From: an uncultured Alphaproteobacteria bacterium
Lineage (GTDB): Bacteria; Pseudomonadota; Alphaproteobacteria; Rs-D84
Direction of reading: 5' to 3'
DNA: 64,000 bases
Assembly (NCBI GenBank): GCA_905233975.1
Contig: CAJOGD010000006.1
Location: 19,609 to 83,608 of the forward strand
Under the pieces are notes generated by a model. It had not been told where the DNA came from. It saw only the letters and a program-made list of their open reading frames with translations, and made no database searches. The translations under genes were made by a program, and so were the position numbers. Of this stretch, positions 1 through 64,000 are shown piece after piece. How positions within the stretch are numbered: the first letter of the stretch is position 1; every line of letters begins with the position of its first letter.

Positions 1-25
1 GCTTCGTGATAACAAAAGGACTGTT

Positions 26-748
26 ATGCAAAAATCCCCAGAACGAATCATTTTAGAAACACGCCTTGCAAGAATCCGACGCGACCCATATTATATAGGA
101 AGAATCCCGGCACCAGAATTGACCGATGAAATGTGCCATGTGGCAATGAAATGGGGCGCCGGTGATTATGAATTCTTCAAATGGTTCTTACAAAAATATC
201 CAGACTTTATGACCGAAGACTTATGTAAAATCGCCGTTGGTGCTGCGCCAAAGAAGAAAGACAGTGGCAAGCGGACACAAGAGACAAAATATGGAACGAT
301 TTCTTGTCAGATTTTATATAACTATTCTGAGCCTGTAATAAAATATGTTCCGGAACAGTTCCAAACTGCACCTGTTTTTCAGGAATCGGCAAAGCATGAT
401 TGGCGAACATTACTGTTTATGCCGGCTAAAATTCAATCATCGACACCGCTTCTTTGTGAATTTGCATTGGGATCGTGTGATGAAATTATGACCGATGATG
501 TCGATTCCACAAGGCGCCGAAAATCTCTTCTTAATGCTTTAGATAATTCTGTGTTTGAACAAAACCCATATATTTTTGATGGTCTGTATACGTTGCAACA
601 TGTGTCTGCCGATTGGGTAAAGACAAACCCAGAAGCGGTTTGTAGGATTTTGCAATTGTACCCCAAACAAAAAGGTTTATTAAAATATATATCTGGTGCC
701 GGGGGTGTGAACCCTGTTGCTGAATCTTTATCCGGCGCTCATAGATAA
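26..748 (+). CDS. Hypothetical protein with short helical repeats (DUF4116-like)
   Basis: 240 aa ORF with AAGGA RBS and repeated 'IP...T.E.C..A' / 'KYVPEQFQT' units. Confidence 0.6.
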   Translation: MQKSPERIILETRLARIRRDPYYIGRIPAPELTDEMCHVAMKWGAGDYEFFKWFLQKYPDFMTEDLCKIAVGAAPKKKDSGKRTQETKYGTISCQILYNYSEPVIKYVPEQFQTAPVFQESAKHDWRTLLFMPAKIQSSTPLLCEFALGSCDEIMTDDVDSTRRRKSLLNALDNSVFEQNPYIFDGLYTLQHVSADWVKTNPEAVCRILQLYPKQKGLLKYISGAGGVNPVAESLSGAHR

Positions 749-844
749 TAACTGGTTGTATATAAAGTTGATTCCGTCCCCACATTACACTTGACCGCCG
801 ACGCGAAATTTTTTTATAATCAAAAAAGCAAAGGGGGAAAGGTA

Positions 845-991
845 ATGAAAAAATTTATACTTGGCATGTTTATTTGTCTTGGGCTTGCCGGCTGTGGCCA
901 GATTTATGACCGCGAACCGGTTGGTATCGGATATGATACAAACGAACTGAAACTTAGTCCTTGCGCGTGCATTATGGTCTATCGCGCATAG
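845..991 (+). CDS. Small lipoprotein, VirB7-like (type IV secretion)
   Basis: 48 aa with lipobox LAGC and C-terminal KLSPCAC, resembling Rickettsiales VirB7; lies directly before two VirB8-like genes. Confidence 0.55.
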   Translation: MKKFILGMFICLGLAGCGQIYDREPVGIGYDTNELKLSPCACIMVYRA

Positions 992-1018
992 TGACAACGT
1001 TGTTGTGGGGGGGGAGCG

Positions 1019-1720
1019 TTGGATTACCCAGAAGATTTTGATACGCCCGCATTTCCCGCAGGGAAACGGATTGCGATTTCCCGCACGTTTGGCGTGTGGG
1101 TGATGTTCGTGTTTTTTCTTGTGGTGGCGTGCTGTATCGCAATACCATGGTTGCAAAACAATCGCACCGTCAGTCCGTATGTGATCTATGTTGACGGCAT
1201 GCATGGCAAATGGGAACTGCTGGGGCAAATCAAAGAAAATATTGTTGTGCCGTATTATGATTCGGCCCAGCGCGCGCTTGCCGGAATTTTCACAGAAAAA
1301 TGGTTCACTATTTCCGATACGCCTGAAAAAAATGCCAAGAATTGGCAGGAGTGTGATCGCGAGCAAGACTGTGCCGGTCGTATCAGCAATACTTTTGAAT
1401 CGTCCGCCGGGTGCGATTTATACTGTATGGCCGGCGATAATATGTATGCGCGCTTTGCCGAAAAAGTGTTGCCGATGTATAAATCGTACGAATCCATGGG
1501 GCAACGTTGGTATGTTGATACAAACAAAATCACAATCAGCCGCAGTGACGATGACGCGCACAGTGGCGGCATGTGGATTGTTCGGGCGCGCGTTCGTTCG
1601 AACCTTAACGGCGATTTTAATGTCATTGCGTATGTAAAGATTGCGCGCGATGTGGAAAGGTATCCGCAAACACTTGGGTTTTATGTGACGGATTTTAATG
1701 CGTACAGGGACGGCCAATGA
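1019..1720 (+). CDS. VirB8-like bitopic membrane protein
   Basis: One TM helix followed by 'VSPYVIYVD'; C-terminal 'PQTLGFYVTDF' resembles the VirB8 NPLGF.V motif; TTG start. Confidence 0.55.
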   Translation: MDYPEDFDTPAFPAGKRIAISRTFGVWVMFVFFLVVACCIAIPWLQNNRTVSPYVIYVDGMHGKWELLGQIKENIVVPYYDSAQRALAGIFTEKWFTISDTPEKNAKNWQECDREQDCAGRISNTFESSAGCDLYCMAGDNMYARFAEKVLPMYKSYESMGQRWYVDTNKITISRSDDDAHSGGMWIVRARVRSNLNGDFNVIAYVKIARDVERYPQTLGFYVTDFNAYRDGQ

Positions 1721-2382
1721 AAAGACTGATTGGATTTTTATTCGGACTTGCCACCATGGTGATGGTGTTCGGTGCGATTTATGTTGCCGCGTCGATATAT
1801 GACACCACCGACAAATTTGTTATCGAACCATATTTCTTGCGCACAGGCGCCCGGTCGTCCGACCTGCCGGGGTTGCCGAAATCTTTGGCCGAGGTGGGCA
1901 AAAGAAAGATGCGCGATTGGCTGATTCAAAAATATGTGACGGAATATTTCTATATTGTTCCGGACGCGGAAAACATCAATCGTCGAATGACCGCGGCGTT
2001 TAATTCCCCGCTGTATATCATGTCTTCACCCGCGGCGTTCGCGGAATGGCGGCAAAAGGTTGCACCCGAAATGCGCAACATGGCCGAAGACGGCGTGCGC
2101 CGGACCGTCACCATATTTAACGGAATCTTCAAACCGGACCAGAGCGATTATTGGAGAGTTGATTATGAATTAAAAACATGGTATAAACCAAATGATGTAT
2201 CCGAAGTCCCCGAAATAACGCGTGGCACGATGTATCTGGATATTGGTGGCGACATGCATATCGATACCATTGGCAACGTGAAACAACCGATAGAGGAAGT
2301 CCAGGCGGCATTGAAACGTGGAATTGATCCGGCGGCGGTCTTTGTGTTCACAGTTAGGCGGGTCTTGGACGAAAAGAGATAA
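1717..2382 (+). CDS. Second VirB8-like/periplasmic membrane protein
   Basis: N-terminal TM helix, 'IEPYF', 'LIQKYVTEYF', 'MSSPAAFAEW'; ATGA overlap with the previous gene. Confidence 0.45.
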   Translation: MKRLIGFLFGLATMVMVFGAIYVAASIYDTTDKFVIEPYFLRTGARSSDLPGLPKSLAEVGKRKMRDWLIQKYVTEYFYIVPDAENINRRMTAAFNSPLYIMSSPAAFAEWRQKVAPEMRNMAEDGVRRTVTIFNGIFKPDQSDYWRVDYELKTWYKPNDVSEVPEITRGTMYLDIGGDMHIDTIGNVKQPIEEVQAALKRGIDPAAVFVFTVRRVLDEKR

Positions 2383-2383
2383 G

Positions 2384-3181
2384 ATGAAGCGCATTATTGT
2401 TGGATTTTTTGTGTGTCTGTTATGTGTCGCCGCGCGCGCAGATGAATTTGATGACCTGTTTGCCGACGAAAACGCAAATTTCGATGACTATTATATTGAA
2501 AATAGCGAGAACACCAATATGGAGTGCAGTTTGGATACCGTATCGATAAACGACGGTGCGATGACGGTGCCGGTCGCGGATTTCGATATCGCGGGTATCA
2601 TGTTGGGAATGAGTTTTGACGAGGTTCAATTTGTCGCGGCGGCGGACGGGCTTTATGCCGAACGGCCAAAGAACAGTGTCGTGTATTCCATTCACCCCGA
2701 TTGGAAATACAACCTGGATTATGAATGTCGGCGAATGAAAATCTATGCGCCGGCGGCATTGGAAAAATGTATAAATTCATTCGCGCGAAATCGCGGTGTA
2801 TTGTATGCGTCGGAATTGCACCTGGTGCGCGGTGTGACGGGTGAAACGATTGATGTTTTCTTTACAAGCAACGCAACCGATAACGTCGTGTGGAAAATCG
2901 TCTATAAAAATGACACCGATGAAATCGAAGGCGATGCGGAAAAGTTTGAAAACCAGCGCAATAAAAAAACCATGTATTGGTGGCAAAATGTCGTTGATAA
3001 ATACGGCATTCCAAATGCCGGCGCGTCCCGCTGGGCAAGTTCGGATAATTCATTCGACCCGATGATGACGGCGTATTTTGGCGAACTTGAATTAATTGAT
3101 TGTGGCAAACATACCGAAGACAGCACGCTGAATGTGCAACAGGCCCAGGATAATTTTGCCGCAGAACCCTATGCATTTTAG
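2384..3181 (+). CDS. Exported hypothetical protein
   Basis: Signal peptide MKRIIVGFFVCLLCVAARA; 'FDIAGIMLGMS' motif; in operon. Confidence 0.7.
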   Translation: MKRIIVGFFVCLLCVAARADEFDDLFADENANFDDYYIENSENTNMECSLDTVSINDGAMTVPVADFDIAGIMLGMSFDEVQFVAAADGLYAERPKNSVVYSIHPDWKYNLDYECRRMKIYAPAALEKCINSFARNRGVLYASELHLVRGVTGETIDVFFTSNATDNVVWKIVYKNDTDEIEGDAEKFENQRNKKTMYWWQNVVDKYGIPNAGASRWASSDNSFDPMMTAYFGELELIDCGKHTEDSTLNVQQAQDNFAAEPYAF

Positions 3182-3183
3182 AT

Positions 3184-3525
3184 ATGGATTCATACCGGAC
3201 CGGCATTATTTCGGAATTTGTCGCGCGCATGTTTTTAATGCTGCATGGGTTTCGTGTTTTGCACCGGCGATATACAACGGGCCGCTATACCGGGCGCGCA
3301 GAAATTGATATTATTGCGCGGCGCGGGAAACTTATTATTTTTGTAGAGGTAAAAAAGCGTCGCGACGTCATGACCGCGTGGGGTGCGATTACGCCCACGC
3401 AACAGCGGCGATTGCGATTGGCGGCGGAAACATTCTTGTTGCAACGGCGGTGGCGCGGCGACGCACGATTTGACGTAATCATCATTCATGGCCGGCATAT
3501 CGATTGGATAAAGAATGCGTTTTAG
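3184..3525 (+). CDS. yraN: YraN family (UPF0102) nuclease-like protein
   Basis: EIDIIA...IFVEVKKR...RFDVI motifs. Confidence 0.85.
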   Translation: MDSYRTGIISEFVARMFLMLHGFRVLHRRYTTGRYTGRAEIDIIARRGKLIIFVEVKKRRDVMTAWGAITPTQQRRLRLAAETFLLQRRWRGDARFDVIIIHGRHIDWIKNAF

Positions 3526-3614
3526 TGTTAGTGTTCCCACTTCGCCAAGGCTTCGTGGGACGGGGGTTAGTGCGGGCGCGTCGCGCCCGTTTTTGTTTCC
3601 GTCATAAAAAAGAA

Positions 3615-3649
3615 CGCCGTCACCCCGCTGTAAAGCGGGGAATGACGGG
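3615..3649. repeat. Short CGTC-type REP palindrome
   Basis: cgccgtcaccccgctgtaaagcggggaatgacggg; same ends as the elements at 50692 and 55604. Confidence 0.65.
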
Positions 3650-3662
3650 CCGCTAATTACCG

Positions 3663-4826
3663 TTATTGATTCTGGGGGATATAGACGTTGGTGCTGACCT
3701 CTGGGCCGGCGGCAAAGTTTGTGTTGGCCGGAACACTGGGGAAGAAGCGCCGCGACACCGTATCATACATACCGACCTTGTTATCACTGTTTTGACGCGC
3801 GGGAAACCCGTTAAACACGAACGTCCCCGATGCATCTTTTATCCATATACGATACACCTTTGCAGAAATTTTTTGTCCGGCCACCCCCTCTATATTATTC
3901 GCAAATAAAAACATTCTTAATGTATTATCAGAAACTCTGGTTTGCGTAAAATTTTGTATGGTTCCATCAAAATCTATTGTAATATTATTTTCATTGTCAA
4001 TCGTTGTATGTATTGTATGTCTGGCGGTGGGATTTGTAAGGCTTATAGAACTATACGATGTTGAAGTTGAATTATACAACCTTAGAGCCCCGCCGGCGAA
4101 ATAGTATGTTTGCCGTAAATTATAGCTATTCGCATTTGATTGACACCCCATCAACGTCACATTACCCGCGTCGGTAGTTTTTTGGAAATCTATAAATACC
4201 TCACTTGCCAATTGGTCTAACACAACACCTGTATCAATATATTGATGCCCGTCGGATTCAATCCATTTTAATTCTGTATATCCGTCTGGCAAAGAATGTC
4301 CCGCTGCACCATTGTGGATTTCCCATAGCCAACAAGTACCGGTGACTGGTTGCCGGTTGTCGGAACATACGAATTCTCGGTCAAGACCATTTTTGAGTGC
4401 GGCGTTAAATGTTTTTGCGTCAATCAGGTTGTCGGATTGGTCGGCGTATGTGCCGGTTGTTTGATAAATTCCCTTTCGTCCGATTTGCCCGGCCGTTCCG
4501 GTGTAGGTGACGGCGGTGTGATCGTTAACCGCGGCGATGTCGTCCTGTTTTTGGTTTAACTTTGTATTCACACCACCAACCATGGGCAGCGATTCGGTAC
4601 CTCCGTTATCCAGGTCCGATGTGACGGCGCGTTTTTGAACATCGCCGGCCGCGTTGGTGTATTCCATGGCCTTGTTATTATCCGCGCCGAATTTATTCTG
4701 ACGCGTATCCAATTCATGTTCGACGTATTTCAACGACGTTGCGGTTTTCCGATCCGCCACTTCTTCCGCCACCGCCGGCAACGCCGCCGCAATTAACCCG
4801 AATAACAAAAACTTTTTCAATTGCAT
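3663..4826 (-). CDS. Secreted modular fibre/adhesin-like protein, paralog A (constant N-terminus + domain X + YIPQNQ)
   Basis: Signal peptide; about 170 aa near-identical to 50846..52351 and 59859..60827; 'LPDGYTELKWIESDGHQYIDTG...GMYDTV' domain. Confidence 0.8.
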   Translation of the reverse strand: MQLKKFLLFGLIAAALPAVAEEVADRKTATSLKYVEHELDTRQNKFGADNNKAMEYTNAAGDVQKRAVTSDLDNGGTESLPMVGGVNTKLNQKQDDIAAVNDHTAVTYTGTAGQIGRKGIYQTTGTYADQSDNLIDAKTFNAALKNGLDREFVCSDNRQPVTGTCWLWEIHNGAAGHSLPDGYTELKWIESDGHQYIDTGVVLDQLASEVFIDFQKTTDAGNVTLMGCQSNANSYNLRQTYYFAGGALRLYNSTSTSYSSISLTNPTARHTIHTTIDNENNITIDFDGTIQNFTQTRVSDNTLRMFLFANNIEGVAGQKISAKVYRIWIKDASGTFVFNGFPARQNSDNKVGMYDTVSRRFFPSVPANTNFAAGPEVSTNVYIPQNQ

Positions 4827-4861
4827 TTGACTCTCCTTGTTCCTTTCACTGGCCGCTAACA

Positions 4862-5050
4862 AAAACACCACCGAAAACGTGTGGTTGGAGGTTCAAGACA
4901 ATTTAAGGAAATTGTGTGCTTATTTTGACAGGCCCATTGGACCCACATTATTCGCATCCCTCCAACCAATTTTGGTTGGAGTTTTTGTCGATAACATGAC
5001 TCGACATCCTTAAACGGGTCTTGACACCCCATCGGCAGAATTCCCACCGA
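4862..5050 (-). ncRNA. Putative structured leader RNA, copy upstream of paralog A
   Basis: Minus strand GTGGGAA...GGGG; pairings tcaagac/gtcttga and tttaagga/tccttaaa; internal hairpins tgtcga/tcgaca and ctccaaccaa/ttggttggag. Confidence 0.55.
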
Positions 5051-5057
5051 CAAATCT

Positions 5058-5087
5058 ATTCTAACAAAAAACGAAAAGGTAAATCAA
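5058..5087 (-). promoter_or_regulatory. Sigma70 promoter with extended -10
   Basis: TTGATT-18 nt-TAGAAT with TG at the extended position. Confidence 0.6.
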
Positions 5088-5180
5088 GATAAAAGTGTTA
5101 GTGGTTAGTAGTCTCTAGAATTTGTTTGTAATTGTGAAATTATTCAAGATTCTACTAACCACTATCCACTTACACTAACA

Positions 5181-5438
5181 CTATTTTATCACTGCCGTTT
5201 TAATCAGTGTTAAATCTTCTTTGATGCCGTCGATTTTTAATTGTAATTGCCCTATTCCGGTTTCCAAAATGGTCGTCCGGTTTTCAAGTGTCGTTATGCG
5301 TGTCGTCAATCGGTCAAGTTCGACCAGTGCGTTATCTTGGCGGGCGGCCCAATATATAAGGCCCGCAATAAAGGCGATTAAAAACCAACCACTGCGCAGT
5401 GTGTCGATAATACCCATAAGGCCGTTAGACTTTGGCAT
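5181..5438 (-). CDS. Small membrane protein with coiled coil (phage lysis/haemolysin XhlA-like?)
   Basis: One TM helix followed by a heptad coiled coil; last gene of the virion operon. Confidence 0.5.
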   Translation of the reverse strand: MPKSNGLMGIIDTLRSGWFLIAFIAGLIYWAARQDNALVELDRLTTRITTLENRTTILETGIGQLQLKIDGIKEDLTLIKTAVIK

Positions 5439-5631
5439 TGTTACGCCCCCTTTCAATTAAAGTTTCAATTTGATGCACGATTGCGCGTGCGCCCTCCAGC
5501 GCGCGCAGTTCGCCGTCCGTCGCGTGTGGCCCCAGCACCCTTTCGATTGTTATCCGGCGCAGGTGTTCAATGACCGCCCGCCCGGACGCGCCCGCAAAAG
5601 TGCGGGCGTATTCGTGTGCGATTTTTTCCAT
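5425..5631 (-). CDS. Bbp19-like phage protein
   Basis: 'YARTFAGASGRAVIEHL...LEGARAIVHQI' is typical of the small gene following BPP-1-like portals. Confidence 0.65.
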   Translation of the reverse strand: MEKIAHEYARTFAGASGRAVIEHLRRITIERVLGPHATDGELRALEGARAIVHQIETLIERGRNNAKV

Positions 5632-5641
5632 ATGTGTCCCC

Positions 5642-6868
5642 CTATATCAATGTGCCGTTTTCCGCAACCATTTGCGCAATCGGCGCAATGTATTTTAATT
5701 CCGCGTCACTGTGCAGCGATATTTTGTCGATTACGCCACGCCGCGCAAGGATTTGCAATCCGCGGTCGCAAAGCGGTCTGATAAATTCGTGCAACAGTCG
5801 GCCATACGTCGCACCCAGTATGCGCAGCATGTCTGCGTTCCGCGCAAGTATTTCCGTCGCCGTCATTTCTTTGTCCGAAAGCGTGCCGATTCTGTCCGCA
5901 AGCATTGTGTGGCGGATGCGTTCGCGCAGGTCTTTTAGAATTATTTGCGACACATCAAAATTTGCACCCGTTGCAAGTGGCGTAAGGCCGGTACTGCCCA
6001 CCGCTTTGGGGATTATCGCACCGGGGGTAAGGTTTATGTTGCCAAGGTTTATGACGCCGTCATCGTCGGCCTGCCATATGCCACTGACCGCGATGGTTGC
6101 GTTTTTTAGGACAAGTTCGACGACCTTGTTCGCGGTTTTGATATCAGGTAGCGCCCGCAGCACCGGGCCGCGGCCGTACTGTTCGCCGCTTGCCAATGCC
6201 CAACGAAAGATGATGTATGGGTTCGTTTCGAATGTGCCACGTGACACGATATTATTTTCCAAATCGCCACCAACATCTATCCATGCGGTAAATTCCGTAT
6301 CGACCAATGCCTGAACCAGGCGCAATTGGTATTCCGGATTTTGCTTTATCGCGTCAAGGATTGCGCGTGGCGGCGTCCATTCGGGATAACGACGCGCAAT
6401 ATCTTGGGCACAAAGCGTTGCCGTATGAAAGACCGCGTTCGGCAAAATTGCAATATCTGACATTGGGATTGCGGTAAATGTAAATGCACTTGCCGCGCCA
6501 ATCGGCGATTCAGACATAAACAGACATGCCGTTCCCATCGTCACAAGATCCATATAGCATTGATGAATCGTCGTATAAAAATTCGATTCGTTCAGGTTTG
6601 AACGCAGTGCCATTGTCGCCGCAACCGCGTCCGGTGATTCATTTGATTCCGGCACAAGGTTCAGCCACAATGATTCCGGCGGTGTGAGTAATGAATACAT
6701 GCATGCCGCCAAATTATCCGCCGCGTCCGCCGCCGTTCCATCGAACAATGTTGCGATTTCTTCGTCGGTCGTTGGCATTGTATAGCGGCGCGCATCGGAC
6801 CAACGCTTTATCCATGGTTCGCGCAAGGCCAGCGCACGTGAATACATTTTTTGTAAGTCATATTTCAT
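5642..6868 (-). CDS. Phage portal (head-tail connector), T7/BPP-1-like
   Basis: 'LFDGTA', 'RW...GEQYGRGP...ALPDIKTAN', 'MTATEI..R' motifs. Confidence 0.9.
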   Translation of the reverse strand: MKYDLQKMYSRALALREPWIKRWSDARRYTMPTTDEEIATLFDGTAADAADNLAACMYSLLTPPESLWLNLVPESNESPDAVAATMALRSNLNESNFYTTIHQCYMDLVTMGTACLFMSESPIGAASAFTFTAIPMSDIAILPNAVFHTATLCAQDIARRYPEWTPPRAILDAIKQNPEYQLRLVQALVDTEFTAWIDVGGDLENNIVSRGTFETNPYIIFRWALASGEQYGRGPVLRALPDIKTANKVVELVLKNATIAVSGIWQADDDGVINLGNINLTPGAIIPKAVGSTGLTPLATGANFDVSQIILKDLRERIRHTMLADRIGTLSDKEMTATEILARNADMLRILGATYGRLLHEFIRPLCDRGLQILARRGVIDKISLHSDAELKYIAPIAQMVAENGTLI

Positions 6869-6883
6869 TTCTTTTCCTTTTGG

Positions 6884-7732
6884 TTAGAGTTTAAATTCTG
6901 TGTTCGCAATAAATTGGCGAACGTTTGTTCCAATTGGACGCATCGGCACAGATTGGCATAAAATTGCCCCGGCGACCGCGTCCAGCCCATCGTCATGTTC
7001 GCCGCCACCGTTCGGTGTCCATGCCAACATTTCTGAGATAAAAGGTGTTTGTGTTATGCGTCGATGCGCATAAAGGCGACCGGTCGTAAGCAACGGTTCA
7101 ATCGCGTCCAAAATTCTATCTTCTTTGCGGCGACTGTTGGTTATAGGGCGAATTTGTATTTCATAGCCCGCGTGCGCAATTGTGTCGCGCATTATTTCCG
7201 GCAACGCCGCACCGATTCCGTTTGTTTCCACGCAAAGCGTCCTTTGCCGGTGCATGCGCACAAACGAAAGCACATGTTCACACTGATATGCCAACGGGTA
7301 TTCTATGCCGTCCGGCACGACAAGATATGTTATATCGTGGATAAACACGCGGTGGCCACGATCGTCACGATAGGCAATAACGCAAACACTGTTGTCTGAA
7401 TTGCGTCGGCCGCCCGATGGGTCCCAATAAATTATTGCGCCTGTTATCGGGGTTTCGCCGATTCTGCATCCATGCGGGTCAAAATCATCGTCATAGAATT
7501 TGATTCCGCCTGGATCAAGACGGATTTTATCGGGCGCAACGAATTGCAACATCATTTGCGCCGAAAAATGTCTATCGCCGACAGTTTCCCTTATTTTTTC
7601 TATCCTTTCTATTGGAAAAACGGCCGGCCACGCGGAATTTCCGTCCACATCAACGATCGGTATTTTTAATTCCGAATAGCCCGATAAAAAAGGCGTTGAA
7701 AAAACATTTTTTTCGTATACTATGTTTGACAT
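6884..7732 (-). CDS. Terminase large subunit, C-terminal nuclease half
   Basis: 'AWP..F', 'FSAQMM', 'YWDPS', 'VETNG.G', 'KEDRI', 'HDDGLDAVAGA'; GGAG RBS about 9 nt upstream. Confidence 0.85.
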   Translation of the reverse strand: MSNIVYEKNVFSTPFLSGYSELKIPIVDVDGNSAWPAVFPIERIEKIRETVGDRHFSAQMMLQFVAPDKIRLDPGGIKFYDDDFDPHGCRIGETPITGAIIYWDPSGGRRNSDNSVCVIAYRDDRGHRVFIHDITYLVVPDGIEYPLAYQCEHVLSFVRMHRQRTLCVETNGIGAALPEIMRDTIAHAGYEIQIRPITNSRRKEDRILDAIEPLLTTGRLYAHRRITQTPFISEMLAWTPNGGGEHDDGLDAVAGAILCQSVPMRPIGTNVRQFIANTEFKL

Positions 7733-9272
7733 GGACTTTACTCCCAAAACTTTACCAACGAATTTAGAGGCCGAACAGGCCGTATTGGCCGCGGTATTGA
7801 TGAAAAACCGGGCACTTGAAAAAATTTCTGAATTCTTGCGGCCCGAAGATTTTTCACACCCCGCGCACCAAGAAATTTATAAACTTGCCCTACGCCAGTT
7901 CGCGGCCGGGATTCCGTTTGATATAATCACCGCGAAAACATACCTTGACCAACAGGGAACTTTAGAATCGGTCGGTGGTGTAGAATACCTTAGTCAGTTG
8001 GCAAGTGCCGGCGCAACCGTTGTAAATGTTGAACAGTATGGCCGTATCGTACATGAAAACGCCGTTCGACGTGAATTGATTGACTTTGGCCAATCAATTA
8101 CAGATGCCGCATTTGTTGAAGACCTTGATAATCCGGTGTCCGCACAAATTGAAGCGGCGGAACAAAAACTTTTCAACCTTGCCATGACCGGGGACACAAC
8201 GCGCGATGTTGTCCCGATTGCGAACGCGTTAAAAGATGCATTGGCCGAGGCAGAGATCGCATACAAGGCCGACGGAAAACTTTCCGGGCTTACCACCGGG
8301 CTTACCGATTTAGATCGCGCAATAAGTGGCATGCACAAATCTAATTTACTAATTATTGCCGGACGCCCGGGTATGGGAAAAACCGCACTTGCCATGAACA
8401 TCGCGTTCAATGCGGCAAATGCAATTTATTCTGGGCGCGCGAACGAACAGTATAAGGGTGCCGTTGCATTTTTCAGTTTGGAAATGGGCGCGTCTGAATT
8501 GGCCGCACGTGTTTTATCGTCCCAATCCAGAATTTCCGCATCGGCAATGCGCGAAGGGTCGCTTACCGATGAAGATTTCCTTAAAATGGCCCAGTTTTCC
8601 GACGCAATCGGACGAATCCCGTTGTTTATTGATGATACGCCGGGCATGTCTTTGCCAATGATTCGCACGCGTGTGCGGCGTCTTGCGCGAAAATATAATG
8701 GCATCGCGTTAATCGTTATCGACTATTTACAATTGTTGACATCGCCGGGCGGCAAAAACAAAGATAATCGTGTTCAGGAATTATCCGAAATTACACGCGG
8801 CCTTAAAATGATGGCCAAGGAATTCAATGTCCCGGTTATCGCACTATCGCAATTATCGCGCAGTGTTGAAAGTCGCGATGACAAGCGTCCACAACTTGCG
8901 GATTTACGTGAATCGGGGTCTATTGAACAAGATGCCGACATTGTTATGTTCACTTATCGTGAAGAATATTATTTGCAAAATCGCGATCCGTCGCGGCGGC
9001 TTTCTAATACCCCGAATGAAAAGTCTGTTGATTCGTGGCAAAATCGTCTTGAAAAGGCCAAAGGCAAGGCAGACATTATCATCGGCAAGAATCGTCATGG
9101 TCGAACAGATACAATTAACGTCGCCTTTTTGGCAGAGTATAGTTTATTCGACAACCTTAATGAAATGGCCAACCGCGTTCCAGAATTTGCACCGGACACG
9201 CCGGCCCAATCTGAACCCGGGGATATACCAACACCAATTGATATTGATGCAATCCCAGATGATTTTGAATAA
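7731..9272 (+). CDS. dnaB: Replicative DNA helicase DnaB
   Basis: EAEQAVL, Walker A GRPGMGKT, FSLEM, IDYLQL, LSQLSR, DLRESGSIEQDAD. Confidence 0.95.
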   Translation: MDFTPKTLPTNLEAEQAVLAAVLMKNRALEKISEFLRPEDFSHPAHQEIYKLALRQFAAGIPFDIITAKTYLDQQGTLESVGGVEYLSQLASAGATVVNVEQYGRIVHENAVRRELIDFGQSITDAAFVEDLDNPVSAQIEAAEQKLFNLAMTGDTTRDVVPIANALKDALAEAEIAYKADGKLSGLTTGLTDLDRAISGMHKSNLLIIAGRPGMGKTALAMNIAFNAANAIYSGRANEQYKGAVAFFSLEMGASELAARVLSSQSRISASAMREGSLTDEDFLKMAQFSDAIGRIPLFIDDTPGMSLPMIRTRVRRLARKYNGIALIVIDYLQLLTSPGGKNKDNRVQELSEITRGLKMMAKEFNVPVIALSQLSRSVESRDDKRPQLADLRESGSIEQDADIVMFTYREEYYLQNRDPSRRLSNTPNEKSVDSWQNRLEKAKGKADIIIGKNRHGRTDTINVAFLAEYSLFDNLNEMANRVPEFAPDTPAQSEPGDIPTPIDIDAIPDDFE

Positions 9273-9366
9273 GTGACCACTAACACTCGCCACTATTCAC
9301 TTTTTACTTGCTATGGTTTAAAAAATTCCTTATCCTTTTGTCAAGGTTTATACCAAGGAGTGTCTT

Positions 9367-10374
9367 ATGGCCCTAGAAGAAATTATATTTCCCAATAATA
9401 TTCGTAATATCAGATTGGCGGCGGGTATGAAAATGACCGAACTTGCGCGACGGTCTAATTTATCTTTGTCCGCTGTGTCCAAGATAGAAAAAGGTGTCCG
9501 GCGCCTTAATCAAAAGCAATTACTTAATATTTGCAAAATCTTGGGCTGTAAATTGTCCGATATTTTCATCAAGGATACTGACGAGGTTGCATCAAAATGG
9601 CAAGATGAAATCACACGCCGTATGAATGATAACGAAGATGGCGGGCTAAAGATTTTTGGTAGTGGTTTGCGCAAAATACGTCAGCAATCCGGCAAAACCA
9701 TTGCCCAGGCGGCAAAAGACGCCGGCATGACACTATCGGTGTATCATAAAATAGAAGTCGGCCAGCGCGAGGTCTATAAAAACGAAATCGAACCATTGGC
9801 TCAATCTTTCGCGCATTCTGTGGAAAGTTTGTTCAATAAAATTGCCGAACTTTACAAATCTGGCGAACTGACCAAACAAATGAACAAGGTCAAAGAAGGC
9901 GTCAAGGCCGTTTTGGTACCGGGTGGAACCGATGATTTGGACGACGTACATGGCCATTTGTACAGTGCAAAACTTTATGATAACGCACGCAAAAAATTGG
10001 TTCCGGTATTTGGAAAGCCCGAAGGCAAAGCGATTGCTTTTGCGAAATCGGATTCAAATATGATTGTTGCACCGGCTAATCTCGAAGGCCGTCGTGATGT
10101 GTATGCAATCATACCTAACTCTAAACGTTTGGGCGGCTTTATACCCGAAAACTCTTATGTCTTCGCTGATATCAAGGCGGCGGTGGCCCCCGGGGATTTG
10201 GCGGTCTTTATTGATACAGACTTTAATTCCCTTAAATCAGAAGAAGCCGTTGTTGCAAATATTGCCATTGTGCGTAAAGATGCCAAAGGCAAAATTTATG
10301 GTCAAATGGTATCTCCGGACGAAAAGATTTCTGCCCAAACTATGCACAAGGTAATAATGTTTATCAACGAATAG
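9367..10374 (+). CDS. XRE-family regulator with two HTH domains and a degenerate S24-like C-terminus
   Basis: Two Cro/C1 HTHs ('ELARRSNLSLSAVSKIEKG' and 'AAKDAGMTLSVYHKIEVG') and a 'VPVFG...YAI...PGDLAV' tail. Confidence 0.8.
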   Translation: MALEEIIFPNNIRNIRLAAGMKMTELARRSNLSLSAVSKIEKGVRRLNQKQLLNICKILGCKLSDIFIKDTDEVASKWQDEITRRMNDNEDGGLKIFGSGLRKIRQQSGKTIAQAAKDAGMTLSVYHKIEVGQREVYKNEIEPLAQSFAHSVESLFNKIAELYKSGELTKQMNKVKEGVKAVLVPGGTDDLDDVHGHLYSAKLYDNARKKLVPVFGKPEGKAIAFAKSDSNMIVAPANLEGRRDVYAIIPNSKRLGGFIPENSYVFADIKAAVAPGDLAVFIDTDFNSLKSEEAVVANIAIVRKDAKGKIYGQMVSPDEKISAQTMHKVIMFINE

Positions 10375-10398
10375 ACAACCAAGGAGGGGGCAAACATC

Positions 10399-11052
10399 AT
10401 GAAGCCAAAGGCAAGTGTCGTTGCACAAAAACTTTTGAACCTGTACCGCCAGGCGCACGTTATTGTTGGCGGCTGGTCGGCGGTTAATCGTGTTTTTGTT
10501 GATGAAGCCACCGATGATGTTTTGCATGAATTAAAGGATTTGCCGACCGGTAAAATGTTGGCCGAACATATTGCCAACCTGCGATCGGGGGCAACACCTA
10601 TGGATTCTATCGCGCACGAATTATTGCCATATGGGGGGCTTATGGCCGAATCTTTGGCAACGGCAAGCATTGATGAATCCGAATTACAACAGTTAATTGC
10701 CGCCGTCGATGCGTTTAGCCCAGATTCTGATGGATTAAAGAATTTTATGGATACGGCAATAATAAAAAAATTCGGGGACGATTGGATTACAATGGCGCAA
10801 AACGCATTGATGGCAAGCCCCGATGCACTGCGGAAATTTGATGATATTGTTCGTATTTCTACGGCATATCGTTTGTGGGATGAAGCAAATGCGATACTGG
10901 CCGCCCCGGCCACAGATCGCGTTCGTGCCCATCTACAGGTGGATATGCCGGAATACGAAACATACCTGCCGATGTTTGGTGACGAAGGCAAAGAGTTGTT
11001 GCATCGTTTGCATGGGTTAACAAGTTCTATGCCATCGCACGATGCGGCTTAG
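10399..11052 (+). CDS. Hypothetical protein
   Basis: 217 aa ORF with AAGGAGG RBS; stop overlaps the terminase N-half stop. Confidence 0.75.
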   Translation: MKPKASVVAQKLLNLYRQAHVIVGGWSAVNRVFVDEATDDVLHELKDLPTGKMLAEHIANLRSGATPMDSIAHELLPYGGLMAESLATASIDESELQQLIAAVDAFSPDSDGLKNFMDTAIIKKFGDDWITMAQNALMASPDALRKFDDIVRISTAYRLWDEANAILAAPATDRVRAHLQVDMPEYETYLPMFGDEGKELLHRLHGLTSSMPSHDAA

Positions 11053-11642
11053 GCCGTTTTGTATATCGTGTCCAATGTATGCGGGGTACCGATATATATC
11101 ATCGTGCCGTTTGGTGATAGTATAAAATCAAGTTCCCTTAATCTTTCCCGCAAAATTTGCCTCTTCTTGATTGTATTAGATGTGTTTGGCACCTCTACAT
11201 CATCGCATATTATTAAATCCGCACGCATTCCGGTTATGTTTCCATATATGCCCTGGCATACAACTGATGGTTCGCGAATCCCAAGTGGTCTATTTATGGT
11301 AATTTTGTTTTCCGCCCATTCACGTTTATTCTTTGGAATCATTCCGGCACACCATGGATGATTTTCAAGAATATGACGTATATGCATAACCATTCTTGTT
11401 GCCAAATGTGTTTCCGCAGATAAAATCAGAATACGCGTTTCTGGGCGCAAAAACAAAACACATGCGGCAAAAATTCCAACAATCGTTGATTTCCCCGAAT
11501 GCCGGAACGCCATAAGCAGACCACGATGCGAATCGCCGTTTATTACATCAACAAGGAAATTCGTCATTTGATAGTGATGCAACGGCGTTTTATACCCCAA
11601 CACATTGTTCCAAGCCTCTAAAAATTCGTTATACTGATTCAT
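11049..11642 (-). CDS. Terminase large subunit, N-terminal ATPase half
   Basis: Walker A 'AFRHSGKST', Walker B 'ADLIICDDVE', coupling motif 'YIGTPH', followed by a stop. Confidence 0.85.
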   Translation of the reverse strand: MNQYNEFLEAWNNVLGYKTPLHHYQMTNFLVDVINGDSHRGLLMAFRHSGKSTIVGIFAACVLFLRPETRILILSAETHLATRMVMHIRHILENHPWCAGMIPKNKREWAENKITINRPLGIREPSVVCQGIYGNITGMRADLIICDDVEVPNTSNTIKKRQILRERLRELDFILSPNGTMIYIGTPHTLDTIYKTA

Positions 11643-11650
11643 TGTATAAA

Positions 11651-11995
11651 TTAAATTAATTTATCAAGGTGTTCCAAAATCGATGTCAGCATATTTTTTT
11701 TCTTGGTTGTGATACCCGCCAATTTATTTAGGTTCGCACGTTTTTTGTTTTCATACGGTGTTTCGGTTTCGTCCTTTATACGCGCCAACACGTTTTTTTC
11801 GGTAAGTCCATTATTCGACATACCCGACGCCCCATATTTTGCACGTTGCGCCCCCAGAACTTTCTTTACAATATTGCGCTTTTCTGCATCATCTGCGGCA
11901 ATTTCCGCGATGATTTTGTTTTTATTTTTTTCGGCGGTATTTTTATTTTCTTGATAGTTTAAAATATCCGTCACATCTGAAAGAATTTGTCCCAT
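11651..11995 (-). CDS. Putative internal virion protein
   Basis: 'GAQRAKYGASG' motif; position after tail tubular B as in podoviruses. Confidence 0.55.
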   Translation of the reverse strand: MGQILSDVTDILNYQENKNTAEKNKNKIIAEIAADDAEKRNIVKKVLGAQRAKYGASGMSNNGLTEKNVLARIKDETETPYENKKRANLNKLAGITTKKKNMLTSILEHLDKLI

Positions 11996-12009
11996 TTTAT
12001 ACTCCATTT

Positions 12010-13716
12010 TTAAATTTGATATCTTCCGTATGTCGTCACCGATAAGATTTTCAGTGGCAAACTGTCTGTTGTTGAAATTGTCCATGGTGCGTCTATTAAA
12101 TCCGCACTTGTGCCAAGAACATTGACCGACACATCACCGTCAAAGCCATCGGAATCATCAGAATAAATATCATTAGGTAAAACCCCGCGTTCGTCATTTA
12201 TAAATAATGTTTTGGTATTATAAACACGCACAGTTATTTTCGTAATCCTGATGTATTTTGCATTATGCCCCGATGTTAAAAGCGGCATTCCCTTTGCTGT
12301 TGCGGTATATGCATAATTTGTGGCATCAACAAATTCCGAATCATCGAAATATTCAAGGAAAAAGTCATCGCCACGTTTAACCACAACAAATGTTTTTCCA
12401 TCACATACGGCCACAGATTTAAATTCGCCATTTGTGGTATAACGTCCCCACGCTGATATTCCTTGGGCCACATCATAGTTCAAAACAGCCATATTTCCCG
12501 CAGACATCACAACAAAAAGTTTTTTGGTGTTTTTGTTATATGCGATGTCAATCGGTTCGGTTATCAGGTGTTTTGATAAATCGCACAAATTATTTGCGTT
12601 ATAATTTTCGCCCATTTCATCAAGCCCAAGTTGGCGAATATCTGGTCCAACCTTGGAAACAAATATTGTTTTGCCTTCCATTTGTTGTGGCGGCAAATAT
12701 TTATCTGCGATACTGCCCATAGAAGTGTGCATTTTTATATCCACAGATTCCGGCGTTAGTGGCTTATTCGAAACCGCCCATTCGCCTTCGGACGTAAGTA
12801 TTTGCAAATTGTCACTGCTGACCAATGTGCATACATGCTGTCTGCGATCAGATAACAGTGTAAAAAATATCGCCTCGTCATCTAAACCTGTTCCAAGGTT
12901 GAAATTTTTATGCTGGCCTACGTGCGACATCCATATTCCGCCCGGCCATGATTTGGCACCACCAAAGACAAGTCTATCTTGGTGAAATGTTATTGCCGAT
13001 GGCCAACCACGCCGCGGGCTAAATACGGCCTCTTGCCAATCTGACACCGGATCATTCGGCAAAGTATATGCGCCGTTGCATGTGGCGATTACTTCGGTTG
13101 GACTTACATATGTATTAACCAACCAACTTTTGCCAATGGCAAATAAATGTCCCCCAACATTATCCGCGGTCCAAAAATTTTCATTGGTTGTAAAATGGAC
13201 TTTACCGTCAGAATACGTAATGGTTATTGTTATGCCTTCGGAATCTTCGAATCGCATAAACGGTATTTCAACATTATGCGTATCCGATGAAACGGAAAAT
13301 GCGAAATACCTGATTTTAAACACACCGTTTTCATAATAAAAAATTCTTGGGGCATAATCTGGGTGCACAAATATCATCGTTCCGAATCGCTGGGCATACC
13401 GAATCTTGGGTATATCTGAACTGGTCCAAGGCGTTAACACATCTTGGACAAAGGTACCGTTTGAAAACACCCTGATGCGACCATTCATAATGGCCAATAT
13501 ATATTCTTCGGTTTCTGATACAGAAAAAGCGACCAGTCTTGCATTCGCCAGCAGTTGCGGCCCATTCTTTAATCCGGCCCTGCGAACAAGTCCGCCACCA
13601 CTGCACACATCAAAATTTTCCATATATGCAAGTCCATGAATATTTTCATTTTCGACAAAATTTATTGAAACTTCACCGTCTGCGAAAGATTTCTGTGTTT
13701 TTATAAAATTCACCAT
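12010..13716 (-). CDS. Tail tubular protein B (nozzle)-like
   Basis: 'SFADGEVS', 'GGLVRRAG', 'WPSAITFHQDRLVFGG' motifs. Confidence 0.85.
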   Translation of the reverse strand: MVNFIKTQKSFADGEVSINFVENENIHGLAYMENFDVCSGGGLVRRAGLKNGPQLLANARLVAFSVSETEEYILAIMNGRIRVFSNGTFVQDVLTPWTSSDIPKIRYAQRFGTMIFVHPDYAPRIFYYENGVFKIRYFAFSVSSDTHNVEIPFMRFEDSEGITITITYSDGKVHFTTNENFWTADNVGGHLFAIGKSWLVNTYVSPTEVIATCNGAYTLPNDPVSDWQEAVFSPRRGWPSAITFHQDRLVFGGAKSWPGGIWMSHVGQHKNFNLGTGLDDEAIFFTLLSDRRQHVCTLVSSDNLQILTSEGEWAVSNKPLTPESVDIKMHTSMGSIADKYLPPQQMEGKTIFVSKVGPDIRQLGLDEMGENYNANNLCDLSKHLITEPIDIAYNKNTKKLFVVMSAGNMAVLNYDVAQGISAWGRYTTNGEFKSVAVCDGKTFVVVKRGDDFFLEYFDDSEFVDATNYAYTATAKGMPLLTSGHNAKYIRITKITVRVYNTKTLFINDERGVLPNDIYSDDSDGFDGDVSVNVLGTSADLIDAPWTISTTDSLPLKILSVTTYGRYQI

Positions 13717-13738
13717 TTTAAAATCTCCCTTGGCTGTG

Positions 13739-14260
13739 TTAGAAACGACTATCTATCAATGAAAAATTTTCTATTCCGGTATTCACAGATGTTGTGCTGT
13801 CTATGAATTTTGCAGTTTGTAATTCATTTTCATAAAGCGCCACCAGTGTTTTAAACACCGTTTGGTCAGAAATAAGTGGCATACAAAATTCCACTGCAAG
13901 TTTTGTCGCAACCAGTGACGCAAAATAACTTGGGAATTCATTCGGTATTACGCGAACTATTGCGGTTATGGTTAATGTATCCGCACCTGACACAATTTTA
14001 TTTTCCATCAATCGACCGTTGGTTTTGATAACCCTTAACACATCAGATGGTATTACAAAGTCGCCGTTTCCATCGCGTGTCAACGTATATGTGCGACATG
14101 CAAAACGCCAAGGATGCATTGCCAACAATGTATCTATTACAAAGTCAACAAACGTCCGCCCAAGTTTTGCCGCCGCGGTATCATCTGACAATGATTGAAT
14201 TGGATTTTCACCCAATTTCAACAATGCCATTGAACACAAATCTATTTTCGTTAGCATCAT
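13739..14260 (-). CDS. Tail tubular protein A (adaptor)-like
   Basis: 'IDLCSMALLKLGENPIQSL', 'HPWRFA', 'FASLVATKLAVE'. Confidence 0.85.
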   Translation of the reverse strand: MMLTKIDLCSMALLKLGENPIQSLSDDTAAAKLGRTFVDFVIDTLLAMHPWRFACRTYTLTRDGNGDFVIPSDVLRVIKTNGRLMENKIVSGADTLTITAIVRVIPNEFPSYFASLVATKLAVEFCMPLISDQTVFKTLVALYENELQTAKFIDSTTSVNTGIENFSLIDSRF

Positions 14261-14274
14261 TTTCCCCTTATTCT

Positions 14275-14314
14275 AAAAAAATCACAGGGGGCGAAATATC
14301 CGCCCCCTTTTTTA
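14275..14314. terminator. Intrinsic terminator after the capsid/decoration genes
   Basis: agggggcg-aaatatc-cgcccct hairpin flanked by A and T tracts. Confidence 0.65.
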
Positions 14315-14330
14315 TAAACAACAAACAATC

Positions 14331-14564
14331 TTAGTCTAATGCACCTGTGGTCACCACACCAGCATCACTAACAGCGATTTTCTTTATCGATGTTTTATCC
14401 GAAGCATTGATCATGATCATGTCGCCACTGTTCATCAAAGTTGCGACCGAATCAAAATAACCACTTGCTGTGATTGTCGCCAATGTTGCGCTTTCAACAT
14501 AGTGCCACAGTGTGAAACCATTTGCGTATGCAATTACCGATAAATTTTTATTTTGAAAAGCCAT
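14331..14564 (-). CDS. Small capsid-associated (decoration-like) protein
   Basis: 77 aa 'NGFTLWHY...ITASGYF...GDMI' directly after the capsid gene. Confidence 0.6.
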   Translation of the reverse strand: MAFQNKNLSVIAYANGFTLWHYVESATLATITASGYFDSVATLMNSGDMIMINASDKTSIKKIAVSDAGVVTTGALD

Positions 14565-14587
14565 TGTTTTCCCCTTGATTATTGATG

Positions 14588-15406
14588 TTATTCACCGCAC
14601 TTAAGACGGACAATTCCCGTACCGTCAATCAAAACTGCGCCCTGGGACATGCTATTGCTAATAAAGTGCGCCGCACGTTCACCATGCCACGAAATATCAG
14701 TCTTGACTTCCTGACCGCACGCATGACCGATGCTTGATGCATGATAGATAAAGCAATCACGATGCGTTGACGAAGATAACGGCAATCCGTTATGCATCAA
14801 CCACGTAATACCAAGCCATCTTTTAACTTCGCCACCATTGATGAATGGCAAATCAGACCCAACATATTCCGCAGATGAAAATTCATCGATACCAAGCAAT
14901 TCATTCCATTGTTTCACACCAACAACGGCAAATCTGCGACCATCGTCGGGCACATCGTTTTCATTCAATTGTTCCAATGCACCAAGCACAATGGTCTTGG
15001 TCAAACCGGTCGAATAATCACCGGAATTCTGGGTCGTTGCTGTCATGGCCGAAATGATCAATTCATCGGTTTTACGACCCAATGCATATGCACCTGCCGC
15101 CGCAACAACACGACGTTCATCGATATTGACTTTCAATTCATCCAACGCATCAACCCAATCACCCGCATAGTAATCTTGCAAATTGCATTCAACGGGTTCA
15201 TGATTCAGATTCATAACCGGCACGATACCATGACGCGATTTCGTACTGGCGGTACCTTTACCAATTTTCTGAAATGTTGTAGATTTCCCAACAACCCCAG
15301 ATTTACTGCGGATTGTGGAACGCAACTTTGTTCCCATTTGTTGATACGCCAAATGGACATCAGCTTCGAATTGTTTCACAAATACTTGATCTATGGAAAC
15401 AGACAT
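14588..15406 (-). CDS. Major capsid protein (podoviral type)
   Basis: 'FVKQFEADVHLAYQQMGTKLR', 'YALGRKTDELII', 'NDVPDDGRRF', 'WLGITW'. Confidence 0.9.
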   Translation of the reverse strand: MSVSIDQVFVKQFEADVHLAYQQMGTKLRSTIRSKSGVVGKSTTFQKIGKGTASTKSRHGIVPVMNLNHEPVECNLQDYYAGDWVDALDELKVNIDERRVVAAAGAYALGRKTDELIISAMTATTQNSGDYSTGLTKTIVLGALEQLNENDVPDDGRRFAVVGVKQWNELLGIDEFSSAEYVGSDLPFINGGEVKRWLGITWLMHNGLPLSSSTHRDCFIYHASSIGHACGQEVKTDISWHGERAAHFISNSMSQGAVLIDGTGIVRLKCGE

Positions 15407-15532
15407 TATTATTCCTTTTGTTAAATGTTATACATGGTAAAAAACTTTACCGAACCAAAAATTGTTTTCTGGTTATGCACGAATGCGCCAAAAGAACAAA
15501 TTAAACGGGTCCAAACTAATGGATTATCCAAT

Positions 15533-15608
15533 CAAAAAAATTCAGTCAGACTGATCAAATCTGACTGAAAATTTTTATAAACAAAAATGCCCGACATGCG
15601 GGCATTTT
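15533..15608 (-). terminator. Two hairpins (terminators) between the histone-like gene and the capsid gene
   Basis: ttcagtcaga/tctgactgaa and aaaatgccc/gggcatttt inverted repeats with U tracts. Confidence 0.6.
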
Positions 15609-15625
15609 ATAAGTTTAGCGAATTT

Positions 15626-15922
15626 TTATTTTTTCTTTGCACATGCTTTTTTTGCACATGGTTTTTTCGCAACAACTTTCTTTGCGACCGGTTTCTTTGC
15701 CGCAACTTTCTTCACCACTGGCTTTTTTGCCGCAGGTTTTTTTGCAACGACTTTCTTTGCAACCGGTTTTTTAGCCGCAACTTTTTTTACAACTGGCTTT
15801 TTAACGGCCGGTTTCTTTGCAGCAGGTTTTGCCGCAGGTTTCTTTGCCGCCGGCTTTTTAGCAGCGACCGCTTTTTTTGCAGCAGGTTTTTTTGCCGCAG
15901 TTTTCAAGAATGTGAATGCCAT
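15626..15922 (-). CDS. Histone H1-like Lys/Ala/Pro-rich DNA-binding protein (Hc2/AlgP-like)
   Basis: Pentapeptide repeats KKPAA/KKPVV/KKVAA; AGGAG RBS. Confidence 0.8.
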   Translation of the reverse strand: MAFTFLKTAAKKPAAKKAVAAKKPAAKKPAAKPAAKKPAVKKPVVKKVAAKKPVAKKVVAKKPAAKKPVVKKVAAKKPVAKKVVAKKPCAKKACAKKK

Positions 15923-16040
15923 TCATCTCTCCTTTCTATTTTTTTGGATAGAACAAATTTCTTTTGTTCTTAATTGCATTTTATATTAAACAAAAAAATT
16001 AGTAAAGAAGAAAAGTAATTTTTTACAAAAAAAAATTACA

Positions 16041-16697
16041 TCATGAATATAATTTTTTAAAACCGTTTTCAATTTTACGTATATATTCTGCATCGTGATC
16101 ACGCCAATATTTTGGATCACGCATCATATTACGCAAATCAGAATCAGATAATTTTTCCGGGGCATTACCATCCGTTTCGACATGCGGTTCCATTGATTGC
16201 ATCATCTTATAAACGCCTTGGATTCCTTGGGGTGTAGAGCACAATTCGTTAAACGCATCGGCCGGCAAAAATCTTTCACCAAAAGATTTTATTGCGACAA
16301 AAGCATCATGCATTTTTTCTTCGCCACCAAAAAAATTTTGCAATTCTGACATCGCTTTTGTTTCTTGTTGCATTGAAAAAATTTCTGAAATTATCGGAGA
16401 TAAAAATTCCTGTGCAATACCATAAATTTTTTCTACCTGGGAATTTGTTAAACCTATTTTATGAAATTCTTGACGCACATTTTCATTATCAAACAGTTCA
16501 CTATGCGGATATTCTTCTGGATTTTCCGGAACACCAATCGCCCGCATAAAGCGGCTTTTCGTCGCTTCATCAGATTTTTCATCGGGCACAGTTATCATTC
16601 CACCAATCTTCTTTTCAAGTTCATTATAAGATTTGATTAACGCATCGCTATTAAGTGTTCCATCTTCGTTTAAAAATTTTTCTGGTACTTTTTCCAT
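16041..16697 (-). CDS. Capsid assembly scaffolding protein
   Basis: 'VPEKF...LIKSYNELEKKIG', 'GVPENPEEY', 'MMRDPKYW'. Confidence 0.8.
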   Translation of the reverse strand: MEKVPEKFLNEDGTLNSDALIKSYNELEKKIGGMITVPDEKSDEATKSRFMRAIGVPENPEEYPHSELFDNENVRQEFHKIGLTNSQVEKIYGIAQEFLSPIISEIFSMQQETKAMSELQNFFGGEEKMHDAFVAIKSFGERFLPADAFNELCSTPQGIQGVYKMMQSMEPHVETDGNAPEKLSDSDLRNMMRDPKYWRDHDAEYIRKIENGFKKLYS

Positions 16698-16698
16698 T

Positions 16699-16887
16699 TT
16701 ATTTTCCTTTTTGTTGATTTGTTTTTTGCAACATATAAATTCCGCCAATAGCAATAAATGCCTGAATTGTGGCGAACAAATCCGAATCGCCTACAAGATA
16801 TGCACATATCGCAGACAATATCCCACACGCGGTCATTATTTGTGTTCGCCGATTCGCAAAGAATCCACCATGTATGAATTTACTCAT
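16699..16887 (-). CDS. Holin-like two-TM protein
   Basis: Two short hydrophobic helices and a basic C-terminus, next to the cell wall hydrolase. Confidence 0.5.
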   Translation of the reverse strand: MSKFIHGGFFANRRTQIMTACGILSAICAYLVGDSDLFATIQAFIAIGGIYMLQKTNQQKGK

Positions 16888-16910
16888 GATTATCCCCATA
16901 TAAAAAATTA

Positions 16911-17321
16911 TTAGGCATAAAACAAAAGTCCGTCTATGTCACATACGTATCCACGTGCAACCGCCCACGACGGTAAGATTTCTACACGATGAAACATTGT
17001 TGCGTGCCGACACATATCCGGCAAATTACCATGCAACATGGTTTGGGCCACACGCAAACACATTTGGAAGTCGCATCGTGATGTATCCACAGACAAAAAT
17101 TCGTGACGTGTTGATTCGGAATTTAACGATTCGAATCGATGTGCATCAGATATAACGTGTCTAATATTTTTTATATCGTGTTCGGCGGCGTTAAAAATCA
17201 TTGACGTTAACGCCTCTACTACGCGCAAAGACTTTGCAAGCGTTTCGGCATATACGACACGTGCGACCATATATGCCAATGTCATATTTTCGCTTTGCGC
17301 TTCTATCAATTCCAACTGCAT
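16911..17321 (-). CDS. Cell wall hydrolase (SleB/Hydrolase_2-like), putative endolysin
   Basis: 'ARVVYAE' (catalytic Glu), 'ATMFH...PSWA', 'LLFY'. Confidence 0.7.
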   Translation of the reverse strand: MQLELIEAQSENMTLAYMVARVVYAETLAKSLRVVEALTSMIFNAAEHDIKNIRHVISDAHRFESLNSESTRHEFLSVDTSRCDFQMCLRVAQTMLHGNLPDMCRHATMFHRVEILPSWAVARGYVCDIDGLLFYA

Positions 17322-17335
17322 GATTTTCCCCATAT

Positions 17336-17389
17336 AAAAAAAACCACGCGGATGCGTGGCATAAAAAAATCCATACCCGAAAGTATGAA
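17336..17389 (-). terminator. Two consecutive intrinsic terminators in the leader of the virion operon
   Basis: Minus strand ttcatac-tttcgg-gtatgga+T7 and ccacgc-atcc-gcgtgg+T8. Confidence 0.7.
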
Positions 17390-17417
17390 CCTATAATATC
17401 TCCTGTTGATGTTCTAT

Positions 17418-17446
17418 AGTGTATCACAAAAGCGGCACAAAGTCAA
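17418..17446 (-). promoter_or_regulatory. Sigma70 promoter of the virion operon
   Basis: TTGACT-17 nt-TACACT on the minus strand. Confidence 0.65.
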
Positions 17447-17480
17447 GGGTTTTATAAAAATGCGCGGTTTCCATAGGGGT

Positions 17481-18161
17481 TCACATGGTTATTTCATCGC
17501 CATGAATTAATAAATATTCTGTTCCGCGTCGAACAACCAACGCACCCGAATCATTTATTCCTATCAATTCCACCATTTCGCCACGATATTTAACCAGGCC
17601 ATTTATACCAACCGCAAAAGACATCCACGCATTACGCACCGAATCGAATTCTGCCCTAATCCATTTGTCTAATTTTTTGGTTAATTGCGAAAAGAAATCC
17701 GATATATCCGCATTTGTGTATTTATCAGCCCGCGTTGTTTCATATTCTTGGACGGTCGGATTTGAATGTATGTTAATTCCGATTCCGATTATAACGAATC
17801 GCCCCGCATATTCGATTAAAACGCCCGCAATTTTCTTGCCGGCCACCAGTATATCGTTCGGCCATTTTATGGAAGATTGCACACCGAAACATTCAAGCGT
17901 TTCCGCAATAGCGACCGCCACCGCATACGAAAGTCGTGGATCACGTTCCGGTGAATTAAATATAAAACTTGCATACAAATTTCCATGATGCGAAACCCAT
18001 TTGCGGCGATACCGTCCACGTCCGTCTGATTGCGCAAGGGCCACAATCACACTGTGGTCGCGCGCCTCACCTTTGGCAATAATATCGTATGCATAATCTT
18101 GCGTACTTGATATTTTATCAAAAGAAAAAACTTTATATCCGGCCAAGTTTGAAAATCCCAT
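17481..18161 (-). CDS. birA: Biotin--[acetyl-CoA-carboxylase] ligase
   Basis: 'SSTQD', 'QSDGRGRYRRKW', 'IKWPND', 'KKIAGVL'; start uncertain. Confidence 0.9.
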   Translation of the reverse strand: MGFSNLAGYKVFSFDKISSTQDYAYDIIAKGEARDHSVIVALAQSDGRGRYRRKWVSHHGNLYASFIFNSPERDPRLSYAVAVAIAETLECFGVQSSIKWPNDILVAGKKIAGVLIEYAGRFVIIGIGINIHSNPTVQEYETTRADKYTNADISDFFSQLTKKLDKWIRAEFDSVRNAWMSFAVGINGLVKYRGEMVELIGINDSGALVVRRGTEYLLIHGDEITM

Positions 18162-18552
18162 CTGTGTTTTTGATAAAATCGCGTCCATATAATTTGCGCA
18201 GCCCGTATATGGCGGTTTCCACACTGTGCGTTGTCGCGTCGGGAGAATACCCCAGTGCAACCTTTAGATCATTCGCCGACATGCCGCCGCTTTTATAAAG
18301 TAATGTAACAATTTGTGTCTGGGCGGGCGACAGCGAAACCGGTTTGTTGAATACATCAGATATTATTTTTTCACTATCCATTTCCGAAATTATTATGGAC
18401 TTTAATGCGGCCACAGGAATTGACGGTTCAACATGCAAATCATCAAAATTCACGTCACAAAGCAACGAATTTTCGGTCAATGTCGCACCCAGTTCACCCA
18501 ACACGTGACGCCAAACCATATCCGATGTAAAAATCTTTATACCCGATAACAT
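18133..18552 (-). CDS. OmpR-type winged-helix protein with a degenerate receiver domain
   Basis: 'GYSPDATTHSVETAIYGLRK' Trans_reg_C motif. Confidence 0.7.
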   Translation of the reverse strand: MLSGIKIFTSDMVWRHVLGELGATLTENSLLCDVNFDDLHVEPSIPVAALKSIIISEMDSEKIISDVFNKPVSLSPAQTQIVTLLYKSGGMSANDLKVALGYSPDATTHSVETAIYGLRKLYGRDFIKNTDGIFKLGRI

Positions 18553-18653
18553 ATCCCAATGATAATACACAAAAAATCCAGTGTCTATAAAAAATGGACC
18601 GATGGCGCCAAGGCGCGCATCGGTTTTTGCCGTCCTTGGGACCGTATTCGCCA

Positions 18654-18902
18654 TCAACCGGCACGTTCGGGTCCGGGATTATCAATAAACTTGGTAAATT
18701 CCTGGATTGATGCGCCTGTGGACGACAAAATCTTTGAAATGCTGTTGGTAGATGGCCAACGTGGCTGGCCTTCCTTGGTCCAACGCTTGCTTTTATTAAA
18801 CGTGGTGGGGTCCAAACCACTGCACCGGGCAAGGCCCGAACACGACATTCCATGTTCCATTGCGAATCGCTCTATGGCGCGCCAAACATCATCATGTGTC
18901 AT
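18654..18902 (-). CDS. Phage-repressor-like HTH regulator (alphaproteobacterial family), no peptidase domain
   Basis: 'WRAIERFA...SGLARCSGLDPTTFNKSKR...RWPSTNSISKIL'. Confidence 0.8.
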   Translation of the reverse strand: MTHDDVWRAIERFAMEHGMSCSGLARCSGLDPTTFNKSKRWTKEGQPRWPSTNSISKILSSTGASIQEFTKFIDNPGPERAG

Positions 18903-19088
18903 TATTTCTTCCCCTTTTCTATTAATTACATTGCGTATTTTATTACAAGCCTTTGGAACTCTCAACAAGCACGATTTCCTAGGATTTTCGGGGGTTTTAC
19001 GGATTTTTTGGCACGTGCCAAAATTACCCAAAAAAATATTTTGACAAAAACACTTGACAAATGATTTTCATTGTATTATATTTCGATT

Positions 19089-19262
19089 CGTCAGAGAGGC
19101 AACAATCCCTGACCGAGCATGAAAATGTTCGTGGGGCCCAGAGATTCCAGACTCCCTCCTACATTCTCTCTCCTCTGGACTCTGGACCCCAGCAAAGTTT
19201 AGACCTTTCCTTCCTTTCAAAGTCGCTCGAAGAATACCGCCGGCAACGGCGGTGTTTCTTTT
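19089..19262 (+). ncRNA. Candidate small RNA with CU-rich loops
   Basis: TTGACA-17-TATATT promoter (19054-19082), nested stems and terminator ataccgccg/cggcggtgt+T; no credible ORF. Confidence 0.55.
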
Positions 19263-20184
19263 ATTTTTCAAATACGGTGGCGATTTCCCAATGGTCGCTG
19301 CCTACGAATTGGTCAAAGGCGGCTGTGGCGGTGATTTTATATCCGGCGGCGGTTAGTATTTTTGCATCGCGGCGTAATGTTATTGGATTGCAAGAAACAT
19401 AAATTACCCTGTTCACATTTGATTCGGCGATAAGTTTTGTTTGCGTCAATGCACCGGCGCGTGGCGGATCCATGATTACAATATCGTATGTATTTAACAT
19501 TTTCACCGTAAGCGGATTTTTGAACAAATCGCGCTTTATTCCGATGCCGACAATATCAAATCCGTCTGCGTTCGTCACAAATGTAAAATTACCAAGGCCA
19601 CAGAATAAATCCGCCACGCGCGCGTTCGGTTCAATGTGCGACATCACAAATTCGCGCATTGCCCCCTCACTTTGTGCGGTTGGCTGTAAAAATGCGTTCG
19701 GGGGATAATCAACGGTATGCCCCGCAAAACTTATTTTTGGCATGGCGGTTTGCATGACGATATTTCCGTTCCACGTCACGCGGATAAAAGGCAACCCGGC
19801 GACAGATTCTTTGAATTCGCGGGTAAAATATGGCACATCAGAGTTTATCGCCAAATCAATTCCATTATCGCACACCGTCACCAATGCCGAACCGGTTCCC
19901 GCCCATGGCAATTTGCCCAGTTTCGGCAAAACCGCATTTATTTCCGGCAATAAATTCGGGCAATTTTCAACATGGACTATATTTTTTGTTCCGCGTTCGT
20001 AAAAACCAAAATCGCCTCCGGAAAAACAAAAGTCCGCGCGGCGACGCGCACCGGCCGCGGCCCAAAATGGTTCGTCGGATAAATTCCAACCGTCCAACTT
20101 TTTTATTTTTTCCGCACGATAATTCGGCGATGCGAAATCATACTTGCACCCACCACAGATTGAAAATAATGGGCATGTTTTCAT
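19261..20184 (-). CDS. RlmD/TrmA-family RNA (uracil-5)-methyltransferase
   Basis: 'CPLFSICGGC', 'AFLQ', 'DLFCGLGNF', 'DPPRAG', 'YVSCNP', 'DQF'. Confidence 0.88.
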   Translation of the reverse strand: MKTCPLFSICGGCKYDFASPNYRAEKIKKLDGWNLSDEPFWAAAGARRRADFCFSGGDFGFYERGTKNIVHVENCPNLLPEINAVLPKLGKLPWAGTGSALVTVCDNGIDLAINSDVPYFTREFKESVAGLPFIRVTWNGNIVMQTAMPKISFAGHTVDYPPNAFLQPTAQSEGAMREFVMSHIEPNARVADLFCGLGNFTFVTNADGFDIVGIGIKRDLFKNPLTVKMLNTYDIVIMDPPRAGALTQTKLIAESNVNRVIYVSCNPITLRRDAKILTAAGYKITATAAFDQFVGSDHWEIATVFEK

Positions 20185-20196
20185 GCTTTCGCCCCA

Positions 20197-20832
20197 TCAG
20201 AAATTCACGCGCGCACCAATGCGCAACTGATTCGCATTCGGCGCAAGGTCGGCGATGCCTTCGATGCCAGGCTTTAACATATACACATAGCGATAGCCGA
20301 TATCCAGTGTGAACCGTTCGCCCAATTCGACCCCCAATCCCGCCAAAACCGCGAATGATGCAACCGTATCACTTGCAACGTTGATGTTATCGCCACTGAC
20401 CCACGTTGCACCAACACCCGCACCAATATACGGTATTAACTTCTGCGGATAAAACATGCGATACAGGCCATCGATTCTTGCATCAACAATAGCATTTAAA
20501 AACGCAGTATTCGTATTTATCGCAAAATCGTTCCACTTTGCGCGCGCATTGAAATAGTCCGCCTCTATCCGAAAGGTATCAAACAAACGAACACCCAACA
20601 TCACATCAAACCCAGATGTGTTCTGTCCATCGGCGGTCATATCGCCCGCGGTATAATTTTGCCACATTGAAAAGTCATACATTCCGCCGGCATAGAAACG
20701 ATGTTTTGACGCGAACCCATCATGTTTTACGCCGTCTTCATCTGTTGACCACGTTTTTTGCACCCGATATGTGACGGCCGCATTCGCCATCATTGGTACA
20801 AGGCAAAAAAGACAAACAAATAATTTTTTCAT
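20197..20832 (-). CDS. Outer membrane beta-barrel protein (opacity/OmpA-TM-like)
   Basis: Signal peptide, 'PYIGAGVG', 'LDIGYRY', C-terminal Phe. Confidence 0.8.
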   Translation of the reverse strand: MKKLFVCLFCLVPMMANAAVTYRVQKTWSTDEDGVKHDGFASKHRFYAGGMYDFSMWQNYTAGDMTADGQNTSGFDVMLGVRLFDTFRIEADYFNARAKWNDFAINTNTAFLNAIVDARIDGLYRMFYPQKLIPYIGAGVGATWVSGDNINVASDTVASFAVLAGLGVELGERFTLDIGYRYVYMLKPGIEGIADLAPNANQLRIGARVNF

Positions 20833-20845
20833 AAATCCACCCCCA

Positions 20846-21670
20846 TCAGAAATTCACACGAAACGTCGCCATTATATTACTAATGCTATCGACCCCGATA
20901 CGCGTGGTATTCCACCCGAAACCATGTTCGAAAAGCATTTGATATTGATAGTAAATATCAAGTCCCAACATATCGGTAAGCATAAAATTCACACCCAATT
21001 CCGCACGCGGTATCGCAACACTTAGGCCACTTGCGCCGGCATCACCCGCGAAATCATACATACCAATTCCCATACCAAACCCCATAAAGGGAACTATCGT
21101 CCGACGATACGTAATATCACCACTTTGCACATAGCGACGCGCCAGGTCAAAATACAACATGCCGTTAATCATATTGTAATACGCGTTTTCACCGGGCAGA
21201 CCGGAAAACCTGAAACTGGAACGCTGGAACTCTATTTCGGTGCGAACATACGAAGACATATTCCACCCAAGCCCAACCAACAGATTCCACGAATCTTTGG
21301 ACGAATATTTTTCATCACCCACGTGCGCCTTGGTCGTGGCAAACCCAAGGTTCATACCGCCCCCCATACGGATATACATCGACGTCGGTATAAACAGACG
21401 ATAGCCTTCGTCATCATCATACGCCACCGGTTGTTCGTCATAGAAGACTTCGTGTCCCAATTCGCCGGCGCCAACATTTTCCGCGGTCAGCGGTTGATAG
21501 ATCAACGCCCCCGTCCTTTGCGCACCCACATGATTGCGCGACCGCGCAGAACTGTGTCCACTATAGTTCTTTAGCCCGCTGCGAATTTCATCGGTTAAAC
21601 TTTTGGCCCCCGCGTCCGCACACAGCGCACACACCGCCCCGGCCAACAAAAAACAAGATATCTTTTTCAT
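20846..21670 (-). CDS. Outer membrane beta-barrel protein
   Basis: Signal peptide, 'PFMGFGMG', C-terminal 'FRVNF'. Confidence 0.75.
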   Translation of the reverse strand: MKKISCFLLAGAVCALCADAGAKSLTDEIRSGLKNYSGHSSARSRNHVGAQRTGALIYQPLTAENVGAGELGHEVFYDEQPVAYDDDEGYRLFIPTSMYIRMGGGMNLGFATTKAHVGDEKYSSKDSWNLLVGLGWNMSSYVRTEIEFQRSSFRFSGLPGENAYYNMINGMLYFDLARRYVQSGDITYRRTIVPFMGFGMGIGMYDFAGDAGASGLSVAIPRAELGVNFMLTDMLGLDIYYQYQMLFEHGFGWNTTRIGVDSISNIMATFRVNF

Positions 21671-21759
21671 TTGGTAAATCCACCTGATTAATAATCTGTT
21701 ATTATTGTATCATAAAATCCGACTTGATTCCAGTTCGATTTGCGACTAACATTAGGCAC

Positions 21760-22572
21760 ATGAAGAAAAAGATTGCGATAGTTGCCGGCGCACTAGATTT
21801 GCCGATTTTGACACGCGACGCGTTGCGACGTCATGGGTTTGATGTTTTTGTAATCGGACTTAAAAACTTTTATGACCCGCGATTAAATCCGGACCTTGTT
21901 ATTCGGATTGGTGGCGCGGGGCGTGCAATATACGCGGCGCGCAGAATGGGCATAAAACTGGTGACGTTTGTCGGTGCAATTGGGCACCCTAACCTTTCGG
22001 ACCTGCGGCCGGATTTGTGGACATTTTTCGCACTTTTAAAAATGCTTAAACATCAACGGGGGTATGATTCTATGGCGGTTGCATTGAATAAAATTATGAC
22101 AGATGCCGGGTTTAAAGTGGTCGCGGCCCAAGATTTGGCACCGGAATTAACTTTTGAAACCGCGGGCGTGCTTACAAAAAAGAAGCCTGCGCGTGGCGAC
22201 ATGGCGAACATTGAACGCGCGATAGAGGTTTCGCACACCATTGGTGCCGCGGACATCGGCGCTTCGGTCGTTGTGGATAAACAGGTTATCGCGGTAGAGG
22301 CCGCCGAAGGAACGGCAAAAATGCTTGACCGCGTGGTCGAAATGCGCAAAAACCGCAAGAAATCCGGCGGCGTTTTTGCCAAGATGACCAAACCGGGCCA
22401 AGATCTGTGTATTGATATTCCGGCAATCGGGGTGGACACTGTGAATGCGGTCGCGGACGCGAAACTGCATGGAATTATTGTAAATACCAAAACATGCTTT
22501 GTTGTTCACCGCGACGATGTGATAAAGCGTGCAAACGAACGCGGGATTTTCATTATGGCTATCGACCAATAA
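21760..22572 (+). CDS. lpxI: UDP-2,3-diacylglucosamine diphosphatase LpxI
   Basis: 'IAIVAG..DLP', 'DIGASVVV', 'AVEAAEGT', 'KPGQD..IDIPAIG'. Confidence 0.85.
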   Translation: MKKKIAIVAGALDLPILTRDALRRHGFDVFVIGLKNFYDPRLNPDLVIRIGGAGRAIYAARRMGIKLVTFVGAIGHPNLSDLRPDLWTFFALLKMLKHQRGYDSMAVALNKIMTDAGFKVVAAQDLAPELTFETAGVLTKKKPARGDMANIERAIEVSHTIGAADIGASVVVDKQVIAVEAAEGTAKMLDRVVEMRKNRKKSGGVFAKMTKPGQDLCIDIPAIGVDTVNAVADAKLHGIIVNTKTCFVVHRDDVIKRANERGIFIMAIDQ

Positions 22573-22671
22573 TTTGTTGACAATAATTTTATTTGTTATA
22601 TTATACTGTCCAGTATTACAGAAAGCAAACCGGGGTTAACCACAGGGCGAAAAAAAATAACGGCATAATCG

Positions 22672-24210
22672 ATGAGACGCAGAAAGATTGAAAAATTATT
22701 ACGCGATATTATATTTCAGCCCAATTTTCGGGATGAAGCGTCTAACGTAAAAATTGATAACATCATTCCATTATCGCGCCATGTCAAAAATATTATTAAA
22801 TGCGAAATTCAAAAACGGTTTGATTTTGAGTTAAAGTGCGATGTATCCGATTTAACCCTGGACGAACTTTGCGACCAGGTTTATGATTTTGTAAAAAATT
22901 CCCATGGAACATTTATCCCAAAAATCATGGCATTTTTTCGCGAACGGTTCGGCAAAAACACCCTTTTGCCGACCGGGTCCGAAGTGCCCGCCCCCGTTTC
23001 CCCAACCAATGGCAGTAATGCCCAAAAGGAAGAGTTACCAAAAGACGATCATCTGCTGAACAGTCATGAGGTATTCGCCCGCGTTTTATCCGTCCTTAGG
23101 CAAATGGTTGGCCGGTACGTTTCTCCAAACGAGGGCATTAATGAGTTACGGGAAGAGTTCGCCAAGAAAAACAAAACAGATTTTGATGAAACGTTAATAC
23201 AACTGCTATCAAAAGAATTTGACACAGAATTAGACATAGCAACAAAAATACCGACTATGGCAAAACCGGCCGTATATAGTATCGCAAACCAAGTTGTTGC
23301 CGCACTGGTCACACATGGCAAAGCCATCGACCCAAAGGTAGAATGTGCCGGCATGGACAAAAACTGGGTTCCACTTCGAACGGCGATGACATTTAAAACG
23401 GCTGCAAACAAATTAAACGAAAAATACGGTATTAAAACATCACAAAGAACCATTTCGGGGCTTAAATCGTATCGTGCATATGAAGAATACGTTATTAAAA
23501 AGGTGATAAGTGCCAAAATTGAAACAATTCTTGGCGGAGATACACTTCACGTCAAAGAAAATATCCAAAACGTTTTTGGTGTGACGGTTGATTATAACAT
23601 TTCCGGGGCCAACGTAAAAACACTTTCTGGCATTGTTTATGACCGGGTAATTGTTTCCCAAGGTTTAAAAGACAAATTACTGGGCGCGCCCGTTCAAAAA
23701 CCCCGGGCAGAAAAAACAGCCGACATAGAAAAAACGAACTTTAAATCACGCACAGAAGTTTTTGGGGATATTATAACGACAATCAATTGCGCAGTTTCCC
23801 TTGATACAAGTGTTCAAAAATACACTTTGATTTCAGAATTGTTTACCAAGGTGCGTGGCGACAGCACCAAAACGAAACGACTTGAACGAGCGCTGGCCGA
23901 TTTTAAAAACAAATACGGTATAAAAATAGATTATAAAACCAATCCGGATTTAAACATTCATTATATTTGTAATGAGGTTCATAGGGTTATGTGCGAACGC
24001 GGCAAATCCGAATCAATAAAGGTATCACTTGAAGAAATGGATCCATTGTGGGCGATACTTAATCCGGCAATCAGTTTTGAGTATCTGCACAGTGTTTTAC
24101 AAAATGATTATAATACCTATGCGACCGTATATGAATTATCAAATTGTCGAACATATGATGATTATGTAAAATTAATTAACGCAAAAAAGGCACGAAACTA
24201 TGGTAGATAA
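22672..24210 (+). CDS. Hypothetical protein with repeated degenerate ACP-like units
   Basis: Recurrent (E/K)(F/Y)(G/D)x(K/E/T)x motifs; TTGACA promoter upstream. Confidence 0.65.
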   Translation: MRRRKIEKLLRDIIFQPNFRDEASNVKIDNIIPLSRHVKNIIKCEIQKRFDFELKCDVSDLTLDELCDQVYDFVKNSHGTFIPKIMAFFRERFGKNTLLPTGSEVPAPVSPTNGSNAQKEELPKDDHLLNSHEVFARVLSVLRQMVGRYVSPNEGINELREEFAKKNKTDFDETLIQLLSKEFDTELDIATKIPTMAKPAVYSIANQVVAALVTHGKAIDPKVECAGMDKNWVPLRTAMTFKTAANKLNEKYGIKTSQRTISGLKSYRAYEEYVIKKVISAKIETILGGDTLHVKENIQNVFGVTVDYNISGANVKTLSGIVYDRVIVSQGLKDKLLGAPVQKPRAEKTADIEKTNFKSRTEVFGDIITTINCAVSLDTSVQKYTLISELFTKVRGDSTKTKRLERALADFKNKYGIKIDYKTNPDLNIHYICNEVHRVMCERGKSESIKVSLEEMDPLWAILNPAISFEYLHSVLQNDYNTYATVYELSNCRTYDDYVKLINAKKARNYGR

Positions 24211-24754
24211 AACAACCTATACATCAAAACAAATATTTTATTCGATACGTCCCATGATGGCCGGCCAGCTTGGGATGAATGAATACGATATAAAGTTCAA
24301 CTCAAATTTGCAGTATGACCTGATCGCCGATTCTTTGGATGTATCGCAAATACTAAACGACAGTGCAGATAAGTTTGAAGTAGTTATTCCCAACGATATA
24401 GATCACCATACGGTTAAAACCGTCTTGGACCTGATCATAACAATAAAAACGGCACTGGGGACGACCCGATGGAAAGAGTCCAAGCGGCACAAGTTGATTG
24501 TTAACACATTCACAAAACAGCCGAATTTGTTACCAAAAATCATGGGAATGTTTCCCGATAACATCGACGGATTACATGCAACAATCCGCGAAACGTATGA
24601 TACATCTGTTGATAAAGACACATTACGCGCAATTATGTCGGGAACCGACGATTCAATCAAAACAAAACGCTTACAAGAATTAATACAAAATACATATGAA
24701 TTGCAACCAAGATACAAGAAGAACGTTTTGCCGCAAAAACATAAAAACCGATAA
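24200..24754 (+). CDS. Acyl carrier protein domain protein with C-terminal extension
   Basis: 'DLIADSLDV...KFEVVIP...VKTVLDLI' phosphopantetheine-site motif. Confidence 0.7.
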   Translation: MVDKTTYTSKQIFYSIRPMMAGQLGMNEYDIKFNSNLQYDLIADSLDVSQILNDSADKFEVVIPNDIDHHTVKTVLDLIITIKTALGTTRWKESKRHKLIVNTFTKQPNLLPKIMGMFPDNIDGLHATIRETYDTSVDKDTLRAIMSGTDDSIKTKRLQELIQNTYELQPRYKKNVLPQKHKNR

Positions 24755-24814
24755 AAATATACTTAACAAAAACGCCGGAGAAATTCCGGCGTTTTCTTAC
24801 ATATTCGTAAAACT

Positions 24815-25153
24815 TTATTTCTTTTGAATATCGACAACCTTGACCTTGAACACAACGTCTTTACCGGCAAGGTTCGGAACATATGCTTTCGGGAAAGTGA
24901 TATTCAAATCACGTTCTTCACCCTTTTTCGCACCAATCAATTGTTCTTCGAAACCGGGGACAAATTGGCCGCTGCCCAAAACCAATGGATACGAAGACGC
25001 GGTCCCACCTTCAAACGCAACGCCGTCCAAATAACCCGCAAAGTCAATTATAACGGTATCACCATTTTGCGCCGTCACATCACCGGCACCCGCATCACAA
25101 CCCGCGCACACCAATGCACCGCACAAGCCAAATACACCAAGCATTTTTTTCAT
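24815..25153 (-). CDS. FKBP-type peptidyl-prolyl isomerase lipoprotein (trigger-factor-like domain)
   Basis: Lipobox CAGC; 'GDTVIIDFAG...FEGG...LGSGQFVPGFEEQL'. Confidence 0.85.
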   Translation of the reverse strand: MKKMLGVFGLCGALVCAGCDAGAGDVTAQNGDTVIIDFAGYLDGVAFEGGTASSYPLVLGSGQFVPGFEEQLIGAKKGEERDLNITFPKAYVPNLAGKDVVFKVKVVDIQKK

Positions 25154-25191
25154 TTTTCTTCCTTTTTGTTTTTATGTTTGTTTATTTTTGT

Positions 25192-25740
25192 TTAGTTGTT
25201 GTAAACGCATCTGAAACCATATTCGCGCATGGTTGCGCCTTCGGCCTCTACCCTATAGTCAAAGAACGGGGTCGGACGCATCGCATCAAACGACGGTTTA
25301 TCGTAAACCAGGACAATGCTATCGGCGTTACGGCCACAAACACGCTTCATCTCATAATCCGCGACGCGGGACAGCACGTGACGAATATCGCCATCAATAT
25401 CCATGCCATCGGCACTCTGAACCAGGCGCAGACGCATTTCGCGCATATCGGTATTCCCAAGCAAGATTTGAACGCGAACCATTGCGCCCTTGTATTCTTG
25501 CCACCGCGTTTCCATGCGTGAAGTATTCCAACGCTCTTGCATTTCATTCAATTCTTGTTCCGTTTTCGGACGGTAAGAATCGATTCCGGCGTATTCATTG
25601 TCCGCCTGCATAAACGTACTTGTCCGTTCATTGTAAAGCGGTGCGTCTTCGCCACCATTCGCAAAATCGCGACGGTTATATTCCGAACACCCCGTCAATC
25701 CAAGGCCCAACGCCAAAATAGTAATAAAAAATTTATTCAT
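25192..25740 (-). CDS. Hypothetical lipoprotein
   Basis: Lipobox LTGC. Confidence 0.7.
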   Translation of the reverse strand: MNKFFITILALGLGLTGCSEYNRRDFANGGEDAPLYNERTSTFMQADNEYAGIDSYRPKTEQELNEMQERWNTSRMETRWQEYKGAMVRVQILLGNTDMREMRLRLVQSADGMDIDGDIRHVLSRVADYEMKRVCGRNADSIVLVYDKPSFDAMRPTPFFDYRVEAEGATMREYGFRCVYNN

Positions 25741-25808
25741 TTTCTTTCTCTCTTTTTTGTGATTCTAACAAATAAACTTTTTTGATTCAAGTGGCGATTT
25801 ATGATAAA

Positions 25809-26777
25809 ATGAATTTGATGACGAATGTTGTATTAGAATCTTTGTTAAAGCCCATATCGGAATTTTATCGACCGTCTTTTGTCGAAGAAATTGCGATAAA
25901 CCACGCCGGCGAAGTGTGGATGCGGCTGCATGGTGCGCGCGTGCCATGGGTTGCGTATGATGCCCCGGTGCTTAGCAAGCAATACCTTATCGACCTGATA
26001 CACACAATCGCAAATATTTATGAACGGCCGTTTGATCCGATTCATGGCGTTCCCGTTGTTTACGCGACACTGCCGGGCAATCATCGATTCAGTGCGATTG
26101 CGGGCCCAAATGTGCAATATGACGAACGCGACATAACCGGCGGTGTGGCATTAAATATCCGCGGTGGCGGCGTGGCGGAGACTTCGTTTGAAAACTATCA
26201 TTTAAAGCATGGCGAAAAATTGATGAAGGTTAAACCGCGTGAAACGAATCGCCCCGACGACCCGTACGACCGTTTGATGTCCGCAATAAATGACGGCAGC
26301 CCGATTCTGATAAGTGGTGCGACCGCAACCGGAAAGACGACTTTCCTTAATCACATGCTGACGTTGATTGACCAAAACAGTCGCGTGATTACCGTCGAAG
26401 ATGCGCGCGAAGTGCGCGTTCCGCAAAAAAATCGCGTTCACTTTGTCCTTTCGCGAACCGAACAGACAAACGATTTTAATTATGCGCGATTGCTGGATTT
26501 GGTTGTGCGTATGACACCGGACGTTATTATTGGTGGTGAAATATCAACGGATAATGCATCGGTGCTGTGGGAAATGTTGGGCACCGGGCACGAACATTTT
26601 TATACAACGATTCACGCCGAAAGTGCCGAAGCCGCCTATGCCGCGTTCGCCGACCGTATTTTGCACACGCAACCCGCGTACAACAGAACCGATTTAATTG
26701 CGGAAATGAAACAGAAAATCCGCGTCGTGCAACTGTCACGCGATGGTTCGCTGCGCGCGGTGACCGAAGTGGTGTAA
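25809..26777 (+). CDS. virB11: VirB11/CpaF-family secretion ATPase
   Basis: 'VEEIAIN', Walker A GATATGKTT, 'TVEDARE', 'RMTPDVIIGGE', 'TTIHAES'. Confidence 0.8.
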   Translation: MNLMTNVVLESLLKPISEFYRPSFVEEIAINHAGEVWMRLHGARVPWVAYDAPVLSKQYLIDLIHTIANIYERPFDPIHGVPVVYATLPGNHRFSAIAGPNVQYDERDITGGVALNIRGGGVAETSFENYHLKHGEKLMKVKPRETNRPDDPYDRLMSAINDGSPILISGATATGKTTFLNHMLTLIDQNSRVITVEDAREVRVPQKNRVHFVLSRTEQTNDFNYARLLDLVVRMTPDVIIGGEISTDNASVLWEMLGTGHEHFYTTIHAESAEAAYAAFADRILHTQPAYNRTDLIAEMKQKIRVVQLSRDGSLRAVTEVV

Positions 26778-26800
26778 CAAAAAATACCTTGTGTTAAATT

Positions 26801-28429
26801 TTATGCCTGTCGCGTTTGTTTTTCTTTATCCATGTATCTTTTCACTATTTTTTCGTCAAAGAATTGCAAACGGCCACTTGGCAACATCAGCATCCTTTCA
26901 ACGCCAAGGTGTTTCAAGAAATCTAAATCATGGCTGACTATCAATAAAGTTCCGCCATAATCACGCAAACTTTCTGCCATTGTTTTTTTGGTGGCGATAT
27001 CCAAATGATTTGTGGGTTCGTCCAGCAATAAAGTGTTAGCTCCGCTTAAACATAATTTACAAAGTTCAAGACGGCTGCGTTCGCCCGGGGATAATGTTTG
27101 CACCTTTTGTTTTAATTTATCACCGATAAAGTTAAAATGACTTAGCACCGAACGCAATTTCGCAGTTGGCAAATTCGAAGTATTTGATACGTTATCAAAG
27201 ACACTAATATCAAAATCTAATGTTTCGTGTTCTTGGGCGTAATAACCCAAATCTGTTTTTTTACCGATATAAATTTTTCCAGAATCCGGTTTCAAAATAC
27301 CATTTATCAATTTCAGCAGTGTTGATTTGCCGGCGCCGTTTTCACCAACAACAATAAATTTTTCGCCACGATTTAACGAAAAAGACAATCTTTTAATGAC
27401 GGGCTTTTTAATATCATAAGCAAAGTTCAGATTTTCAACACCGATTGGTATAATATCTTCCTGTCTGTTTGGTTTTAAATCTAAATCGATTGTTTTCTTC
27501 TCTTGCAAAACAATGACCAAATTTTGTTTCTTTTTTTCCAGTAATTTTTCACGACTTTGTGCCTGACGTTTAATTTTGCCAGATTTTCCACGTTGAGCAT
27601 CGATAAATTTTTGTATTCTGTTTATTTCTTCCATTTGTTTTTGAAATTGACGTTCTAAACTTGCATTTGTTTCCGCCAAGGTTTTTATAAATTTACTATA
27701 CCCAAAATTATACAGTGTTCCGGTGTGTGACATTGTATCCAAATACAAAACTTTATCTGCAACTTTGGTTAAAAATTCTTCGTCATGCGAAATAAATACC
27801 ACTGTGGATTGGGTCTTGATTAAATAATTCATCATCCATTCACGACTGGCCGCATCTAAATGATTCGTTGGTTCGTCCAAGAATAAGACATCTGGACGTG
27901 AATACAGAGTTCTAACAAAAGATATTTTTGATTTCTGACCGCCAGATAATTCGCCCAATTTTTTATTCAAATTTTCCGGTGGAACCCCCATTTGGACAAT
28001 CATATTTTCCAATTCTGATTCAGCCGAATAACCGTCCCAACTATCAAATTCATTTTGATATTGTCCCAACAGATTCAAAGTTTCCGTAGAAGTATCACCG
28101 TTTGCTATTTTTTGATATATTTCTGCAATTTTACTTTCTATCTTGGGCAATGGTCGCCCAGAGCGCAAAAAGTCGTAAACATTCATGTCATTCGGCAAAT
28201 TCAGTTCATCCACAGTTTGCGGCATCCAACCAATTCGCGGACTTTTTCCCATAAAGAATTCACCAGAATCATAAGATATTTGGTCAAGCAATATTCTGAA
28301 TAATGTTGATTTACCCGCACCGTTTAAACCAACAACCGCCACCTTGTCCCCATCTGCAACAGAAAAACTCAGATTTTTGATAATCTGATTTCCATCAAAC
28401 GATTTTTCAAGATTTTTTACAATCAACAT
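26801..28429 (-). CDS. ABC-F family ATPase
   Basis: Two ABC cassettes (GLNGAGKST, LSGGQ, LDEPTNHLD) and no TM domain. Confidence 0.9.
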   Translation of the reverse strand: MLIVKNLEKSFDGNQIIKNLSFSVADGDKVAVVGLNGAGKSTLFRILLDQISYDSGEFFMGKSPRIGWMPQTVDELNLPNDMNVYDFLRSGRPLPKIESKIAEIYQKIANGDTSTETLNLLGQYQNEFDSWDGYSAESELENMIVQMGVPPENLNKKLGELSGGQKSKISFVRTLYSRPDVLFLDEPTNHLDAASREWMMNYLIKTQSTVVFISHDEEFLTKVADKVLYLDTMSHTGTLYNFGYSKFIKTLAETNASLERQFQKQMEEINRIQKFIDAQRGKSGKIKRQAQSREKLLEKKKQNLVIVLQEKKTIDLDLKPNRQEDIIPIGVENLNFAYDIKKPVIKRLSFSLNRGEKFIVVGENGAGKSTLLKLINGILKPDSGKIYIGKKTDLGYYAQEHETLDFDISVFDNVSNTSNLPTAKLRSVLSHFNFIGDKLKQKVQTLSPGERSRLELCKLCLSGANTLLLDEPTNHLDIATKKTMAESLRDYGGTLLIVSHDLDFLKHLGVERMLMLPSGRLQFFDEKIVKRYMDKEKQTRQA

Positions 28430-28496
28430 AGCACTAACGATATTATCAAAGGGGAATATGTATGTCAAATAGCGGCATACAAAAGCCCATTAAAGT

Positions 28497-29309
28497 TTAT
28501 AGAGCGTTTTTACATGCGTTTAATTTCTGCTTTTGCCATGCAATTTCATCAGTTCTGAAATCATAAAAATCGTGTAATTGCTTTATCCATTTTTCTTTTT
28601 CTTGGGCCGTTAAATTACGCGGAGTATAATTTTTTACAAATTCTTGCTCTATATGTCGCAATTTTTCAATATCTACATGTGTTTTCATGGGCGACAATTT
28701 TTTATCTACTCGCACCACACAGTTCTGTCTGAATATAATATACGAATTATCACCGCCACATTCTGTAAAATTTTTATAACAAAAACCATCTATGCCAACA
28801 GATTCGAAAAATCTTATCATTCGTTGTAAAAACAAATTTTCAGCATTTGCCTTATCGTGCAAAGATTCATATGATATTTCTTGTTTAATTTTGTCATCGT
28901 CAACCGATTGTGAAATAAAATCGTATTGATAGGGTAATTCTTCTAACGCCGCCGCTTCGCATTTTTTTTGAATATCATCCCATTTATGCAAATTATCTAT
29001 ATCTTCAATAATACTTTTATCTAATAAAAAAGCTAAAATTATTGCCTGCCAATCTTCTACATAATGATTATTCAAATCAGGTATTTCAAAATAATTCCCC
29101 TTTTTAAAATGCACAGGAATTATTTTTGGTTTGTTTATATCTATATTTTTATCGCGTTTCCATTTGCCTTCTTTCAATACAGTTCGAGCAGAAATTTCTG
29201 ACCCAAAATGGGTCAACGGAAAAAAATAATCAAAATCATAGTACGTGCCATGAAAACAAGTTATGGCATCCCCAGATTCATTACACAGAAGAGTATCGTC
29301 ATTTACCAT
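28497..29309 (-). CDS. Hypothetical protein, possible ADP-ribosyltransferase-like fold
   Basis: 'FHGT..DF..F', 'HFG', 'GIDG..Y.N..E...SYIIF'; AT-rich. Confidence 0.5.
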   Translation of the reverse strand: MVNDDTLLCNESGDAITCFHGTYYDFDYFFPLTHFGSEISARTVLKEGKWKRDKNIDINKPKIIPVHFKKGNYFEIPDLNNHYVEDWQAIILAFLLDKSIIEDIDNLHKWDDIQKKCEAAALEELPYQYDFISQSVDDDKIKQEISYESLHDKANAENLFLQRMIRFFESVGIDGFCYKNFTECGGDNSYIIFRQNCVVRVDKKLSPMKTHVDIEKLRHIEQEFVKNYTPRNLTAQEKEKWIKQLHDFYDFRTDEIAWQKQKLNACKNAL

Positions 29310-29350
29310 GATTAGTCATTCTATCATAAAAATGTAATTTTCAACAAAAA

Positions 29351-31543
29351 TCACATAAAATTCTGGGGATTGACGTCGATTTTGATTCTGATGTTTGCCG
29401 GCACATTTACATTCAGCAACCATTTTTTCACAATCGGTTGCAAATATGCGCGCGCGTCACCCGCGATTAAAAATCGCATACGGTAAAATCCGCGGACCTG
29501 GTACATTTGGGCGACAATCGGGCCCATTATGCGTGCGCCGTTCACATTCGGCTTTTGCGCTGCAAGCGTTTCGCAAAAACGTTTTAATAACGCTTCATTT
29601 TTTGATTCAACAATTATCGCAATCAGTTGCCCGAACGGTGGCATTTTCGCCGCGCGGCGAACCGCCATATCGCCACGTAAAAATTCATCACGATTACCCG
29701 CACAAATCGCGGTCAGAACGGAATTTGTTGGTTGATATGTTTGTAATAAAACGCGCCCCGGAACTTTGCCACGCCCGGCGCGACCCGCGACTTGGAATAA
29801 TTGTTGAAAGGTATGTTCCGCCGCGCGAAAATCCGTTCCGAACAGGCCCATATCACTATCGACCACGCCGACCAGTGTCAGGTTCGGGAAATGATGTCCC
29901 TTGGCCAAGATTTGGGTCCCGATAATGATGTCCAATTCGCCGGATTCCATTTTTTCAACGAGTCTTTCCAACGCCCCGCGCGACATCATTGTATCACTGG
30001 ACACCAGGGCGGTTTTTGCACCGGGGAATCGGGTGGCGACCTCCTCTTCTATCTTTTCAAGTCCGGCGCCGCGCATGGAAACCGCGTCACCGCATTCGGG
30101 ACATTTATCGGGCAATGTTTTTATTCGTCCGCAAATGTGGCACAGTAATTTTCCCAACTTTTTATGATATGTCATGCCGACCGAACATTCGGGACACGTC
30201 GCAACCCAACCACACTTTTTACACTGTGTAATCGGGGCAAAGCCACGCCGATTTATGAACAACATAACCTGCCTGTGATTTGTGATTGTTTCGCGAATCG
30301 CATCGCACAGAATCGGCGACAATGCGCCGGCGCGCGTTTCATCGTTTATTTTATATTCCGCCGGTCGATGTTCGCGCAAATCGATTGTTTCAATTTTCGG
30401 CAATTCCGCACCGCCATAGCGCGATTTCAAAACATGATGACCGTATCGCCCGGCTTCCACATTATTCATTGTTTCTTCGGACGGGGTCGCACTGGCCAAT
30501 ACAACGGGGATTTTTTCAAGTTTCGCGCGAAGTATCGCCATATCGCGGCCATGATAATTTCCCATGTCTTCCTGTTTATACGAAGAATCATGTTCTTCAT
30601 CAATTATAATCAGGCCTAAATCTTGCCATGGCAGGAACAGTGCGCTGCGCGTGCCAACAATTATTTTGATTTCGCCGGTCAGAACCCCGCGCCAAATATC
30701 ACGCCGGCGTGCCGCGGTAAGATTACTGTGCCACACAATTGGTGGCGCACCAAAGCGCGATTCGAACCTTTTTATAAATTGCGTGGTAAGCGCGATTTCC
30801 GGCATCATCAATAATACCGACCGCCCCGCACTATACGCGCGCCATACGGAATCAAAATATACCTGGGTTTTACCACTGCCCGTAATACCGTCAATCAGGT
30901 TCACCGAAAATCCACCATGCGTAATATCGCGACCAATGCTGTCGGCGGCGGCACGCTGTTCCGCGTTTAGTTCTATGTTGCCTTTATCGGCATATTCATA
31001 ATTAAAACTTTCAGTGCGGCGGCGCGTTGATACCGGCAACAACATTTCACGCGTAATCATAGTCTTGACCACCGATGGCCCAACGCGCGCGATATTTTGA
31101 ATATCAGTTGCCGACATCGGTTCGTTATTGTTTATCTGAAACGCGTCCAAAACCATTTGGCGATTTTCGGTCATCTTGGCGTTCTTAGAATCAAAATTAT
31201 ATGCGTAAAGTTGTTCGGTTTTGGGCTCATTAAATGCGTCCGGCACATTTAGAATCAACCGCAACACCGCGCCCGGCGCCATCAGTGTCCATTCCGACAT
31301 TCTTTGAATCCACTGTAATGTCGCAACCGGCAATTTATATGGCAAAACCGCACTAACATTCTTTATTTTTTCGGGTGGCAAATCACTATCGCCGACGCCA
31401 AACACAACACCGATATAGGGGCGGTTCATAACACTGCATCGAACAAAAGTGCCAAGTTCCGCGTCATCGCCAAGGCGGTAATCATAACCGTAATTTACGA
31501 CATTCGGGACAAGAACCTTTACAATAGTGCCTTTTTTAAACAT
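29351..31543 (-). CDS. priA: Primosomal protein N'
   Basis: GITGSGKT, DEEHD, NRRGF, Zn-finger CxxC array, QVAGRAGR. Confidence 0.95.
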   Translation of the reverse strand: MFKKGTIVKVLVPNVVNYGYDYRLGDDAELGTFVRCSVMNRPYIGVVFGVGDSDLPPEKIKNVSAVLPYKLPVATLQWIQRMSEWTLMAPGAVLRLILNVPDAFNEPKTEQLYAYNFDSKNAKMTENRQMVLDAFQINNNEPMSATDIQNIARVGPSVVKTMITREMLLPVSTRRRTESFNYEYADKGNIELNAEQRAAADSIGRDITHGGFSVNLIDGITGSGKTQVYFDSVWRAYSAGRSVLLMMPEIALTTQFIKRFESRFGAPPIVWHSNLTAARRRDIWRGVLTGEIKIIVGTRSALFLPWQDLGLIIIDEEHDSSYKQEDMGNYHGRDMAILRAKLEKIPVVLASATPSEETMNNVEAGRYGHHVLKSRYGGAELPKIETIDLREHRPAEYKINDETRAGALSPILCDAIRETITNHRQVMLFINRRGFAPITQCKKCGWVATCPECSVGMTYHKKLGKLLCHICGRIKTLPDKCPECGDAVSMRGAGLEKIEEEVATRFPGAKTALVSSDTMMSRGALERLVEKMESGELDIIIGTQILAKGHHFPNLTLVGVVDSDMGLFGTDFRAAEHTFQQLFQVAGRAGRGKVPGRVLLQTYQPTNSVLTAICAGNRDEFLRGDMAVRRAAKMPPFGQLIAIIVESKNEALLKRFCETLAAQKPNVNGARIMGPIVAQMYQVRGFYRMRFLIAGDARAYLQPIVKKWLLNVNVPANIRIKIDVNPQNFM

Positions 31544-31613
31544 GATGACAAAATACTTGTTTTTTTTATCATTTTCAATATTATTTAGTGGTAATTTAAC
31601 AAGCGAGGAAATT

Positions 31614-32504
31614 ATGTTGATGTATGTTTTTGCGGTCTGTGACTTTCTGTGTCGTTTTATTCCTGTGCGTCGTTGGCGCCTTTATATGCGGCGTGTAAAG
31701 TTGTTCGATTGGTATCGTAAATATAACGCGTTAAAACGGTCTTTCCCAAACCTTGACTTTTATGACGTCAAAATGATAAAGGAAGAATGGAGTATTGGTT
31801 TCATTGTCGAAGGCAAATTCGTATTCAAAGTTGGCAAAACATTGGATACCAAGGTTCCAACAAATGAACTTATTCGTGAAAAGCGTATAACCGACGCACT
31901 GGGGTCGGTCACGCCGGTCCGCATATCTTGCATTCGCGTTATCCAGGCGGGCGAATATTTATTCTATCGGTATCCTTTTATTCCGGGGAAAAATTTGAAC
32001 GCTTTTCCCATTGATAAAATAACCGAAAATCGCGAAAAGTTGGCTCAGCAAATTGCAAAGTTTATCTATAAAACACATAATGCAAAGCCAATCGAAATAA
32101 ATGATCTAAAGGCGGGCGACGGCGATGGTTGGAATCATAACGCGCTGTGCAACGGTGTGATTATCGACCCGGAAACAATGGAAATTTCCGGAATCGTTGG
32201 TTGGGAACACGCCGGTTGGGGCACATTGGAAACGGAATTTACAAACGCGGTTGCCCTGTCCGATATACTGCGTGAATCCGGACTTGGTGCGGCGATTCGT
32301 GATGAATATGCACACATACTTGAACGGGTTGCGGCAAAACAGCAAAAACAAGAAGAAAGAATGAAAGCGCGCGCGGCTGCTGCGGCCGCCGCCGCAGAAG
32401 CAGAGGCACAACAGGCCCAAGCAGAAGCGCAAGAAACATCAGAAGAAGCCCCGCAAGAGGTCCAACAGGAGGTTCAAGAAGTCCCCGAAGACCAACAGGC
32501 CTAG
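31614..32504 (+). CDS. APH/choline-kinase-fold protein with degenerate catalytic motifs
   Basis: 'FVFK', 'YPFIPG', 'HNALCN', 'GIVGWE'; Ala/Glu/Gln-rich tail. Confidence 0.6.
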   Translation: MLMYVFAVCDFLCRFIPVRRWRLYMRRVKLFDWYRKYNALKRSFPNLDFYDVKMIKEEWSIGFIVEGKFVFKVGKTLDTKVPTNELIREKRITDALGSVTPVRISCIRVIQAGEYLFYRYPFIPGKNLNAFPIDKITENREKLAQQIAKFIYKTHNAKPIEINDLKAGDGDGWNHNALCNGVIIDPETMEISGIVGWEHAGWGTLETEFTNAVALSDILRESGLGAAIRDEYAHILERVAAKQQKQEERMKARAAAAAAAAEAEAQQAQAEAQETSEEAPQEVQQEVQEVPEDQQA

Positions 32505-33382
32505 CAACGATTTAAATCGTCATCATTTGGAATATTATTAATTGTAATATCGGCATTGAACTGTGTTTTAAACCATGTTCTTTGCCGTTTTGCATATTGG
32601 TTTGTTTTTGTTATCCATTCATTAATCGCCATATCGCGCGTTATCTTTCCGGTTATATAATCACACAACTGTGCCGCACCAATGGCGCGATTCGGATTCA
32701 GGTTATTGTCAACTATATATTGCGCCTCCGCCATGGCGCCCCCAGACAGCATCATTGGAATTCGCGCGGCGATACGTTCATGCAATATGTCCAGTGGCGG
32801 ATTTATTAAAATCCGTCGTGGCGTTGGTAAAATTGCGCCAACACGTGGTTCATTCCACCATTCGGTTATATGGCGGCCGGTTTGCAAAAAAACCTCTAGT
32901 GCGCGGGCCACGCGTTGCGAATCCGTTGCGCCGGTATTCGCAACCATCGCACGTGCCGCATCCAAATTTTTTGATACAATTTCACGTGCGCGCGCACGAA
33001 TTTCCGGCGATATTTCGGGAATTTCCGCAATTCCGTTCACAATTCCATTTATGTAATATCCCGTTCCGCCGACAAAAATCGGCACCAGGCCACTTGCGCA
33101 CGCCGCATCATATTCGCGCCGGGCAAGTTTGATATAGTCGGCCACACTGATTTGTTCGGCAAGCGTCAAAATAGAAAACAACCGATACGGCACGCCGTCT
33201 ATTTCGTCCGCGAGGGTGCGACCGGCAAATGGACTTGCCGATATATTTTCAATACCGCGATAAATTTGCACACTGTCGCAATTTATGATTGCGCCACGAA
33301 CGGCACGTGCCAATTTATGTGCAAAATCAGACTTACCCGAAGCGGTTGGACCGGCGATAATATATGCGCTTGCTGTATTCAT
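32501..33382 (-). CDS. miaA: tRNA dimethylallyltransferase
   Basis: GPTASGKS, DSVQIY, VGGTGYY, YAKRQRTW. Confidence 0.95.
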   Translation of the reverse strand: MNTASAYIIAGPTASGKSDFAHKLARAVRGAIINCDSVQIYRGIENISASPFAGRTLADEIDGVPYRLFSILTLAEQISVADYIKLARREYDAACASGLVPIFVGGTGYYINGIVNGIAEIPEISPEIRARAREIVSKNLDAARAMVANTGATDSQRVARALEVFLQTGRHITEWWNEPRVGAILPTPRRILINPPLDILHERIAARIPMMLSGGAMAEAQYIVDNNLNPNRAIGAAQLCDYITGKITRDMAINEWITKTNQYAKRQRTWFKTQFNADITINNIPNDDDLNRC

Positions 33383-33498
33383 GTATTGGATTATACCGCA
33401 CAATCCGACAAATTCAAGCCCACCCAAAAATCAGATTGGATTTTTCGTTAAATGGTGCTATGATACCTTGGCATAAACAAAACAAAGGAAGGTATATT

Positions 33499-34497
33499 AT
33501 GTCAAAAGTAAAAGTTGCAATTAATGGATTTGGCCGTATTGGGCGTTTGGTTCTGCGCGCGGCATTGGAATCTGGACGTGATGATATTGAATTTGTCGCG
33601 GTAAATGATTTGGCGCCGGCGGAACAAAATGCATATTTGTTGCAGTATGATTCTGTGCATGGCAAATTGCCGATGGACGTGAAATTGGAAGGCGACACAA
33701 TCATTGTCGGCAAACATCACATTAAATGTATCGCTGAAAAGGACCCAACAAAGTTGCCCTGGGCCGAATTGGGCGTTGATATTGTTATGGAATGTACGGG
33801 ATTATTCACAGCGGCGGACAAGGCGCACGTGCATATCGATTGTGGTGCCCGGCGCGTTTTGGTTTCGGCACCGTCTGCGGGCGCGGATAAAACGATTGTC
33901 TTTGGCGTGAATCAAGATACATTGACCAAAGATGACATCATCGTTTCAAATGCGTCCTGTACAACAAACTGTCTTGCCCCGGTGGCACAGGTTTTGGACG
34001 AACAGTTTGGAATCGTATCGGGCTGGATGACGACGGTTCATGCATACACCGGCGACCAACAATTGTTGGATAAAAATCACAAAGATTTCCGTCGGGCGCG
34101 TGCGGCGGCGCTTTCCATGATTCCGACCAGCACCGGTGCCGCCAAGGCGATTGGATTGGTGCTGCCGAATTTGGCCGGCAAATTAGATGGTATCGCAATT
34201 CGTGTTCCAACACCGGATGTGTCGGTTGTGGAATTGGTTGTGAATTTGAACAAAGATGTCACCGCGGAACAAGTGAACGACGCAATGCACGCGGCGGAAT
34301 CCAAGACATTTGGTTATAACGAATTGCCATTGGTATCGATTGACTTTACGCACGACGCGCACAGTTCAATCTTTGATTCAACGCAAACACGTGTGTTGGG
34401 CGACCGGTTGGTTCATGTGACCGCATGGTATGACAACGAATGGGGCTTTTCAAACCGCATGAGTGATACCGCCGTCGCGATGGGCAAATTGTTATAA
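33499..34497 (+). CDS. gap: Glyceraldehyde-3-phosphate dehydrogenase
   Basis: INGFGRIGR, ASCTTNC, WYDNEWG. Confidence 0.97.
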   Translation: MSKVKVAINGFGRIGRLVLRAALESGRDDIEFVAVNDLAPAEQNAYLLQYDSVHGKLPMDVKLEGDTIIVGKHHIKCIAEKDPTKLPWAELGVDIVMECTGLFTAADKAHVHIDCGARRVLVSAPSAGADKTIVFGVNQDTLTKDDIIVSNASCTTNCLAPVAQVLDEQFGIVSGWMTTVHAYTGDQQLLDKNHKDFRRARAAALSMIPTSTGAAKAIGLVLPNLAGKLDGIAIRVPTPDVSVVELVVNLNKDVTAEQVNDAMHAAESKTFGYNELPLVSIDFTHDAHSSIFDSTQTRVLGDRLVHVTAWYDNEWGFSNRMSDTAVAMGKLL

Positions 34498-34611
34498 AAC
34501 ATCAAGAACTTTGAAACCGCCGCAACCTGTGGCGGTTTTTTTGGTTCTCTGAAAAACATTGAAATAACGCGTAATTGTGTTAACATCTTCGTCACAAAAG
34601 GATCATGATTT

Positions 34612-35121
34612 ATGAATAATAAAAAAGCAAAAAAATTATTGCGCAGTGGTTCGATATATAACGATATAGATTTTTCATCGTGTCCAAAAGGAGAAATCAA
34701 ACCTGCGGTTCAGGCGGCGTACAAAAAGCGGTTGATGGATTATATAAAGTGTTCTTCTCTTAATTATACGCGGAATTCTGTGTATGATAATGCAACCCAA
34801 TGCGGTCTTGTTGCAAAGTTGAATGCGGAACAAAAAGCGTTATTGAAGAAAATATCACGCAATACCGAAATACAACGCATTTGCTTTGTGACAAACAGAT
34901 GTTTGGGACTCATGATGGCGACATTGGCCATCGGCACTATGGCGTGCCAGTTCCTGGCCCCCGACAACCTGTATAAAACAATTCAAATACCAGAAATACA
35001 AATATTTATTGCGGTTGCATTATCTGTTATACCCGGCATATTGATTGATGAATTTGAATCAGAAAAAACACAAAAATGTGTCAACAGAATCGCCGAAATC
35101 GGATTTGGAAAGCGCAAATAA
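34612..35121 (+). CDS. Hypothetical membrane protein
   Basis: 169 aa with two C-terminal TM segments, flanked by terminators. Confidence 0.6.
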   Translation: MNNKKAKKLLRSGSIYNDIDFSSCPKGEIKPAVQAAYKKRLMDYIKCSSLNYTRNSVYDNATQCGLVAKLNAEQKALLKKISRNTEIQRICFVTNRCLGLMMATLAIGTMACQFLAPDNLYKTIQIPEIQIFIAVALSVIPGILIDEFESEKTQKCVNRIAEIGFGKRK

Positions 35122-35175
35122 AGGTGAATTAAACTGCCGCAAATCGCGGCGGTTTTTGTTAAGAATTTTTTGAAA

Positions 35176-36450
35176 TTATTTTTCTTTTACCCTGGATATT
35201 TTCGCATCAACGTTTGATAATTTACCGACCAAATCCACATATCCACGCTCTAAATGGTATAGATGCCTAACAAAAGTGTCGCCTTGGGCCGCCAGCCCCA
35301 TCAGGACCAATGCGAAACCAGCCCGCAAATCACTGGCCGTCACTATGCAACCGTCCAATTTTTCCACACCCTGAACGACGGCAGAGTTTGGTGTATTTTT
35401 GTCTATGTGTGCGCCCATACGCATCAGTTCTGGGGCATGCATCAAACGATTTTCAAAAATATTTTCTGTAATCGTTGAATCGCCTTTGGCGGTGGTCATC
35501 AATGCCATAAACTGGGCCTGTAAATCCGTCGGAAAGCCCGGATAGCCCGCCGTAATAATATCTTGGCCTTTCAGTTCCCGCCCACGCGCATCAACGACAA
35601 TGGTATTTTGTGTGCTTTGAATATCAACACCACTTTTGTGCAAAATATCTAATGGCAGCCCCAATGTCCCTGCATCCGCATTTTTCAATTCCAATTTGCC
35701 ACGTGTAATCGCCGCCGCAACCGCATAAGACCCTGCCTCTATCCTGTCCGCGATAATTTTGTGGGTTGTGCCGGTTAACTTTTTTACACCCTCTATTTGG
35801 ACCACAGATTCCCCGGCCCCGGATACTTTTGCGCCCATAGAATTTAACATGTTTGCCAAATCGACTATTTCGGGTTCACGCGCCGCATTATTGATGATTG
35901 TTTGGCCGTTCGCCAATGTTGCCGCCATCAAGACATTGCATGTGGCACCCACAGACGGCGTCTTGAAATTTAATTCCGCCCCATGTAATCCATGTTCCGC
36001 ATTTGCAACAATATATCCGTTTTGAATATTTATATCGGCACCCATCTGTTTCAGTGAATCCACGTGCATATCAACCGGGCGCGCCCCAATGACGCACCCG
36101 CCCGGCATAGAAACCGTTGCGGCCCCATTCCTTGCCAACAATGGCCCCAACACATAGTAAGAGGCCCGCATTTGGCGAACCAAATCATACGGTGCGACAC
36201 TGTTTGTGATTACCTGTGTGTGGTATGTATATTTATCGGCATTTTCCATGTCTTTTGCGCAATTTGTCCCAAGATTCGCCAAAATCTTGCCCATAAACTG
36301 TGTATCCGACAACCAGGGTACATTTTCCAATGTGACCGGTTCGTTGGTCAAAAGGGTCGCGCACATTGCCGGCAAAGTCGCATTTTTCGAACCACTAATT
36401 GGGACAATTCCATAAAGTGGGGTGCCACCGGTAATTTTTAACATATCCAT
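35176..36450 (-). CDS. murA: UDP-N-acetylglucosamine 1-carboxyvinyltransferase
   Basis: SGSKNA, PGGCVIGARPVD, YPGFPTDLQ, DLRAG. Confidence 0.97.
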   Translation of the reverse strand: MDMLKITGGTPLYGIVPISGSKNATLPAMCATLLTNEPVTLENVPWLSDTQFMGKILANLGTNCAKDMENADKYTYHTQVITNSVAPYDLVRQMRASYYVLGPLLARNGAATVSMPGGCVIGARPVDMHVDSLKQMGADINIQNGYIVANAEHGLHGAELNFKTPSVGATCNVLMAATLANGQTIINNAAREPEIVDLANMLNSMGAKVSGAGESVVQIEGVKKLTGTTHKIIADRIEAGSYAVAAAITRGKLELKNADAGTLGLPLDILHKSGVDIQSTQNTIVVDARGRELKGQDIITAGYPGFPTDLQAQFMALMTTAKGDSTITENIFENRLMHAPELMRMGAHIDKNTPNSAVVQGVEKLDGCIVTASDLRAGFALVLMGLAAQGDTFVRHLYHLERGYVDLVGKLSNVDAKISRVKEK

Positions 36451-36560
36451 TTAAAATCCTCTTTGAATGGCAGACTACCATAAAAAATCCGAAGTTCAAA
36501 GGTTATTTGTCGTGCCCATAATTGTTGAAAATCATTGACACGACACGTGGATTTTTTCGG

Positions 36561-37559
36561 TTATTTCAACCCCAGCGCAAGTTTGGCGCGGTTCAATGTT
36601 TCCGACGCCACGACACGTGCCTTGGTCGCACCATCGTCCAAAATAGCGTTCAGCACGTCGGTCTGTTTAAATCGCGCATAATTCGCCTGAATCTTGGCCA
36701 ACAATTCGCAAACCGCATCGGCCACCGCACGTTTGAAATCGCCATACCCGACACCCGCAAAGCGTTTTTCGATTGAATCGATACTTTCGCCGGTTGTGGC
36801 GGCAAGAATGCTTATCAAATTCGAAATTCCGGGTTTTGCTTCCTCGTCAAAGCGGACAACTGATTCGCTATCTGTGACGGCGGACATGATCTTTTTACGG
36901 GCCAGTTTCAAATCGTCCCGCAAAAATATCGTTCCCATATTACGTTCATCATCTGATTTATTCATCTTTTCCGATAAATTTTGCAGATTTAAAATTTTGT
37001 TCCCAACCGGCGCGATATAAACATCGGGATCATCGAAAGTCTTGCCGTATCGTTTGTTAAAACGCTGAGACAAATCACGCGTAAGTTCTACGTGCTGTTG
37101 CTGGTCCAACCCAACGGGGACAATAGCGGTATTATACAATAGAATATCAGCGGCCATTAGTGGCGGATACACGAACAATCCGGTTTCAATTCCATGTTTC
37201 CCCATGGATTGCGATTTCAATTTGAACTGTGTCATGCGCGACAATTCGCCCATGTGGGTTTGAAAGGTCATAATAAAACCCAAAACCCCATGTTCCATAA
37301 CGTCGCTTTGCCGGAATATTATCGTTTGTTCCGGGTCAACGCCGCATGCAAGATACATCGCCATACAATCATCGATTGCCGCACGCAAATCTGCCGGATC
37401 ACGTGGCGACGTTATGGCATGCAAATCGGCCACAAAAATATAACTTTTGTATTGTTTTTGACGCGTCACAAAATTCTTGATAGCGCCCAAATAATTGCCC
37501 AGTGTAAGATTTCCACTTGGTCGCACACCGGTTAACATAACCTTTTCTTTGTTATTCAT
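36561..37559 (-). CDS. trpS: Tryptophan--tRNA ligase
   Basis: TGVRPSG.LTLGNY, YPPLMAADIL, VPVGLDQ, KMNKS. Confidence 0.95.
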   Translation of the reverse strand: MNNKEKVMLTGVRPSGNLTLGNYLGAIKNFVTRQKQYKSYIFVADLHAITSPRDPADLRAAIDDCMAMYLACGVDPEQTIIFRQSDVMEHGVLGFIMTFQTHMGELSRMTQFKLKSQSMGKHGIETGLFVYPPLMAADILLYNTAIVPVGLDQQQHVELTRDLSQRFNKRYGKTFDDPDVYIAPVGNKILNLQNLSEKMNKSDDERNMGTIFLRDDLKLARKKIMSAVTDSESVVRFDEEAKPGISNLISILAATTGESIDSIEKRFAGVGYGDFKRAVADAVCELLAKIQANYARFKQTDVLNAILDDGATKARVVASETLNRAKLALGLK

Positions 37560-37633
37560 AAAAAATCCTTTGTTTAATGATTAAACTTAACGGGTTAGAA
37601 AAATATTAAAAGTATAGAAAGTACAGGCTGTGA

Positions 37634-37678
37634 TTACAGCCACCAAGTGAACGAACAAAATGAAATTTGCGTTTTCAT
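37634..37678 (-). promoter_or_regulatory. Trp leader peptide uORF (MKTQISFCSFTWWL), attenuator of trpS
   Basis: 14-codon ORF with tandem TGG TGG overlapping hairpin ggctgt-aatc-acagcc; TTGACT-17-TACAAT promoter 7 nt before the ATG. Confidence 0.75.
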
Positions 37679-37724
37679 GCCAATAATTGTATTGCAAATT
37701 TTTCCAAAAGTCAAGATATGTGGA

Positions 37725-38051
37725 TTAAACGCGCACTATGCCGCCGTTCGTCAGATGGAATATTCCATGCAACACATTGGTTTTGTCGCAACACCATTTT
37801 TGCCACGCTTTGTTACGATCCGGCGAAGTGGCATAACGACCATCTTCCAACATATAATATAAATTTTCACCACTGTTGGTTCCACCCATGGACACACCCC
37901 TAAATACGTCCGCCTTTTTACGGCCATCTTTTGCAAATTCGCCACCAAGGTAATACAGTATTACTAAAAAACCACGTCGTTTAATTAAATAAAATTCACC
38001 TACGTGGAAACGATCCCCAGGACGACGTTTTTGTTGAACCCATTGTGCCAT
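37725..38051 (-). CDS. Hypothetical protein
   Basis: About 108 aa ORF with GGAG RBS. Confidence 0.45.
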   Translation of the reverse strand: MAQWVQQKRRPGDRFHVGEFYLIKRRGFLVILYYLGGEFAKDGRKKADVFRGVSMGGTNSGENLYYMLEDGRYATSPDRNKAWQKWCCDKTNVLHGIFHLTNGGIVRV

Positions 38052-38119
38052 ATCAATACTCCGTATTATATCTCTTTGGAAAAGACTAACACAAGAAAAC
38101 CACTTTGTCAAATTTTCGA

Positions 38120-38818
38120 TTACTTAAACACCACCGAAATCATTTTCTCTAGCGTTTTGCCGTTGGATTTGCCGTCGTATGCGATTTTGCCGTCTTGCAA
38201 AATATACGCATAATCGGTCAGCGGCAACAGTGTTTTCAAATTATGTTCAACAATTACAAACGCGGTGCCGGTGCGTTCTTGCAAATCTTTGATTTTGTGA
38301 AACACATCGTTTATAAGTTTCGGCGACAAACCAATCGACGGTTCGTCCATTAAAATCATCTTTGGTTTGCCAACCAGTCCGCGCGCCAACGCGACCATTT
38401 GCTGTTGCCCGCCCGAGAGTTCGCCCGCCGGGCCCGACAACTTGGCCCGCAAATCCGGAAAATATTTCAAAACATCGTCCAGATATTTCGGGAACAGCGA
38501 CCGATCCACCCAAGAATGTGTCGCCAATTCCAAATTTTCCATAACGGACATTTCTGGGAACACACGATTTTTTTGCGGAATAAAACAAATGCCATTTTTA
38601 ACAAGGCTTTGTGGCGTCGGGCGCATTTTCTTGCCGTCCAAATAAATTTCACCGCCCATTGGTTTAATCACACCAAACGCGGTCTTTAACAGCGTGGATT
38701 TTCCCGCGCCGTTCGCACCCATGATAACCGTTATGCAATTATCACGAAAGACAACCGATATGTCATTCAATATCGCCTTTTTACCATACCCCGCCTTGAT
38801 ATTTTTTAGTTCTAGCAT
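38120..38818 (-). CDS. livF: Branched-chain amino acid ABC transporter ATPase (LivF-like)
   Basis: GANGAGKST, LSGGQQQMVA, DEPSIGLSP. Confidence 0.85.
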   Translation of the reverse strand: MLELKNIKAGYGKKAILNDISVVFRDNCITVIMGANGAGKSTLLKTAFGVIKPMGGEIYLDGKKMRPTPQSLVKNGICFIPQKNRVFPEMSVMENLELATHSWVDRSLFPKYLDDVLKYFPDLRAKLSGPAGELSGGQQQMVALARGLVGKPKMILMDEPSIGLSPKLINDVFHKIKDLQERTGTAFVIVEHNLKTLLPLTDYAYILQDGKIAYDGKSNGKTLEKMISVVFK

Positions 38819-38820
38819 TT

Positions 38821-39903
38821 TTATTCCTTTATCGCCACAGGTCTACCATTTTCCATTTTTTTGATTGTTGTTTCAGAATAAATCAATCCGTCTGCATCTA
38901 TTTGCATTTTGCCACGTGGGCTGATGTATTCTGTTGAAATTTGTTTTATATTTTTTGCCATATCGTCATCATTTTGATTCATTGGCAAACCATATTTTTC
39001 AATAAAGTTCGCAATCAACATAACACTGTCATATGTATTGATACTAGCGGCCTGGGGTGCTGATTTGAACCGTTTCGAATATGTTGTGTTAAATTCATCA
39101 TCGGCATTTTTCAAATCAACAAAAGGCTGGTTATTGAATAATTCTGGATTTTCTGTGAATGCGAAAATCAAGAAAGAACTTAATTCGCTACTATATTCGT
39201 CACGCAACATTTGTTTGGCAAATAATGACAAAGCAGGTTCCACAAGGTGCACAAAAACCATATCAGGTTTATTCTTGACAATTTTCGCGGCATCTGATGC
39301 AAAATCGCGCTGTTCCATATTTACGCGTACCACAGACAACACTTTGATATTATTCGCCTTTAATACGGGCTGTAATGTTTGCAGTATAAATTCACTGGAA
39401 ACATGATTAAAAGTCACTAAAGATATTGTTTTCATATTTTTAAATTTCATGTAATCAACCAATTTTTGCGATGCATCGCGCACAGAATAACTGTTTACAT
39501 AATTGAATTTATTATCACCGATGGAGCTGTCCGCCGCAGATGAAATATGCAAAACTCTATCTTTATCTGCCAATGGTTTAATAATCTTGCCTGTGGCAGT
39601 ATTAAAAGATACAATACCGGCAACATTATCTATCTTTACCAATTTTGTATATATTGAAACGGTCTTGGCGGGCGCCAGTCCCATATCTTCAGCAATAAAT
39701 TCATATTTATATTTGTTTTGTGTATTTTTATTTAATTGTTCAACCGCCATAATTGCACCGTTCTGGGCCGCCGTTCCCATTTGTGCTGCCCCACCTGTCA
39801 AAGGCAAAACTCCACCAATCTTTACCACCGGCTTATCGGATTTTTCACGGTCACAACCCGCGATTGCCAACACCGCACCCAAAACACACAAAAGTTTTTT
39901 CAT
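38821..39903 (-). CDS. LivJ/K-type substrate-binding lipoprotein
   Basis: Lipobox IAGC; 'VKIGGVLPLTG'. Confidence 0.85.
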   Translation of the reverse strand: MKKLLCVLGAVLAIAGCDREKSDKPVVKIGGVLPLTGGAAQMGTAAQNGAIMAVEQLNKNTQNKYKYEFIAEDMGLAPAKTVSIYTKLVKIDNVAGIVSFNTATGKIIKPLADKDRVLHISSAADSSIGDNKFNYVNSYSVRDASQKLVDYMKFKNMKTISLVTFNHVSSEFILQTLQPVLKANNIKVLSVVRVNMEQRDFASDAAKIVKNKPDMVFVHLVEPALSLFAKQMLRDEYSSELSSFLIFAFTENPELFNNQPFVDLKNADDEFNTTYSKRFKSAPQAASINTYDSVMLIANFIEKYGLPMNQNDDDMAKNIKQISTEYISPRGKMQIDADGLIYSETTIKKMENGRPVAIKE

Positions 39904-39906
39904 TTC

Positions 39907-41004
39907 CTACTCCTTTATTATAACCTGTTCGCCGTTTTTGATTTGTTTCATTACCCCGGGCAAGGCAATACCACCATCGGCATCTATCGTCAATGTGCCG
40001 AGTGGCGTTTTTAGTCCATTTGTATGTTCCATAATAGATTTTACCACATTTTCGGGGGCGGGTTTTTGGCCGGGTTCGGCCGCCGCATTTTCCCACGCAT
40101 TGGTTAAGACATGCAACATGGTATAGGCAAATTCCCCATAGTTCAGATTTTTATCGCCAATAACCCGTTCAAACTGTTCCACAAATTCCGGTGTGGCCGC
40201 CGCATCGTCAACATACCACATGCCTTCGGCCAAGGATTTGTCTTTTAGTGTTGCGATCGTCCATATCCCCGTAACCGGAATATTTAACTTTGCCCGTTTC
40301 ATGGCACGCAGGAACAAATCGTTTTCCGGTGGAATGGCTTCAAAGATTAAAATGTCCGGGGATTCCTTTCTGATTTTTTCAATCATGACATCAAAATTTT
40401 TGTCGCCGGGGTTGATAGAATACGCGGATTTCATTTTCACATCTTTGTTTGCGGGCGCCATGCTTTTAAAAGCGTCCACGATGGCAACACTGGCCGCGTC
40501 ACTGGTTAAAACAACCGTACTAAATGTTTTCAGGTTGTTTTTCCGCATATAGTCAAAAGTTTTCTCTATCACATTGTTGACGTCCGTAGCAATACGAAAG
40601 TTAAAATCGCCAATCGCGACCTTTGGATCGGCGGCAAAACTCATCTGAATAACTTTCTTTTGTTCGGCAATTGGATTCATTACCATTCCCTGCGACGATG
40701 TAAGCGACAACATGGCGTCGGCCTTGTCCATACTTGTGACCTTTTGTGCCGCCATCGCCGTTTTAGACGTGGAAAATTGCGCGTCTTCCAATATGGCCCT
40801 ATATTTATATTTTGCGTTCGGATTATTTTTTTCAAATTCCGACAAATACCAATCCGAAACTTTTTGGGCCGTATCACCAAACATCGCGCCGTCGCCACTC
40901 ATTGGGTACAAAAAGGCGATTTTTACCACCGGTTTATCAGATTGTTCGCGGTCACAACCCGCGATTGCCAATACTGCACACAAAATCAGAAAGATTCTTT
41001 TCAT
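39907..41004 (-). CDS. LivJ/K-type substrate-binding lipoprotein
   Basis: Lipobox; 'VKIAFLYPMSG'. Confidence 0.85.
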   Translation of the reverse strand: MKRIFLILCAVLAIAGCDREQSDKPVVKIAFLYPMSGDGAMFGDTAQKVSDWYLSEFEKNNPNAKYKYRAILEDAQFSTSKTAMAAQKVTSMDKADAMLSLTSSQGMVMNPIAEQKKVIQMSFAADPKVAIGDFNFRIATDVNNVIEKTFDYMRKNNLKTFSTVVLTSDAASVAIVDAFKSMAPANKDVKMKSAYSINPGDKNFDVMIEKIRKESPDILIFEAIPPENDLFLRAMKRAKLNIPVTGIWTIATLKDKSLAEGMWYVDDAAATPEFVEQFERVIGDKNLNYGEFAYTMLHVLTNAWENAAAEPGQKPAPENVVKSIMEHTNGLKTPLGTLTIDADGGIALPGVMKQIKNGEQVIIKE

Positions 41005-41013
41005 TTTTACCCC

Positions 41014-42075
41014 CTATTTTTCCATAATTTCTTTCTTGCCGCCCGCGACGTGTTGATAGATATGATTATGTATAACCAAATCTTTGTTCGCACTGACTTC
41101 CAACTTGCCAATTGGTGATGCGGTTTGGGCGGCGGCGGCAATAAATTCATCCATATTATCGGGGCTTGCATTTTCAAACCCGTTGATTAACGCCATCAAC
41201 ATAGTATAAACATAATCGGCATAATATATGTTATCGGTGCCACCCATTTGTTTATACCGTTCAACAAAATTCGCATCAGATTGCGCAGTATCAACATCCC
41301 ATGCGCCCTCTAACAATTCAAGATTTGTTGTCATACCCAGCAATTGAAATCCCGCGATTGGAATATTCGCATTATTTTCGTGTAATTGTTTGATGAAAAT
41401 ATCCGTTGCGGGCGGTGTGGCCTCAAACACTATATAGTCCGGTTTTGCGCGTTTGATTTTTTGTATCAATGCAAAGAAATTTTTTTCATCCGGAACGAAA
41501 CTTTCATTTAAAACTATTTTCAATTCTTTTTTAAAGACCGGCACCAGGTCCGCGACCATATAATTCATTGCTGGGGTATTTTGATAAATAATCGCGATAT
41601 TCTTTTTCTTTTCTGACTTTATCTTTTTCGCAATCATTTCAGCCGCGGTTGCAATATCTGGCAGCAATCGGAAATTATAGTCGCCTTGGCTTGCCTCTGG
41701 CGCACTAACAAAGAATATCGACGGGATTTTATTTTCTTGGGCTATTGGTGCGACAACCATTGCGGTTGACGAAATATACCCCATAACCGCATTTATTTTA
41801 TCGGTAAATATCAATTTGCGGATAATGGTCGATGCCTTGGCGGTGTCCATGCCCGAATCTTCCAATATAAATTTATAATAATTTTTTGTGTCCGCGGTGT
41901 CCGCCTTTACCATTTCTATCGCGCGTTTTGTGGCGGCACCGTATTCGGCCATATCGCCCGACAGTGGCAACATCATGCCGATTTTAATTACGGGTTTATT
42001 TTGCGGATTTTCGTTTTGTTTATCACATGCACAGAGTGATAAAGCCATACACAAGATTAGAAAGATTTTCTTCAT
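41014..42075 (-). CDS. LivJ/K-type substrate-binding lipoprotein
   Basis: Lipobox; 'IKIGMMLPLSG'. Confidence 0.85.
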   Translation of the reverse strand: MKKIFLILCMALSLCACDKQNENPQNKPVIKIGMMLPLSGDMAEYGAATKRAIEMVKADTADTKNYYKFILEDSGMDTAKASTIIRKLIFTDKINAVMGYISSTAMVVAPIAQENKIPSIFFVSAPEASQGDYNFRLLPDIATAAEMIAKKIKSEKKKNIAIIYQNTPAMNYMVADLVPVFKKELKIVLNESFVPDEKNFFALIQKIKRAKPDYIVFEATPPATDIFIKQLHENNANIPIAGFQLLGMTTNLELLEGAWDVDTAQSDANFVERYKQMGGTDNIYYADYVYTMLMALINGFENASPDNMDEFIAAAAQTASPIGKLEVSANKDLVIHNHIYQHVAGGKKEIMEK

Positions 42076-42088
42076 TTTTTTACTCCTT

Positions 42089-43168
42089 TTATTTAATTGC
42101 CTGTAATGCACCGTCTTTTACAATGCCGGTCACTACGTTCGAATGAAATTGACCACGCGAATCAAGCGTATATTTCCCAACAACGCCACTATAATCCGTC
42201 TTGGATAACAACTGCGCAGAAACCTCGTCCGCCGTTGGGATATTATTTTCTGTCTCTGTATTCTCGTACGCTTCAACAATCAGGCTTCCGATATCATACA
42301 GATATGCACTGCTGGACGCGCCCTGCCCGGCCAATCCCCATTGTGTCTTTAACTCTTCGGGGGTTATGAATGCGCCGATGTTATAAAACCCTTCGTAAAG
42401 AGCGAAATCTTTCGCCATCGGCAATGCGTCACTATACGCAATTATTTTATTAACATTTTGATTACGGATTTCACGTGTCAATATATCCAATTCCGGTTCA
42501 TAAGAATAAATAAACACCGCGCCAGATTCCGAATTTTTTAGTTTTGATACCAACACCCTGAAATCTACTTCGCCTTTATTAAACCGGTGAACCGTATATT
42601 TTATTTTTGCCGCATCCAAATTTGCCAACAGTGGTGTCAATAACTGATCCGCGGCGCCGATATTTTCATAGACCAAATCAACATTTTTAACAGAACGCGA
42701 TTTCAAAAACTCAATCGTTGCGGCATTTTCGTCCGGACCCGTTATAAAGTTCTGAAAATTATATTTGCTTTGTAAAACAACATCATCAAAAGAAAAATTA
42801 AAATTGATTGTTTGATTTTTCGCCGCCATTGGTGCGACTATGCGCCCCGCCCCAGAAAAGAACGATATTATTACATTGACTTTGTCCGTATAAATGAATT
42901 TATTTGCAATATTATTTATGGTCTTGGAATCCATTTGGTCATTTTCGACCATCAAATCATAATAATATTTGTTATCCTGGTTTTTATTTGCGTCATTAAT
43001 CGCGGCCCGCAAAGCCTTGTGTCCCGCATTACCAACCGCCGCCATATTCCCGGTCAGTGGAAAAGACGCCCCGATTTTTACCACCGGTTTATTTGTCGGA
43101 TTTTCGTTTTGTTTATCACACGCACACAGAGCCAGAATCGCACATAAAACGCACAACAGCTTCTTCAT
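42089..43168 (-). CDS. LivJ/K-type substrate-binding lipoprotein
   Basis: Lipobox; 'VKIGASFPLTG'. Confidence 0.85.
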   Translation of the reverse strand: MKKLLCVLCAILALCACDKQNENPTNKPVVKIGASFPLTGNMAAVGNAGHKALRAAINDANKNQDNKYYYDLMVENDQMDSKTINNIANKFIYTDKVNVIISFFSGAGRIVAPMAAKNQTINFNFSFDDVVLQSKYNFQNFITGPDENAATIEFLKSRSVKNVDLVYENIGAADQLLTPLLANLDAAKIKYTVHRFNKGEVDFRVLVSKLKNSESGAVFIYSYEPELDILTREIRNQNVNKIIAYSDALPMAKDFALYEGFYNIGAFITPEELKTQWGLAGQGASSSAYLYDIGSLIVEAYENTETENNIPTADEVSAQLLSKTDYSGVVGKYTLDSRGQFHSNVVTGIVKDGALQAIK

Positions 43169-43171
43169 TTC

Positions 43172-44239
43172 CTACTCCTTTACAACAACGGGTTTGCCAT
43201 TGACGACTTTTTTCAAAACCGCATTTGAATTGAAAATTCCGTTTTCGTCCTGAATGATTTTTCCAACCACGCCGTCGTATTCTTTAAGTTTCAACAATTC
43301 GTCAATCGCGGTTTCTTTGGTTTCCGCCCGTTCAAACGCCGCGACCACCAACATCGCCGCATCATACGCATTACCAACACTGAATATATTTTCAGATTTG
43401 TTATGCGTTGTGAATTTTTCGATATATTCTGGTTGTAATTCTGCGGCATCTGTGTACCAAAAACCTTCTATCACGCTTTTGTCGTCCAAGAAACTGAACG
43501 CCTCTACCGATGTGACCGGGGCCGTATTTTTGGATTCTTGCAATCGTTTCAATATAATGTCCAAAGCCGGCGAATATTCAAACAACACATAAAGTCCTGG
43601 CTTTGTCATCGCCGCCTTTTTCAGCAACAAATTAAAATCCCGTTCTTGGTTATTTGTGCGGAATTCAGTGAACTTGATTTTGTGTTTATTCAACAAGTTT
43701 TGTAAAGTTTCCGACATTTCTATCCATGCGGGATCAACACCAGTAAAAATTACTATGTTATTAATTTTATCTTTGACGATTTTTTCCACCAATTTATCTA
43801 CTTCGTATCTTGGCTGGGTCCAATGGATAAAGTTGTATTTACCGTCGGCAACCTTGGCATCAGACGCATTCGCAGAAATATGTATTATTTTATTTTTCTC
43901 TGCCAATGGCGTTGTGGTCAGCCCGATTACAGAACCAAAATCTATTATCGCATCAACTTTATCGACATTGAAAAATTTTTGATTCACCAATGCGGCGCGT
44001 TTAATTTCAAGCGCATTATCTTCGATAATAAATTTGTAATTGTATTTTAAATCATCGGCCTTGGCATGCAGATCTTGTTCGGCAACCTCTATCGCACCCT
44101 TCATAATGGCGCCAATATTGCCCATATCGCCGGACAGCGTCAAAGACACGCCGATTTTTATCTCTGGTTTATTCGATTCCTGTTTATCGCACGCACACAG
44201 TGATAAAGCCATACATAAAACACTTATCAGTTTCCTCAT
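43172..44239 (-). CDS. LivJ/K-type substrate-binding lipoprotein
   Basis: Lipobox; 'IKIGVSLTLSG'. Confidence 0.85.
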   Translation of the reverse strand: MRKLISVLCMALSLCACDKQESNKPEIKIGVSLTLSGDMGNIGAIMKGAIEVAEQDLHAKADDLKYNYKFIIEDNALEIKRAALVNQKFFNVDKVDAIIDFGSVIGLTTTPLAEKNKIIHISANASDAKVADGKYNFIHWTQPRYEVDKLVEKIVKDKINNIVIFTGVDPAWIEMSETLQNLLNKHKIKFTEFRTNNQERDFNLLLKKAAMTKPGLYVLFEYSPALDIILKRLQESKNTAPVTSVEAFSFLDDKSVIEGFWYTDAAELQPEYIEKFTTHNKSENIFSVGNAYDAAMLVVAAFERAETKETAIDELLKLKEYDGVVGKIIQDENGIFNSNAVLKKVVNGKPVVVKE

Positions 44240-44242
44240 TTT

Positions 44243-45316
44243 TTACTCCTTTATTATAATTTGTTCACCGTTCACAAACTTTCTGACCACAGATGGCGAT
44301 TTTATGACGCCATTATCTTGGACCTCTAATCTTCCAACTATGCCATCATAGAATTTCGTTTTCTTTAGTGTTTCGGCCACCTCATAGTCATTTGGTATTC
44401 GGCCGTTTTTGGCATAGAAATCTTCATTTGCGGTCATAATAAGGTTGACTATGTCATAGGCGTATGCCGGAATATTCAAGACCTTGGACGATGTCTTTTG
44501 TGCCATGCGCGCAATGAATTTTTCATCGCCATCTGGGGCAAAAACAAACACCTGGTTTTCAAATAATTCTGGATTTTTTGTCAGACCCATATTTTGAATA
44601 TTAATTACCGGAATATTAACATCATCGGCCAACATTTCTTTGCGTATAATTTCCAACGCCGGCGAAAAAGTGTTCAAAATCCAATAATCCGCCCCGAAAG
44701 CCTTGGCCTTTTGTATCATCAACGCAAAATTACGATTATCCGGACCAAATGAAAATTCTTGGTATTTAATATTGTTTTTATCCAAGAATTCATTTGTCTT
44801 TACACGAAACTCCTCGTTACCAACCGTTTGCATATTAAAGGCAACAACTTTTTTGCATTTTTGCGACACCAAATAATCGACCATTTTCTTGGCCGCAATA
44901 TCAACTAATTGCCAATCGGTAAAGTTTAAATCACCTTCGGCAATATTGGACGCATTGGAAAGACTGATATGTAAAACTTTTGCTTTGTCCGCAATCGGTG
45001 ATACAACCGAACCAACTGGCGAAAAAGAACTAACCACCGCATCAACTTTATCAACACTTATGAATTTGTTAGCAATTATCGCGGCCTTGGACGGGGTGAA
45101 CATGTCGTCTTCAAAAATGATTTTAAATTTTATCGGCGAATCTTTATGATCTTCGGCCGCCAGTTCAACCGCATAGCGACTGTTTTCGCCAAATTCAGCG
45201 AGTTCACCAGACATTGGCAACATCACGCCAATCTTTACCACCGGTTTATCGGATTTTTCTTCACTGCACGCGACCAAAGTGATTGCTGCCAATATAGATA
45301 TCAAAAGTTTCTTCAT
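44243..45316 (-). CDS. LivJ/K-type substrate-binding lipoprotein
   Basis: Lipobox; 'VKIGVMLPMSG'. Confidence 0.85.
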   Translation of the reverse strand: MKKLLISILAAITLVACSEEKSDKPVVKIGVMLPMSGELAEFGENSRYAVELAAEDHKDSPIKFKIIFEDDMFTPSKAAIIANKFISVDKVDAVVSSFSPVGSVVSPIADKAKVLHISLSNASNIAEGDLNFTDWQLVDIAAKKMVDYLVSQKCKKVVAFNMQTVGNEEFRVKTNEFLDKNNIKYQEFSFGPDNRNFALMIQKAKAFGADYWILNTFSPALEIIRKEMLADDVNIPVINIQNMGLTKNPELFENQVFVFAPDGDEKFIARMAQKTSSKVLNIPAYAYDIVNLIMTANEDFYAKNGRIPNDYEVAETLKKTKFYDGIVGRLEVQDNGVIKSPSVVRKFVNGEQIIIKE

Positions 45317-45318
45317 TT

Positions 45319-46050
45319 TTACACTCCCAGGTATGCCTGTTGAACGGATTTATTGCGCAAAACGGTGTCCGGCGCGCCGGACGCCAACAACGCCCCATGG
45401 TCCAGGACGATAATATGGTCGGACAGTTGTTTTATCAGCCCCATATTGTGTTCGATAATCACGACGGTTTTATTTTGCGCCTTTAATTCACTAATCAGGC
45501 CCAGCACGTGTTCCACGCGTTTTGCAAACAGCCCTGAAAACGGTTCGTCCAGTAAATAAATATCTGCGTCTTGAATCAATGCACGCCCCAGTTCCAGCAA
45601 TTTCCGTTGGCCATACGATAATTCTTCGGCCAATTTATGACGATGCGATGAAAGGCCGATTTTTTCCAACGTTGCATTGACACGTGCCATCATTTCCGGC
45701 GTTTTAAATTGGCGCAGTGATTTAGTAAATTTTGTTTCCGCAATTGCCAACAATAAATTATCATCGACCGATAGCTGATTTATCAAACGCCCGTCTTGGA
45801 AAGTGCGCGCGATGCGCAGTTCGCGCAACCTGATTGGTTCAATAAAATCAAATGTTTCGTCGTCAATCGTGATTGTGCCGCAATCGGGCCTGTATAATCC
45901 AGATATCAGGTTCATTAGTGTGGTTTTCCCCGAACCGTTTGGCCCAATCAGTCCGGTTGTTTTGCCGGCGGCAATCGATATAGACAAATCATCGACGGCG
46001 TGCAGACCGCCAAAGTTTTTTGTTAAATGTGTGACGATTATGCTTTTCAC
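45319..46050 (-). CDS. livG: ABC transporter ATPase (LivG-like)
   Basis: 'FGGLHAV', GPNGSGKTT, 'IARTFQ', LSYGQ, 'EHNM'. Confidence 0.85.
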   Translation of the reverse strand: MKSIIVTHLTKNFGGLHAVDDLSISIAAGKTTGLIGPNGSGKTTLMNLISGLYRPDCGTITIDDETFDFIEPIRLRELRIARTFQDGRLINQLSVDDNLLLAIAETKFTKSLRQFKTPEMMARVNATLEKIGLSSHRHKLAEELSYGQRKLLELGRALIQDADIYLLDEPFSGLFAKRVEHVLGLISELKAQNKTVVIIEHNMGLIKQLSDHIIVLDHGALLASGAPDTVLRNKSVQQAYLGV

Positions 46051-46052
46051 TT

Positions 46053-46919
46053 TTACATCCTGTATTTTCCAAAAAGTCCGCGCGGGCGATAAACCATTAT
46101 CAAAATCAACGCCAACCCGTAAATAATCTGTTGCAACTGGGCCGCCGTTTCATAAGGCAGGCCGACAAAGCGCAAAATTTCCGGCAAACTTAACAATATC
46201 AGCGCGCCGGCAATACTGCCCAGACTTGACGCCAAACCGCCGATAATGATGATTGTGAACAGGAATATACTTTCGTGAATTTGAAACGTACTGGGGTCAA
46301 TAAACGCGATATACGACGCAAACAATCCGCCCGCAATTCCCGCAACGACCGCAGACAGCAAAAATATCACATTTTTAAACCTTTCGACCGGGTATCCCAT
46401 AACAGTTGCCAATTCTTCATCTTCACGAATTGCCTTTAATCCGCGGCCATACGACGACCGATCAATCCACCGATAAAGCGCGAAAATAATTGCCAATATC
46501 ACGAACGCCAATCCCAGAAACGCGGCATTAGAATCAATCGCAAATCCAAACAATGACGGCTTTGGAATACCGAATATCCCCAGTGGCCCATTCGTTAAAT
46601 CTTTCCAGTTCAAAAACAAAGAATACACGATAATCCCAAGTCCCGCGGACACAATCGCGTAATACCCGCCGTTAAATCGCGACAAAATGCGCCCGACGAC
46701 ATACGCAACCGCGATATTTATCACCGCGCCAATCAGCAACGACACAAAGAAATTTATACCAAACCCGGTCATAACAATTGCGGTGGCATACGCACCAATT
46801 CCATAAAACGCCGCCGGTGCCAAAGACAGCAGGCCCGTCAATCCCACCACCATGTTAAGCGATAACGCCAACACGCCATAAATACAAAACAAAATGCCAA
46901 GATTGATTAGATATTCCAT
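46053..46919 (-). CDS. livM: ABC transporter permease (LivM-like)
   Basis: 'GLLSLA..AFYGIGAY', 'GRGLKAIREDE'. Confidence 0.85.
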   Translation of the reverse strand: MEYLINLGILFCIYGVLALSLNMVVGLTGLLSLAPAAFYGIGAYATAIVMTGFGINFFVSLLIGAVINIAVAYVVGRILSRFNGGYYAIVSAGLGIIVYSLFLNWKDLTNGPLGIFGIPKPSLFGFAIDSNAAFLGLAFVILAIIFALYRWIDRSSYGRGLKAIREDEELATVMGYPVERFKNVIFLLSAVVAGIAGGLFASYIAFIDPSTFQIHESIFLFTIIIIGGLASSLGSIAGALILLSLPEILRFVGLPYETAAQLQQIIYGLALILIMVYRPRGLFGKYRM

Positions 46920-46920
46920 G

Positions 46921-47991
46921 TTATTGTGCCACCTGTATTGGTTTGCCGTTTTCCATTTTTTCTATGATTCCGTCGGAATAAATTATTCCATTCTGATTCA
47001 TGTGCAGTTTTCCATTCGCGCCATTATAATCAGATATAACATCGTGCAGTTTTTGCCCGTAATCGACATTTTCTTTGCCGTATTTTTCGAACACATCATG
47101 AATTATTTTCACCGCATCATAATGCGCCGGCACAGAAATATCAGACATTTTGCCCGAAAATTCATTTGCATATCTTTGTTTGAAATCCGATGTCCCCGAC
47201 GGCGCGTTTATAAAATAGTTTCCATCAAACAAACCCGGTTCATTACTAAACGCGAACAAATAATATGTGGTAAGTTTCCCGGCATACCCCGCAATTTTAA
47301 GTTCCCGCGCAAAAATGCTCATCAACGGTTCGTACGCATACAGCAAAACGACATCGGGCTTTTTGTTTTTTACGCGCAACGCTTCGGACTTTACATTTTT
47401 TGCGTCGGGCAGTATTTTTTCGGTCGCCACAATTTTTATATTATTCTTTTTCAGTTCCGGTTCGGTTGCCGCCAAAACTGCCTCGCCCGCCATGTGATTC
47501 ATTGTGACGATGGCGATTGCTTTAACCTTTTGCGATTTCAGATATTCGGACAATTGCGCCGCCAACGCGTTCAAGTCGGACGAATTATTAAAAGTATATT
47601 CATTGTCGGCAACACTGCCGTCGGCGGAAAAAGATATATGTAAAATTTTATCGTTTTTTACCCTTTCTTTGACCGCGTGGCCCATGGCGGCGTTTTCAGA
47701 AATCAAAACATCGATTTTATCATAGTTTTTTAATTTATCGTATAAGCTGACGGTTTTTTTCGGGTCGAATCCGTCCTCCATGACAATTTCGTATTTGAAT
47801 TTGTTGTTTGGGTCGGCGTTGATTTCGGCCAAAGCCATCATCATACCATTCTTGGCGGATTCGCCAAAGTTGGAATTATCGCCGGACAGTGGCAACACCG
47901 CACCGATTTTTACGACCGGCCGACCGGACTCTTCGCGGTCGCATGCACAGAGTGACACCGCCATACATAAAACACACAATAATTTTTTCAT
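46921..47991 (-). CDS. LivJ/K-type substrate-binding lipoprotein
   Basis: Lipobox; 'VKIGAVLPLSG'. Confidence 0.85.
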   Translation of the reverse strand: MKKLLCVLCMAVSLCACDREESGRPVVKIGAVLPLSGDNSNFGESAKNGMMMALAEINADPNNKFKYEIVMEDGFDPKKTVSLYDKLKNYDKIDVLISENAAMGHAVKERVKNDKILHISFSADGSVADNEYTFNNSSDLNALAAQLSEYLKSQKVKAIAIVTMNHMAGEAVLAATEPELKKNNIKIVATEKILPDAKNVKSEALRVKNKKPDVVLLYAYEPLMSIFARELKIAGYAGKLTTYYLFAFSNEPGLFDGNYFINAPSGTSDFKQRYANEFSGKMSDISVPAHYDAVKIIHDVFEKYGKENVDYGQKLHDVISDYNGANGKLHMNQNGIIYSDGIIEKMENGKPIQVAQ

Positions 47992-48001
47992 TTTTATACC
48001 C

Positions 48002-49075
48002 CTATTTTTCAACCATTACCGGTTTGCCGTCTTTGATTTCCATTACGATTGCGCCGGATTGAAATACGCCGTCGGCGTCAACCCAAATATCGCCAACCGA
48101 GCCATGAAAATTCTTGGTTTCCATTATTTTATTGGCAACCTCTTCGGATGTTGGTTTGCGCCCCAATTTATCGTATAATTCCGAATATGTTTTCCCAAGT
48201 ATATATCCCGCATCATACGCATACCCCAGCGAGAAATAATTTGTAGAGCCCGTTTTTTCCGTTACACGATTCAACAAGTCCTGTTCGCCTTCGGGCGTGA
48301 TGATATATTGCGCGCCGTTCAATTTATCTTGGATATTTGAAAAAAGGAACGAGTCAATCGCAACAAGTGGTTTGTTAACCTGTTTTTCAATTATTGTTTT
48401 CAGCAAAATATCAAGGCTTGGCGGCAACGCGGTTGTGTACCAAACATCGAAATTCTTTTTCTTCATTTTATCCACAATGACATTAAAGTCCTTGTCATCT
48501 ATGCCAAAATTTACGCGTTCTGTTTTAATGCCCGCCGCCTTTAACTTTAATTCAACCAAATCTGTTGTCTGTTGCAGTCCCGGTTGATATACCGCAAACA
48601 GAACAGCACTTTTTGCGCCTTTGCTCTTAATCAAATCAACCATTTTATCTGCCAAAACTTCGGATTGCGTCCAATGAATAAAGTTATATTTTCCAACCGC
48701 GATGTTTTTATCATTGCTGATTCCAAAATGGAAAACGCCCGCGTTATCCGCGATTGGCGAAATAACATTTCCCGCCACCGCAGACCATGAAATAATCGCA
48801 TCAACCTTGTCCGCATTTATCAACTTGTTTGCCGCGGTCGCCGCACGTGGTGCATCATATCCAAAATCTTCATAAACATATTTTATCTGAACATTCTTCG
48901 GTGCCACATCTTGCAAAGCCAATTCCAATGTTGCCCTTACATTTTCACCGTTTTCCGCAAACTTTCCCGAAAAAGATGAAACAACACCGATCTTTACTGT
49001 GGTCTTACCGGAATCACCACCATCGCACGCAACCAACGATAACGCCGCACACAAAGCACAAAACAGTTTCCTCAT
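48002..49075 (-). CDS. LivJ/K-type substrate-binding lipoprotein
   Basis: Lipobox; 'VKIGVVSSFSG'. Confidence 0.85.
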   Translation of the reverse strand: MRKLFCALCAALSLVACDGGDSGKTTVKIGVVSSFSGKFAENGENVRATLELALQDVAPKNVQIKYVYEDFGYDAPRAATAANKLINADKVDAIISWSAVAGNVISPIADNAGVFHFGISNDKNIAVGKYNFIHWTQSEVLADKMVDLIKSKGAKSAVLFAVYQPGLQQTTDLVELKLKAAGIKTERVNFGIDDKDFNVIVDKMKKKNFDVWYTTALPPSLDILLKTIIEKQVNKPLVAIDSFLFSNIQDKLNGAQYIITPEGEQDLLNRVTEKTGSTNYFSLGYAYDAGYILGKTYSELYDKLGRKPTSEEVANKIMETKNFHGSVGDIWVDADGVFQSGAIVMEIKDGKPVMVEK

Positions 49076-49983
49076 TTTTTACTTCCTTTTGGTTTCGTTA
49101 ATTTACAAGATACTTTTTTGGGTGCGCGCACAAATATCCCATTTGGACGCAACCATAACAGCAAGATGAATATCACGAATGCGATTAAATCGCGCCACTG
49201 GCTTGCAAAGAACCAAACGCCGATATTTTCCGCCAATGCCAACACCATAGACCCCAGGTATGCCGCCAAAACCGTCGGTCCGCCGATAATTGCACCAATC
49301 ATACCTTTGAACAAAACGTTGAATCCCATTGTCGGTTCCATACCCGTATCATATCCAACACAGACGCCATAAAGTCCCAATATCGCCCCCACTACAATGG
49401 ACACAATTATAATGACGCGATTTATATTTATCCCCGTTGTGTATGCAAGTTCGGGGCACTGTGCAATCGCGCGGATTTCCTTGCCCAGGAAAGTTTTTTG
49501 CAACAAAACATATATTCCAATCAACGACAGCGCGCCCAATATAATTATTATCAACTGAACCAACGGGACATGCGCGAACCCAAGGTTTACCTGGGATAAA
49601 TCCGCAACCGTTCCCAATGTTTGATACTGGGGGCCGAATATCAAATGAATCACCGATTCAAAGATTGTATAAACGCCCAACGACACAACCAGCAAGACCA
49701 TCGGACTTGCGCCCGCGGTGCGCATGGGGCGATATATAAATGCCTCTTGCGCCCAGGTGAATACGATTACGCCAAGTAAAATCAGCGGATACGCATAAAT
49801 ACCAAACATCGGTAATAATGAATAACCCAAATATGCGCCCAACGCCACCGACGCGCCCAACGCCATATTAAAAAACGGCGACACAGAAAACATTAAACGG
49901 AAAGCCATCGCAACAATCGCATACCCCGAACCAATGATAAGGGTATTCAACAAAACAGACGATAATACGCCAATATCAGACAC
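49072..49983 (-). CDS. livH: ABC transporter permease (LivH-like)
   Basis: GTG start with AAGGA RBS; 'KTFLGKEIRAIAQ', 'LWLRPNGIF'. Confidence 0.8.
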   Translation of the reverse strand: MSDIGVLSSVLLNTLIIGSGYAIVAMAFRLMFSVSPFFNMALGASVALGAYLGYSLLPMFGIYAYPLILLGVIVFTWAQEAFIYRPMRTAGASPMVLLVVSLGVYTIFESVIHLIFGPQYQTLGTVADLSQVNLGFAHVPLVQLIIIILGALSLIGIYVLLQKTFLGKEIRAIAQCPELAYTTGININRVIIIVSIVVGAILGLYGVCVGYDTGMEPTMGFNVLFKGMIGAIIGGPTVLAAYLGSMVLALAENIGVWFFASQWRDLIAFVIFILLLWLRPNGIFVRAPKKVSCKLTKPKGSKK

Positions 49984-50465
49984 TGTATTTTTTCCTTTTC
50001 GGCCATATCTTAGTACAATATTGTTTGATTTGTAAATAAAAATAATCGGGGCAAAAAACACGTTTTTTGTGCGTTGGGGCGGAATTATTGCACTGTTGTA
50101 TGTTGGGGTGTTTGGCGGATACGAAATATTGCCGTATTTACTAATTCTGTTGGCAATCGCACGCATAGCGGCGGCGTTTATATATGCCCAAATTGGAAAA
50201 TGCACAGACGATGAATAAGGGTTGAAAAATTGTCCGCCTTCGCCGATAAATAATATTAAAACCCGCACTGTGATTACGAACAGCGCTACGGCGCGGCACT
50301 CAATTTTCAATCCTCGCTACGCTTCGGTGAAAATTGGTGAGGGATTTGTTCGCATTTGCTCACCACTCGTAAGGTTCAAACTGCGTGCTTTGCACTTGTT
50401 CTCACCAACTAACGCGCGTACCCGGCAACCTATGGTTGCAGTGTCCAACCCGATGCCATACGGCA

Positions 50466-50502
50466 CGAATAAAAAATGCCCCGTTGGGACATTTTTTATT
50501 CG
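50466..50502 (-). terminator. Terminator downstream of tRNA-Ser
   Basis: cgaataaaaaatg.ccc/ggg.cattttttattcg long inverted repeat. Confidence 0.7.
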
Positions 50503-50596
50503 TGGCGGATGGTGAGGGATTTGAACCCCCGAAGGTCTTATTTCATACCTTGTCCGATTTCAAGTCGGATGCATTCAACCGCTCTGCCAACCATCC
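50503..50596 (-). tRNA. tRNA-Ser(TGA)
   Basis: ggatggttggcagagcgg...tccgacTTGAaatcgga, long variable arm, GGTTCAAATCC, 3' GCCA. Confidence 0.92.
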
Positions 50597-50691
50597 GGGA
50601 ACGCGATTTTGCAAACGTATGTTATAGTATTTTTTTCAAAAACGCAAATAAAATAATCGGACAGGCGTCTAGGCATTGGCCCCGAAAAAAA

Positions 50692-50832
50692 CGCCGTCAT
50701 ACCGCGCTATCGGGCCCCACAAAAAACGTGCAACGTTTTTTGTGGGTGATTTCACGCGGTATCTCGTCAGTGTTGCAGAGCGTAAACTCCCCTTCGCCCG
50801 GGGAGATTCCGCGTCAAGCGCGGAATGACGGG
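50692..50832. repeat. CGTC-type REP dimer (REPIN-like) with a nested hairpin insertion
   Basis: gccgtcataccgcg...cgcggtatctc...gagattccgcgtcaagcgcggaatgacgg. Confidence 0.75.
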
Positions 50833-50845
50833 CCGCTAATTACCG

Positions 50846-52351
50846 TTATTGATTCTGGGGGATATAGATTATATTGTTAATATCCGGCCCGGCGGTAAGA
50901 GCCGATTCTGATAAAAATGTATTATTAACCGAGTCATATAGACCAATAGAATTATCAGAATTCTTCCTTGCCGGTATATAATTTCGAACTAACACATCGT
51001 TATCATATACTTTCATCTCATAGAAATTACCGCTAAACCTAGGGGTACCTGTTGAGCCGTTGCTATTACCGATCGTCAACGTCCTTGAACAAGTGAATGT
51101 TCCCACATTTGTGTATGGTACCAAATTTCCATTAAAGTTAAATCCATGTTTATCCTGTACCAATTCGTTGATCACATTGGGAACTATCCCTGTTCCAGTC
51201 ACTGTAACATTACCAAATCGTTCGTTCCCTGTTGCTATAAGATAGCAAGTTATTCGTGGATTTGAAGTGCCGGTTCCATAAACCCAAGAGCCGTTCGTCG
51301 TTCCCATAAATTTTGAAACAATTTTTGTGTCCTGATTTGGGGTAAAACCTGTATCTAATTCTTGGGCCCCATTAAAAGTTATATACTCCACCGGTGTGTA
51401 GTCAGATGGGACAAGGGTGGTGTATGGGGCTTCCTGATATGCCGTTGCGGTCGAACCTTTTTCTATTTGAATTGTGTTTAAGGTACTGTTAAATATTGCA
51501 CTATTGGTTTGAACAACGATCCATTTTGCTGTCGCCGGTGTTGTAAATGTATATGTGCCGGGATTCGTTGTTTCACGATGTATAAAGCTGTATGGTATGT
51601 TGGTTTGGTCGGTGGTGGTTGGTAATGTGGGGGTATCTATTGTTGCAAACCTGTATATGCTGCCACCATCGGTAAAACCGGAAACGGTGTATGTCGTGTT
51701 CGGCTCGCATGGGCACGCCAAAGATTTTGAGCCATTTGCATAATACCAATATCCGTCCATAGTTGCGGCAAGGCTTCTGTTTCTAAATATCCAAGAATTA
51801 TTTGTTTTATCGAATAAATTGCGACTTTCACCATTATTATGTATTGAGTAGACCCAGCAAAGATCTGTGCCGGGTTTGTATTCTGAACAAAGGAATTCGC
51901 TATCAAGTCCTTTCTTTAATGCGGCGTTGAATGTTTTTGCGTCGATAAGGTTGTTGCTTTGTTCAATGTACGTGCCGGTGTCTTGGTAAATACCCTTGGC
52001 GCCGATTTTCCCGGTCGTGCCAGTGTAGGTGACGGCGGTATGGTCGTTGATTGGGGCGATGTCATCCTGTTTTGTGGCAAGTTTAGTATTCACACCACCA
52101 ACCATGGGAAGTGACGTGTCGGACGTGCTGGACCCCAGGTTCGATGTGACGGCACGTTTTTGCACCGTTCCGGCCGAATCGGTATATTCCATGGCTTTGT
52201 TTTGTTCCGCTGTAAATTTATCCTGACGCGTGTCAAGTTCGTGCGTCACGTATTTCAATGATGTCGCGGTTTTCCGGTCCGCGGCTTCCTCCGCCACCGC
52301 CGGCAGCACCGCCGCCATCAACCCGAACAACAAAAACTTTTTCAACTGCAT
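50846..52351 (-). CDS. Secreted modular fibre/adhesin-like protein, paralog B (constant + domain Y + domain X + YIPQNQ)
   Basis: Same N-terminus as paralogs A and C; 'NLFDK...QIEKGSTATAY' then 'DYTPVEYITFNGAQELDTG...GLYDSV'. Confidence 0.85.
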   Translation of the reverse strand: MQLKKFLLFGLMAAVLPAVAEEAADRKTATSLKYVTHELDTRQDKFTAEQNKAMEYTDSAGTVQKRAVTSNLGSSTSDTSLPMVGGVNTKLATKQDDIAPINDHTAVTYTGTTGKIGAKGIYQDTGTYIEQSNNLIDAKTFNAALKKGLDSEFLCSEYKPGTDLCWVYSIHNNGESRNLFDKTNNSWIFRNRSLAATMDGYWYYANGSKSLACPCEPNTTYTVSGFTDGGSIYRFATIDTPTLPTTTDQTNIPYSFIHRETTNPGTYTFTTPATAKWIVVQTNSAIFNSTLNTIQIEKGSTATAYQEAPYTTLVPSDYTPVEYITFNGAQELDTGFTPNQDTKIVSKFMGTTNGSWVYGTGTSNPRITCYLIATGNERFGNVTVTGTGIVPNVINELVQDKHGFNFNGNLVPYTNVGTFTCSRTLTIGNSNGSTGTPRFSGNFYEMKVYDNDVLVRNYIPARKNSDNSIGLYDSVNNTFLSESALTAGPDINNIIYIPQNQ

Positions 52352-52475
52352 GTTATACTCTCCTTTCGCTTTTTACCACTACCCCGCCACTCCTCGTGGT
52401 CCTCCCCTTCGGTTATCACCCACAAAATTTTTCAAATTTTGCGGGACCCGATTGTGCGAAGGGGAATAAAAACTA

Positions 52476-52690
52476 CCGCGGTGAAAACCAAGCGGCCGGG
52501 GTGTTAGCAAATCATAACAGCGTTGATCCCAATGGCTTTCGGCGAACCTATTGTATTACCATCGGCACCCCGAACCATATCGTTCGGGGGGATTTAACGA
52601 TGCAAAAGCAAGGAAATCACAATGGATAACGATGCTATGCACCGGCTGTTATGGGCCTGCTAGAGCCCCGAACCAAGTTCCCACTTAGTT
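52476..52690 (-). ncRNA. Putative structured leader RNA, copy upstream of paralog B
   Basis: agtgggaacttggttcgggg...tagca/tgcta, cataacagc/gctgttatg...acaccccggccgcttggttttcaccgcgg; promoter TTGACG-18-TATGAT at 52699-52728. Confidence 0.7.
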
Positions 52691-52778
52691 CAATGAAAAT
52701 CATAACACAATTTATTAAAACACGTCAAGCAATAAATGTCTTTACACCGCGCGAATAAATTTTTATAATCCGATTGCT

Positions 52779-54575
52779 ATGAAAAAAATTATTAATTCTA
52801 TTAAAAAATTTATTAACGGCGATCCCAAAAATGGACGCATTAAATGGTCACTCTATGTTCGCATTTGGCGCGAAATCGGCGTTCCGCAATTAAAGTGGAT
52901 TATCGCCGGTGTTATCGCAACGATTGGCGCCGCCGCGGCCGAAGGTTATACGATTACGCTTGTTCAACGCGTTGTCGATCAGGCCTTTATTGAAAAAAAT
53001 ATGGATTCAACATATATTGTCGGGTTGCTTATTATCGCCGCCTTTGGTGCCAAGGGCGCGTTTCGTTATGCGCAAACTTTGTTGATGTCCAAGGCGGGCT
53101 TGAATGCCAGTGCGATGTTGCAAAAGCGTATTTACAATCACATGGTGCGCATGGACATTTCCGGATTCTTTGGCGAAGGAATCGGGAAACACCTTAACTA
53201 TTTCTGGGTCCAGGCGGGCGCGGTTTTGAATTTGGTAACCGGGACGGTGGTCAAGATTGTTCAAGAAATCGCGACACTTGCCATTACACTTGGGCTTATG
53301 GTTTATTATGCACCACAAATGTGCGCGGTGCTGCTGTTCTTGGTGCCGGCGATTATGTTGCCGATGGTGGCGATTATGCGGCGGCGGCGTAAGTTGTCGC
53401 GGCAATCTTTTGGCATCGCGAATGATGTGTCGCAACATTTGAATCAAACTTTGCGCGGGATTAAAACTATTCAATCCTTTGCCACCGAAGAGTCTGAGGC
53501 AAAACGTTTCGCAAATGTTCTGAATAATTCGATGATAAATTCGTATAAAAGCGCCCAGGCGAACGGTTTGCAATCGCCATTGTTAGAGGTTATGATTTCG
53601 ATTGGCCTTTGTTTGGCGATGATTCTGGGCGGGCATTTTATCGTTAGTGGCGCGATTACGACCGGTGATTTTACGGCGTTCCTGTTGGCACTGACCGCCG
53701 CGTACAAGCCGGCGAAGTCAATCACAAACACCGGCGATACGGTGCAACATGGATTGCTGGCCGCGGAAATTTTGTTCGATTTCTTGGATACCAAACCGAC
53801 AATTCGCGACACGAAAAATGCAACCGTATTGCGTGCGGTGCGTCCGTCGATTGAATTCAAGAACGTAAAATTTTCATATGTCCCAGAAGAGCCTGTGTTG
53901 CGTAATATCAACCTGCGCGTGCCGGCGGGCAAGGTTTGCGCCCTGGTCGGGCCAAGTGGCGGCGGCAAGACAACAATGTTTAATTTGATTGAACGATTCT
54001 ATGATCCGAACGATGGTATCATCGCGATAAATGGAACGGACATTAAAAAGTACACTCTGAATTCGTTGCGCAAAAATATTTCAGAGGTTTCACAAGACGT
54101 GTTCTTGTTCAATGATACTATCGAAGCAAACATTAAATACGGCGCGCCAAACGCATCGCACGAAGCGGTTGTCGCGGCGGCGCGGGCGGCGAATGCGCAC
54201 GATTTTATTACGGCGTTTCCACATGGGTATGAAACAAGCGTGGGCGAAGGTGGCGCGTTGCTGTCGGGCGGACAAAAGCAACGCATCGCGATTGCGCGTG
54301 CGATACTAAAAGATGCGCCGATACTGCTGCTGGACGAGGCGACATCCGCCCTGGATACCAAGAGTGAGAAACTGATACAAGAAGCTTTGCGTGACCTGAT
54401 GCGCGGGCGGACGACGTTTGTTATTGCGCACCGGCTTTCGACGATTTTTGATGCCGATATGATTTGCGTTATCAAGGACGGCGAAATTATCGAACAGGGA
54501 ACCGACGAAGAATTGGTCAAACTTGGCGGCGAATATAAAAAACTGCGCGACATTCAGGTGAAGAGTAAGAAATAA
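52779..54575 (+). CDS. MsbA-like ABC exporter (TM + ATPase)
   Basis: 6-TM domain, GPSGGGKTT, LSGGQKQR, LDEATSALD. Confidence 0.85.
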   Translation: MKKIINSIKKFINGDPKNGRIKWSLYVRIWREIGVPQLKWIIAGVIATIGAAAAEGYTITLVQRVVDQAFIEKNMDSTYIVGLLIIAAFGAKGAFRYAQTLLMSKAGLNASAMLQKRIYNHMVRMDISGFFGEGIGKHLNYFWVQAGAVLNLVTGTVVKIVQEIATLAITLGLMVYYAPQMCAVLLFLVPAIMLPMVAIMRRRRKLSRQSFGIANDVSQHLNQTLRGIKTIQSFATEESEAKRFANVLNNSMINSYKSAQANGLQSPLLEVMISIGLCLAMILGGHFIVSGAITTGDFTAFLLALTAAYKPAKSITNTGDTVQHGLLAAEILFDFLDTKPTIRDTKNATVLRAVRPSIEFKNVKFSYVPEEPVLRNINLRVPAGKVCALVGPSGGGKTTMFNLIERFYDPNDGIIAINGTDIKKYTLNSLRKNISEVSQDVFLFNDTIEANIKYGAPNASHEAVVAAARAANAHDFITAFPHGYETSVGEGGALLSGGQKQRIAIARAILKDAPILLLDEATSALDTKSEKLIQEALRDLMRGRTTFVIAHRLSTIFDADMICVIKDGEIIEQGTDEELVKLGGEYKKLRDIQVKSKK

Positions 54576-54686
54576 TGGGAAGTTCCGACTTCGCCAAGGC
54601 TACGTTGGACATGGGTTAGTGAAAAGCCAGTTCGTCTTGTTTTCCCAGACCAAAAAATAAAAACCGCAAATGCGGTTTTGATTTTT

Positions 54687-54762
54687 TGGTGGGGCCACAG
54701 GGACTCGAACCCTGGACCCAATGATTAAAAGTCATTTGCTCTACCAACTGAGCTATAGCCCC
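54687..54762 (-). tRNA. tRNA-Lys(TTT)
   Basis: ggggctatagctcagttggtagagc aatgacTTTTaatcatt ...GGTTCGAGTCC...ACCA, 76 nt. Confidence 0.95.
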
Positions 54763-54846
54763 AGAACTTTCTTTTCCAGCAGTTCGGCGGAGATTATGAC
54801 ACATTTTTTACAAAAAGCAAGAAAATTATGGTGCACGCCAAAAAAA

Positions 54847-55545
54847 TTATTCCGCCGGCGCGTCTTTTGGCGCCGCGCCCGCGGGTCCGGCAAGTTCCGC
54901 CTCGGCCAGTAATTGTTCGAACTTCATCGCGATTGCCGCCCCGGAATCCAGCCAATCCACGACTTTTTCGATAGTGTTTTTGACGTGCCGCGCGATAATC
55001 CGCCGATTCCCGCGCAGGTGATGTTCATTTACCACGTGCGATATGTGCCGCCCCAGTTCCGTCAGCAACCGCAAATCGTCGGTCGAAAGCACGTTTTCGC
55101 GCCCGTATCGATAGATAATATTTTCCAATTCGCCGTAATACCCATGCAGCAACCCCATGCACTTGCCGTCCATGCGCAATTTTTTGATTATGTACGCCTC
55201 GCTTAAACTCTGCATCTTGTTTATGCCCATCAGTGTCGTGCGGCCGCGCAGCCCCAGCATTTTGCGCAACACCAAAACCACGTGCAGCACCAGTGTGTTT
55301 ATTTTCTCGTCAACATTGACCGTCATGGTTTCTTGCAGCCGCCGCGATACGCGCGAATTCGTATAGTCGTAAAGCAAAAACACCAACGGTATCGCAAGCA
55401 AAGACGCCGATATATTCGTAATTAAATCTGCGACATTTGGGTCACTGACGTTGTCGAGTGATATAGTGAACAACAGAACGCCGCCCAAAATGGACGCGAC
55501 ATAAGGCAACGCACGCAACACAAAATCCCGGACTTTTTCCCACAT
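54847..55545 (-). CDS. Hypothetical membrane protein
   Basis: Two N-terminal TM helices followed by a soluble helical domain. Confidence 0.7.
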   Translation of the reverse strand: MWEKVRDFVLRALPYVASILGGVLLFTISLDNVSDPNVADLITNISASLLAIPLVFLLYDYTNSRVSRRLQETMTVNVDEKINTLVLHVVLVLRKMLGLRGRTTLMGINKMQSLSEAYIIKKLRMDGKCMGLLHGYYGELENIIYRYGRENVLSTDDLRLLTELGRHISHVVNEHHLRGNRRIIARHVKNTIEKVVDWLDSGAAIAMKFEQLLAEAELAGPAGAAPKDAPAE

Positions 55546-55603
55546 GCGACATATTATACCGCCCCGCCCCACCGTTGTCATTGTGAATGGATTCCGCAAA
55601 ACC

Positions 55604-55699
55604 GCCGTCATACCGCGGAAACGCGGTATCTCCCCGGCGTTGCAGAGAATTAGACCGCGACAAGCCCGACAAGATTCCGCCTTTCGGCGGAATGACGGG
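55604..55699. repeat. CGTC-type REP dimer
   Basis: gccgtcataccgcggaaacgcggtatctc...agattccgcctttcggcggaatgacggg; homologous to 50692. Confidence 0.8.
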
Positions 55700-55788
55700 A
55701 CTCTGTTTTCCCTTTCCCACTTGAAAATTCGTCAAATTTGCACTATAATAATATAGTCTGGGGCGAGGTAGAACCAAAGGAGTCGGCA

Positions 55789-58119
55789 ATGGCGAGCATA
55801 GATGGTTTTTTAACAACTTATTTTAAACAGTTGCACTTTAATTCGATGTCGCCAGAGGTGCGCGCGCGTTGGGAAGAGTATATGAAACTTCCCGATTTAA
55901 ACTGGTCTATGAAGGACTGGCGGCGCGAACTTATGCACGAAACCGCGCCAGACAGCGGCGAATACGTCAATTTTGATTTACCTAGTATCAAAGAAGGCGA
56001 AAATACGGCGCGTGTTGATGCAGGCCTTAAAGACCCCGGTTTAACGGACGATCAGATTAAAGATTTATACAAATATATGAATGCGGCCGTCAGTGGAATG
56101 GCGGAAGATAAAAAAATCAATAATGCTGAATTCAAGACTGCGAAAGACTTTGTTAATGACTTTTACGGTACTTTTGAAGTTGGCGAACCACCTGTTTCAC
56201 ATACGAATATATTCAATATTATTAAAGTTTCTTCGCCAACAAAAACTACATTGGAAGATATTATCAGACTGCCAAATGGCGCGTTGCACATTTTGAAAGC
56301 CCCTGTTGAAAGGGCGCTTGAACAAATATCTGGCGAAAAAAAATTAACTTTTGATAAACTTATCGAAAAAATACAAAAAGGCGATTATGATAAAGACAGC
56401 GCGTTCAGAGAACAATTAATCAAATTGTTTGAAAACATAGAGAATTTCGCGCCATACAGCTGGTTAGATTATACGCCCGATGGTGGTGCGACCTATCCAA
56501 ACAAGACAAATTTATATCAGTTTACAGGAACTTTACGCGACAGCCTGGTTGAAGGATTGAAACCCGAACCGTCTGATGACGTAATAGAACGTTTTAAACG
56601 CGGTTATGGTAATGTTTTTGAACGTATCTATAAAAAACCAAAGGTCAAAGCACTTTTTGCAGAACATGACGACAATGGTATTATTGCCGCGTTAGATGCT
56701 GCGCGCAATGCTGTTAATTATGACGTTCCGGATCAACCGAATTATCTTTATCCCAAAACAGAAAAACATCTAAATGCCCCCCAACGTATAAAAAAGGCAA
56801 TAGACGATTTTTATGAAAATAATCTTGAAAAATATTTTAACAATCTTGGAGGCGACAGATTATTTAAGTCCAAACCTGCACGCGATATTGTAAAAGGAAT
56901 CAACAAAGCAAAAATTAAACGTACTGGTGGTTTAGATGAAATATTAACCAATTCTGACAAAATTAAAAAGGAAATAGAACACGAATCCACAAGTACCGGG
57001 TCACATTTTGAATGGTTCCTTAAAGAAATGAAAGTTATCAAGGATGCCGATGACAAGGCTTTTGAGGCTTGTTTGCGTAATGGTGTATCTTTGCGTGGTG
57101 TTGTGCAAAGAGTGATTATGGACGCAGTTAGTGCCGGAAAAGTCGCAGAAGCAAAAACCGCGCTTGAAATTTTATCTGTTATGAAATATGAAAACACCAC
57201 AAGTAAAACATTGGACGCAATAAAAGAAGATAAGGATTTATTCAAATATTTCTCTAATCTAGAGCTTGCAAAGAAGAACGAGGGCACCAAGTTTGTTGCA
57301 GAAGCCATGGATAAAACCATGCGCATTGGCGGTATCGCCATCGCAACAATGGCCACTGTTGCCGTCAATACCGTTCGCAAATTGGGCAGCAAGATTCGCA
57401 AAGAAAACAAAGACCTCAACGCAGCACATAATGCCAAGAAAGCAGAAAACGAACGAGATAAAACAGAATTGCAAAATAAAATCGAGGATAACAGAAGAAA
57501 CGAAGCTCAAAAACAACGAGAAAAAGAAGCTGTAATATCAAGGTACGGCGACGAGGATACAATTAACAATAAATTAAATGAAAAAAAGACTTATAAAGAC
57601 CGTTTGACGTCTTATCTTAAAACAGAACTTGACAATATGGAAGCTTTTAAAAACAGGACTGGCGCCACAGATGATGAAGTCAATGCATATGACACATTTG
57701 TACAATGGTACGAGAAATACATGAATGATGGCACCGCTATACCAGATGCTGTTTATGATGCTATGCCGGATACAATGAAAGTATATACAGATAAAATCAA
57801 AAGACTTTTACGCGCATATCCCGCTGTTAATGATCACTTGACCCAAGCCCAAGAAACAAAGAAAATTTTTGATGAGGCTTCAAATGCATTGACTGTTGCC
57901 AGTGACGAATTAGCTGCAAATCAAAAAAAACTGGATAGTTGGGATACAGATCACAAAGATAAGTATGATGAACTTATTAAATATTGGAATGAGTTGGAAT
58001 TTGGACGCGATATGCACCTTGGACGTGTCTTTGGCGGTATGTATAGCAGATTTGGCAACAAGAAAACCCAACAAGAAAAGTATTTCGCAAAGTTTAACAA
58101 TGGAATACCGTCCAGATAA
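55789..58119 (+). CDS. Large helical/coiled-coil hypothetical protein
   Basis: AAGGAG RBS; K/E-rich; one hydrophobic segment; followed by a terminator. Confidence 0.75.
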   Translation: MASIDGFLTTYFKQLHFNSMSPEVRARWEEYMKLPDLNWSMKDWRRELMHETAPDSGEYVNFDLPSIKEGENTARVDAGLKDPGLTDDQIKDLYKYMNAAVSGMAEDKKINNAEFKTAKDFVNDFYGTFEVGEPPVSHTNIFNIIKVSSPTKTTLEDIIRLPNGALHILKAPVERALEQISGEKKLTFDKLIEKIQKGDYDKDSAFREQLIKLFENIENFAPYSWLDYTPDGGATYPNKTNLYQFTGTLRDSLVEGLKPEPSDDVIERFKRGYGNVFERIYKKPKVKALFAEHDDNGIIAALDAARNAVNYDVPDQPNYLYPKTEKHLNAPQRIKKAIDDFYENNLEKYFNNLGGDRLFKSKPARDIVKGINKAKIKRTGGLDEILTNSDKIKKEIEHESTSTGSHFEWFLKEMKVIKDADDKAFEACLRNGVSLRGVVQRVIMDAVSAGKVAEAKTALEILSVMKYENTTSKTLDAIKEDKDLFKYFSNLELAKKNEGTKFVAEAMDKTMRIGGIAIATMATVAVNTVRKLGSKIRKENKDLNAAHNAKKAENERDKTELQNKIEDNRRNEAQKQREKEAVISRYGDEDTINNKLNEKKTYKDRLTSYLKTELDNMEAFKNRTGATDDEVNAYDTFVQWYEKYMNDGTAIPDAVYDAMPDTMKVYTDKIKRLLRAYPAVNDHLTQAQETKKIFDEASNALTVASDELAANQKKLDSWDTDHKDKYDELIKYWNELEFGRDMHLGRVFGGMYSRFGNKKTQQEKYFAKFNNGIPSR

Positions 58120-58219
58120 TCCCCCTGCCCCCGGCGGGGGCATTTTTTGTTGAAATATAAAACACCTGGTGCTACACTTTCGCGCGTAATGCAATAAACA
58201 TGAACCAAAAGGAACGAAT

Positions 58220-59461
58220 ATGTATATTATGGCGCTGAACTGTGGATCGTCCAGTTTGAAATATCAAATCTTTGACGCCGACACGAAAAAGCAAATTGTT
58301 GGTGGAAATGTTGAAAAAATCGGTTTGCCGGATTCTTTCATCACGCAAAAATATCCTGATGGAACCAAAGAACGCAAAGAAACCCCGATGCAAAATCATA
58401 ACGATGCGCTGAATGTCGTTATGGGCATGCTGCGCGCGGCCTCGGTCGATATGAATGAAATTCGCGGGATTGGGCATCGCGTTGTTATGGGCGGTTCGAA
58501 ATTTGCCGCGTCCGTTGAAATTACCGACGATGTTATGCGCGAAATTCAGAACTGGCGCGATTTGATGCCGTTGCATATTCCGGCGTCACTGATGGGAATC
58601 GAAAGCGCGCGCCAAATGTTGCCGAACGCGACCCAGGTTGCCGTCTTTGACACCGCGTTCTTGCAAACCATGCCGGAATACGCGTATCGCTATGCGGTGC
58701 CGGACGCGTGGTATCGCGAACTGGGCGTGCGGCGCTATGGATTCCATGGGACCAGTCACCTGTACGTGTCAAAGCGCGCGGCGGTTATGCTGGGCAAACC
58801 TGCGGCGGATTGCAATTTGATTACCATGCACATCGGTTCGGGCGCGTCGGGCGTTGCGATTAAGGCTGGGCGCGCGGTTGATACGACATTGGGCATGACG
58901 CCGACGGCGGGCCTGATGATGGGAACGCGGCCGGGCGATGTTGATGCGGGCGCGTTGCTCTATGTCATGGAGAAATTGAAACTGTCGCCGGAACAGATGA
59001 CAAAGCACATGAACAAAGATTCCGGGCATGTCGGTATTACAAAATGCTTTTCTGATCGGCGCGAATTGGAACAGAACCGCGAAACAAATGCCGATTGCGA
59101 ATTGTCGCTGAAGATGGAAGTGCACAGTGTAAAGAAATATATCGGCGCGTTTATGGCGGAACTGGGGCATGTTGATGCGTTGGTATTTACCGCGGGCGTT
59201 GGCGAAAACGATGATTACCTGCGCGGGAAATTCTGTGAGGGATTGGAAGAATTGGGAATCAAAATTGACGCGGATAAAAACGCAAAAGCGTTGGGACGCC
59301 TGGACGCCGGTGAATCCGTAATCAGCGCGGACGACAGCAAGGTCAAAGTTTTCATGATTCCGACAAACGAAGAAATCGTTATCGTCGAAGATACACTTGG
59401 CATTATGAACGGCACGTATAATCCGGATCATCTAAAGATGGATTATTCCTTTGCGAAATAG
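58220..59461 (+). CDS. ackA: Acetate kinase
   Basis: LNCGSSSLK, GHRVV.GG, RRYGFHGTSH, FTAGVGEN, PTNEE. Confidence 0.95.
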   Translation: MYIMALNCGSSSLKYQIFDADTKKQIVGGNVEKIGLPDSFITQKYPDGTKERKETPMQNHNDALNVVMGMLRAASVDMNEIRGIGHRVVMGGSKFAASVEITDDVMREIQNWRDLMPLHIPASLMGIESARQMLPNATQVAVFDTAFLQTMPEYAYRYAVPDAWYRELGVRRYGFHGTSHLYVSKRAAVMLGKPAADCNLITMHIGSGASGVAIKAGRAVDTTLGMTPTAGLMMGTRPGDVDAGALLYVMEKLKLSPEQMTKHMNKDSGHVGITKCFSDRRELEQNRETNADCELSLKMEVHSVKKYIGAFMAELGHVDALVFTAGVGENDDYLRGKFCEGLEELGIKIDADKNAKALGRLDAGESVISADDSKVKVFMIPTNEEIVIVEDTLGIMNGTYNPDHLKMDYSFAK

Positions 59462-59464
59462 TAA

Positions 59465-59503
59465 ATAGTGTAAGTGATTAGTGTTAGTGATTAGTGTTAG
59501 TGC
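59465..59503 (+). repeat. Degenerate 6-7 nt tandem repeats (TTAGTG-based)
   Basis: tagtgtaagtgattagtgttagtgattagtgttagtg; similar runs at 3522, 5095, 5153, 9277 and 59812. Confidence 0.65.
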
Positions 59504-59587
59504 GCGGGGCTTTTGTCCCGCGTTTTTCATTTTTCAAAAAAATGTTCTTGATTAAATTCAATCAAATTTGTTAAAATAAAAACTGAA

Positions 59588-59803
59588 CTGAGTGGGAACT
59601 TGGTTCGGGGTCGTCGTAGGCCCACAGTAAAGGCGACAAAACTGTCGTATCCGCACAGTGTGTGGCGCCTTGGGCGTCTTTTATTGTGCATACCCCGACT
59701 TTGGTCGGGGTGCTGTTGGATATAAAACAGGTTTACCGAAGTCCTGCAGGATCATGCTTTACTGTGATTTACGAACACCCCGACCGCTTGGTTTCCACCG
59801 CGG
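59588..59803 (+). ncRNA. Putative structured leader RNA, copy upstream of paralog C
   Basis: agtgggaacttggttcgggg...tcgta/tacga, cacagtaaag/ctttactgtg...acaccccgaccgcttggtttccaccgcgg; promoter TTGATT-18-TAAAAT at 59548-59577. Confidence 0.7.
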
Positions 59804-59858
59804 CATTTATTTTAGTGTAAGTGTTAGTGCAAGTGGTTAGTGAAAAAAGGGGAGGAAA

Positions 59859-60827
59859 ATGTTTTTGAAAAAGTTTTTATTGTTCGGGTTGATTGCGGCA
59901 GTGTTGCCGGCGTTCGCCGAAGAAGTGGCGGACCGGAAAACGGCAACGTCGCTTAAATACGTCACACACGAATTGGATACGCGTCAGAATAAATTCGGCG
60001 CGGACACTAACAAAGCCATGGAATATACAAATTCGGCCGGAACGGTGCAAAAACGTGCGGTCACATCGGAACTGGGGTCCAGCACGTCCGACACATCACT
60101 GCCCATGGTTGGAGGTGTGAACACGAAACTTGATTTGAAACAGGACGATATTGACCCCGTAAACGACCACACCGCCGTCACATATACTGGAACGGCCGGC
60201 GGTATCGGGCGGAAAGGAATTTATCAAACAACCGGCACATACACCGATCAAAGCGACAACCTTATCGACGCAAAAACATTTAATGCCGCATTAAAGAAAG
60301 GACTTGATATTGAATTCAAGTGCAAGGAAACCAAACCCGGCACAGACCTTTGTTGGGTTTATTCGATACATAATGAAACCGAAGAAAAAACAAAAAATTT
60401 ATTAAACCCATCATTTATGGACAATTCAACATATGAAACGGTGACGGTAAACGGCGTAACGATTGATCGTGCAAAAATATTGCCAACGGAAAACGGGAAA
60501 ACATATACATTATCCGCAACATTGATTGCCAATGATGGGGGGACATATTTTTACTATCTGGCTGAGATTTTCCCAGATGGCACCTATAGCAGTCAATCCC
60601 AGCTTCCTTGCCACTACATGTGGACTAATTACACCAGCGCAAACACTAACACAACCGTTGAAAAAACATGCACATTTACCACACACGATAATGCGACATA
60701 TTTGGTGAATTTTGCTAATTCATCGTCTGTAGATTATCTAACATTAACAAATTATCAAATGGAAGAAGGTGCGACCGCAACGCCATACGTTCCGTACGGC
60801 AACGTTTATATCCCGCAAAATCAATGA
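59859..60827 (+). CDS. Secreted modular fibre/adhesin-like protein, paralog C (constant + domain Y + YIPQNQ)
   Basis: Same N-terminus; 'KNLLNP...YQMEEGATATPYVPY' then NVYIPQNQ. Confidence 0.85.
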   Translation: MFLKKFLLFGLIAAVLPAFAEEVADRKTATSLKYVTHELDTRQNKFGADTNKAMEYTNSAGTVQKRAVTSELGSSTSDTSLPMVGGVNTKLDLKQDDIDPVNDHTAVTYTGTAGGIGRKGIYQTTGTYTDQSDNLIDAKTFNAALKKGLDIEFKCKETKPGTDLCWVYSIHNETEEKTKNLLNPSFMDNSTYETVTVNGVTIDRAKILPTENGKTYTLSATLIANDGGTYFYYLAEIFPDGTYSSQSQLPCHYMWTNYTSANTNTTVEKTCTFTTHDNATYLVNFANSSSVDYLTLTNYQMEEGATATPYVPYGNVYIPQNQ

Positions 60828-61064
60828 TGACGTTTTTATTGTGCGCATGGGTGCGCCGGACAGTGTCTTAGTAGCTTCGCAGTTGACTATATTTGGAGAA
60901 GCGCACTGTTTGGACTTAAGTATGAAGAGTATGACGATTAAAAAATAATTTTCTTGCTCTCTGCAAGCCTAAGGAGATACCGCCCTTCGCCGGTATAACA
61001 TTTATATTTAACCACTTACACCGGCCACCAAAATATGTTATAATTGTCCAAAAGGAGTAGAGAG

Positions 61065-61997
61065 ATGAAAGTGGCGATTATTGGTATCGGGACCGTTGGT
61101 TCGGCCGTTGCGACGGCGGTAAAGAATACGGGACTTGTGCATGAAATTGTTTTGTTTGACCGCGATGCGGTGCGCGCACGCGCCGCCGCCGAAGATTTGG
61201 GTCATGCGGCAAGTTTTGGTTTTGATGTGAACATTTCCCCAGCAAATAACTATCGCGCCATTCGTGGTTCGGACATTGTTATTATCGCCGCCGGCGCAAA
61301 TCAGAAACCGGGTGAAACGCGCACCGATTTATTACAACACAATGCCGATGTTATTCGCGACATTGTGCCGCGGGTCATGGCGAACGTTGACCCAAAGCGT
61401 GTGGTTTTAATCCTGGTGACGAACCCGTTGGACGTCATGGTTATGTTGGCGCAGAAACTTTCGGGATTGCCGCCGGCGCGCGTGATTGGAACCGGAACCA
61501 TGTTGGATACGGCGCGGCTGCGCACGATACTTGCGCGGGGGTTGTCCGTATCACCGCAATCGATTCATTCCTATGTCCTGGGTGAACATGGCGACAGCAG
61601 TGTTGTTGATTGGTCGTCGATTACCGTCGGCGGATTGACAATCGACGATTTTTGCCGCCAGTTAAAAATTCCACTGACCGCCGCAATCCGCAACAGTATC
61701 GAAGAACACGTTCGCAACGCGGCGTATGAAATTATTCGCGGGCGCGGTGCAACGTGGGACGGAATCGGCGCCGCGGTCGCAGACCTGTTGAAATGCATAA
61801 TAAATGACGAACATCGGATTTTAACTGTATCGATTGCCGCGGGAACGGGCGCGCATGTGTTGGCCATGTCTTTGCCACGCATCGTTGGCGCGAACGGCGT
61901 GATTGCGACATTGAATCCGAAAATGTCGGCGGCGGAATCCGCGGCATTGAAAAAAAGCGGGAAAATCATTCAGAAAAATTTTTCACACCTTGGGTAA
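61065..61997 (+). CDS. ldh: L-lactate dehydrogenase
   Basis: GIGTVG, QKPGETRTDL, TNPLD, LDTARL, LGEHGDS. Confidence 0.9.
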   Translation: MKVAIIGIGTVGSAVATAVKNTGLVHEIVLFDRDAVRARAAAEDLGHAASFGFDVNISPANNYRAIRGSDIVIIAAGANQKPGETRTDLLQHNADVIRDIVPRVMANVDPKRVVLILVTNPLDVMVMLAQKLSGLPPARVIGTGTMLDTARLRTILARGLSVSPQSIHSYVLGEHGDSSVVDWSSITVGGLTIDDFCRQLKIPLTAAIRNSIEEHVRNAAYEIIRGRGATWDGIGAAVADLLKCIINDEHRILTVSIAAGTGAHVLAMSLPRIVGANGVIATLNPKMSAAESAALKKSGKIIQKNFSHLG

Positions 61998-62089
61998 CAA
62001 AACGCGGAAAACATACCCGACTTTTGGCAAACATTCATATTTATACTGCGTGACCCATGTGCTAAATTTTTTGGCACAGGGGGGACGCG

Positions 62090-62392
62090 ATGTCATTAGA
62101 AATCGAATATCAAAAATTGCCGAATGGTGATGGATTTTGTGCAAAATATAACGGCAACAAAATCGGCGAAATAGACATTGTCTATGTTGGTGCAAATCGT
62201 TTAATCATTGAATCTACGCACATCGACAGCGCGTTTGAAAACACCGAAGTATGTCGGAACCTGGTGCGGTGTGTTGCGAATTTCGCGCGACACGAACACA
62301 GGAAAATTTTATCACTGTGTCCGCGTGCGCAATCTATATTCAACCGGTATGCGGAATTTGACGATGTCAGACTTATGAAATTCGCCGCATGA
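62090..62392 (+). CDS. YjdJ-like GNAT acetyltransferase
   Basis: 'LIIESTHID...LVR.VANFAR...KILSLCP.AQSIF'. Confidence 0.75.
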   Translation: MSLEIEYQKLPNGDGFCAKYNGNKIGEIDIVYVGANRLIIESTHIDSAFENTEVCRNLVRCVANFARHEHRKILSLCPRAQSIFNRYAEFDDVRLMKFAA

Positions 62393-62395
62393 AGG

Positions 62396-62986
62396 TTATT
62401 CCACATTCAAATTATCGACGACGAATTTCCAATCGATTAAATATTCAAGGAAATTTTCAACAAATTCTGCGCGCCGATTTTGATAGTCCAAATAATACGC
62501 GTGTTCCCACAAATCCAAAACCAGCACAGGTTTCAATCCATGTGCAATCGGTGTGTCCGCATTTTTCGTCGCGATAATTTCGAATTTATTATCGGGCCGC
62601 GCAACAATCCAAACCCAACCAGAACCAAAGACATCGTTCGCAACCGATTTAAATTGTTCTTTGAATTCGGCCACGCCGCCAAACGCGTCCGATATTAAAT
62701 CAGGAATAAAATTATTGCCGCGCCCAAGGCAATTGAAAAAGAATTCATGATTAAAAATTTGCGCCGCGTTGTTGAAAATTTTTGTCGCCGATGAATCTTT
62801 GGCGGATTCCAAAATAATTTCGCGCAAATCCATATCGGCATACTTTGTCCCGGCGATGAGTTTATTCAGGTTCGCGATATACGCGCCCATGTGTTTGTCG
62901 TGATGCGTGCGCACCGTTTCAACGGACATGTATGGCACAAGGTCTGTTTCGCGAAATGGTAATGGATATTCGTTAAGGTTGAACAT
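62396..62986 (-). CDS. sodB: Fe/Mn superoxide dismutase
   Basis: HHDKH, NHEFFF, FGSGW, DLWEHAYYLDY. Confidence 0.9.
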   Translation of the reverse strand: MFNLNEYPLPFRETDLVPYMSVETVRTHHDKHMGAYIANLNKLIAGTKYADMDLREIILESAKDSSATKIFNNAAQIFNHEFFFNCLGRGNNFIPDLISDAFGGVAEFKEQFKSVANDVFGSGWVWIVARPDNKFEIIATKNADTPIAHGLKPVLVLDLWEHAYYLDYQNRRAEFVENFLEYLIDWKFVVDNLNVE

Positions 62987-63127
62987 TTTTATCTCCTTTT
63001 TTTTCTTATTCTGACAAAAATGTGCGAAGGCGGCCACAGGAAAAATAGTTTATTTTTAATCAAAAATGACTTGCACTGGGCGCATGGATATTTCTATAAT
63101 CATCATACAAAGTAAAAAGGAGAAAAG

Positions 63128-63604
63128 ATGAAAAAGTCAATTTTGTTTGGTGCGGTTTTGGGTGCGATGTTTATTGGTAATGCGATGGCCGCGGATATAA
63201 CAATTTACTATTCGCCGACGTGTCCACATTGTCATCATGCGCGCGAATTTATTTCACAAAATCTTGTTTACGAATATCCGAACCTGAACGTGACGACGGT
63301 CAATGTAATGGAATCGGCGAATCGTGATGAATTTATAGCGACACTTAAAAAGTGCGAATATAAATCGGGTGGCGTGCCGGTTATGGTTGTTGGCGAAAAA
63401 TGTTTCCAGGGCTATGGCGCATCCATGGGCGACGATATTCGCGCGGCCATAGAGGTTGACATGAACGCCGACGCCAAGGCGGTTGCCGCCGAAAATAAAA
63501 AGGCGATGGAATCAGATGCCGATGCTTTCCGCAATGCGAACGCGGGCCGCGCATCCGCAATCGTTGAACGCGTTGTTGAAAAATCAGACGTAAAAAAAAA
63601 CTAA
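63128..63604 (+). CDS. Exported glutaredoxin/thioredoxin-fold protein (possible -1 frameshift extension to 63693)
   Basis: Signal peptide, CPHC, GVP; ends in A9-C-TAA. Confidence 0.8.
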   Translation: MKKSILFGAVLGAMFIGNAMAADITIYYSPTCPHCHHAREFISQNLVYEYPNLNVTTVNVMESANRDEFIATLKKCEYKSGGVPVMVVGEKCFQGYGASMGDDIRAAIEVDMNADAKAVAAENKKAMESDADAFRNANAGRASAIVERVVEKSDVKKN

Positions 63605-63708
63605 CAACGGTAAATGAAAACTGGTTCTATTACGGAATTTTGGCGATTTTAGTGGTGGGATTGGTTGCCGTTTTATTGCGCAAGAAAAAATAAAAAGCGA
63701 GATGACAC

Positions 63709-64000
63709 ATGTTTAATTTGACCGGACTTGATTACGCATACATTGGAATACTGCTTGCCTCTACGGTGTGGGCGACGATACGCGGCGGCATTTATGAAAC
63801 CATCGCAACGTTGTCTTGGGTTGTGGCGGCGATAACCGCGCGGTTCGTGTCACCGATGTTGGACAAATTACTCCAAGGCTGGTTTGGCCTGCCCGAATCA
63901 ACCGTCGGAACGTTGGTCGCATCGTATTTCATTGTGTTCTTTGTCATACTGTTAATTGTCGGGTTCTTTAACCAAAAACTGCGCGACCGCATTCAGGCAA
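63709..64000 (+). CDS. cvpA: CvpA family membrane protein (partial, runs off the window)
   Basis: MFNLTGLDYAYIGILLASTVWATIRGGIYETIATLSWVVA. Confidence 0.75.
   Translation, partial: MFNLTGLDYAYIGILLASTVWATIRGGIYETIATLSWVVAAITARFVSPMLDKLLQGWFGLPESTVGTLVASYFIVFFVILLIVGFFNQKLRDRIQA

Follow-up and report, generated by a model that had tools for sequence, protein, structure and literature searches.

What kind of proteins begin alike, end alike and differ in between, and do they belong to a virus-like particle or to the cell that encodes it? The question is raised by a window of 64,000 nucleotides from an uncultured alphaproteobacterium of the Rs-D84 lineage, in which three such genes (A, B and C; Table 1) are found, A lying close to a T7-like virion gene cluster. 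A preliminary description had proposed a cassette-shuffling adhesin or receptor-binding system. The reading favored here, at a probability of roughly 0.6, is that of a lineage-specific family of Sec-exported, homotrimeric fibers whose distal variable tips attach to epitopes of partner or host cells. The earlier view is thus kept in that the proteins are exported, modular and probably adhesins or receptor-binding proteins, but they come from about 50 dispersed genes, not three.

A dispersed family with constant ends

In A, B and C, a Sec signal peptide and an N domain form the head of the protein, and the first ~172 residues, ending at CW..IHN, are 71% identical between A and B, 80% between A and C, and about 85% between B and C. 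The N-terminus of ~170 residues is therefore conserved and carries the signal peptide as described before, but is less than near-identical. Protein alignments agree with the proposed layout of module X in A, Y plus X in B, and Y in C, and the common C-terminal end, (V/I)YIPQNQ, is read in all three translations. The variable C-terminal parts are indeed AT-richer, with GC contents of 0.39-0.42 versus 0.48-0.51 in the N-terminal parts; over the whole family, the values are 0.430 and 0.476. The reported identity of ~45 nucleotides across the stop codons of A and B amounts to 47 identical nucleotides reaching into a REP-like hairpin, and the same junction recurs in a third paralog outside the window. 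As proof of recombination this stretch was rejected, being made up of the conserved last codons and a REP-like repeat found next to many stop codons.

Table 1. Positions of the family genes, their parts and their leader RNAs in the window
Feature	Position	Strand	Remarks
Gene A	3663-4826	-	387 aa; ORF confirmed
A, signal peptide	4767-4826	-	
A, N domain	4311-4766	-	
A, module X	3687-4310	-	
A, VYIPQNQ tail	3666-3686	-	
A, stop codon	3663-3665	-	
A, stop-codon stretch	3639-3685	-	Common with 50822-50868: last codons, stop, start of REP-like hairpin repeat
A, leader RNA	4858-4991	-	Divergent variant 2; full-length match to covariance model R1, 18.5 bits, E 0.0015
Gene B	50846-52351	-	501 aa; ORF confirmed
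B, signal peptide	52292-52351	-	
B, N domain	51836-52291	-	
B, module Y	~51416-51835	-	
B, module X	~50870-51415	-	
B, IYIPQNQ tail	50849-50869	-	
B, stop-codon stretch	50822-50868	-	Counterpart of 3639-3685, downstream of B
B, leader RNA	52466-52604	-	Three-way junction and terminator-like hairpin; R1 training copy
Gene C	59859-60827	+	322 aa; ORF confirmed
C, signal peptide	59859-59918	+	
C, N domain	59919-60374	+	
C, module Y	60375-60803	+	
C, VYIPQNQ tail	60804-60824	+	
C, leader RNA	59679-59813	+	R1 training copy

A genome-wide count shows that the supposed family of three is only the portion that falls within the window. The genome (1.04 Mb) holds 48 intact full-length paralogs of 316-572 aa, A, B and C included, which are dispersed and occupy 5.5% of it, besides one copy truncated at a contig end and about a dozen fragmentary or frameshifted pieces. 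The signal peptide, M.LKKFL..FGL...A.A followed directly by EE, has the n-h-c layout, as judged by eye, in 48 of 48 paralogs. The 150-aa domain directly behind it is 74-92% identical to that of B across the paralogs, and its two cysteines are present in all copies except one (47/48). The signal peptide accounts for export across the inner membrane only; no lipobox, transmembrane anchor or known sorting signal was found in the proteins, nor was a route across the outer membrane or an anchor identified. Searches detected the N domain in 24 of 200 species of the genus and in none of 40 genomes comprising 24 congeners and 16 other members of the order. In a related strain, covered by short contigs from four runs of a single study, the unique parts are ~96-98% alike for B and ~94% for C, and the interval 55944-57863 is almost uncovered.

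Selection and gene conversion among the paralogs

With dN of 0.12, dS of 0.91 and dN/dS of 0.13, the N domain is under purifying selection, and it is this constraint on old paralogs (dS ~0.9), rather than recent recombination, that explains its conservation. Protein identity among the C-terminal parts is 29-56%. When mapped onto the N-domain tree, the C-terminal type changes 14 times, as compared with a minimum of 4 and a mean of 24.4 after shuffling, and starred branches of the tree unite copies bearing a third module type, Z, with X copies. In the PHI test, the observed value was reached in 0 of 1000 permutations, and exact runs of up to 94 nucleotides are common to paralogs. Moreover, an X-only gene and a Y+X gene have a common X module, including a ~270-nucleotide tract that is 93-100% identical, and a second Y+X gene bears that same module at ~80-100%. 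Mosaicism, as opposed to plain co-divergence of variable and constant parts, is thus real and takes the form of short tracts of gene conversion together with one or more recent rearrangements of modules. Shuffling of cassettes between conserved flanks, as first envisaged, is borne out as to mosaicism but not as to mode, since the tracts, besides being short, also occur within modules; the conserved 3′ flank is only 7 codons long. The repertoire of 48 probably arose through duplication, rapid divergence of the tips, acquisition or loss of entire modules, and gene conversion between paralogs over short tracts.

Gene conversion among paralogs is known from dispersed surface multigene families such as msp2/p44 of Anaplasma and tpr of Treponema, and the present family resembles them in combining conserved with hypervariable regions and in its short conversion tracts among many paralogs. 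The proteins could mainly form a coat subject to antigenic or phase variation, the surface being varied to escape host immunity, phages or grazers rather than to bind specific ligands. In favor of a coat, the family is large, dispersed and of surface type, combines a conserved anchor part with hypervariable exposed parts and shows interparalog conversion, and in the related strain a segment of ~100 nucleotides has been replaced within module Y of C. We nevertheless consider this explanation unlikely. Unlike msp2/p44 and tpr, the family has no expression site with pseudogene cassettes, and all copies look independently expressible. Programmed or silent-cassette antigenic variation was rejected on the same ground: all 48 copies are full length, and each is equipped with a start codon, a ribosome-binding site, a signal peptide and, in most cases, a leader RNA of its own, so that there are no silent cassettes. 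In addition, the paralogs are old and the conversion tracts short, an invertible promoter or simple-sequence switch was not seen in the upstream regions read, and the modules are of a binding-domain type that occurs in phage tails.

Predicted trimer, variable modules and the phage connection

Modeling of three copies of mature C yielded an ipSAE of 0.78 (0.78, 0.77 and 0.79 in the individual runs) versus 0.00 for the best of three controls. The score expresses the model's own confidence, and the job, with three copies and a custom alignment, was unlike those of the calibration, where 20 of 30 proteins with a solved pair structure and 1 of 23 with a solved single-chain structure attained the mark. 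Partner pLDDT did not fall below 82, and 95% or more of the contacts agreed between runs. The modeled interface comprises residues ~28-170, with same-numbered residues in contact, as well as residues 311-318 against 166-170 and 178. The N domain is accordingly predicted to be an intertwined trimer, with the conserved C-terminal strand folded back against it. For B as a monomer, AF2 gave a poor model (mean pLDDT 51) in which the N domain was left unmodeled (pLDDT ~30); it was used for secondary structure only.

In the favored reading, the N domain (residues ~21-172, with the two conserved cysteines) forms an intertwined three-fold stalk, which presumably holds the fiber on or near the cell envelope, and the variable β-rich modules X, Y, Z or Y+X constitute the distal ligand-binding tip. 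The C-terminal strand, ..VYIPQNQ, would fold back and clamp the stalk end of neighboring chains; as a module would then sit between two fixed structural elements, it could be exchanged without upsetting assembly. In another reading, the family would act in soluble form, secreted or in the periplasm, as lectin-like or scavenging proteins that capture glycans or nutrients for a metabolically poor cell, and not as fibers attached to it. Their small size, the lack of a long stalk, and a signal peptide without lipobox, transmembrane anchor or known sorting signal would all suit such proteins, and binding-protein paralogs are plentiful in the genome, as exemplified by eight Peripla_BP_6 genes in the window. 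Yet a predicted intertwined trimer with stalk and clamp is typical of fibers rather than of solute-binding proteins, and X occurs alongside surface-protein repeats and phage tail genes, rendering the soluble alternative improbable.

The modules differ considerably in what they resemble. X is common to residues 179-387 of A and 314-501 of B (29% identity, E 2e-15), and Y aligns between residues ~175-310 of B and ~175-313 of C inside one 58%-identical alignment; Z is present elsewhere in the family. A whole-protein search with B returned 7348 library proteins at E<=1e-3, and among the 150 matches listed, most involve X, which often recurs in tandem within large proteins; some of these X-type proteins carry Flg_new or BspA LRR domains. 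X also has 81 relatives in 76 IMG/VR viral loci, and of 12 such loci examined, at least 9 have the ORF with X inside a tail module. In the Atlas, X matches mostly viral unnamed clusters (feature score 0.97, TM 0.82-0.87); ConA-like clusters score 0.92-0.93 with only 106-112 of 256 features in common and are a lead only, and Pfam gave no match to the Concanavalin A-like lectin/Laminin_G_3 family (PF13385).

For Y, two of six modules match NF048003, a GTA/phage head spike fiber domain, over ~113 residues (best E 6.7e-7), and the terminal Q.E.G..aT.Y strand is found in both. However, the best score of 30 bits falls under the curated cut-off of 36 bits, and hhalign against an alignment of NF048003-type domains gives probabilities of 2% for Y and 0.2% for X. 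In PDB sequence and profile searches, Y had only weak matches, to carbohydrate-binding modules (E 0.026-0.27), while B and X had no match and Z no meaningful one. Pfam and PHROGs searches with A, B and C gave nothing meaningful, the only matches (E 0.04-0.3) being chance-like, and neither Pfam on Y nor PHROGs on Z gave anything real; tblastn with Y+X and with Z against 50,697 GenBank phages found no match, and a scan of viral contigs found no Z. The phage link therefore consists of X, which occurs in tail-gene modules of uncultivated phages, with Y being weak and Z not found. Of the phage-tail-like carbohydrate-binding modules suggested earlier, the tail connection holds for X but is weak for Y, and carbohydrate binding may be the function of the modules.

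In their trimeric shaft with swappable tip (predicted here), their mosaic evolution by recombination and the occurrence of X in tail-gene modules, the proteins resemble phage tail fibers and receptor-binding proteins. In contrast to these, they are chromosomal, dispersed, furnished with Sec signal peptides and not encoded within a virion gene cluster, and match neither PHROGs nor GenBank phages at the thresholds used. The T7-like cluster comprises genes for capsid, scaffold, portal, tail tubular A and B, and terminase, and A lies 355 nucleotides downstream of a small gene that follows the portal gene. Given that no fiber gene is recognizable in the cluster, that X is a phage tail-module domain, and that the N domain has weak phage-fiber look-alikes (feature score 0.77-0.78, TM 0.25-0.30), one may ask whether the family supplies interchangeable tail fibers or receptor-binding proteins for a domesticated T7-like particle, the N domain docking to the tail and the modules setting the targets. 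PF03906, the N-terminal tail-attachment domain of T7-type fibers, was not found in the genome, which is weak evidence in that the PF03906 control matched no control genome.

This is highly improbable. A Sec signal peptide on every copy does not fit cytoplasmic assembly, and 47 of 48 copies are located away from the cluster. The cluster itself is conserved, with synteny, in all of the 24 congeners (24/24) and in 12 of the 16 other genomes of the order, whereas the N domain was found in none of these 40 genomes and in only 24 of the 200 species of the genus. At the place of A, the closest congener has a 256-nucleotide spacer and others have glycosyltransferase genes or recG, so that in three of three congeners inspected the position is empty or taken by other genes. 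A is thus a species-specific insertion beside the cluster, and the link between A and the virion operon that had been considered possible does not hold. Identity as a T7-type tail fiber was likewise rejected, there being no PF03906 (with its weak control), a signal peptide and no conserved position.

Known counterparts, likely role and leader RNA

By architecture, the closest analogue of the proposed fiber family appears to be the mosaic adhesive trimer (MAT) fibers of Bdellovibrio bacteriovorus, in which a signal peptide and conserved N domain are combined with a trimeric fiber and mosaic tips on the cell surface (Caulton et al. 2024, PMC10769870). The likeness extends to a conserved N domain of ~130-150 aa without known relatives directly after the signal peptide, to a trimeric fiber (here predicted from the C model) with mosaic C-terminal tips of phage or adhesin type, and to a multi-copy repertoire (21 MAT genes, 48 here) in a contact-dependent bacterium. 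There are also differences: MAT proteins have roughly 1000 aa and a long β-prism stalk, both lacking here; the S74 intramolecular chaperone-protease, present in part of the MAT family, was not detected by Pfam on A, B and C, which gave one chance-level match; and the C-terminal YIPQNQ clamp strand and the shared leader RNA are specific to the present family, whose bearer is a reduced-genome gut alphaproteobacterium and no known predator. If the analogy is sound, the stalk-and-clamp socket would be a second, apparently independent bacterial use, after MAT, of the phage-fiber design for cell–cell recognition, in which exchangeable tips sit on a trimeric stalk, X being a domain common to phage tail genes and the family.

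Candidatus Enterousia (Rs-D84) is a proposed obligate symbiont or parasite (PMC12306168). For a cell of ~1 Mb thought to depend on others, the fibers would likely serve attachment to many surface glycans or other epitopes. Reduced-genome gut bacteria of the order Rs-D84, though abundant in livestock, have so far escaped cultivation; a family that takes up such a share of the genome, with a predicted trimer and tips of phage-tail kind, is the most obvious handle on their attachment targets, and recombinant tips might serve as probes for partner organisms or glycans.

A leader RNA is present at 24 of 30 paralog loci and before all three window genes. Its consensus fold was derived from a filtered set of motif sites, and compensatory pairs are observed in helix P2. 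Rfam searches of the window at the gathering score gave only two tRNA matches, and the leader, which matches no family, is a candidate new class of regulatory RNA. As a structured leader with a terminator-like hairpin precedes most genes, common regulation of these genes through it is suggested. A more tentative and rather doubtful extension would make Candidatus Enterousia an epibiotic parasite or predator of gut microbes, in which some 50 fibers, with phage receptor-binding domains mounted on a trimeric socket of N stalk and YIPQNQ clamp, serve host recognition, and a shared sensing leader RNA, by determining which fibers are switched on, sets the partners. The leader upstream of A is a divergent variant in which GGTTGGAGG...CCTCCAACC replaces GGGGTG...CACCCC.

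The family of modular secreted proteins

The three paralogous secreted-protein genes of the window, A, B, and C, belong to a family whose members are modular, phage-related, and probably adhesive, with real mosaicism. For these three genes, the open reading frames and alignments are as the preliminary description had them, with a shared N-terminal part, diverging modules, and a common end. Up to a CW..IHN motif, the first ~172 residues (the N domain) of A are 71–80% identical to those of B and C. The C-terminal modules follow, X in A, Y and then X in B, and Y in C. The X of B (residues 314–501) is 29% identical to that of A (residues 179–387; E 2e-15), the Y of C (residues ~175–313) can be aligned with that of B (residues ~175–310), and all three proteins terminate in (V/I)YIPQNQ. 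The variable parts have a GC content of 0.39–0.42 and are AT-richer than the N parts, at 0.48–0.51. A and B have 47 identical nucleotides in common, which span the stop codon into a hairpin repeat. The same type of stop junction is present in a third paralog elsewhere, and a REP-like repeat lies immediately 3′ of the stop codon in many paralogs. Because this identity is made up of the conserved last codons and the repeat, it is by itself no recombination scar. REP-like palindromes (CGTCATACCGC...GCGGTATGACG) and runs of TTAGTG/TAAGTG hexamers adjoin the start and stop codons of the family, both upstream and downstream of many paralogs, and a tRNA gene lies 250 nt downstream of B.

Features of the window discussed in the text (empty cells, nothing reported)
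Feature	Position	Strand	Remarks
Paralog A	3663-4826	-	ORF, 387 aa
Paralog B	50846-52351	-	ORF, 501 aa
Paralog C	59859-60827	+	ORF, 322 aa
Second-variant leader RNA, upstream of A	4858-4991	-	Weak full-length covariance match, E 0.0015
Examples of hexamer runs/REP-like palindromes	59815-59850 and 3560-3660		
T7-like structural cluster	5181-17333		Scaffold, capsid, tail tubular A and B, internal virion protein, terminase, portal, small coiled-coil gene
Large terminase halves	6884-7747 and 11049-11642	-	Two separate ORFs, ATPase half and nuclease half
Gap between terminase halves	7722-11052	+	dnaB, HTH regulator, unknown gene
Binding-protein genes	38821-49075	-	Eight paralogs (Peripla_BP_6, LivJ-like)
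tRNA-Ser(TGA) gene	50503-50596	-	
793-aa ORF	55738-58119	+	No Pfam match; low-GC stretch (0.374)
Replaced segment in the Y module of C	60525-60640		

As a total, three genes are a small sample of 48 intact copies and additional pieces. In the source assembly (1.04 Mb, 11 contigs, 94.8% complete), B as a tblastn query gave 98 matches, and an ORF scan turned up 49 reading frames in which the N domain is whole; 48 of them are full-length, and the remaining one is truncated at a contig end. Further frameshifted or split copies and contig-end pieces are present, indicating that the assembly often breaks inside family genes. Contig ends fall within family genes in many cases (C1 start; C2 both; C3 end; C7 end; C8, C9, C10 both; C11 end), and many contigs of related MAGs likewise start or stop there, so all copy numbers are lower bounds. 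The 48 genes occupy 56,727 nt, or 5.5% of the genome, and by C-terminal type comprise X (20), a further module Z (12), Y+X (9), Y (6), and an odd Y-like part (1). A signal peptide of one kind, ending A.A|EE, was read by eye in all 48. Every copy also closes with the motif [VIL]Y[IV][PL]Q[NGED]Q and 0–2 following residues; two cysteines occur in the N domain of 47.

Where a source is named for the database relatives, it is always a hypothetical protein from an Alphaproteobacteria MAG. When 185,579 species genomes were scanned with a pattern, 43 loci in six MAGs were retrieved, titled uncultured proteobacterium, Alphaproteobacteria bacterium, or Candidatus Enterousia sp. Searches of 24 congeneric genomes and 16 others of the same order gave no N domain (E ≤ 1e-5). 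In a wider draw of 200 other species of the genus, 24 carried it (E ≤ 1e-3), often in multiple copies and at 30–60% identity. By these counts, the family is limited to part of a single genus, where it has expanded.

Mosaicism and its mechanism

Over 1128 pairs of paralogs, median N-domain values are 0.12 for dN, 0.91 for dS, and 0.13 for dN/dS; the copies are old, and the N domain is kept by selection on the protein rather than by recent homogenization. The C-terminal parts are 29–56% identical, and their dS is saturated. On a tree of N-domain DNA, the C-terminal type needs 14 changes (minimum 4; shuffled mean 24.4), a value as low as which was reached in none of 200 shuffles. In well-supported branches of this tree, A groups with a Z gene, an X gene groups with a second Z gene, and the Y+X group includes a Z gene. 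Co-divergence of the N- and C-terminal halves is thus only partial.

Recombination was also detected within the N-domain alignment by the PHI test (1.401 observed vs 1.458 ± 0.014, none of 1000 permutations being as low), and the longest exactly matching stretch between two paralogs is up to 94 nt (median 29), with changing partners. The X-module tree is star-like except where two Y+X genes cluster tightly with an X-only gene located just outside the window. Within X, a tract of ~270 nt is 93–100% identical between the X-only gene and one Y+X gene and ~80–100% identical in the second Y+X gene, with adjoining stretches at 50–80%. Both the gain or loss of whole modules and segmental conversion within them have thus occurred. 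The conserved flanks do not bound the conversion tracts, and no sign of a dedicated shuffling machine was seen. Of the cassette shuffling by recombination between conserved flanks that had been proposed, the mosaicism is therefore borne out by tree, PHI test, and tracts, but the flank-bounded mechanism is not.

Variation between strains is also visible in the window. Inside the Y module of C, 114 nt are swapped for 102 other letters in related-strain contigs (four of four runs, all of a single study), with flanks ~94% alike. The 793-aa ORF is almost uncovered by such contigs, which cover both of its flanks, so this region may be a strain-specific island.

Predicted trimer and phage-related modules

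Searches of A, B, and C against Pfam and PHROG gave no meaningful match, only hits at chance level (E 0.04–0.3). As a monomer, B was modeled poorly by AF2 (mean pLDDT 51), the N domain being left unmodeled (pLDDT ~30) and Y and X coming out all-beta, with pLDDT up to 90 in X. Three copies of mature C were predicted to assemble with an ipSAE of 0.78 (runs 0.78, 0.77, and 0.79), and the best of three controls scored 0.00; partner pLDDT did not fall below 82, and contact agreement between runs was 95% or more. In the tool's calibration, 20 of 30 proteins with structures solved as pairs attained this mark, as did 1 of 23 solved as single chains; the job here differs in using three copies and a custom alignment. 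The modeled interface lies almost wholly in the N domain (residues ~28–170), and same-numbered residues (81, 87, 94, 107, and 135) contact each other between chains, suggesting that the chains intertwine about a three-fold axis to form a stalk. Residues 311–318, just before and within the conserved tail, contact residues 166–170 and 178 of other chains. In the predicted trimer, the conserved flanks of the variable part would form the two halves of one structural socket, which would account for the conservation of both.

Module X is a widespread unnamed domain. A whole-protein search with B matched 7348 library proteins (E ≤ 1e-3); among the 150 listed, most match through the X part, often as 2–11 tandem stretches in proteins of 1000–2900 aa, and 3 of 20 such X-matching proteins scanned carry other domains (Flg_new or BspA-type LRR). 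Architectures among 250 fetched proteins include NX, NY, NYX, NXX, NYY, and NXY. A profile scan of IMG/VR recovered 81 X relatives in 76 viral loci. The X-bearing ORF sits inside a tail module in at least 9 of 12 viral loci examined, the other three being unclear, and its typical neighbors are tape measure, tail proteins, tail fiber, fiber-assembly protein, and endolysin; one of these X-bearing ORFs is itself a match to a tail-fiber PHROG. In the Atlas, X falls mostly among viral unnamed clusters (feature score 0.97, TM 0.82–0.87), and its nearest named superfamily, ConA-like lectin/Laminin_G_3, is a lead only.

For Y, two of six copies match NCBIfam NF048003, a phage/GTA head spike fiber domain, with a best E of 6.7e-7 at 30 bits, under the 36-bit cut-off, and hhalign against an alignment of true NF048003 domains gave 2%. 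Y also has weak profile matches to carbohydrate-binding modules in the PDB (E 0.026–0.27) and, mostly partial, matches to 25 viral loci. Z gave 68 matches, in longer proteins of related MAGs, and no relative in the viral-contig scan; tblastn of Y+X and Z found no match in GenBank phages. The term "phage-tail-like" is consequently well supported for X and weakly for Y; nothing of the kind was found for Z. All three modules may bind carbohydrates.

In functional terms, the nearest counterpart is the Bdellovibrio MAT family, described as 21 genes for proteins with a signal peptide, a conserved N domain of ~130 aa, a trimeric fiber, and mosaic tips, which are surface-exposed and recognize prey glycans (PMC10769870). 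The likeness lies in architecture and the predicted trimer. Unlike MAT proteins, those of this family are short, no S74 domain was found in A, B, or C, and the C-terminal clamp strand and a leader RNA are their own. An obligate symbiotic or parasitic lifestyle has been proposed for Ca. Enterousia/Rs-D84 (PMC12306168), in a paper that does not contain the word "adhesin". In the part of the Enterousia literature covered, no report of the family was found, a weak indication that it is absent from print.

Leader RNA and the neighboring T7-like cluster

Of the 49 genes whose N domain is whole, 24 have a conserved motif within 600 nt upstream, and these sites account for 24 of its 36 matches genome-wide. 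The element spans ~130 nt, with an 8-bp closing helix, two internal hairpins, and a terminator-like hairpin followed by a U run; its upstream C-rich segment could alternatively pair with the G-rich strand of the closing helix. Helix P2 has several compensatory pair types across 28 copies. A covariance model built from 15 copies, those upstream of B and C included, was searched on the window and 15 held-out loci and returned four strong new copies (76–117 bits) and six weak full-length matches of a second variant (16–27 bits), one of them upstream of A, with six loci giving no match. Rfam reported two tRNAs only in the window and no leader.

The T7-like structural cluster beside A carries no replication or RNA polymerase genes. 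All 24 congeners carry its portal at 72–84% identity, in a single copy except in two assemblies, where it is split or has a weak second match; 12 of 16 other genomes of the order also have it. Synteny of the entire cluster holds in four of four congeners examined. On this conservation and synteny, the cluster appears to encode a podovirus-type particle, perhaps GTA-like, that is domesticated and inherited vertically. The family had tentatively been linked to this virion. Congeneric and same-order genomes that bear the cluster lack the family N domain, however, and downstream of the small post-portal gene the closest congener has only a 256-nt spacer and then yraN, while two glycosyltransferase-like genes occupy the site in one other congener and recG in another. 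Paralog A is thus a species-specific insertion. Since every copy also has a Sec-type signal peptide, these proteins are unlikely to serve as fibers of the particle. The adhesin or receptor-binding reading is retained as far as modular, phage-related, and probably adhesive proteins are concerned, and its virion link and flank-bounded cassettes are dropped.

The two halves of the large terminase lie ~3.3 kb apart, separated by three genes on the opposite strand, an arrangement identical in four of four congeners; in two genomes of another family in the order, they are separate too, with the portal gene between them. Elsewhere in the window, the eight paralogous periplasmic binding-protein genes belong to one branched-chain amino-acid type ABC transporter operon.

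Follow-up and report, generated by a model that had tools for sequence, protein, structure and literature searches.

A phage particle gene set among core genes

What is a gene set for a short-tailed phage particle doing among the core genes of a bacterium whose genome measures only 1.04 Mb? The question arises in Candidatus Enterousia (GTDB Rs-D84), in a 64,000-nucleotide stretch of DNA that was analyzed as a whole and is referred to here as the window. Between positions 5181 and 17333, the minus strand of the window carries a main cluster of approximately 12 kb that encodes a portal, a two-piece large terminase, a gp14-like protein, the tail tubular proteins B and A, a capsid-associated small protein, the capsid, a scaffold, a holin-like protein and a wall hydrolase. 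Family profiles and gene positions confirmed the proposal of a first-pass annotation that a particle module is embedded here among core genes and adjoins birA, which was located at 17481, next to the module end.

The interleaving with host-type genes described in that annotation was also borne out. Between the two terminase halves lie, on the plus strand, dnaB (7722-9272; NF006606, 599 bits against a cut-off of 540), a gene for an XRE double-HTH regulator of the host (9367-10374; PF01381, 3.1e-19) and p217, a gene for a 217-aa protein (10399-11052). dnaB encodes the host replicative helicase and is not a particle gene; it is the single DnaB_C match in the whole genome and is also retained by relatives that lack the module. 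The XRE gene and p217 are syntenic genus-wide and were kept in the module-less genomes G160, G122 and G294. A Lys/Ala-rich histone-like gene of the host (15626-15922, minus strand; PF07382, 6.7e-16) sits between the scaffold and capsid genes with terminator-like hairpins of its own (15608-15541), and a similar open reading frame was retained in G160 and G122. A further hairpin on the minus strand (14286-14308; 10-bp stem with seven GC pairs, followed by a T run) comes after the capsid and 77-aa genes and, as a consensus match only, is a putative terminator. No CtrA-type box was detected within the module. Codon usage of the module was host-like, with CAI-like values of 0.777 for the capsid and 0.781 for the scaffold vs. 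0.763 for the 95th percentile of the genome.

Every open reading frame of the cluster could be accounted for, and genes for its own replication, integration or excision were absent there. As previously annotated, neither a single-subunit RNA polymerase nor DNA replication genes were found in the cluster, where the longest frame spans 568 aa. Likewise, a search for tyrosine integrases detected none on the contig that holds the window (C6) and, in 5/5 other genomes, none at a distance of up to 20 kb from the module. A small terminase of a recognizable family was not found either, in line with the annotation, and PF11351 had no match in this genome.

Conservation and inheritance of the module

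Of the 328 genomes from the order, 295 contained the capsid gene, as did 211 of the 224 of high quality and 28/30 genera, almost always as a single match, and the module was retained in genomes of 0.6-1.3 Mb. Across 87 Enterousia loci, its genes were intact as far as the contigs reach. Values of omega were 0.056-0.22 for module genes, compared to 0.054 for dnaB and 0.13 for rlmD, all of them rough because dS is around 1.1, near saturation. Further, capsid identity to other families amounted to 63-69%, whereas DnaB from the same genomes showed 40-54%. On these grounds (intact genes at 87 loci, low omega and a capsid conserved beyond DnaB), a decaying prophage was ruled out.

Synteny across relatives held at 6/6 genus loci, including the position of dnaB inside the terminase, and the IMG/VR contig L145 showed the same gene order as the Enterousia locus. 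A tree built from the concatenated module genes (40 rows; outgroup, phage Hodr) recovered the order with a support of 100 and families f1, f3, f2, f62 and f92 with 98-100. It followed the GTDB families: its 25 groups required 24 label changes, the lowest number possible, and congruence with taxonomy was found. Patchy presence, pseudogenes and dN/dS near 1 were all looked for and none was encountered; the domestication proposed earlier is hence strongly supported. The genes are resident in the cell genome, inherited vertically and under purifying selection. In G160, G122 and G294, the module was absent outright, the whole set having gone rather than eroded, and it is therefore dispensable.

Head genes and a terminase in two pieces

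The portal (5642-6868, minus strand; PF12236, 5.5e-81) is a T7-type head-to-tail connector, with structure-database matches to PDB 9efk_A (3.8e-46) and to the T7 portal (6r21, 3j4a; ~5e-24). It lacks approximately 100 C-terminal residues, its open frame comprising 413 aa vs. about 500-690 aa in other families. Together with tube B (568 aa vs. about 630-640 aa in homologues), it substantiates the earlier remark that both proteins are shortened, relative to their homologues. The portal gene was nonetheless full in 78 of the 80 loci holding it, the other two ending at contig edges, and its omega was 0.062. After it comes a gene for a 68-aa helical protein (5425-5631, minus strand) with no family match and an omega of 0.21, whose homologue is likewise a neighbor of the portal gene, both at class-level loci and in Hodr.

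The major capsid protein (14588-15406, minus strand) belongs to PF19821 (2.9e-74), matched PDB 9eg4_A (8.1e-31) and was intact in 87/87 loci (omega 0.061). It is always followed by a gene for a 77-aa protein (14331-14564, minus strand; phrog_18004, function unknown, 1.4e-12), present in 87/87 loci with an omega of 0.06. A PDB profile search with this protein gave no match, and the former label of decoration protein, whose sole basis was position, was not upheld; a decoration or cement role would be a guess. The scaffold (16041-16754, minus strand) falls into the T7 capsid assembly protein family (PF05396, 1.5e-10; omega 0.18).

The large terminase is encoded by two genes, both on the minus strand. 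The N-terminal piece, terN (11049-11642; PF03237, 5.2e-5), contains the ATPase core and aligned with positions 273-460 of phrog_38 (6.6e-40); Walker A (SGKST), Walker B (ICDDVE) and GTPH were retained, and the gene was intact in 85/85 loci with an omega of 0.056. The C-terminal piece, terC (6884-7747; PF22530, 9.2e-9; PF17289), comprises the lid and the RNaseH-like nuclease, and aligned with positions 481-701 (8.6e-40). Its WDP, ETNGIG and DDGLDA motifs were retained, and it was intact in 80/80 loci (omega 0.128). The split lies in the same loop in every Rs-D84 family examined, and the terminase was unsplit in all 16 class-level loci that hold both halves. We know of no active two-piece terminase.

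Tail, internal virion and lysis genes

Tail tubular protein B, the nozzle (12010-13716, minus strand; phrog_376, 1e-80), was full in 85/86 loci with an omega of 0.09. Tail tubular protein A, the adaptor (13739-14260, minus strand), matched phrog_394 (2.6e-30) and, just under the cut-off, PF17212 (2.9e-4), and had an omega of 0.10. The gp14-like internal virion protein, p144 (11651-12085, minus strand; phrog_418, 6.5e-5; omega 0.21), probably starts near 12007, with homology in relatives beginning at residue ~28-31.

At the other end of the cluster, a SleB-like cell-wall hydrolase (16911-17333, minus strand; omega 0.22) matched the phrog_938 endolysin (3.5e-7) and PF07486 (6.1e-5), the latter with 24 bits, under the 27-bit cut-off. 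It adjoins the module in many class-level loci and is thus a class-wide module part. The neighboring gene for a 66-aa protein (16699-16899, minus strand), present in 73/87 loci, had been called holin-like: two hydrophobic stretches read by eye agree with this candidate assignment, whereas a hydropathy scan (threshold 1.6) did not flag it and no holin family was recognized. The protein encoded at 5181-5456 (minus strand; 91 aa), previously named 'Bbp19-like', showed instead a weak XhlA match (0.0077). It has a hydrophobic stretch at residues 16-34, which would anchor it in the membrane, and a coiled-coil-looking tail, was kept in 73/87 loci (omega 0.07) and is possibly a lysis accessory protein.

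The absence of a tail fibre noted earlier applies to the window but not to the genome, since a fibre-like gene, together with a phage lysozyme, was located on another contig (C3); the module is accordingly not self-contained. Of 61 genus genomes, 55 contained the fibre, whose identity was only 30-72%; it is a fast-evolving protein with shuffled domains. In G003, G218 and G004, a full-length fibre gene lies 28-93 kb from the capsid gene. Fibres were also missing from 3/4 capsid-less genomes of the 61-genome sample, and the lysozyme was present in 2/2 module-bearing vs. 0/3 module-less genomes tested, small counts from related and hence non-independent genomes. In both G004 and G006, the aligned stretch of the lysozyme match included one TGA.

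Distribution across Alphaproteobacteria

The module is not specific to Enterousia, an option that we rejected, as the same module occurs across many alphaproteobacterial families. It was present in about 16% of a class-wide sample, and strong capsid and portal matches occurred together in 48 genomes of that sample. In other families, its parts were often scattered, up to 1.6 Mb apart and with no integrase nearby, in a pattern that was similar within each family (three class-level capsid/portal pairs checked). The Enterousia form is a reduced, rearranged version of a module inherited across many families of the class.

Relatives of the capsid are also encoded by at least 567 IMG/VR stretches, the best 80 of which were contigs mostly of 4-19 kb. 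Isolate-derived records among them (e.g., L183, L187 and L200) point to the existence of carriers in culture, which would make the idea developed below directly testable.

Relation to known phages

The nearest phage capsid was that of Hodr (Pelagibacter phage EXVC031P), with 46% identity, compared to 51-65% among the chromosomal copies themselves and 32-34% for HTVC010P-type pelagiphages. Hodr and the HTVC010P-type phages are true podoviruses with genomes of 34-36 kb. Likeness to them extends over the portal, the p68-like gene, scaffold, capsid, small post-capsid gene, tube A, tube B and a fibre-like gene, whose order matches that of the class-level form of the module, and their structural set of PF19821 capsid, T7-type portal, scaffold and tubes A and B is present in Enterousia. 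Hodr, however, has an additional ~20 kb of genes, among them those for internal proteins with lengths of 783 aa and 1247 aa. The 1247-aa protein matched none of 43 subjects (this genome and 32 related loci included), and the 783-aa protein matched one of the 43, weakly, over 95 aa outside the module. In line with this, locus L126 has no large open reading frame between tube B and terminase; the large ejection proteins that follow gp14 in Hodr-type phages are absent from the module. The 501-aa gene beside the Hodr portal, taken by its position to be the terminase of that phage, had no match in this genome or the related loci.

The module also resembles T7 in its portal, gp9-type scaffold (PF05396), tubes A and B, gp14-like protein (PF24072, weak in L126) and a fibre N-terminal domain similar to phage tail fibre families. 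It differs in its capsid family, in having nothing like gp15/gp16 and no recognizable gp18, and in its lack of the RNA polymerase and DNA replication genes that accompany the structural module in T7-like phages (Autographivirales), dnaB being of the cellular type. Of the earlier designation 'T7/BPP-1-like', the first half therefore stands on portal, scaffold and tubes. The second was not supported by sequence: a BPP-1 capsid structure is deposited in the PDB, but the capsid profile matches there were 9eg4_A and 9jwb_A (0.0011), neither recognized as BPP-1. In the available part of a study on Sinorhizobium, an 'HTVC010P-like prophage' region was named by an automatic prophage finder after its best hit and was not analyzed as a conserved or domesticated element (PMC10460002); likened by its description, it is probably the same kind of region.

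Relation to gene transfer agents

Of the features by which gene transfer agents (GTAs) are generally recognized, three were observed here: vertical residence in the genome, purifying selection, and no replication, integration or excision genes of their own. GTA particles would further contain mostly random host DNA and be unable to carry every gene required for their production, at which the unlinked fibre and lysozyme hint only indirectly here. They would also be made under host control, released through lysis and able to deliver DNA to recipients; of these traits, lysis-type genes are present. To our knowledge, GTAs are few, those of Alphaproteobacteria being of the RcGTA and Bartonella types. 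As far as the available parts of the sources describe it, the RcGTA type resembles the Enterousia system in being a chromosomal phage-derived head-tail cluster that lacks an integrase and passes vertically under purifying selection, in having accessory fibre and lysis parts at other loci and head-gene codon usage like that of highly expressed genes, and in the presence of recipient competence genes. RcGTA is, however, siphovirus-like with an HK97-type capsid, whereas here a PF19821 capsid and a PF12236 portal go with a short tail made from tubes A and B. The RcGTA-like combination of PF05065 capsid, HK97-family portal and long non-contractile tail was not found, PF05065 having no match in this genome. 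The terminase here consists of two genes and the head may be phage-sized; if it is sized like those of the related phages (34-36 kb genomes), the 12-kb main cluster would fit into it entirely, in contrast to the small head of RcGTA, described with a capacity of about 4 kb in the available portion of the source (PMC12946183).

The same source, in the portion available, describes FpGTA of Faecalibacterium prausnitzii, a GTA-like element from the gut with two loci and an inferred podovirus-like morphology, as the first podovirus-like one (PMC12946183, January 2026), and that portion contains no mention of an Enterousia-type module. FpGTA, likened here by its description, belongs to another host phylum and has packaging data, whereas the Enterousia module is known only through its genes. 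A description of a podovirus-derived alphaproteobacterial module was not found in the literature searched.

What the particles may do

The combined results suggest that the host cell itself uses the particle genes, perhaps for shipping DNA between cells. We lean slightly towards the view that a phage-derived, now cellular gene set would build DNA-filled short-tailed particles of the T7/HTVC010P type and work in a GTA-like manner. A prohead would be assembled from scaffold, capsid and portal, and terN and terC would cooperate as a single motor-nuclease, since no ATPase or nuclease motif has been lost and the division falls at a variable loop. As no small terminase is recognizable, this motor would take whatever DNA ends are available, i.e., host DNA. 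The short tail would be completed by both tubes, the gp14-like protein and the unlinked fibre, which evolves fast, and lysis of the producer would fall to the hydrolase, the unlinked lysozyme and the proteins resembling holin and XhlA. Because the large ejection proteins of the related phages are missing, uptake is proposed to occur through the ComEC/DprA route of the recipients, the route by which RcGTA recipients take up DNA. Both ComEC and DprA are present in this genome, which says little as they are common (10/14 control genomes).

The conservation evidence fits equally well with domesticated particles that serve a purpose other than gene transfer, namely fibre-aimed killing of competitors, a defense against phages through capture of, or competition with, their infecting genomes, or a programmed lysis by which DNA or cell contents are set free. 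A fast, domain-shuffling fibre is what a targeting part would be expected to look like, lysis genes belong to the set, and without ejection proteins DNA delivery may be inefficient. However, terminase (omega 0.056-0.128) and portal (0.062) are among the most constrained genes, which argues that DNA packaging itself is selected, and the phage-derived killing particles known to us are tails without heads; we thus regard such purposes as unlikely, while giving them real weight. That the element still spreads itself, packaging mainly its own region in a lateral-transduction-like manner or persisting as a helper-dependent, satellite-like remnant, appears quite improbable. A head of the relatives' expected size would accommodate the main cluster, true phages related to it exist, and prophage callers list such regions as viral, as in the IMG/VR stretches; against this stand a single copy at one fixed chromosomal place, a module tree that follows host families, and parts on separate contigs or far apart with no integrase nearby.

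Separate co-option of single phage genes, for instance the capsid as a compartment and the hydrolase for wall turnover, with no particle formed, would accord with the scattering in several families and with the histone-like gene and dnaB lying among the genes. It is very improbable given that portal, scaffold, capsid, tubes, gp14-like protein, terminase, fibre and lysis genes are retained together, capsid and portal co-occurring in the class sample, and are lost together. To a functionless cryptic prophage in slow decay we assign next to no probability: the missing replication, integration and small-terminase genes, the divided terminase and the shortened portal and tube B might point that way, but genes intact at essentially all 87 loci under low omega, a capsid conserved beyond DnaB and kept in 28/30 genera of small genomes, and losses of the complete set speak against it. 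A GTA-like role remains the best reading, one that we hold as about evenly poised. With rather less confidence, we propose that the module may represent a second ancient alphaproteobacterial family of GTA-like systems, T7/HTVC010P-derived and unrelated to RcGTA, passed on vertically from a time before the divergence of many families, with its genes scattered but intact and its terminase working as two polypeptides since the origin of the order.

Implications

If this interpretation is correct, a podovirus-derived, vertically inherited particle system would be present in around one-sixth of the alphaproteobacterial genomes sampled and in almost every member of a widespread order of gut and rumen bacteria, and it would add to the routes by which genes are known to be exchanged in animal guts. 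It would also provide a natural example of a two-piece large terminase that works. Many automatic 'prophage' or 'viral contig' calls, the IMG/VR stretches with a capsid relative included, would then refer to cellular genes. Finally, a genome of about 1 Mb would bear the cost of approximately 10 kb of virion genes, and their retention under extreme reduction, in gut symbionts of ~0.9 Mb, would imply that DNA exchange through particles repays that cost, for example by countering mutational decay.

Gene content of the module

The virion genes that the first-pass annotation had read on the minus strand were borne out by ORF listing and family scans. In transcription order, and all on the minus strand of a 12-kb main cluster, they comprise a wall hydrolase (window 16911-17333), a 66-aa protein that has two hydrophobic segments (16699-16899), a T7-type scaffold (16041-16754), the capsid (14588-15406), a 77-aa gene (14331-14564), tail tubular proteins A (tube A, 13739-14260) and B (tube B, 12010-13716), a gp14-like protein (11651-12085), the large terminase as an ATPase piece (terN, 11049-11642) and a lid-and-nuclease piece (terC, 6884-7747), the portal (5642-6868), a 68-aa gene (p68, 5425-5631) and, lastly, a 91-aa membrane and coiled-coil protein (5181-5456). 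Two of the original labels are not supported: the 91-aa protein, called Bbp19-like, yielded just a weak XhlA match, and the BPP-1-like designation found no sequence support. The sole strong solved-structure match of the capsid profile is 9eg4_A (8.1e-31). The 9eg4_A sequence occurs as seven chains in a single entry, a number that would be consistent with a T=7 shell. The portal matched 9efk_A (3.8e-46) as well as T7 portals (about 5e-24).

A strong hairpin (14308-14286) lies downstream of the capsid and 77-aa genes and could raise the output of head proteins relative to tail proteins; other hairpins delimit the histone-like gene and birA. The CtrA-type box TTAA-N7-TTAA matched three times in the window and never in the module, which is not above chance, and a sigma-70 scan gave no excess (36 matches vs. 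37.8 expected). None of the 20 sequencing runs listed as carrying the locus, from six studies, is recorded as RNA, and the ESM Atlas returned capsid clusters only, none with useful taxa.

Conservation in Enterousia and in the order

Enterousia corresponds to the GTDB genus, family and order Rs-D84 (according to passages of PMC8035907). The genome that holds the window amounts to 1.04 Mb in 11 contigs and is 94.8% complete. Capsid-bearing stretches were found in species-representative genomes at least 552 times, and the best 80 of these come from rumen and gut MAGs, many of them titled Candidatus Enterousia. The capsid profile matched 295 of the order's 328 genomes (211 of 224 among those of high quality) and 28 of 30 genera, and a second match in the same genome was rare.

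Gene order was the same in all six genus loci compared, each with dnaB between the terminase pieces and birA closing the locus. We then considered 87 Enterousia loci, namely the window, six fetched loci and 80 named MAG loci, in which every module gene is intact as far as the contig extends. The capsid was intact in 87/87, terN in 85/85, terC in 80/80 and tube A in 86/87, while tube B was full-length in 85/86 and the portal in 78/80; the shortfalls of tube A, tube B and the portal are located at contig ends. The scaffold carried one stop within the aligned stretch in 5 of 74 matches.

Nei-Gojobori dN/dS (omega), computed for the 21 closest of the 87 loci, was 0.061 for the capsid, 0.062 for the portal, 0.056 for terN, 0.060 for the 77-aa gene, 0.092 for tube B, 0.101 for tube A, 0.128 for terC, 0.183 for the scaffold and 0.216 for the hydrolase, next to 0.054 for dnaB, 0.071 for the XRE gene and 0.130 for rlmD as comparison genes. 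These values are rough because dS is about 1.1, yet they are far from 1. Further, cross-family identity within the order was 63-69% for the capsid vs. 40-54% for DnaB in the same genomes. Codon usage is host-like, with the capsid (0.777) and the scaffold (0.781) exceeding the genome's 95th percentile (0.763).

Capsid, tube A, tube B, terN and terC together gave a tree of 40 rows, obtained by a quick search with phage Hodr as outgroup and SH-aLRT as the sole support measure. The tree follows the GTDB families: the 25 labels required 24 changes, the minimum. Support reached 100 for the order, 100 for Enterousia (f1), 100 for f3, 99 for f2, 98 for f62 and 100 for f92, and only 78 for f5; the rows differ strongly in composition and the deepest branches are unreliable.

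The first-pass annotation had named patchy presence with pseudogenisation and an omega near 1 as signs against its domesticated particle system. The genes are intact and omega spans 0.056-0.216. Domestication is strongly supported, and the module is not a decaying prophage.

Elsewhere in the window, about eight neighbouring ORFs of 355-365 aa occupy 38821-50310 on the minus strand. Four were scanned, and each is a periplasmic binding protein of the Peripla_BP_6 family (E 1e-27 to 1e-36); a component of a branched-chain amino-acid permease adjoins them. For a genome of 1 Mb this array of paralogues is large, and it fits poorly with a statement in PMC13196213 that Rs-D84 MAGs are without amino-acid or peptide transport genes.

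Interleaved host genes and loss of the module

The genes interleaved with the module behave as host genes. The dnaB amid the module, described earlier as host-type, is of the cellular type (599 bits vs. a cut-off of 540) and is the genome's only DnaB_C match; it lies on the plus strand between terN and terC, together with a double-HTH XRE gene and p217, a 217-aa gene. The dnaB (plus) and terC (minus) ORF starts overlap by 26 bases (window 7722-7747), and in relatives the aligned parts of the two are about 20 bases apart. Since these divergent starts overlap as ORFs, each promoter must sit within the other gene. At the far end, birA was confirmed to adjoin the module, just after the hydrolase. 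A Lys/Ala-rich histone-H1-like gene (15626-15922, minus strand) lies between scaffold and capsid, a place it also holds across Enterousia and in family f3, and at which it was not found in families f2, f4, f5 or f6. Corresponding ORFs are at L226 7554-7880 and L225 9251-9604.

The portal was detected in none of five high-quality genomes that lack the capsid (0/5). Two of these, G090 and G293, are also without dnaB, so they are probably assembly gaps and were left out of the losses. In G160, the locus retains dnaB, the XRE gene, p217, the histone-like gene and birA, and no module gene. G122 keeps dnaB, XRE, p217 and the histone-like gene, with neither terC nor portal upstream of dnaB, and its contig stops shortly past the histone-like gene. 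G294 has dnaB, XRE and p217 and no module gene; the histone-like ORF was not found in its locus. As these three genomes keep the host genes only, the module can be lost, and lost as a whole; by the same token, the interleaved genes belong to the host independently of the module.

The persistence of both the XRE/HTH gene and p217 in module-less genomes leaves a role for them as dedicated module regulators unsupported. The histone-like gene is likewise unsupported as a particle part, being still present in module-less G160 and G122, where a similar ORF is the sole remnant at the scaffold/capsid place.

A terminase in two pieces

In every order family examined, the ATPase core of the terminase has an ORF to itself, about 200 aa long, that ends right after the GTPH motif. 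A second terminase ORF of about 265-357 aa was found in f2, f3, f4 and f5 (L020, L021, L023, L026, L027, L028 and L030), and the f6 locus L024 holds the N-terminal piece alone. The two pieces are adjacent in f2, f4 and f5, with a gap of 175-380 bp, and parted by other genes in Enterousia and f3. Outside the order, the halves are contiguous in all 16 loci holding both, and three ORF-checked loci (L125, L126 and L135) have a single ORF of 487-495 aa. The break falls in a variable loop, and the Walker A, Walker B, GTPH and nuclease motifs are retained. No intron or RNA explaining the split was matched by Rfam in window 3000-19000 (E up to 0.01), and five order-level loci gave tRNAs only, with no known intron in the terminase gap. 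The simplest reading is one ancestral split, retained since, which makes the split a marker of vertical descent.

In the families of L020 and L027, a tRNA gene (L020 4975-5047; L027 3892-3964) and host genes separate terminase and portal; one of these host genes encodes an Amidase_3/AMIN cell-wall amidase.

Fibre and lysozyme on another contig

The absence of a tail fibre noted in the first-pass annotation holds within the window but not genome-wide. On contig C3 of the same genome, a 302-aa gene (1235-2143) is matched by the gene that directly precedes terN in the order's other families. The product of the 302-aa gene matches phage tail and tail-fibre families at its N-terminus (phrog_1640 at 5.6e-12, phrog_6518 and phrog_5662) and, weakly, a fibre C-domain at its C-terminus. 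A phage lysozyme gene (PF00959, 1.1e-25) adjoins the 302-aa gene.

The fibre was detected in 55 of the 61 genus genomes sampled (identity 30-72%), its N- and C-parts often being separate ORFs. Of 85 Enterousia loci, 44 still have an N-part ORF of about 190 aa between terN and the gp14-like gene; the window is not among these 44. In the 61-genome sample, capsid and fibre occurred together in 54 genomes, capsid without fibre in three (G012, G104 and G108), fibre without capsid in one (G164) and neither in three (G090, G122 and G127). The lysozyme was matched in G004 and G006, each time with one TGA inside the aligned stretch; the genomes without the module (G160, G122 and G294) gave no match. 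These counts, small and drawn from related genomes, suggest one system distributed over several loci.

Another candidate fibre was rejected. p402, a variable 402-aa gene just outside the module (window 3663-4871, minus strand), has a signal-peptide-like N-terminus and no family match, and is absent where yraN abuts the 91-aa gene (L018 and L019); among the 87 loci searched, it was found at 26-34% identity in five others.

Phage relatives and the wider Alphaproteobacteria

Among true phages, the closest capsids are those of Pelagibacter phage Hodr (46% identity) and phages of the HTVC010P type (32-34%). The 783- and 1247-aa internal proteins of Hodr had no counterpart in the window's genome and 32 related loci, save one weak match on contig C8. 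At least 567 IMG/VR stretches encode a capsid relative; the best 80 are mostly contigs of 4-19 kb, and several IMG/VR contigs terminate exactly at the portal and hydrolase. Some of the IMG/VR records, such as L183, L187, L191, L196, L199 and L200, derive from isolate genomes, which suggests that carriers are in culture. MT838907.1, a 5-kb 'Bacteriophage sp.' record from human faeces, encodes a capsid 63.5% identical, far above any complete phage in the collection, and may be a piece of the chromosome of a gut alphaproteobacterium instead of phage DNA.

In an evenly drawn sample of 301 alphaproteobacterial genomes, the capsid was matched in 70 (E up to 1e-10) and the portal in 78 (E up to 1e-20). 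Strong capsid (E up to about 1e-84) and portal (E up to about 1e-100) matches coincided in 48 genomes, three of them from the window's genus. Twenty class-level loci, from genomes of 1.1-6.5 Mb and with a locus GC of 31-70%, are arranged alike: portal, then p68, scaffold, capsid, a small gene, tube A and tube B, and after a stretch of about 3 kb the terminase and hydrolase. In L126, the 3-kb stretch contains a gp14-like gene, a 363-aa fibre-like gene, a phage lysozyme, a GTA_holin_3TM protein (PF11351, 1.1e-20), which was not found in the window's genome, and small ORFs; pyrD, a HAD hydrolase and a GGDEF gene directly follow the hydrolase. No tyrosine integrase was detected within 20 kb of the module in any of five genomes tested. 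The nearest, 22 kb off in G366, is that genome's top match and looks like XerC/D.

Capsid and portal may also lie far apart, by 1.6 Mb in G589, 1.5 Mb in G606, 153 kb in G554, 134 kb in G618, 74 kb in G578, 60 kb in G470 and 22 kb in G413, or on separate contigs (G579, G453 and G426). Reading frames are all open despite this scattering, which is alike in same-family pairs. The portal of the 6.5-Mb genome G383 consists of two open pieces about 17 kb apart (contig C2, 1262482-1263357 and 1280215-1280625; profile positions 2-295 and 290-426), and could be a second split particle gene or a broken one.

Proposed function

The full set of genes for morphogenesis and packaging is conserved together, as one unit. 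Judging from the genes, the cell would make DNA-filled, short-tailed particles that lysis would release. With no recognisable small terminase, the large terminase in its two pieces would package DNA irrespective of sequence. The variable fibre would attach to other cells and, since ejection proteins are missing, uptake would depend on the recipient's ComEC and DprA, both present in the window's genome and common in bacteria. In contrast to RcGTA, the window's genome has no HK97-type capsid, and hence no RcGTA-type capsid.

Full-text literature searches found no description of the module. A passage in PMC10460002 names an 'HTVC010P-like prophage' in Sinorhizobium and gives it no analysis there. 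According to a preprint on Bradyrhizobium S06B, the DNA of its podovirus-like particles maps evenly over the host genome, and no known GTA genes are reported (bioRxiv 10.1101/2022.05.06.490963). A GTA-like function of the module is plausible but unproven. The window's element belongs to a far broader alphaproteobacterial family, apparently not described before, of which it is a reduced and rearranged form.

Follow-up and report, generated by a model that had tools for sequence, protein, structure and literature searches.

The stretch of DNA analysed here, referred to as the window, is 64,000 nt long and comes from Candidatus Enterousia, a gut bacterium of the order Rs-D84 with a tiny genome (1.04-Mb assembly). 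It carries a set of T7-type phage structural genes in which the large terminase is encoded by two open reading frames on the same strand, TerN and TerC. These are 3.3 kb apart, with dnaB, an XRE-type regulator and a hypothetical gene (Hyp217) lying antisense between them. The features, in order of position, are given below.

5425-5631, minus strand: p68, Bbp19-like small phage protein, after the portal, a position it also has in the unsplit clusters
5642-6868, minus strand: portal protein, T7-type (Head-tail_con), directly downstream of TerC
6884-7732, minus strand: TerC, 282 aa, C-terminal half of the terminase; ATG at 7732, start MSNIVYEKNVF; about 105 aa finishing the ATPase fold, then an RNase H-like nuclease with WDPS, ExNG and DDGxD
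7730-7733: CATG palindrome, start codons of both dnaB (plus) and TerC (minus)
7731-9272, plus strand: dnaB, host replicative helicase (frame also open from 7722)
7741-7745, minus strand: GGGAG, Shine-Dalgarno-like motif for TerC, inside dnaB codons 4-5
9367-10374, plus strand: XRE-type regulator, two HTH domains and a C-terminal domain of unknown family
10399-11052, plus strand: Hyp217, 217 aa, conserved partner of the XRE regulator, without family match
11049-11052: TTAG, overlapping stops of TerN (TAA, minus) and Hyp217 (TAG, plus)
11049-11642, minus strand: TerN, 197 aa, N-terminal half of a T7-type large terminase, ATPase core; Walker A GKST, Walker B CDDVE, C-motif GTP; ends ...GTPHTLDTIYKTA and stop
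11651-12085, minus strand: small internal-virion-like protein (phrog_418, weak match)
12010-13716, minus strand: tail tubular protein B-like (phrog_376)
13739-14260, minus strand: tail tubular protein A-like (PF17212 Tube, slightly under cut-off)
14286-14308: strong hairpin, bidirectional terminator-like, just downstream of the capsid gene
14588-15406, minus strand: major capsid protein (Phage_capsid_2)
16041-16754, minus strand: scaffold (capsid assembly) protein, T7-type
16911-17333, minus strand: p140, cell-wall hydrolase or endolysin-like (weak match in the window)

The cluster is flanked by host genes (LplA, TrmA-like and UPF0102), and the same host genes flank it in sister genera. Nothing identified in the window corresponds to a small terminase, to large ejection proteins or to a full tail fibre. 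The capsid protein is 58-63% identical to capsids from clusters with an unsplit terminase in other alphaproteobacterial families, and the homologue of p140 that follows the terminase gene in one such cluster has a clear hydrolase or endolysin-like match.

TerN and TerC match consecutive stretches of one large terminase (TerL) profile, positions 273-460 and 481-701 of phrog_38. In NF033889 (termin_lrg_T7) TerN covers positions 2-190 and TerC the remainder, up to 500; with the equivalog cut-off at 150 bits, TerN scores 224.9 and passes, and TerC alone scores 110 and stays below. A single polypeptide of about 460-590 aa with both ATPase and nuclease is replaced by frames of 197 and 282 aa, and these profile matches agree with the earlier sequence-only reading of the locus, which had described two separate chains, each with intact catalytic motifs. 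TerN aligns with residues 47-211 of 8dgc and 4bij, and its GKS(T), CDDVE and GTP motifs are invariant in 11 sequences from six families, as expected of a packaging ATPase. PF22530 and PF17289, of the RNase H-like nuclease, match TerC 106-262, and D104, E169, D247, D248 and D251 are invariant in 13 sequences. Across the order the invariant elements are GKS, DD-E and TP in TerN and WDP, E-NG and DD--D in TerC.

The break had been placed at the boundary between ATPase and nuclease. It lies instead just past the C-motif, at about residue 211 of the 586-aa T7-type TerL, in a variable linker of 10-15 residues within the ATPase domain, and about 105 residues of TerC precede the nuclease domain. TerN always ends with IGTPH..(T/S)IY plus 1-4 residues; here it stops 3 aa past the conserved IY, and TerC begins about 12 aa ahead of the conserved FL.G. 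There is exactly one TerN and one TerC in the genome. A second terL was sought in the assembly and not found, and the observation of a split enzyme holds against the full-length copy elsewhere that would have contradicted it.

The spacer-free junctions, the start codons chosen and the TerC ribosome-binding site within the first dnaB codons were all described correctly from the sequence, as CATG, GGGAG and TTAG attest. As read from the sequence, the TerC ATG follows GGGAG (the complement of 7741-7745) at a distance of 8 nt. Across 73 loci the ATG is conserved in 68 for TerC and in 72 for dnaB, and the CATG geometry is identical in 67; the TerC frame is also open to a TTG at 7747 (6884-7747), an alternative start that is not conserved. 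The stop-stop junction leaves no space for a terminator.

The intervening dnaB had been taken as the host gene; that it is the host's sole replicative helicase is supported by two replicative-helicase equivalogs (NF006606, 599 bits against 540; TIGR00665, 505 against 385), a score under the phage_DnaB cut-off and a single copy in the assembly. Orthologues 40-54% identical occur in 5 of 5 other genomes of the order, as expected of a cellular replicative helicase. The XRE regulator is a host gene and its pairing with Hyp217 is order-wide. In other families neither dnaB nor the XRE-Hyp217 pair is linked to the terminase; they are ordinary host genes and, since they are unlinked elsewhere, the block is not one mobile unit.

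A TerN profile (A1) matches 188 of the 201 genomes of the order Rs-D84, and all of the open frames listed are 197-244 aa long. The Enterousia arrangement was seen in 71 of 80 loci; eight are cut by contig ends and one (L065) is aberrant, its TerC truncated and its tail and portal genes missing. The 71 include a circular long-read chromosome of 958 kb (L096), and contigs from other public runs span both junctions, so that misassembly, for which long reads had been proposed as a check, is excluded. Over the order the gap between the halves ranges from 174 nt to 15.6 kb, with both frames intact. Three families (f2, f4 and f5) have adjacent halves with a gap of 174-379 nt and no gene between, and a fourth (f3) has 4-9 kb including ftsZ and other genes, then portal-TerC. 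Within family f1, genera g13 and g16 have the Enterousia layout, g15 has TerN, dnaB and TerC co-directional, g14 has dnaB sense and XRE-Hyp antisense, and in g11 and g12 distances of 9.2 and 15.6 kb separate the halves. The fission, at one site throughout the order, is found also where the block is absent; the dnaB block therefore did not cause the split, contrary to the original proposal. Of the arrangement whose conservation was in question, the split stands and the antisense insert does not: dnaB is sense in g14 and g15, and five other families have no dnaB between the halves.

An Rfam search of the gaps of five relatives with short gaps (E<=1) returned no intron family. Intein halves are not present at the break, neither TerN nor TerC having room for an intein. 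Most genomes carry both halves (36 and 38 of 41). In G029, which is 99% complete, TerN is intact beside the portal and TerC was not found even with profile A2, and G154 gave no TerC match, so that in some lineages TerN may be kept without its partner. TerN is absent from 13 of the 201 genomes, and the five of these that were tested (5/5) are also without the capsid gene: the particle gene cluster is dispensable. G137, one of the five, also lacks dnaB, which probably reflects an assembly gap.

Neither half is decaying, and their invariant motifs, frames and substitution ratios agree with this. The TerN frame is intact in 80 of 80 loci and TerC in 71 of 73. Against six relatives, dN/dS was 0.04-0.06 for TerN, 0.07-0.10 for TerC, 0.02-0.05 for DnaB, 0.03-0.07 for the portal and 0.03-0.12 for the cluster genes overall, values which are approximate because dS is near saturation (0.5-2). 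By these ratios, strong purifying selection acts on each of the halves. In median pairwise identity TerN keeps pace with DnaB (TerN and DnaB, respectively, 76 and 76% inside the genus, 71 and 65% among genera, 50 and 52% among families). Both halves diverge in step with DnaB, the Spearman coefficients over 78 non-independent pairs being 0.88 (TerN) and 0.90 (TerC). Between families TerC is 33% identical. RNA-library data gave four short contigs, strandless, one of them within TerN (11273-11508, no mismatch); DNA carry-over is possible.

Structure prediction of the two-chain complex, suggested at the outset, gave a model in which the halves are predicted to bind, with an ipSAE of 0.89 (runs 0.88-0.89) compared with 0.16 for the best of three controls. 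Among solved complexes 58 of 80 reach that mark and among mismatched pairs 2 of 110, a calibration that is only rough here because the alignments were the analyst's own. Agreement between runs covers at least 86% of contacts, and partner pLDDT is at least 78. The modelled interface sets TerC 14-26 and 58-66 against TerN 40-47 and 183-197. The score is owed partly to likeness with the solved single-chain T7-type terminases (8dgc and 4bij), and the predicted complex shows compatibility of TerN and TerC, not binding. From the model we infer that the two chains may come together again non-covalently. TerC would slot its N-terminal strand in next to the TerN strand leading into the P-loop, TerN providing the core with Walker A, Walker B and the C-motif, and TerC the rest of the ATPase fold (its other strands and the lid) together with the nuclease. 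One TerN-TerC pair would then constitute one motor subunit.

There are unsplit relatives with 45-53% identity, and proteins of 462-510 aa are 46-52% identical to TerN. Unsplit TerL occurs in 41 of 298 other alphaproteobacterial genomes. One unsplit protein, P0003, reads through the break (...GTPHCHDSLYNYSQNPAEPAFLQEF...) and is colinear with TerC; TerN and TerC together lack nothing. In 7 of the 8 loci examined the unsplit gene stands behind capsid and tail genes in T7 order, and these relatives occupy the same compact T7-like structural cluster in other Alphaproteobacteria. Host-gene inserts not counted, the compact clusters would be about 10-13 kb long and hold portal, scaffold, capsid, tail tube, terminase and hydrolase. 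The clearest tests of the flanks are relatives with the unsplit cluster (G303, G239 and L237). In G303 and G239 the flanks are host genes and no replication or integrase genes were seen there, and the same was found at one IMG/VR locus. In TerN, identity to the nearest true T7-like phages is only 32-37%, compared with 43-52% for the compact clusters. Measured against phage enzymes, TerN is only 33-36% identical and TerC 25-28%.

The interpretation we consider probable is that TerN and TerC form an anciently fissioned two-chain terminase of a domesticated, T7-derived element resembling a gene transfer agent (GTA). The T7-like cluster in the window (scaffold, capsid, tail tube A and B, small internal protein, terminase, portal, Bbp19-like protein and cell-wall hydrolase) would be vertically inherited and domesticated. 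Its large terminase would have undergone fission in the ancestor of Rs-D84 and been made as two polypeptides ever since, leaving the halves as independent genes that ordinary genome rearrangements could separate. In the family of Enterousia, dnaB would have arrived between the halves first and the XRE-Hyp217 pair later; in Enterousia and two sister genera an inversion would then have made the block antisense and created the shared CATG start. We infer this order of rearrangements, and likewise the production of particles with a GTA-like role. As is usual for GTAs and viriforms, structural and packaging genes stand at a fixed site with none for replication or integration seen in the flanks examined, and inheritance has been vertical over the long term under purifying selection.

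The sequence-only reading had explained the same locus differently: a mobile or rearranged dnaB-XRE-hypothetical block cut terL, reading through it would shut off dnaB and the regulator in the manner of an excludon, and the interlock with an essential gene would guard the module. In Enterousia, g13 and g16 the block is indeed antisense with zero spacer, the CATG overlap is widely kept, and no terminator fits at the stop-stop junction. With overlapping divergent starts each promoter would lie inside the coding sequence of the other gene, which makes transcriptional interference physically plausible. The comparative data, however, already refute the idea that the block caused the fission: five families have the fission without the block, and dnaB and XRE-Hyp217 are unlinked elsewhere. 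Promoter-like matches in the region are not above chance (30 found, 36.5 expected). Protection from deletion is contradicted by an Enterousia genome (G078) that retains dnaB-XRE-Hyp217 without any cluster genes. The antisense design is not conserved, dnaB being sense in two genera, and an excludon-like mechanism would therefore be at most a lineage-specific side effect; we regard the model as a whole as improbable. That the ORFs are functionless leftovers of a rearranged terL in a decaying prophage we find scarcely credible. Recognisable replication, integration, small-terminase and large ejection-protein genes are missing from the cluster, some lineages have lost it and L065 has a truncated copy, but the frames are intact almost throughout, dN/dS for the two halves is 0.04-0.10, and the catalytic residues are invariant in an order where DnaB itself is only 40-54% identical. 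Streamlined genomes of about 1 Mb, moreover, purge dead DNA quickly.

Separate roles outside packaging, for example TerN as an ATPase and TerC as a nuclease in defence or replication-linked DNA processing, would account for the intact TerN of G029, for the much slower evolution of TerN (50% identity between families against 33%) and for the repeated position of the halves beside core DNA and cell-cycle genes, dnaB and ftsZ. Such exaptation is nevertheless unlikely, since part of the ATPase fold is missing from TerN and supplied by TerC, the halves mostly co-occur, and both belong to a conserved capsid-portal-tail set that is lost or kept whole. An active temperate T7-like phage or satellite, excising with help from other loci or a helper phage, would fit the many such regions that IMG/VR carries as 10-20-kb viral or proviral contigs and the patchiness of the unsplit form. 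Against it are the fixed chromosomal site across genera, with LplA on one side and UPF0102 on the other, essential host genes within the cluster, divergence of the cluster genes in step with DnaB, flanks in which neither integrase nor replication genes were seen, and the distance of TerN from true T7-like phages; we give it very little credence. An extension of the domesticated-element reading is possible but doubtful: that Alphaproteobacteria carry an undescribed T7-derived GTA family, of which the Rs-D84 version, with its fissioned two-subunit motor and genes interleaved with dnaB and ftsZ, could couple particles to the cell cycle.

Large terminases are treated as single-chain motors. The T7-type enzyme (gp19 or maturase B; NF033889; 4bij, 8dgc) has the same ASCE ATPase motifs and RNase H-like nuclease, and the same genomic company of T7-type portal, scaffold, capsid and tail tube A and B. 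It is the product of one gene, of 586 aa in T7, whereas here there are two, with the break inside the ATPase domain and about 480 aa in total, and the enzyme is chromosomal and vertically inherited. Staphylococcal phages reportedly have intron-split terL genes in two or more ORF fragments. In Jug jumbo phages (PMC12880540) terL likewise occurs as two or more ORF fragments in the genome. Fragments of intron-split terL are transcribed together, and group I intron splicing of that one transcript restores a single polypeptide. In Rs-D84, by comparison, the intervening DNA consists of opposite-strand or unrelated host genes, up to 15.6 kb, and TerC has its own conserved ATG and Shine-Dalgarno motif.

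GTAs (RcGTA-like, BaGTA and the podovirus-like FpGTA of Faecalibacterium) are likewise compact phage-derived sets of head, tail and packaging genes without replication or integration genes, with a fixed chromosomal place, vertical inheritance, purifying selection and an attached lysis-type hydrolase. They derive from HK97- or P22-like ancestors, whereas the present cluster comes from T7-like podoviruses and has a two-chain terminase. No T7-like alphaproteobacterial GTA was found in the published literature, and the cluster is a candidate second, T7-derived lineage of GTA-like elements in this class. Excludons, long antisense transcripts spanning divergent genes, were described in Listeria. They share with this locus divergent genes with overlapping 5' ends, where transcription of one must cross the other, but the orientation here is not conserved among sister genera and the dnaB/TerC arrangement has the look of a side product of rearrangement. 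Genome scans can take from this case that the fission would be the primary event and the eye-catching dnaB inside a terminase a secondary one.

A natural two-chain terminase broken in the ATPase fold throughout an order would be a ready system for testing communication between ATPase core, lid and nuclease. In annotation, "terminase fragments" of about 200 aa are not necessarily pseudogenes. Streamlined gut genomes of about 1 Mb keep the cluster although it takes up approximately 1% of their DNA, a cost that speaks for a real benefit.

The large terminase (TerL) of the T7-like module is encoded by two minus-strand genes, each with its own start, TerN for the N-terminal half and TerC for the C-terminal half. 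They match consecutive stretches of one large-terminase profile, phrog_38 (positions 273-460 and 481-701, respectively). Against NCBIfam termin_lrg_T7 (cut-off 150 bits), TerN covers profile positions 2-190 with 224.9 bits, and TerC reaches position 500 with 110 bits. TerN aligns with residues 47-211 of the solved T7-type terminases 8dgc and 4bij. TerC gave no match when searched against PDB sequences; its RNase H-like nuclease begins at about residue 106 (PF22530, PF17289). The features, in minus-strand order from p140 through TerN, the three plus-strand genes and TerC to the portal and beyond, are:

16911-17333, minus strand, p140, weak match to a cell-wall hydrolase/endolysin
16041-16754, minus strand, scaffold
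14588-15406, minus strand, capsid
14286-14308, strong bidirectional hairpin terminator, directly after the capsid gene
between capsid and TerN, minus strand, tail tube A, then tail tube B
between tail tube B and TerN, minus strand, small internal-virion-like protein
11049-11642, minus strand, TerN, N-terminal terminase half, 197 aa
between TerN and TerC, plus strand, Hyp217, 217-aa ORF with no family match
between TerN and TerC, plus strand, XRE regulator, 335 aa, two HTH domains
between TerN and TerC, plus strand, dnaB, passes the replicative-helicase equivalogs NF006606 and TIGR00665, below the phage_DnaB cut-off
6884-7747, minus strand, TerC, C-terminal terminase half, conserved ATG at 7732
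5642-6868, minus strand, portal, directly after TerC
after the portal, minus strand, Bbp19-like protein (68 aa) and a 91-aa protein

Host genes lie on both sides of the module, a lipoate-protein ligase (LplA) and a tRNA methyltransferase-like gene on one and UPF0102 on the other. The hairpin at 14286-14308 corresponds in position to the major late terminator of T7. A small terminase, large ejection proteins and a complete tail fibre were not recognised within the window.

The junctions are as the sequence-only reading described them. The CATG at 7730-7733 supplies the start of both divergent genes, dnaB and TerC, the Shine-Dalgarno sequence of TerC (GGGAG, 8 nt upstream of its ATG) lies inside dnaB, and the TTAG at 11049-11052 contains the stops of both TerN and Hyp217. 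dnaB, TerN and TerC each occur once in the assembly (1.04 Mb, 11 contigs, 94.8% complete), which has no further terL. The XRE-Hyp217 pair spans 9367-11052, with about 190 C-terminal residues of XRE lacking a family match. DnaB of Enterousia carries an acidic, proline-rich C-terminal extension of about 36 residues (9170-9272); the alignment of its orthologues from other families ends at about residue 480.

Enterousia, a genus of gut and rumen Alphaproteobacteria, belongs to Rs-D84, an uncultured order in which every member has a reduced genome (PMC12306168); the accessible text of that report makes no mention of phage, terminase, capsid or gene transfer, though its supplementary gene tables could differ. 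The layout of TerN, antisense Hyp217-XRE-dnaB and TerC was found in 71 of the 80 Enterousia loci retrieved. Eight of the others are cut by contig ends and one is aberrant (L065, JAZLBQ010000007.1), having TerN and the dnaB block intact, TerC truncated after about 90 aa and no tail or portal genes nearby; either the contig is chimeric or part of the cluster has been lost. Misassembly is excluded because the layout repeats, including on a circular long-read chromosome of 958,618 bp (L096), and because both junctions are spanned by contigs from other public runs that share about 98% identity with the window. Both halves were also present in all 24 other Enterousia genomes searched, 3.3-4.2 kb apart where they share a contig.

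A search of 1.84 billion representative proteins returned full-length relatives of 462-510 aa, 46-52% identical to TerN; one is annotated as a phage terminase large subunit in Rhodocista pekingensis and Rhodospirillum centenum. The unsplit relative P0003 reads on through the position of the cut (...GTPHCHDSLYNYSQNPAEPAFLQEFHRLYLPI...), and its C-terminal part is colinear with TerC at 31% identity. The cut therefore lies within a variable linker some 10-15 residues long, and the halves have lost nothing. It had been placed at the ATPase/nuclease boundary, but it sits inside the ATPase domain: in TerN and in P0003 alike, the Terminase_6N match ahead of the cut takes in only the first 115 or so of 215 profile positions, and the nuclease starts about 100 residues past it. 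In the predicted complex, TerC residues 14-26 (a conserved LKIP strand) and 58-66 contact TerN residues 183-197 and 40-47, the latter being the strand that runs into the P-loop. Three runs gave an ipSAE of 0.89 (0.88-0.89), and the highest-scoring of three controls gave 0.16; contact agreement between runs was at least 86% and partner pLDDT at least 78. In calibration, 58 of 80 solved complexes attain that mark, as do 2 of 110 mismatched pairs; these counts are approximate here because our own alignments were used. The model shows that the halves should still fit each other like the intact enzyme; this is compatibility and not binding, since their family has solved single-chain structures.

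The fission is not confined to Enterousia. A TerN profile search matched 188 of 201 Rs-D84 genomes; every open frame among the matches listed is 197-244 aa, and its stop always lies 1-4 residues past the motif IGTPH..(T/S)IY. In the other families (f2-f6, f1 being that of the window) TerN and TerC are likewise separate ORFs, without dnaB between them. The halves are adjacent on one strand in f2, f4 and f5, with a non-coding gap of 174-379 nt; in f3, genes on the same strand take up 4-9 kb between TerN and portal-TerC. In the f6 genome G029 (99% complete) TerN adjoins the portal; TerC was not detected in this genome or in G154 (93% complete), in both of which TerN is present. Within f1 the arrangement varies between the sister genera of Enterousia. 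The layout of g13 and g16 is as in Enterousia, g14 has dnaB in sense and XRE-Hyp217 antisense, g15 has TerN-dnaB-TerC-portal all on one strand, and in g11 and g12 extra genes are added and the halves are 9.2 and 15.6 kb apart. Elsewhere in the order the dnaB orthologue (40-54% identity) occurs once and lies far from the terminase, and XRE-Hyp217 is a conserved pair, adjacent in 4 of 5 other Rs-D84 genomes and linked neither to dnaB nor to the terminase.

The claim that the dnaB-XRE-hypothetical block split the terminase is thus contradicted, the halves being separate where no dnaB lies between them. Fission without dnaB in other families, together with the varied layouts in f1, means that the split precedes the placement of dnaB. 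The history is best read as one ancient fission, followed by the placement of dnaB in one family only and, later still, by the antisense orientation and the shared CATG. Family f3, too, has an essential gene within its cluster: a bona fide ftsZ (L031:7384-9096, also L032-L035; Tubulin and FtsZ_C domains, C-terminal LEIPAIFKK peptide) lies between the terminase halves, immediately upstream of portal-TerC.

Known split terL genes are, according to the accessible part of PMC12880540, rejoined by intron splicing; in contrast, no intron family was detected in the short Rs-D84 gaps, an Rfam scan of five short-gap loci giving only tRNAs and chance hits. An apparent independent second fission in G365, one of the alphaproteobacterial genomes outside the order, proved to be a run of N in the scaffold. 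Decay, or repeated acquisition from phage, disagrees with the state of the genes. All 80 loci have TerN as one intact ORF, and TerC is intact in 71 of 73, the exceptions being one contig-end cut and L065. The Walker A, Walker B, C-motif and nuclease acidic residues are invariant across the order, which bears out and extends the observation that both halves keep their catalytic motifs. Identities track those of DnaB (Spearman 0.88-0.92 over 78 non-independent pairs), and dN/dS is low throughout.

dN/dS against the six closest relatives (Nei-Gojobori; dS 0.5-2, near saturation)
TerN, 0.04-0.06
TerC, 0.07-0.10
portal, 0.03-0.07
tail tube A and B, 0.06-0.12
DnaB, 0.02-0.05

Median amino acid identity among 13 genomes
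within genus: TerN 76%, DnaB 76%, TerC 56%
between genera of a family: TerN 71%, DnaB 65%, TerC 54%
between families: TerN 50%, DnaB 52%, TerC 33%

The pattern fits co-divergence with the host under strong constraint. The comparisons confirm, so far as sequence can, an order-wide, selectively maintained two-gene large terminase within a domesticated T7-like cluster, which is of wider interest than a one-off insertion would be.

TerN is absent from 13 of the 201 genomes, and the capsid gene was absent too in all five of these tested. One, G137, was not counted as a loss of the cluster; it also lacks dnaB and is probably an assembly gap. In G078, dnaB-XRE-Hyp217 and the LplA flank are retained and no cluster gene remains, which contradicts the suggestion that interlocking with an essential gene protects the module from deletion.

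The two chains would fold together by strand complementation into one ATPase-nuclease protomer, such protomers would assemble on the portal as in T7, and the particle would package DNA. The overlap of the divergent starts, with the TerC ATG and Shine-Dalgarno sequence both conserved, requires either a TerC promoter inside dnaB or read-through from TerN antisense to the three genes. Interference with dnaB transcription is physically possible by either route to TerC-portal; as a designed feature of the system it was rejected, because dnaB is in sense in sister genera and absent from this place in other families. The co-directional order in g15 raises the possibility that there dnaB transcription carries the terminase genes along. 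Promoter-like sites show no enrichment (30 found, 36.5 expected), and a partly conserved TTGAAA-16-TACTAT site (7696-7723) is of a type not above its chance number in the scan. One metatranscriptome run yielded four short contigs (4861-4929 twice, 8941-9172 and 11273-11508), with strand and level not given; that at 11273-11508 matches TerN exactly and another matches dnaB, although DNA carry-over into the RNA library is possible. Stretches outside these contigs count neither for nor against expression. The causal and regulatory story of insertion, excludon-like shut-off and deletion shield is, taken together, mostly not supported.

Of 298 alphaproteobacterial genomes from outside the order, chosen to span the class, 41 (about 14%) carry an unsplit TerL of the same clade, most of them in one copy. 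At 7 of 8 loci fetched it ends the same module in canonical T7 order, ie portal, Bbp19-like protein, scaffold, capsid, tubes A and B, small proteins, TerL and cell-wall hydrolase, with capsids 58-63% identical to that of the window. The portal of Enterousia is 408 aa against 488-505 aa in other families and unsplit clusters (about 90 residues shorter), the shortening apparently in its C-terminal part. In the two genomes examined the unsplit module has host genes on its flanks, namely an efflux pump and Lnt/Lon (G303) and lysyl-tRNA synthetase (G239). Neither integrase nor replication genes were seen flanking it there, and a 44-kb IMG/VR record likewise showed none downstream of TerL. Relatives in IMG/VR at 43-52% identity are on contigs of about 6-26 kb (one of 44 kb), mostly 10-20 kb; matches at 32-37%, short fragments aside, are mostly on contigs of 22-39 kb, and identified T7-like phages are at most 36% identical. 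On these comparisons the Enterousia cluster is taken to be a rearranged member of a compact, structural-only family of T7-derived elements, and it looks like a gene transfer agent (GTA) in every respect visible in sequence. The compact unsplit clusters (L156, L153 and others in our set; L197-L242 in IMG/VR) are candidates for an undescribed GTA-like family. FpGTA of Faecalibacterium is called the first GTA-like element of podovirus-like morphology in the accessible text of a 2026 report (PMC12946183). The literature searched, the supplementary tables of which may differ, held no T7-like alphaproteobacterial GTA, no trans-acting split TerL and no account of the Enterousia/Rs-D84 cluster.

Several neighbouring genes are recorded as minor observations. 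In G303 a Peptidase_S24 (LexA/CI-like) gene (L160:17495-18130), about 3.6 kb upstream of the portal on the opposite strand, may be a regulator of the unsplit cluster. Downstream of an unsplit cluster in IMG/VR, a 512-aa protein (L237:16961-18499) carrying a 'Cytotoxic' (colicin-type nuclease) domain at its C-terminus adjoins Sel1-repeat proteins. In the window, a weak VirB8-like match (1019-1720) and a T2SSE-type secretion ATPase (25782-26777) may mark a type IV secretion or pilus-like system close to the cluster. The minus strand between 38821 and 50310 carries a run of some ten ORFs that range from 243 to 412 aa, eight being 355-365 aa long. The single member tested (38821-39903) belongs to the periplasmic binding protein family Peripla_BP_6; the run has the look of solute-binding protein paralogues arrayed in tandem, in a genome of only 1 Mb.
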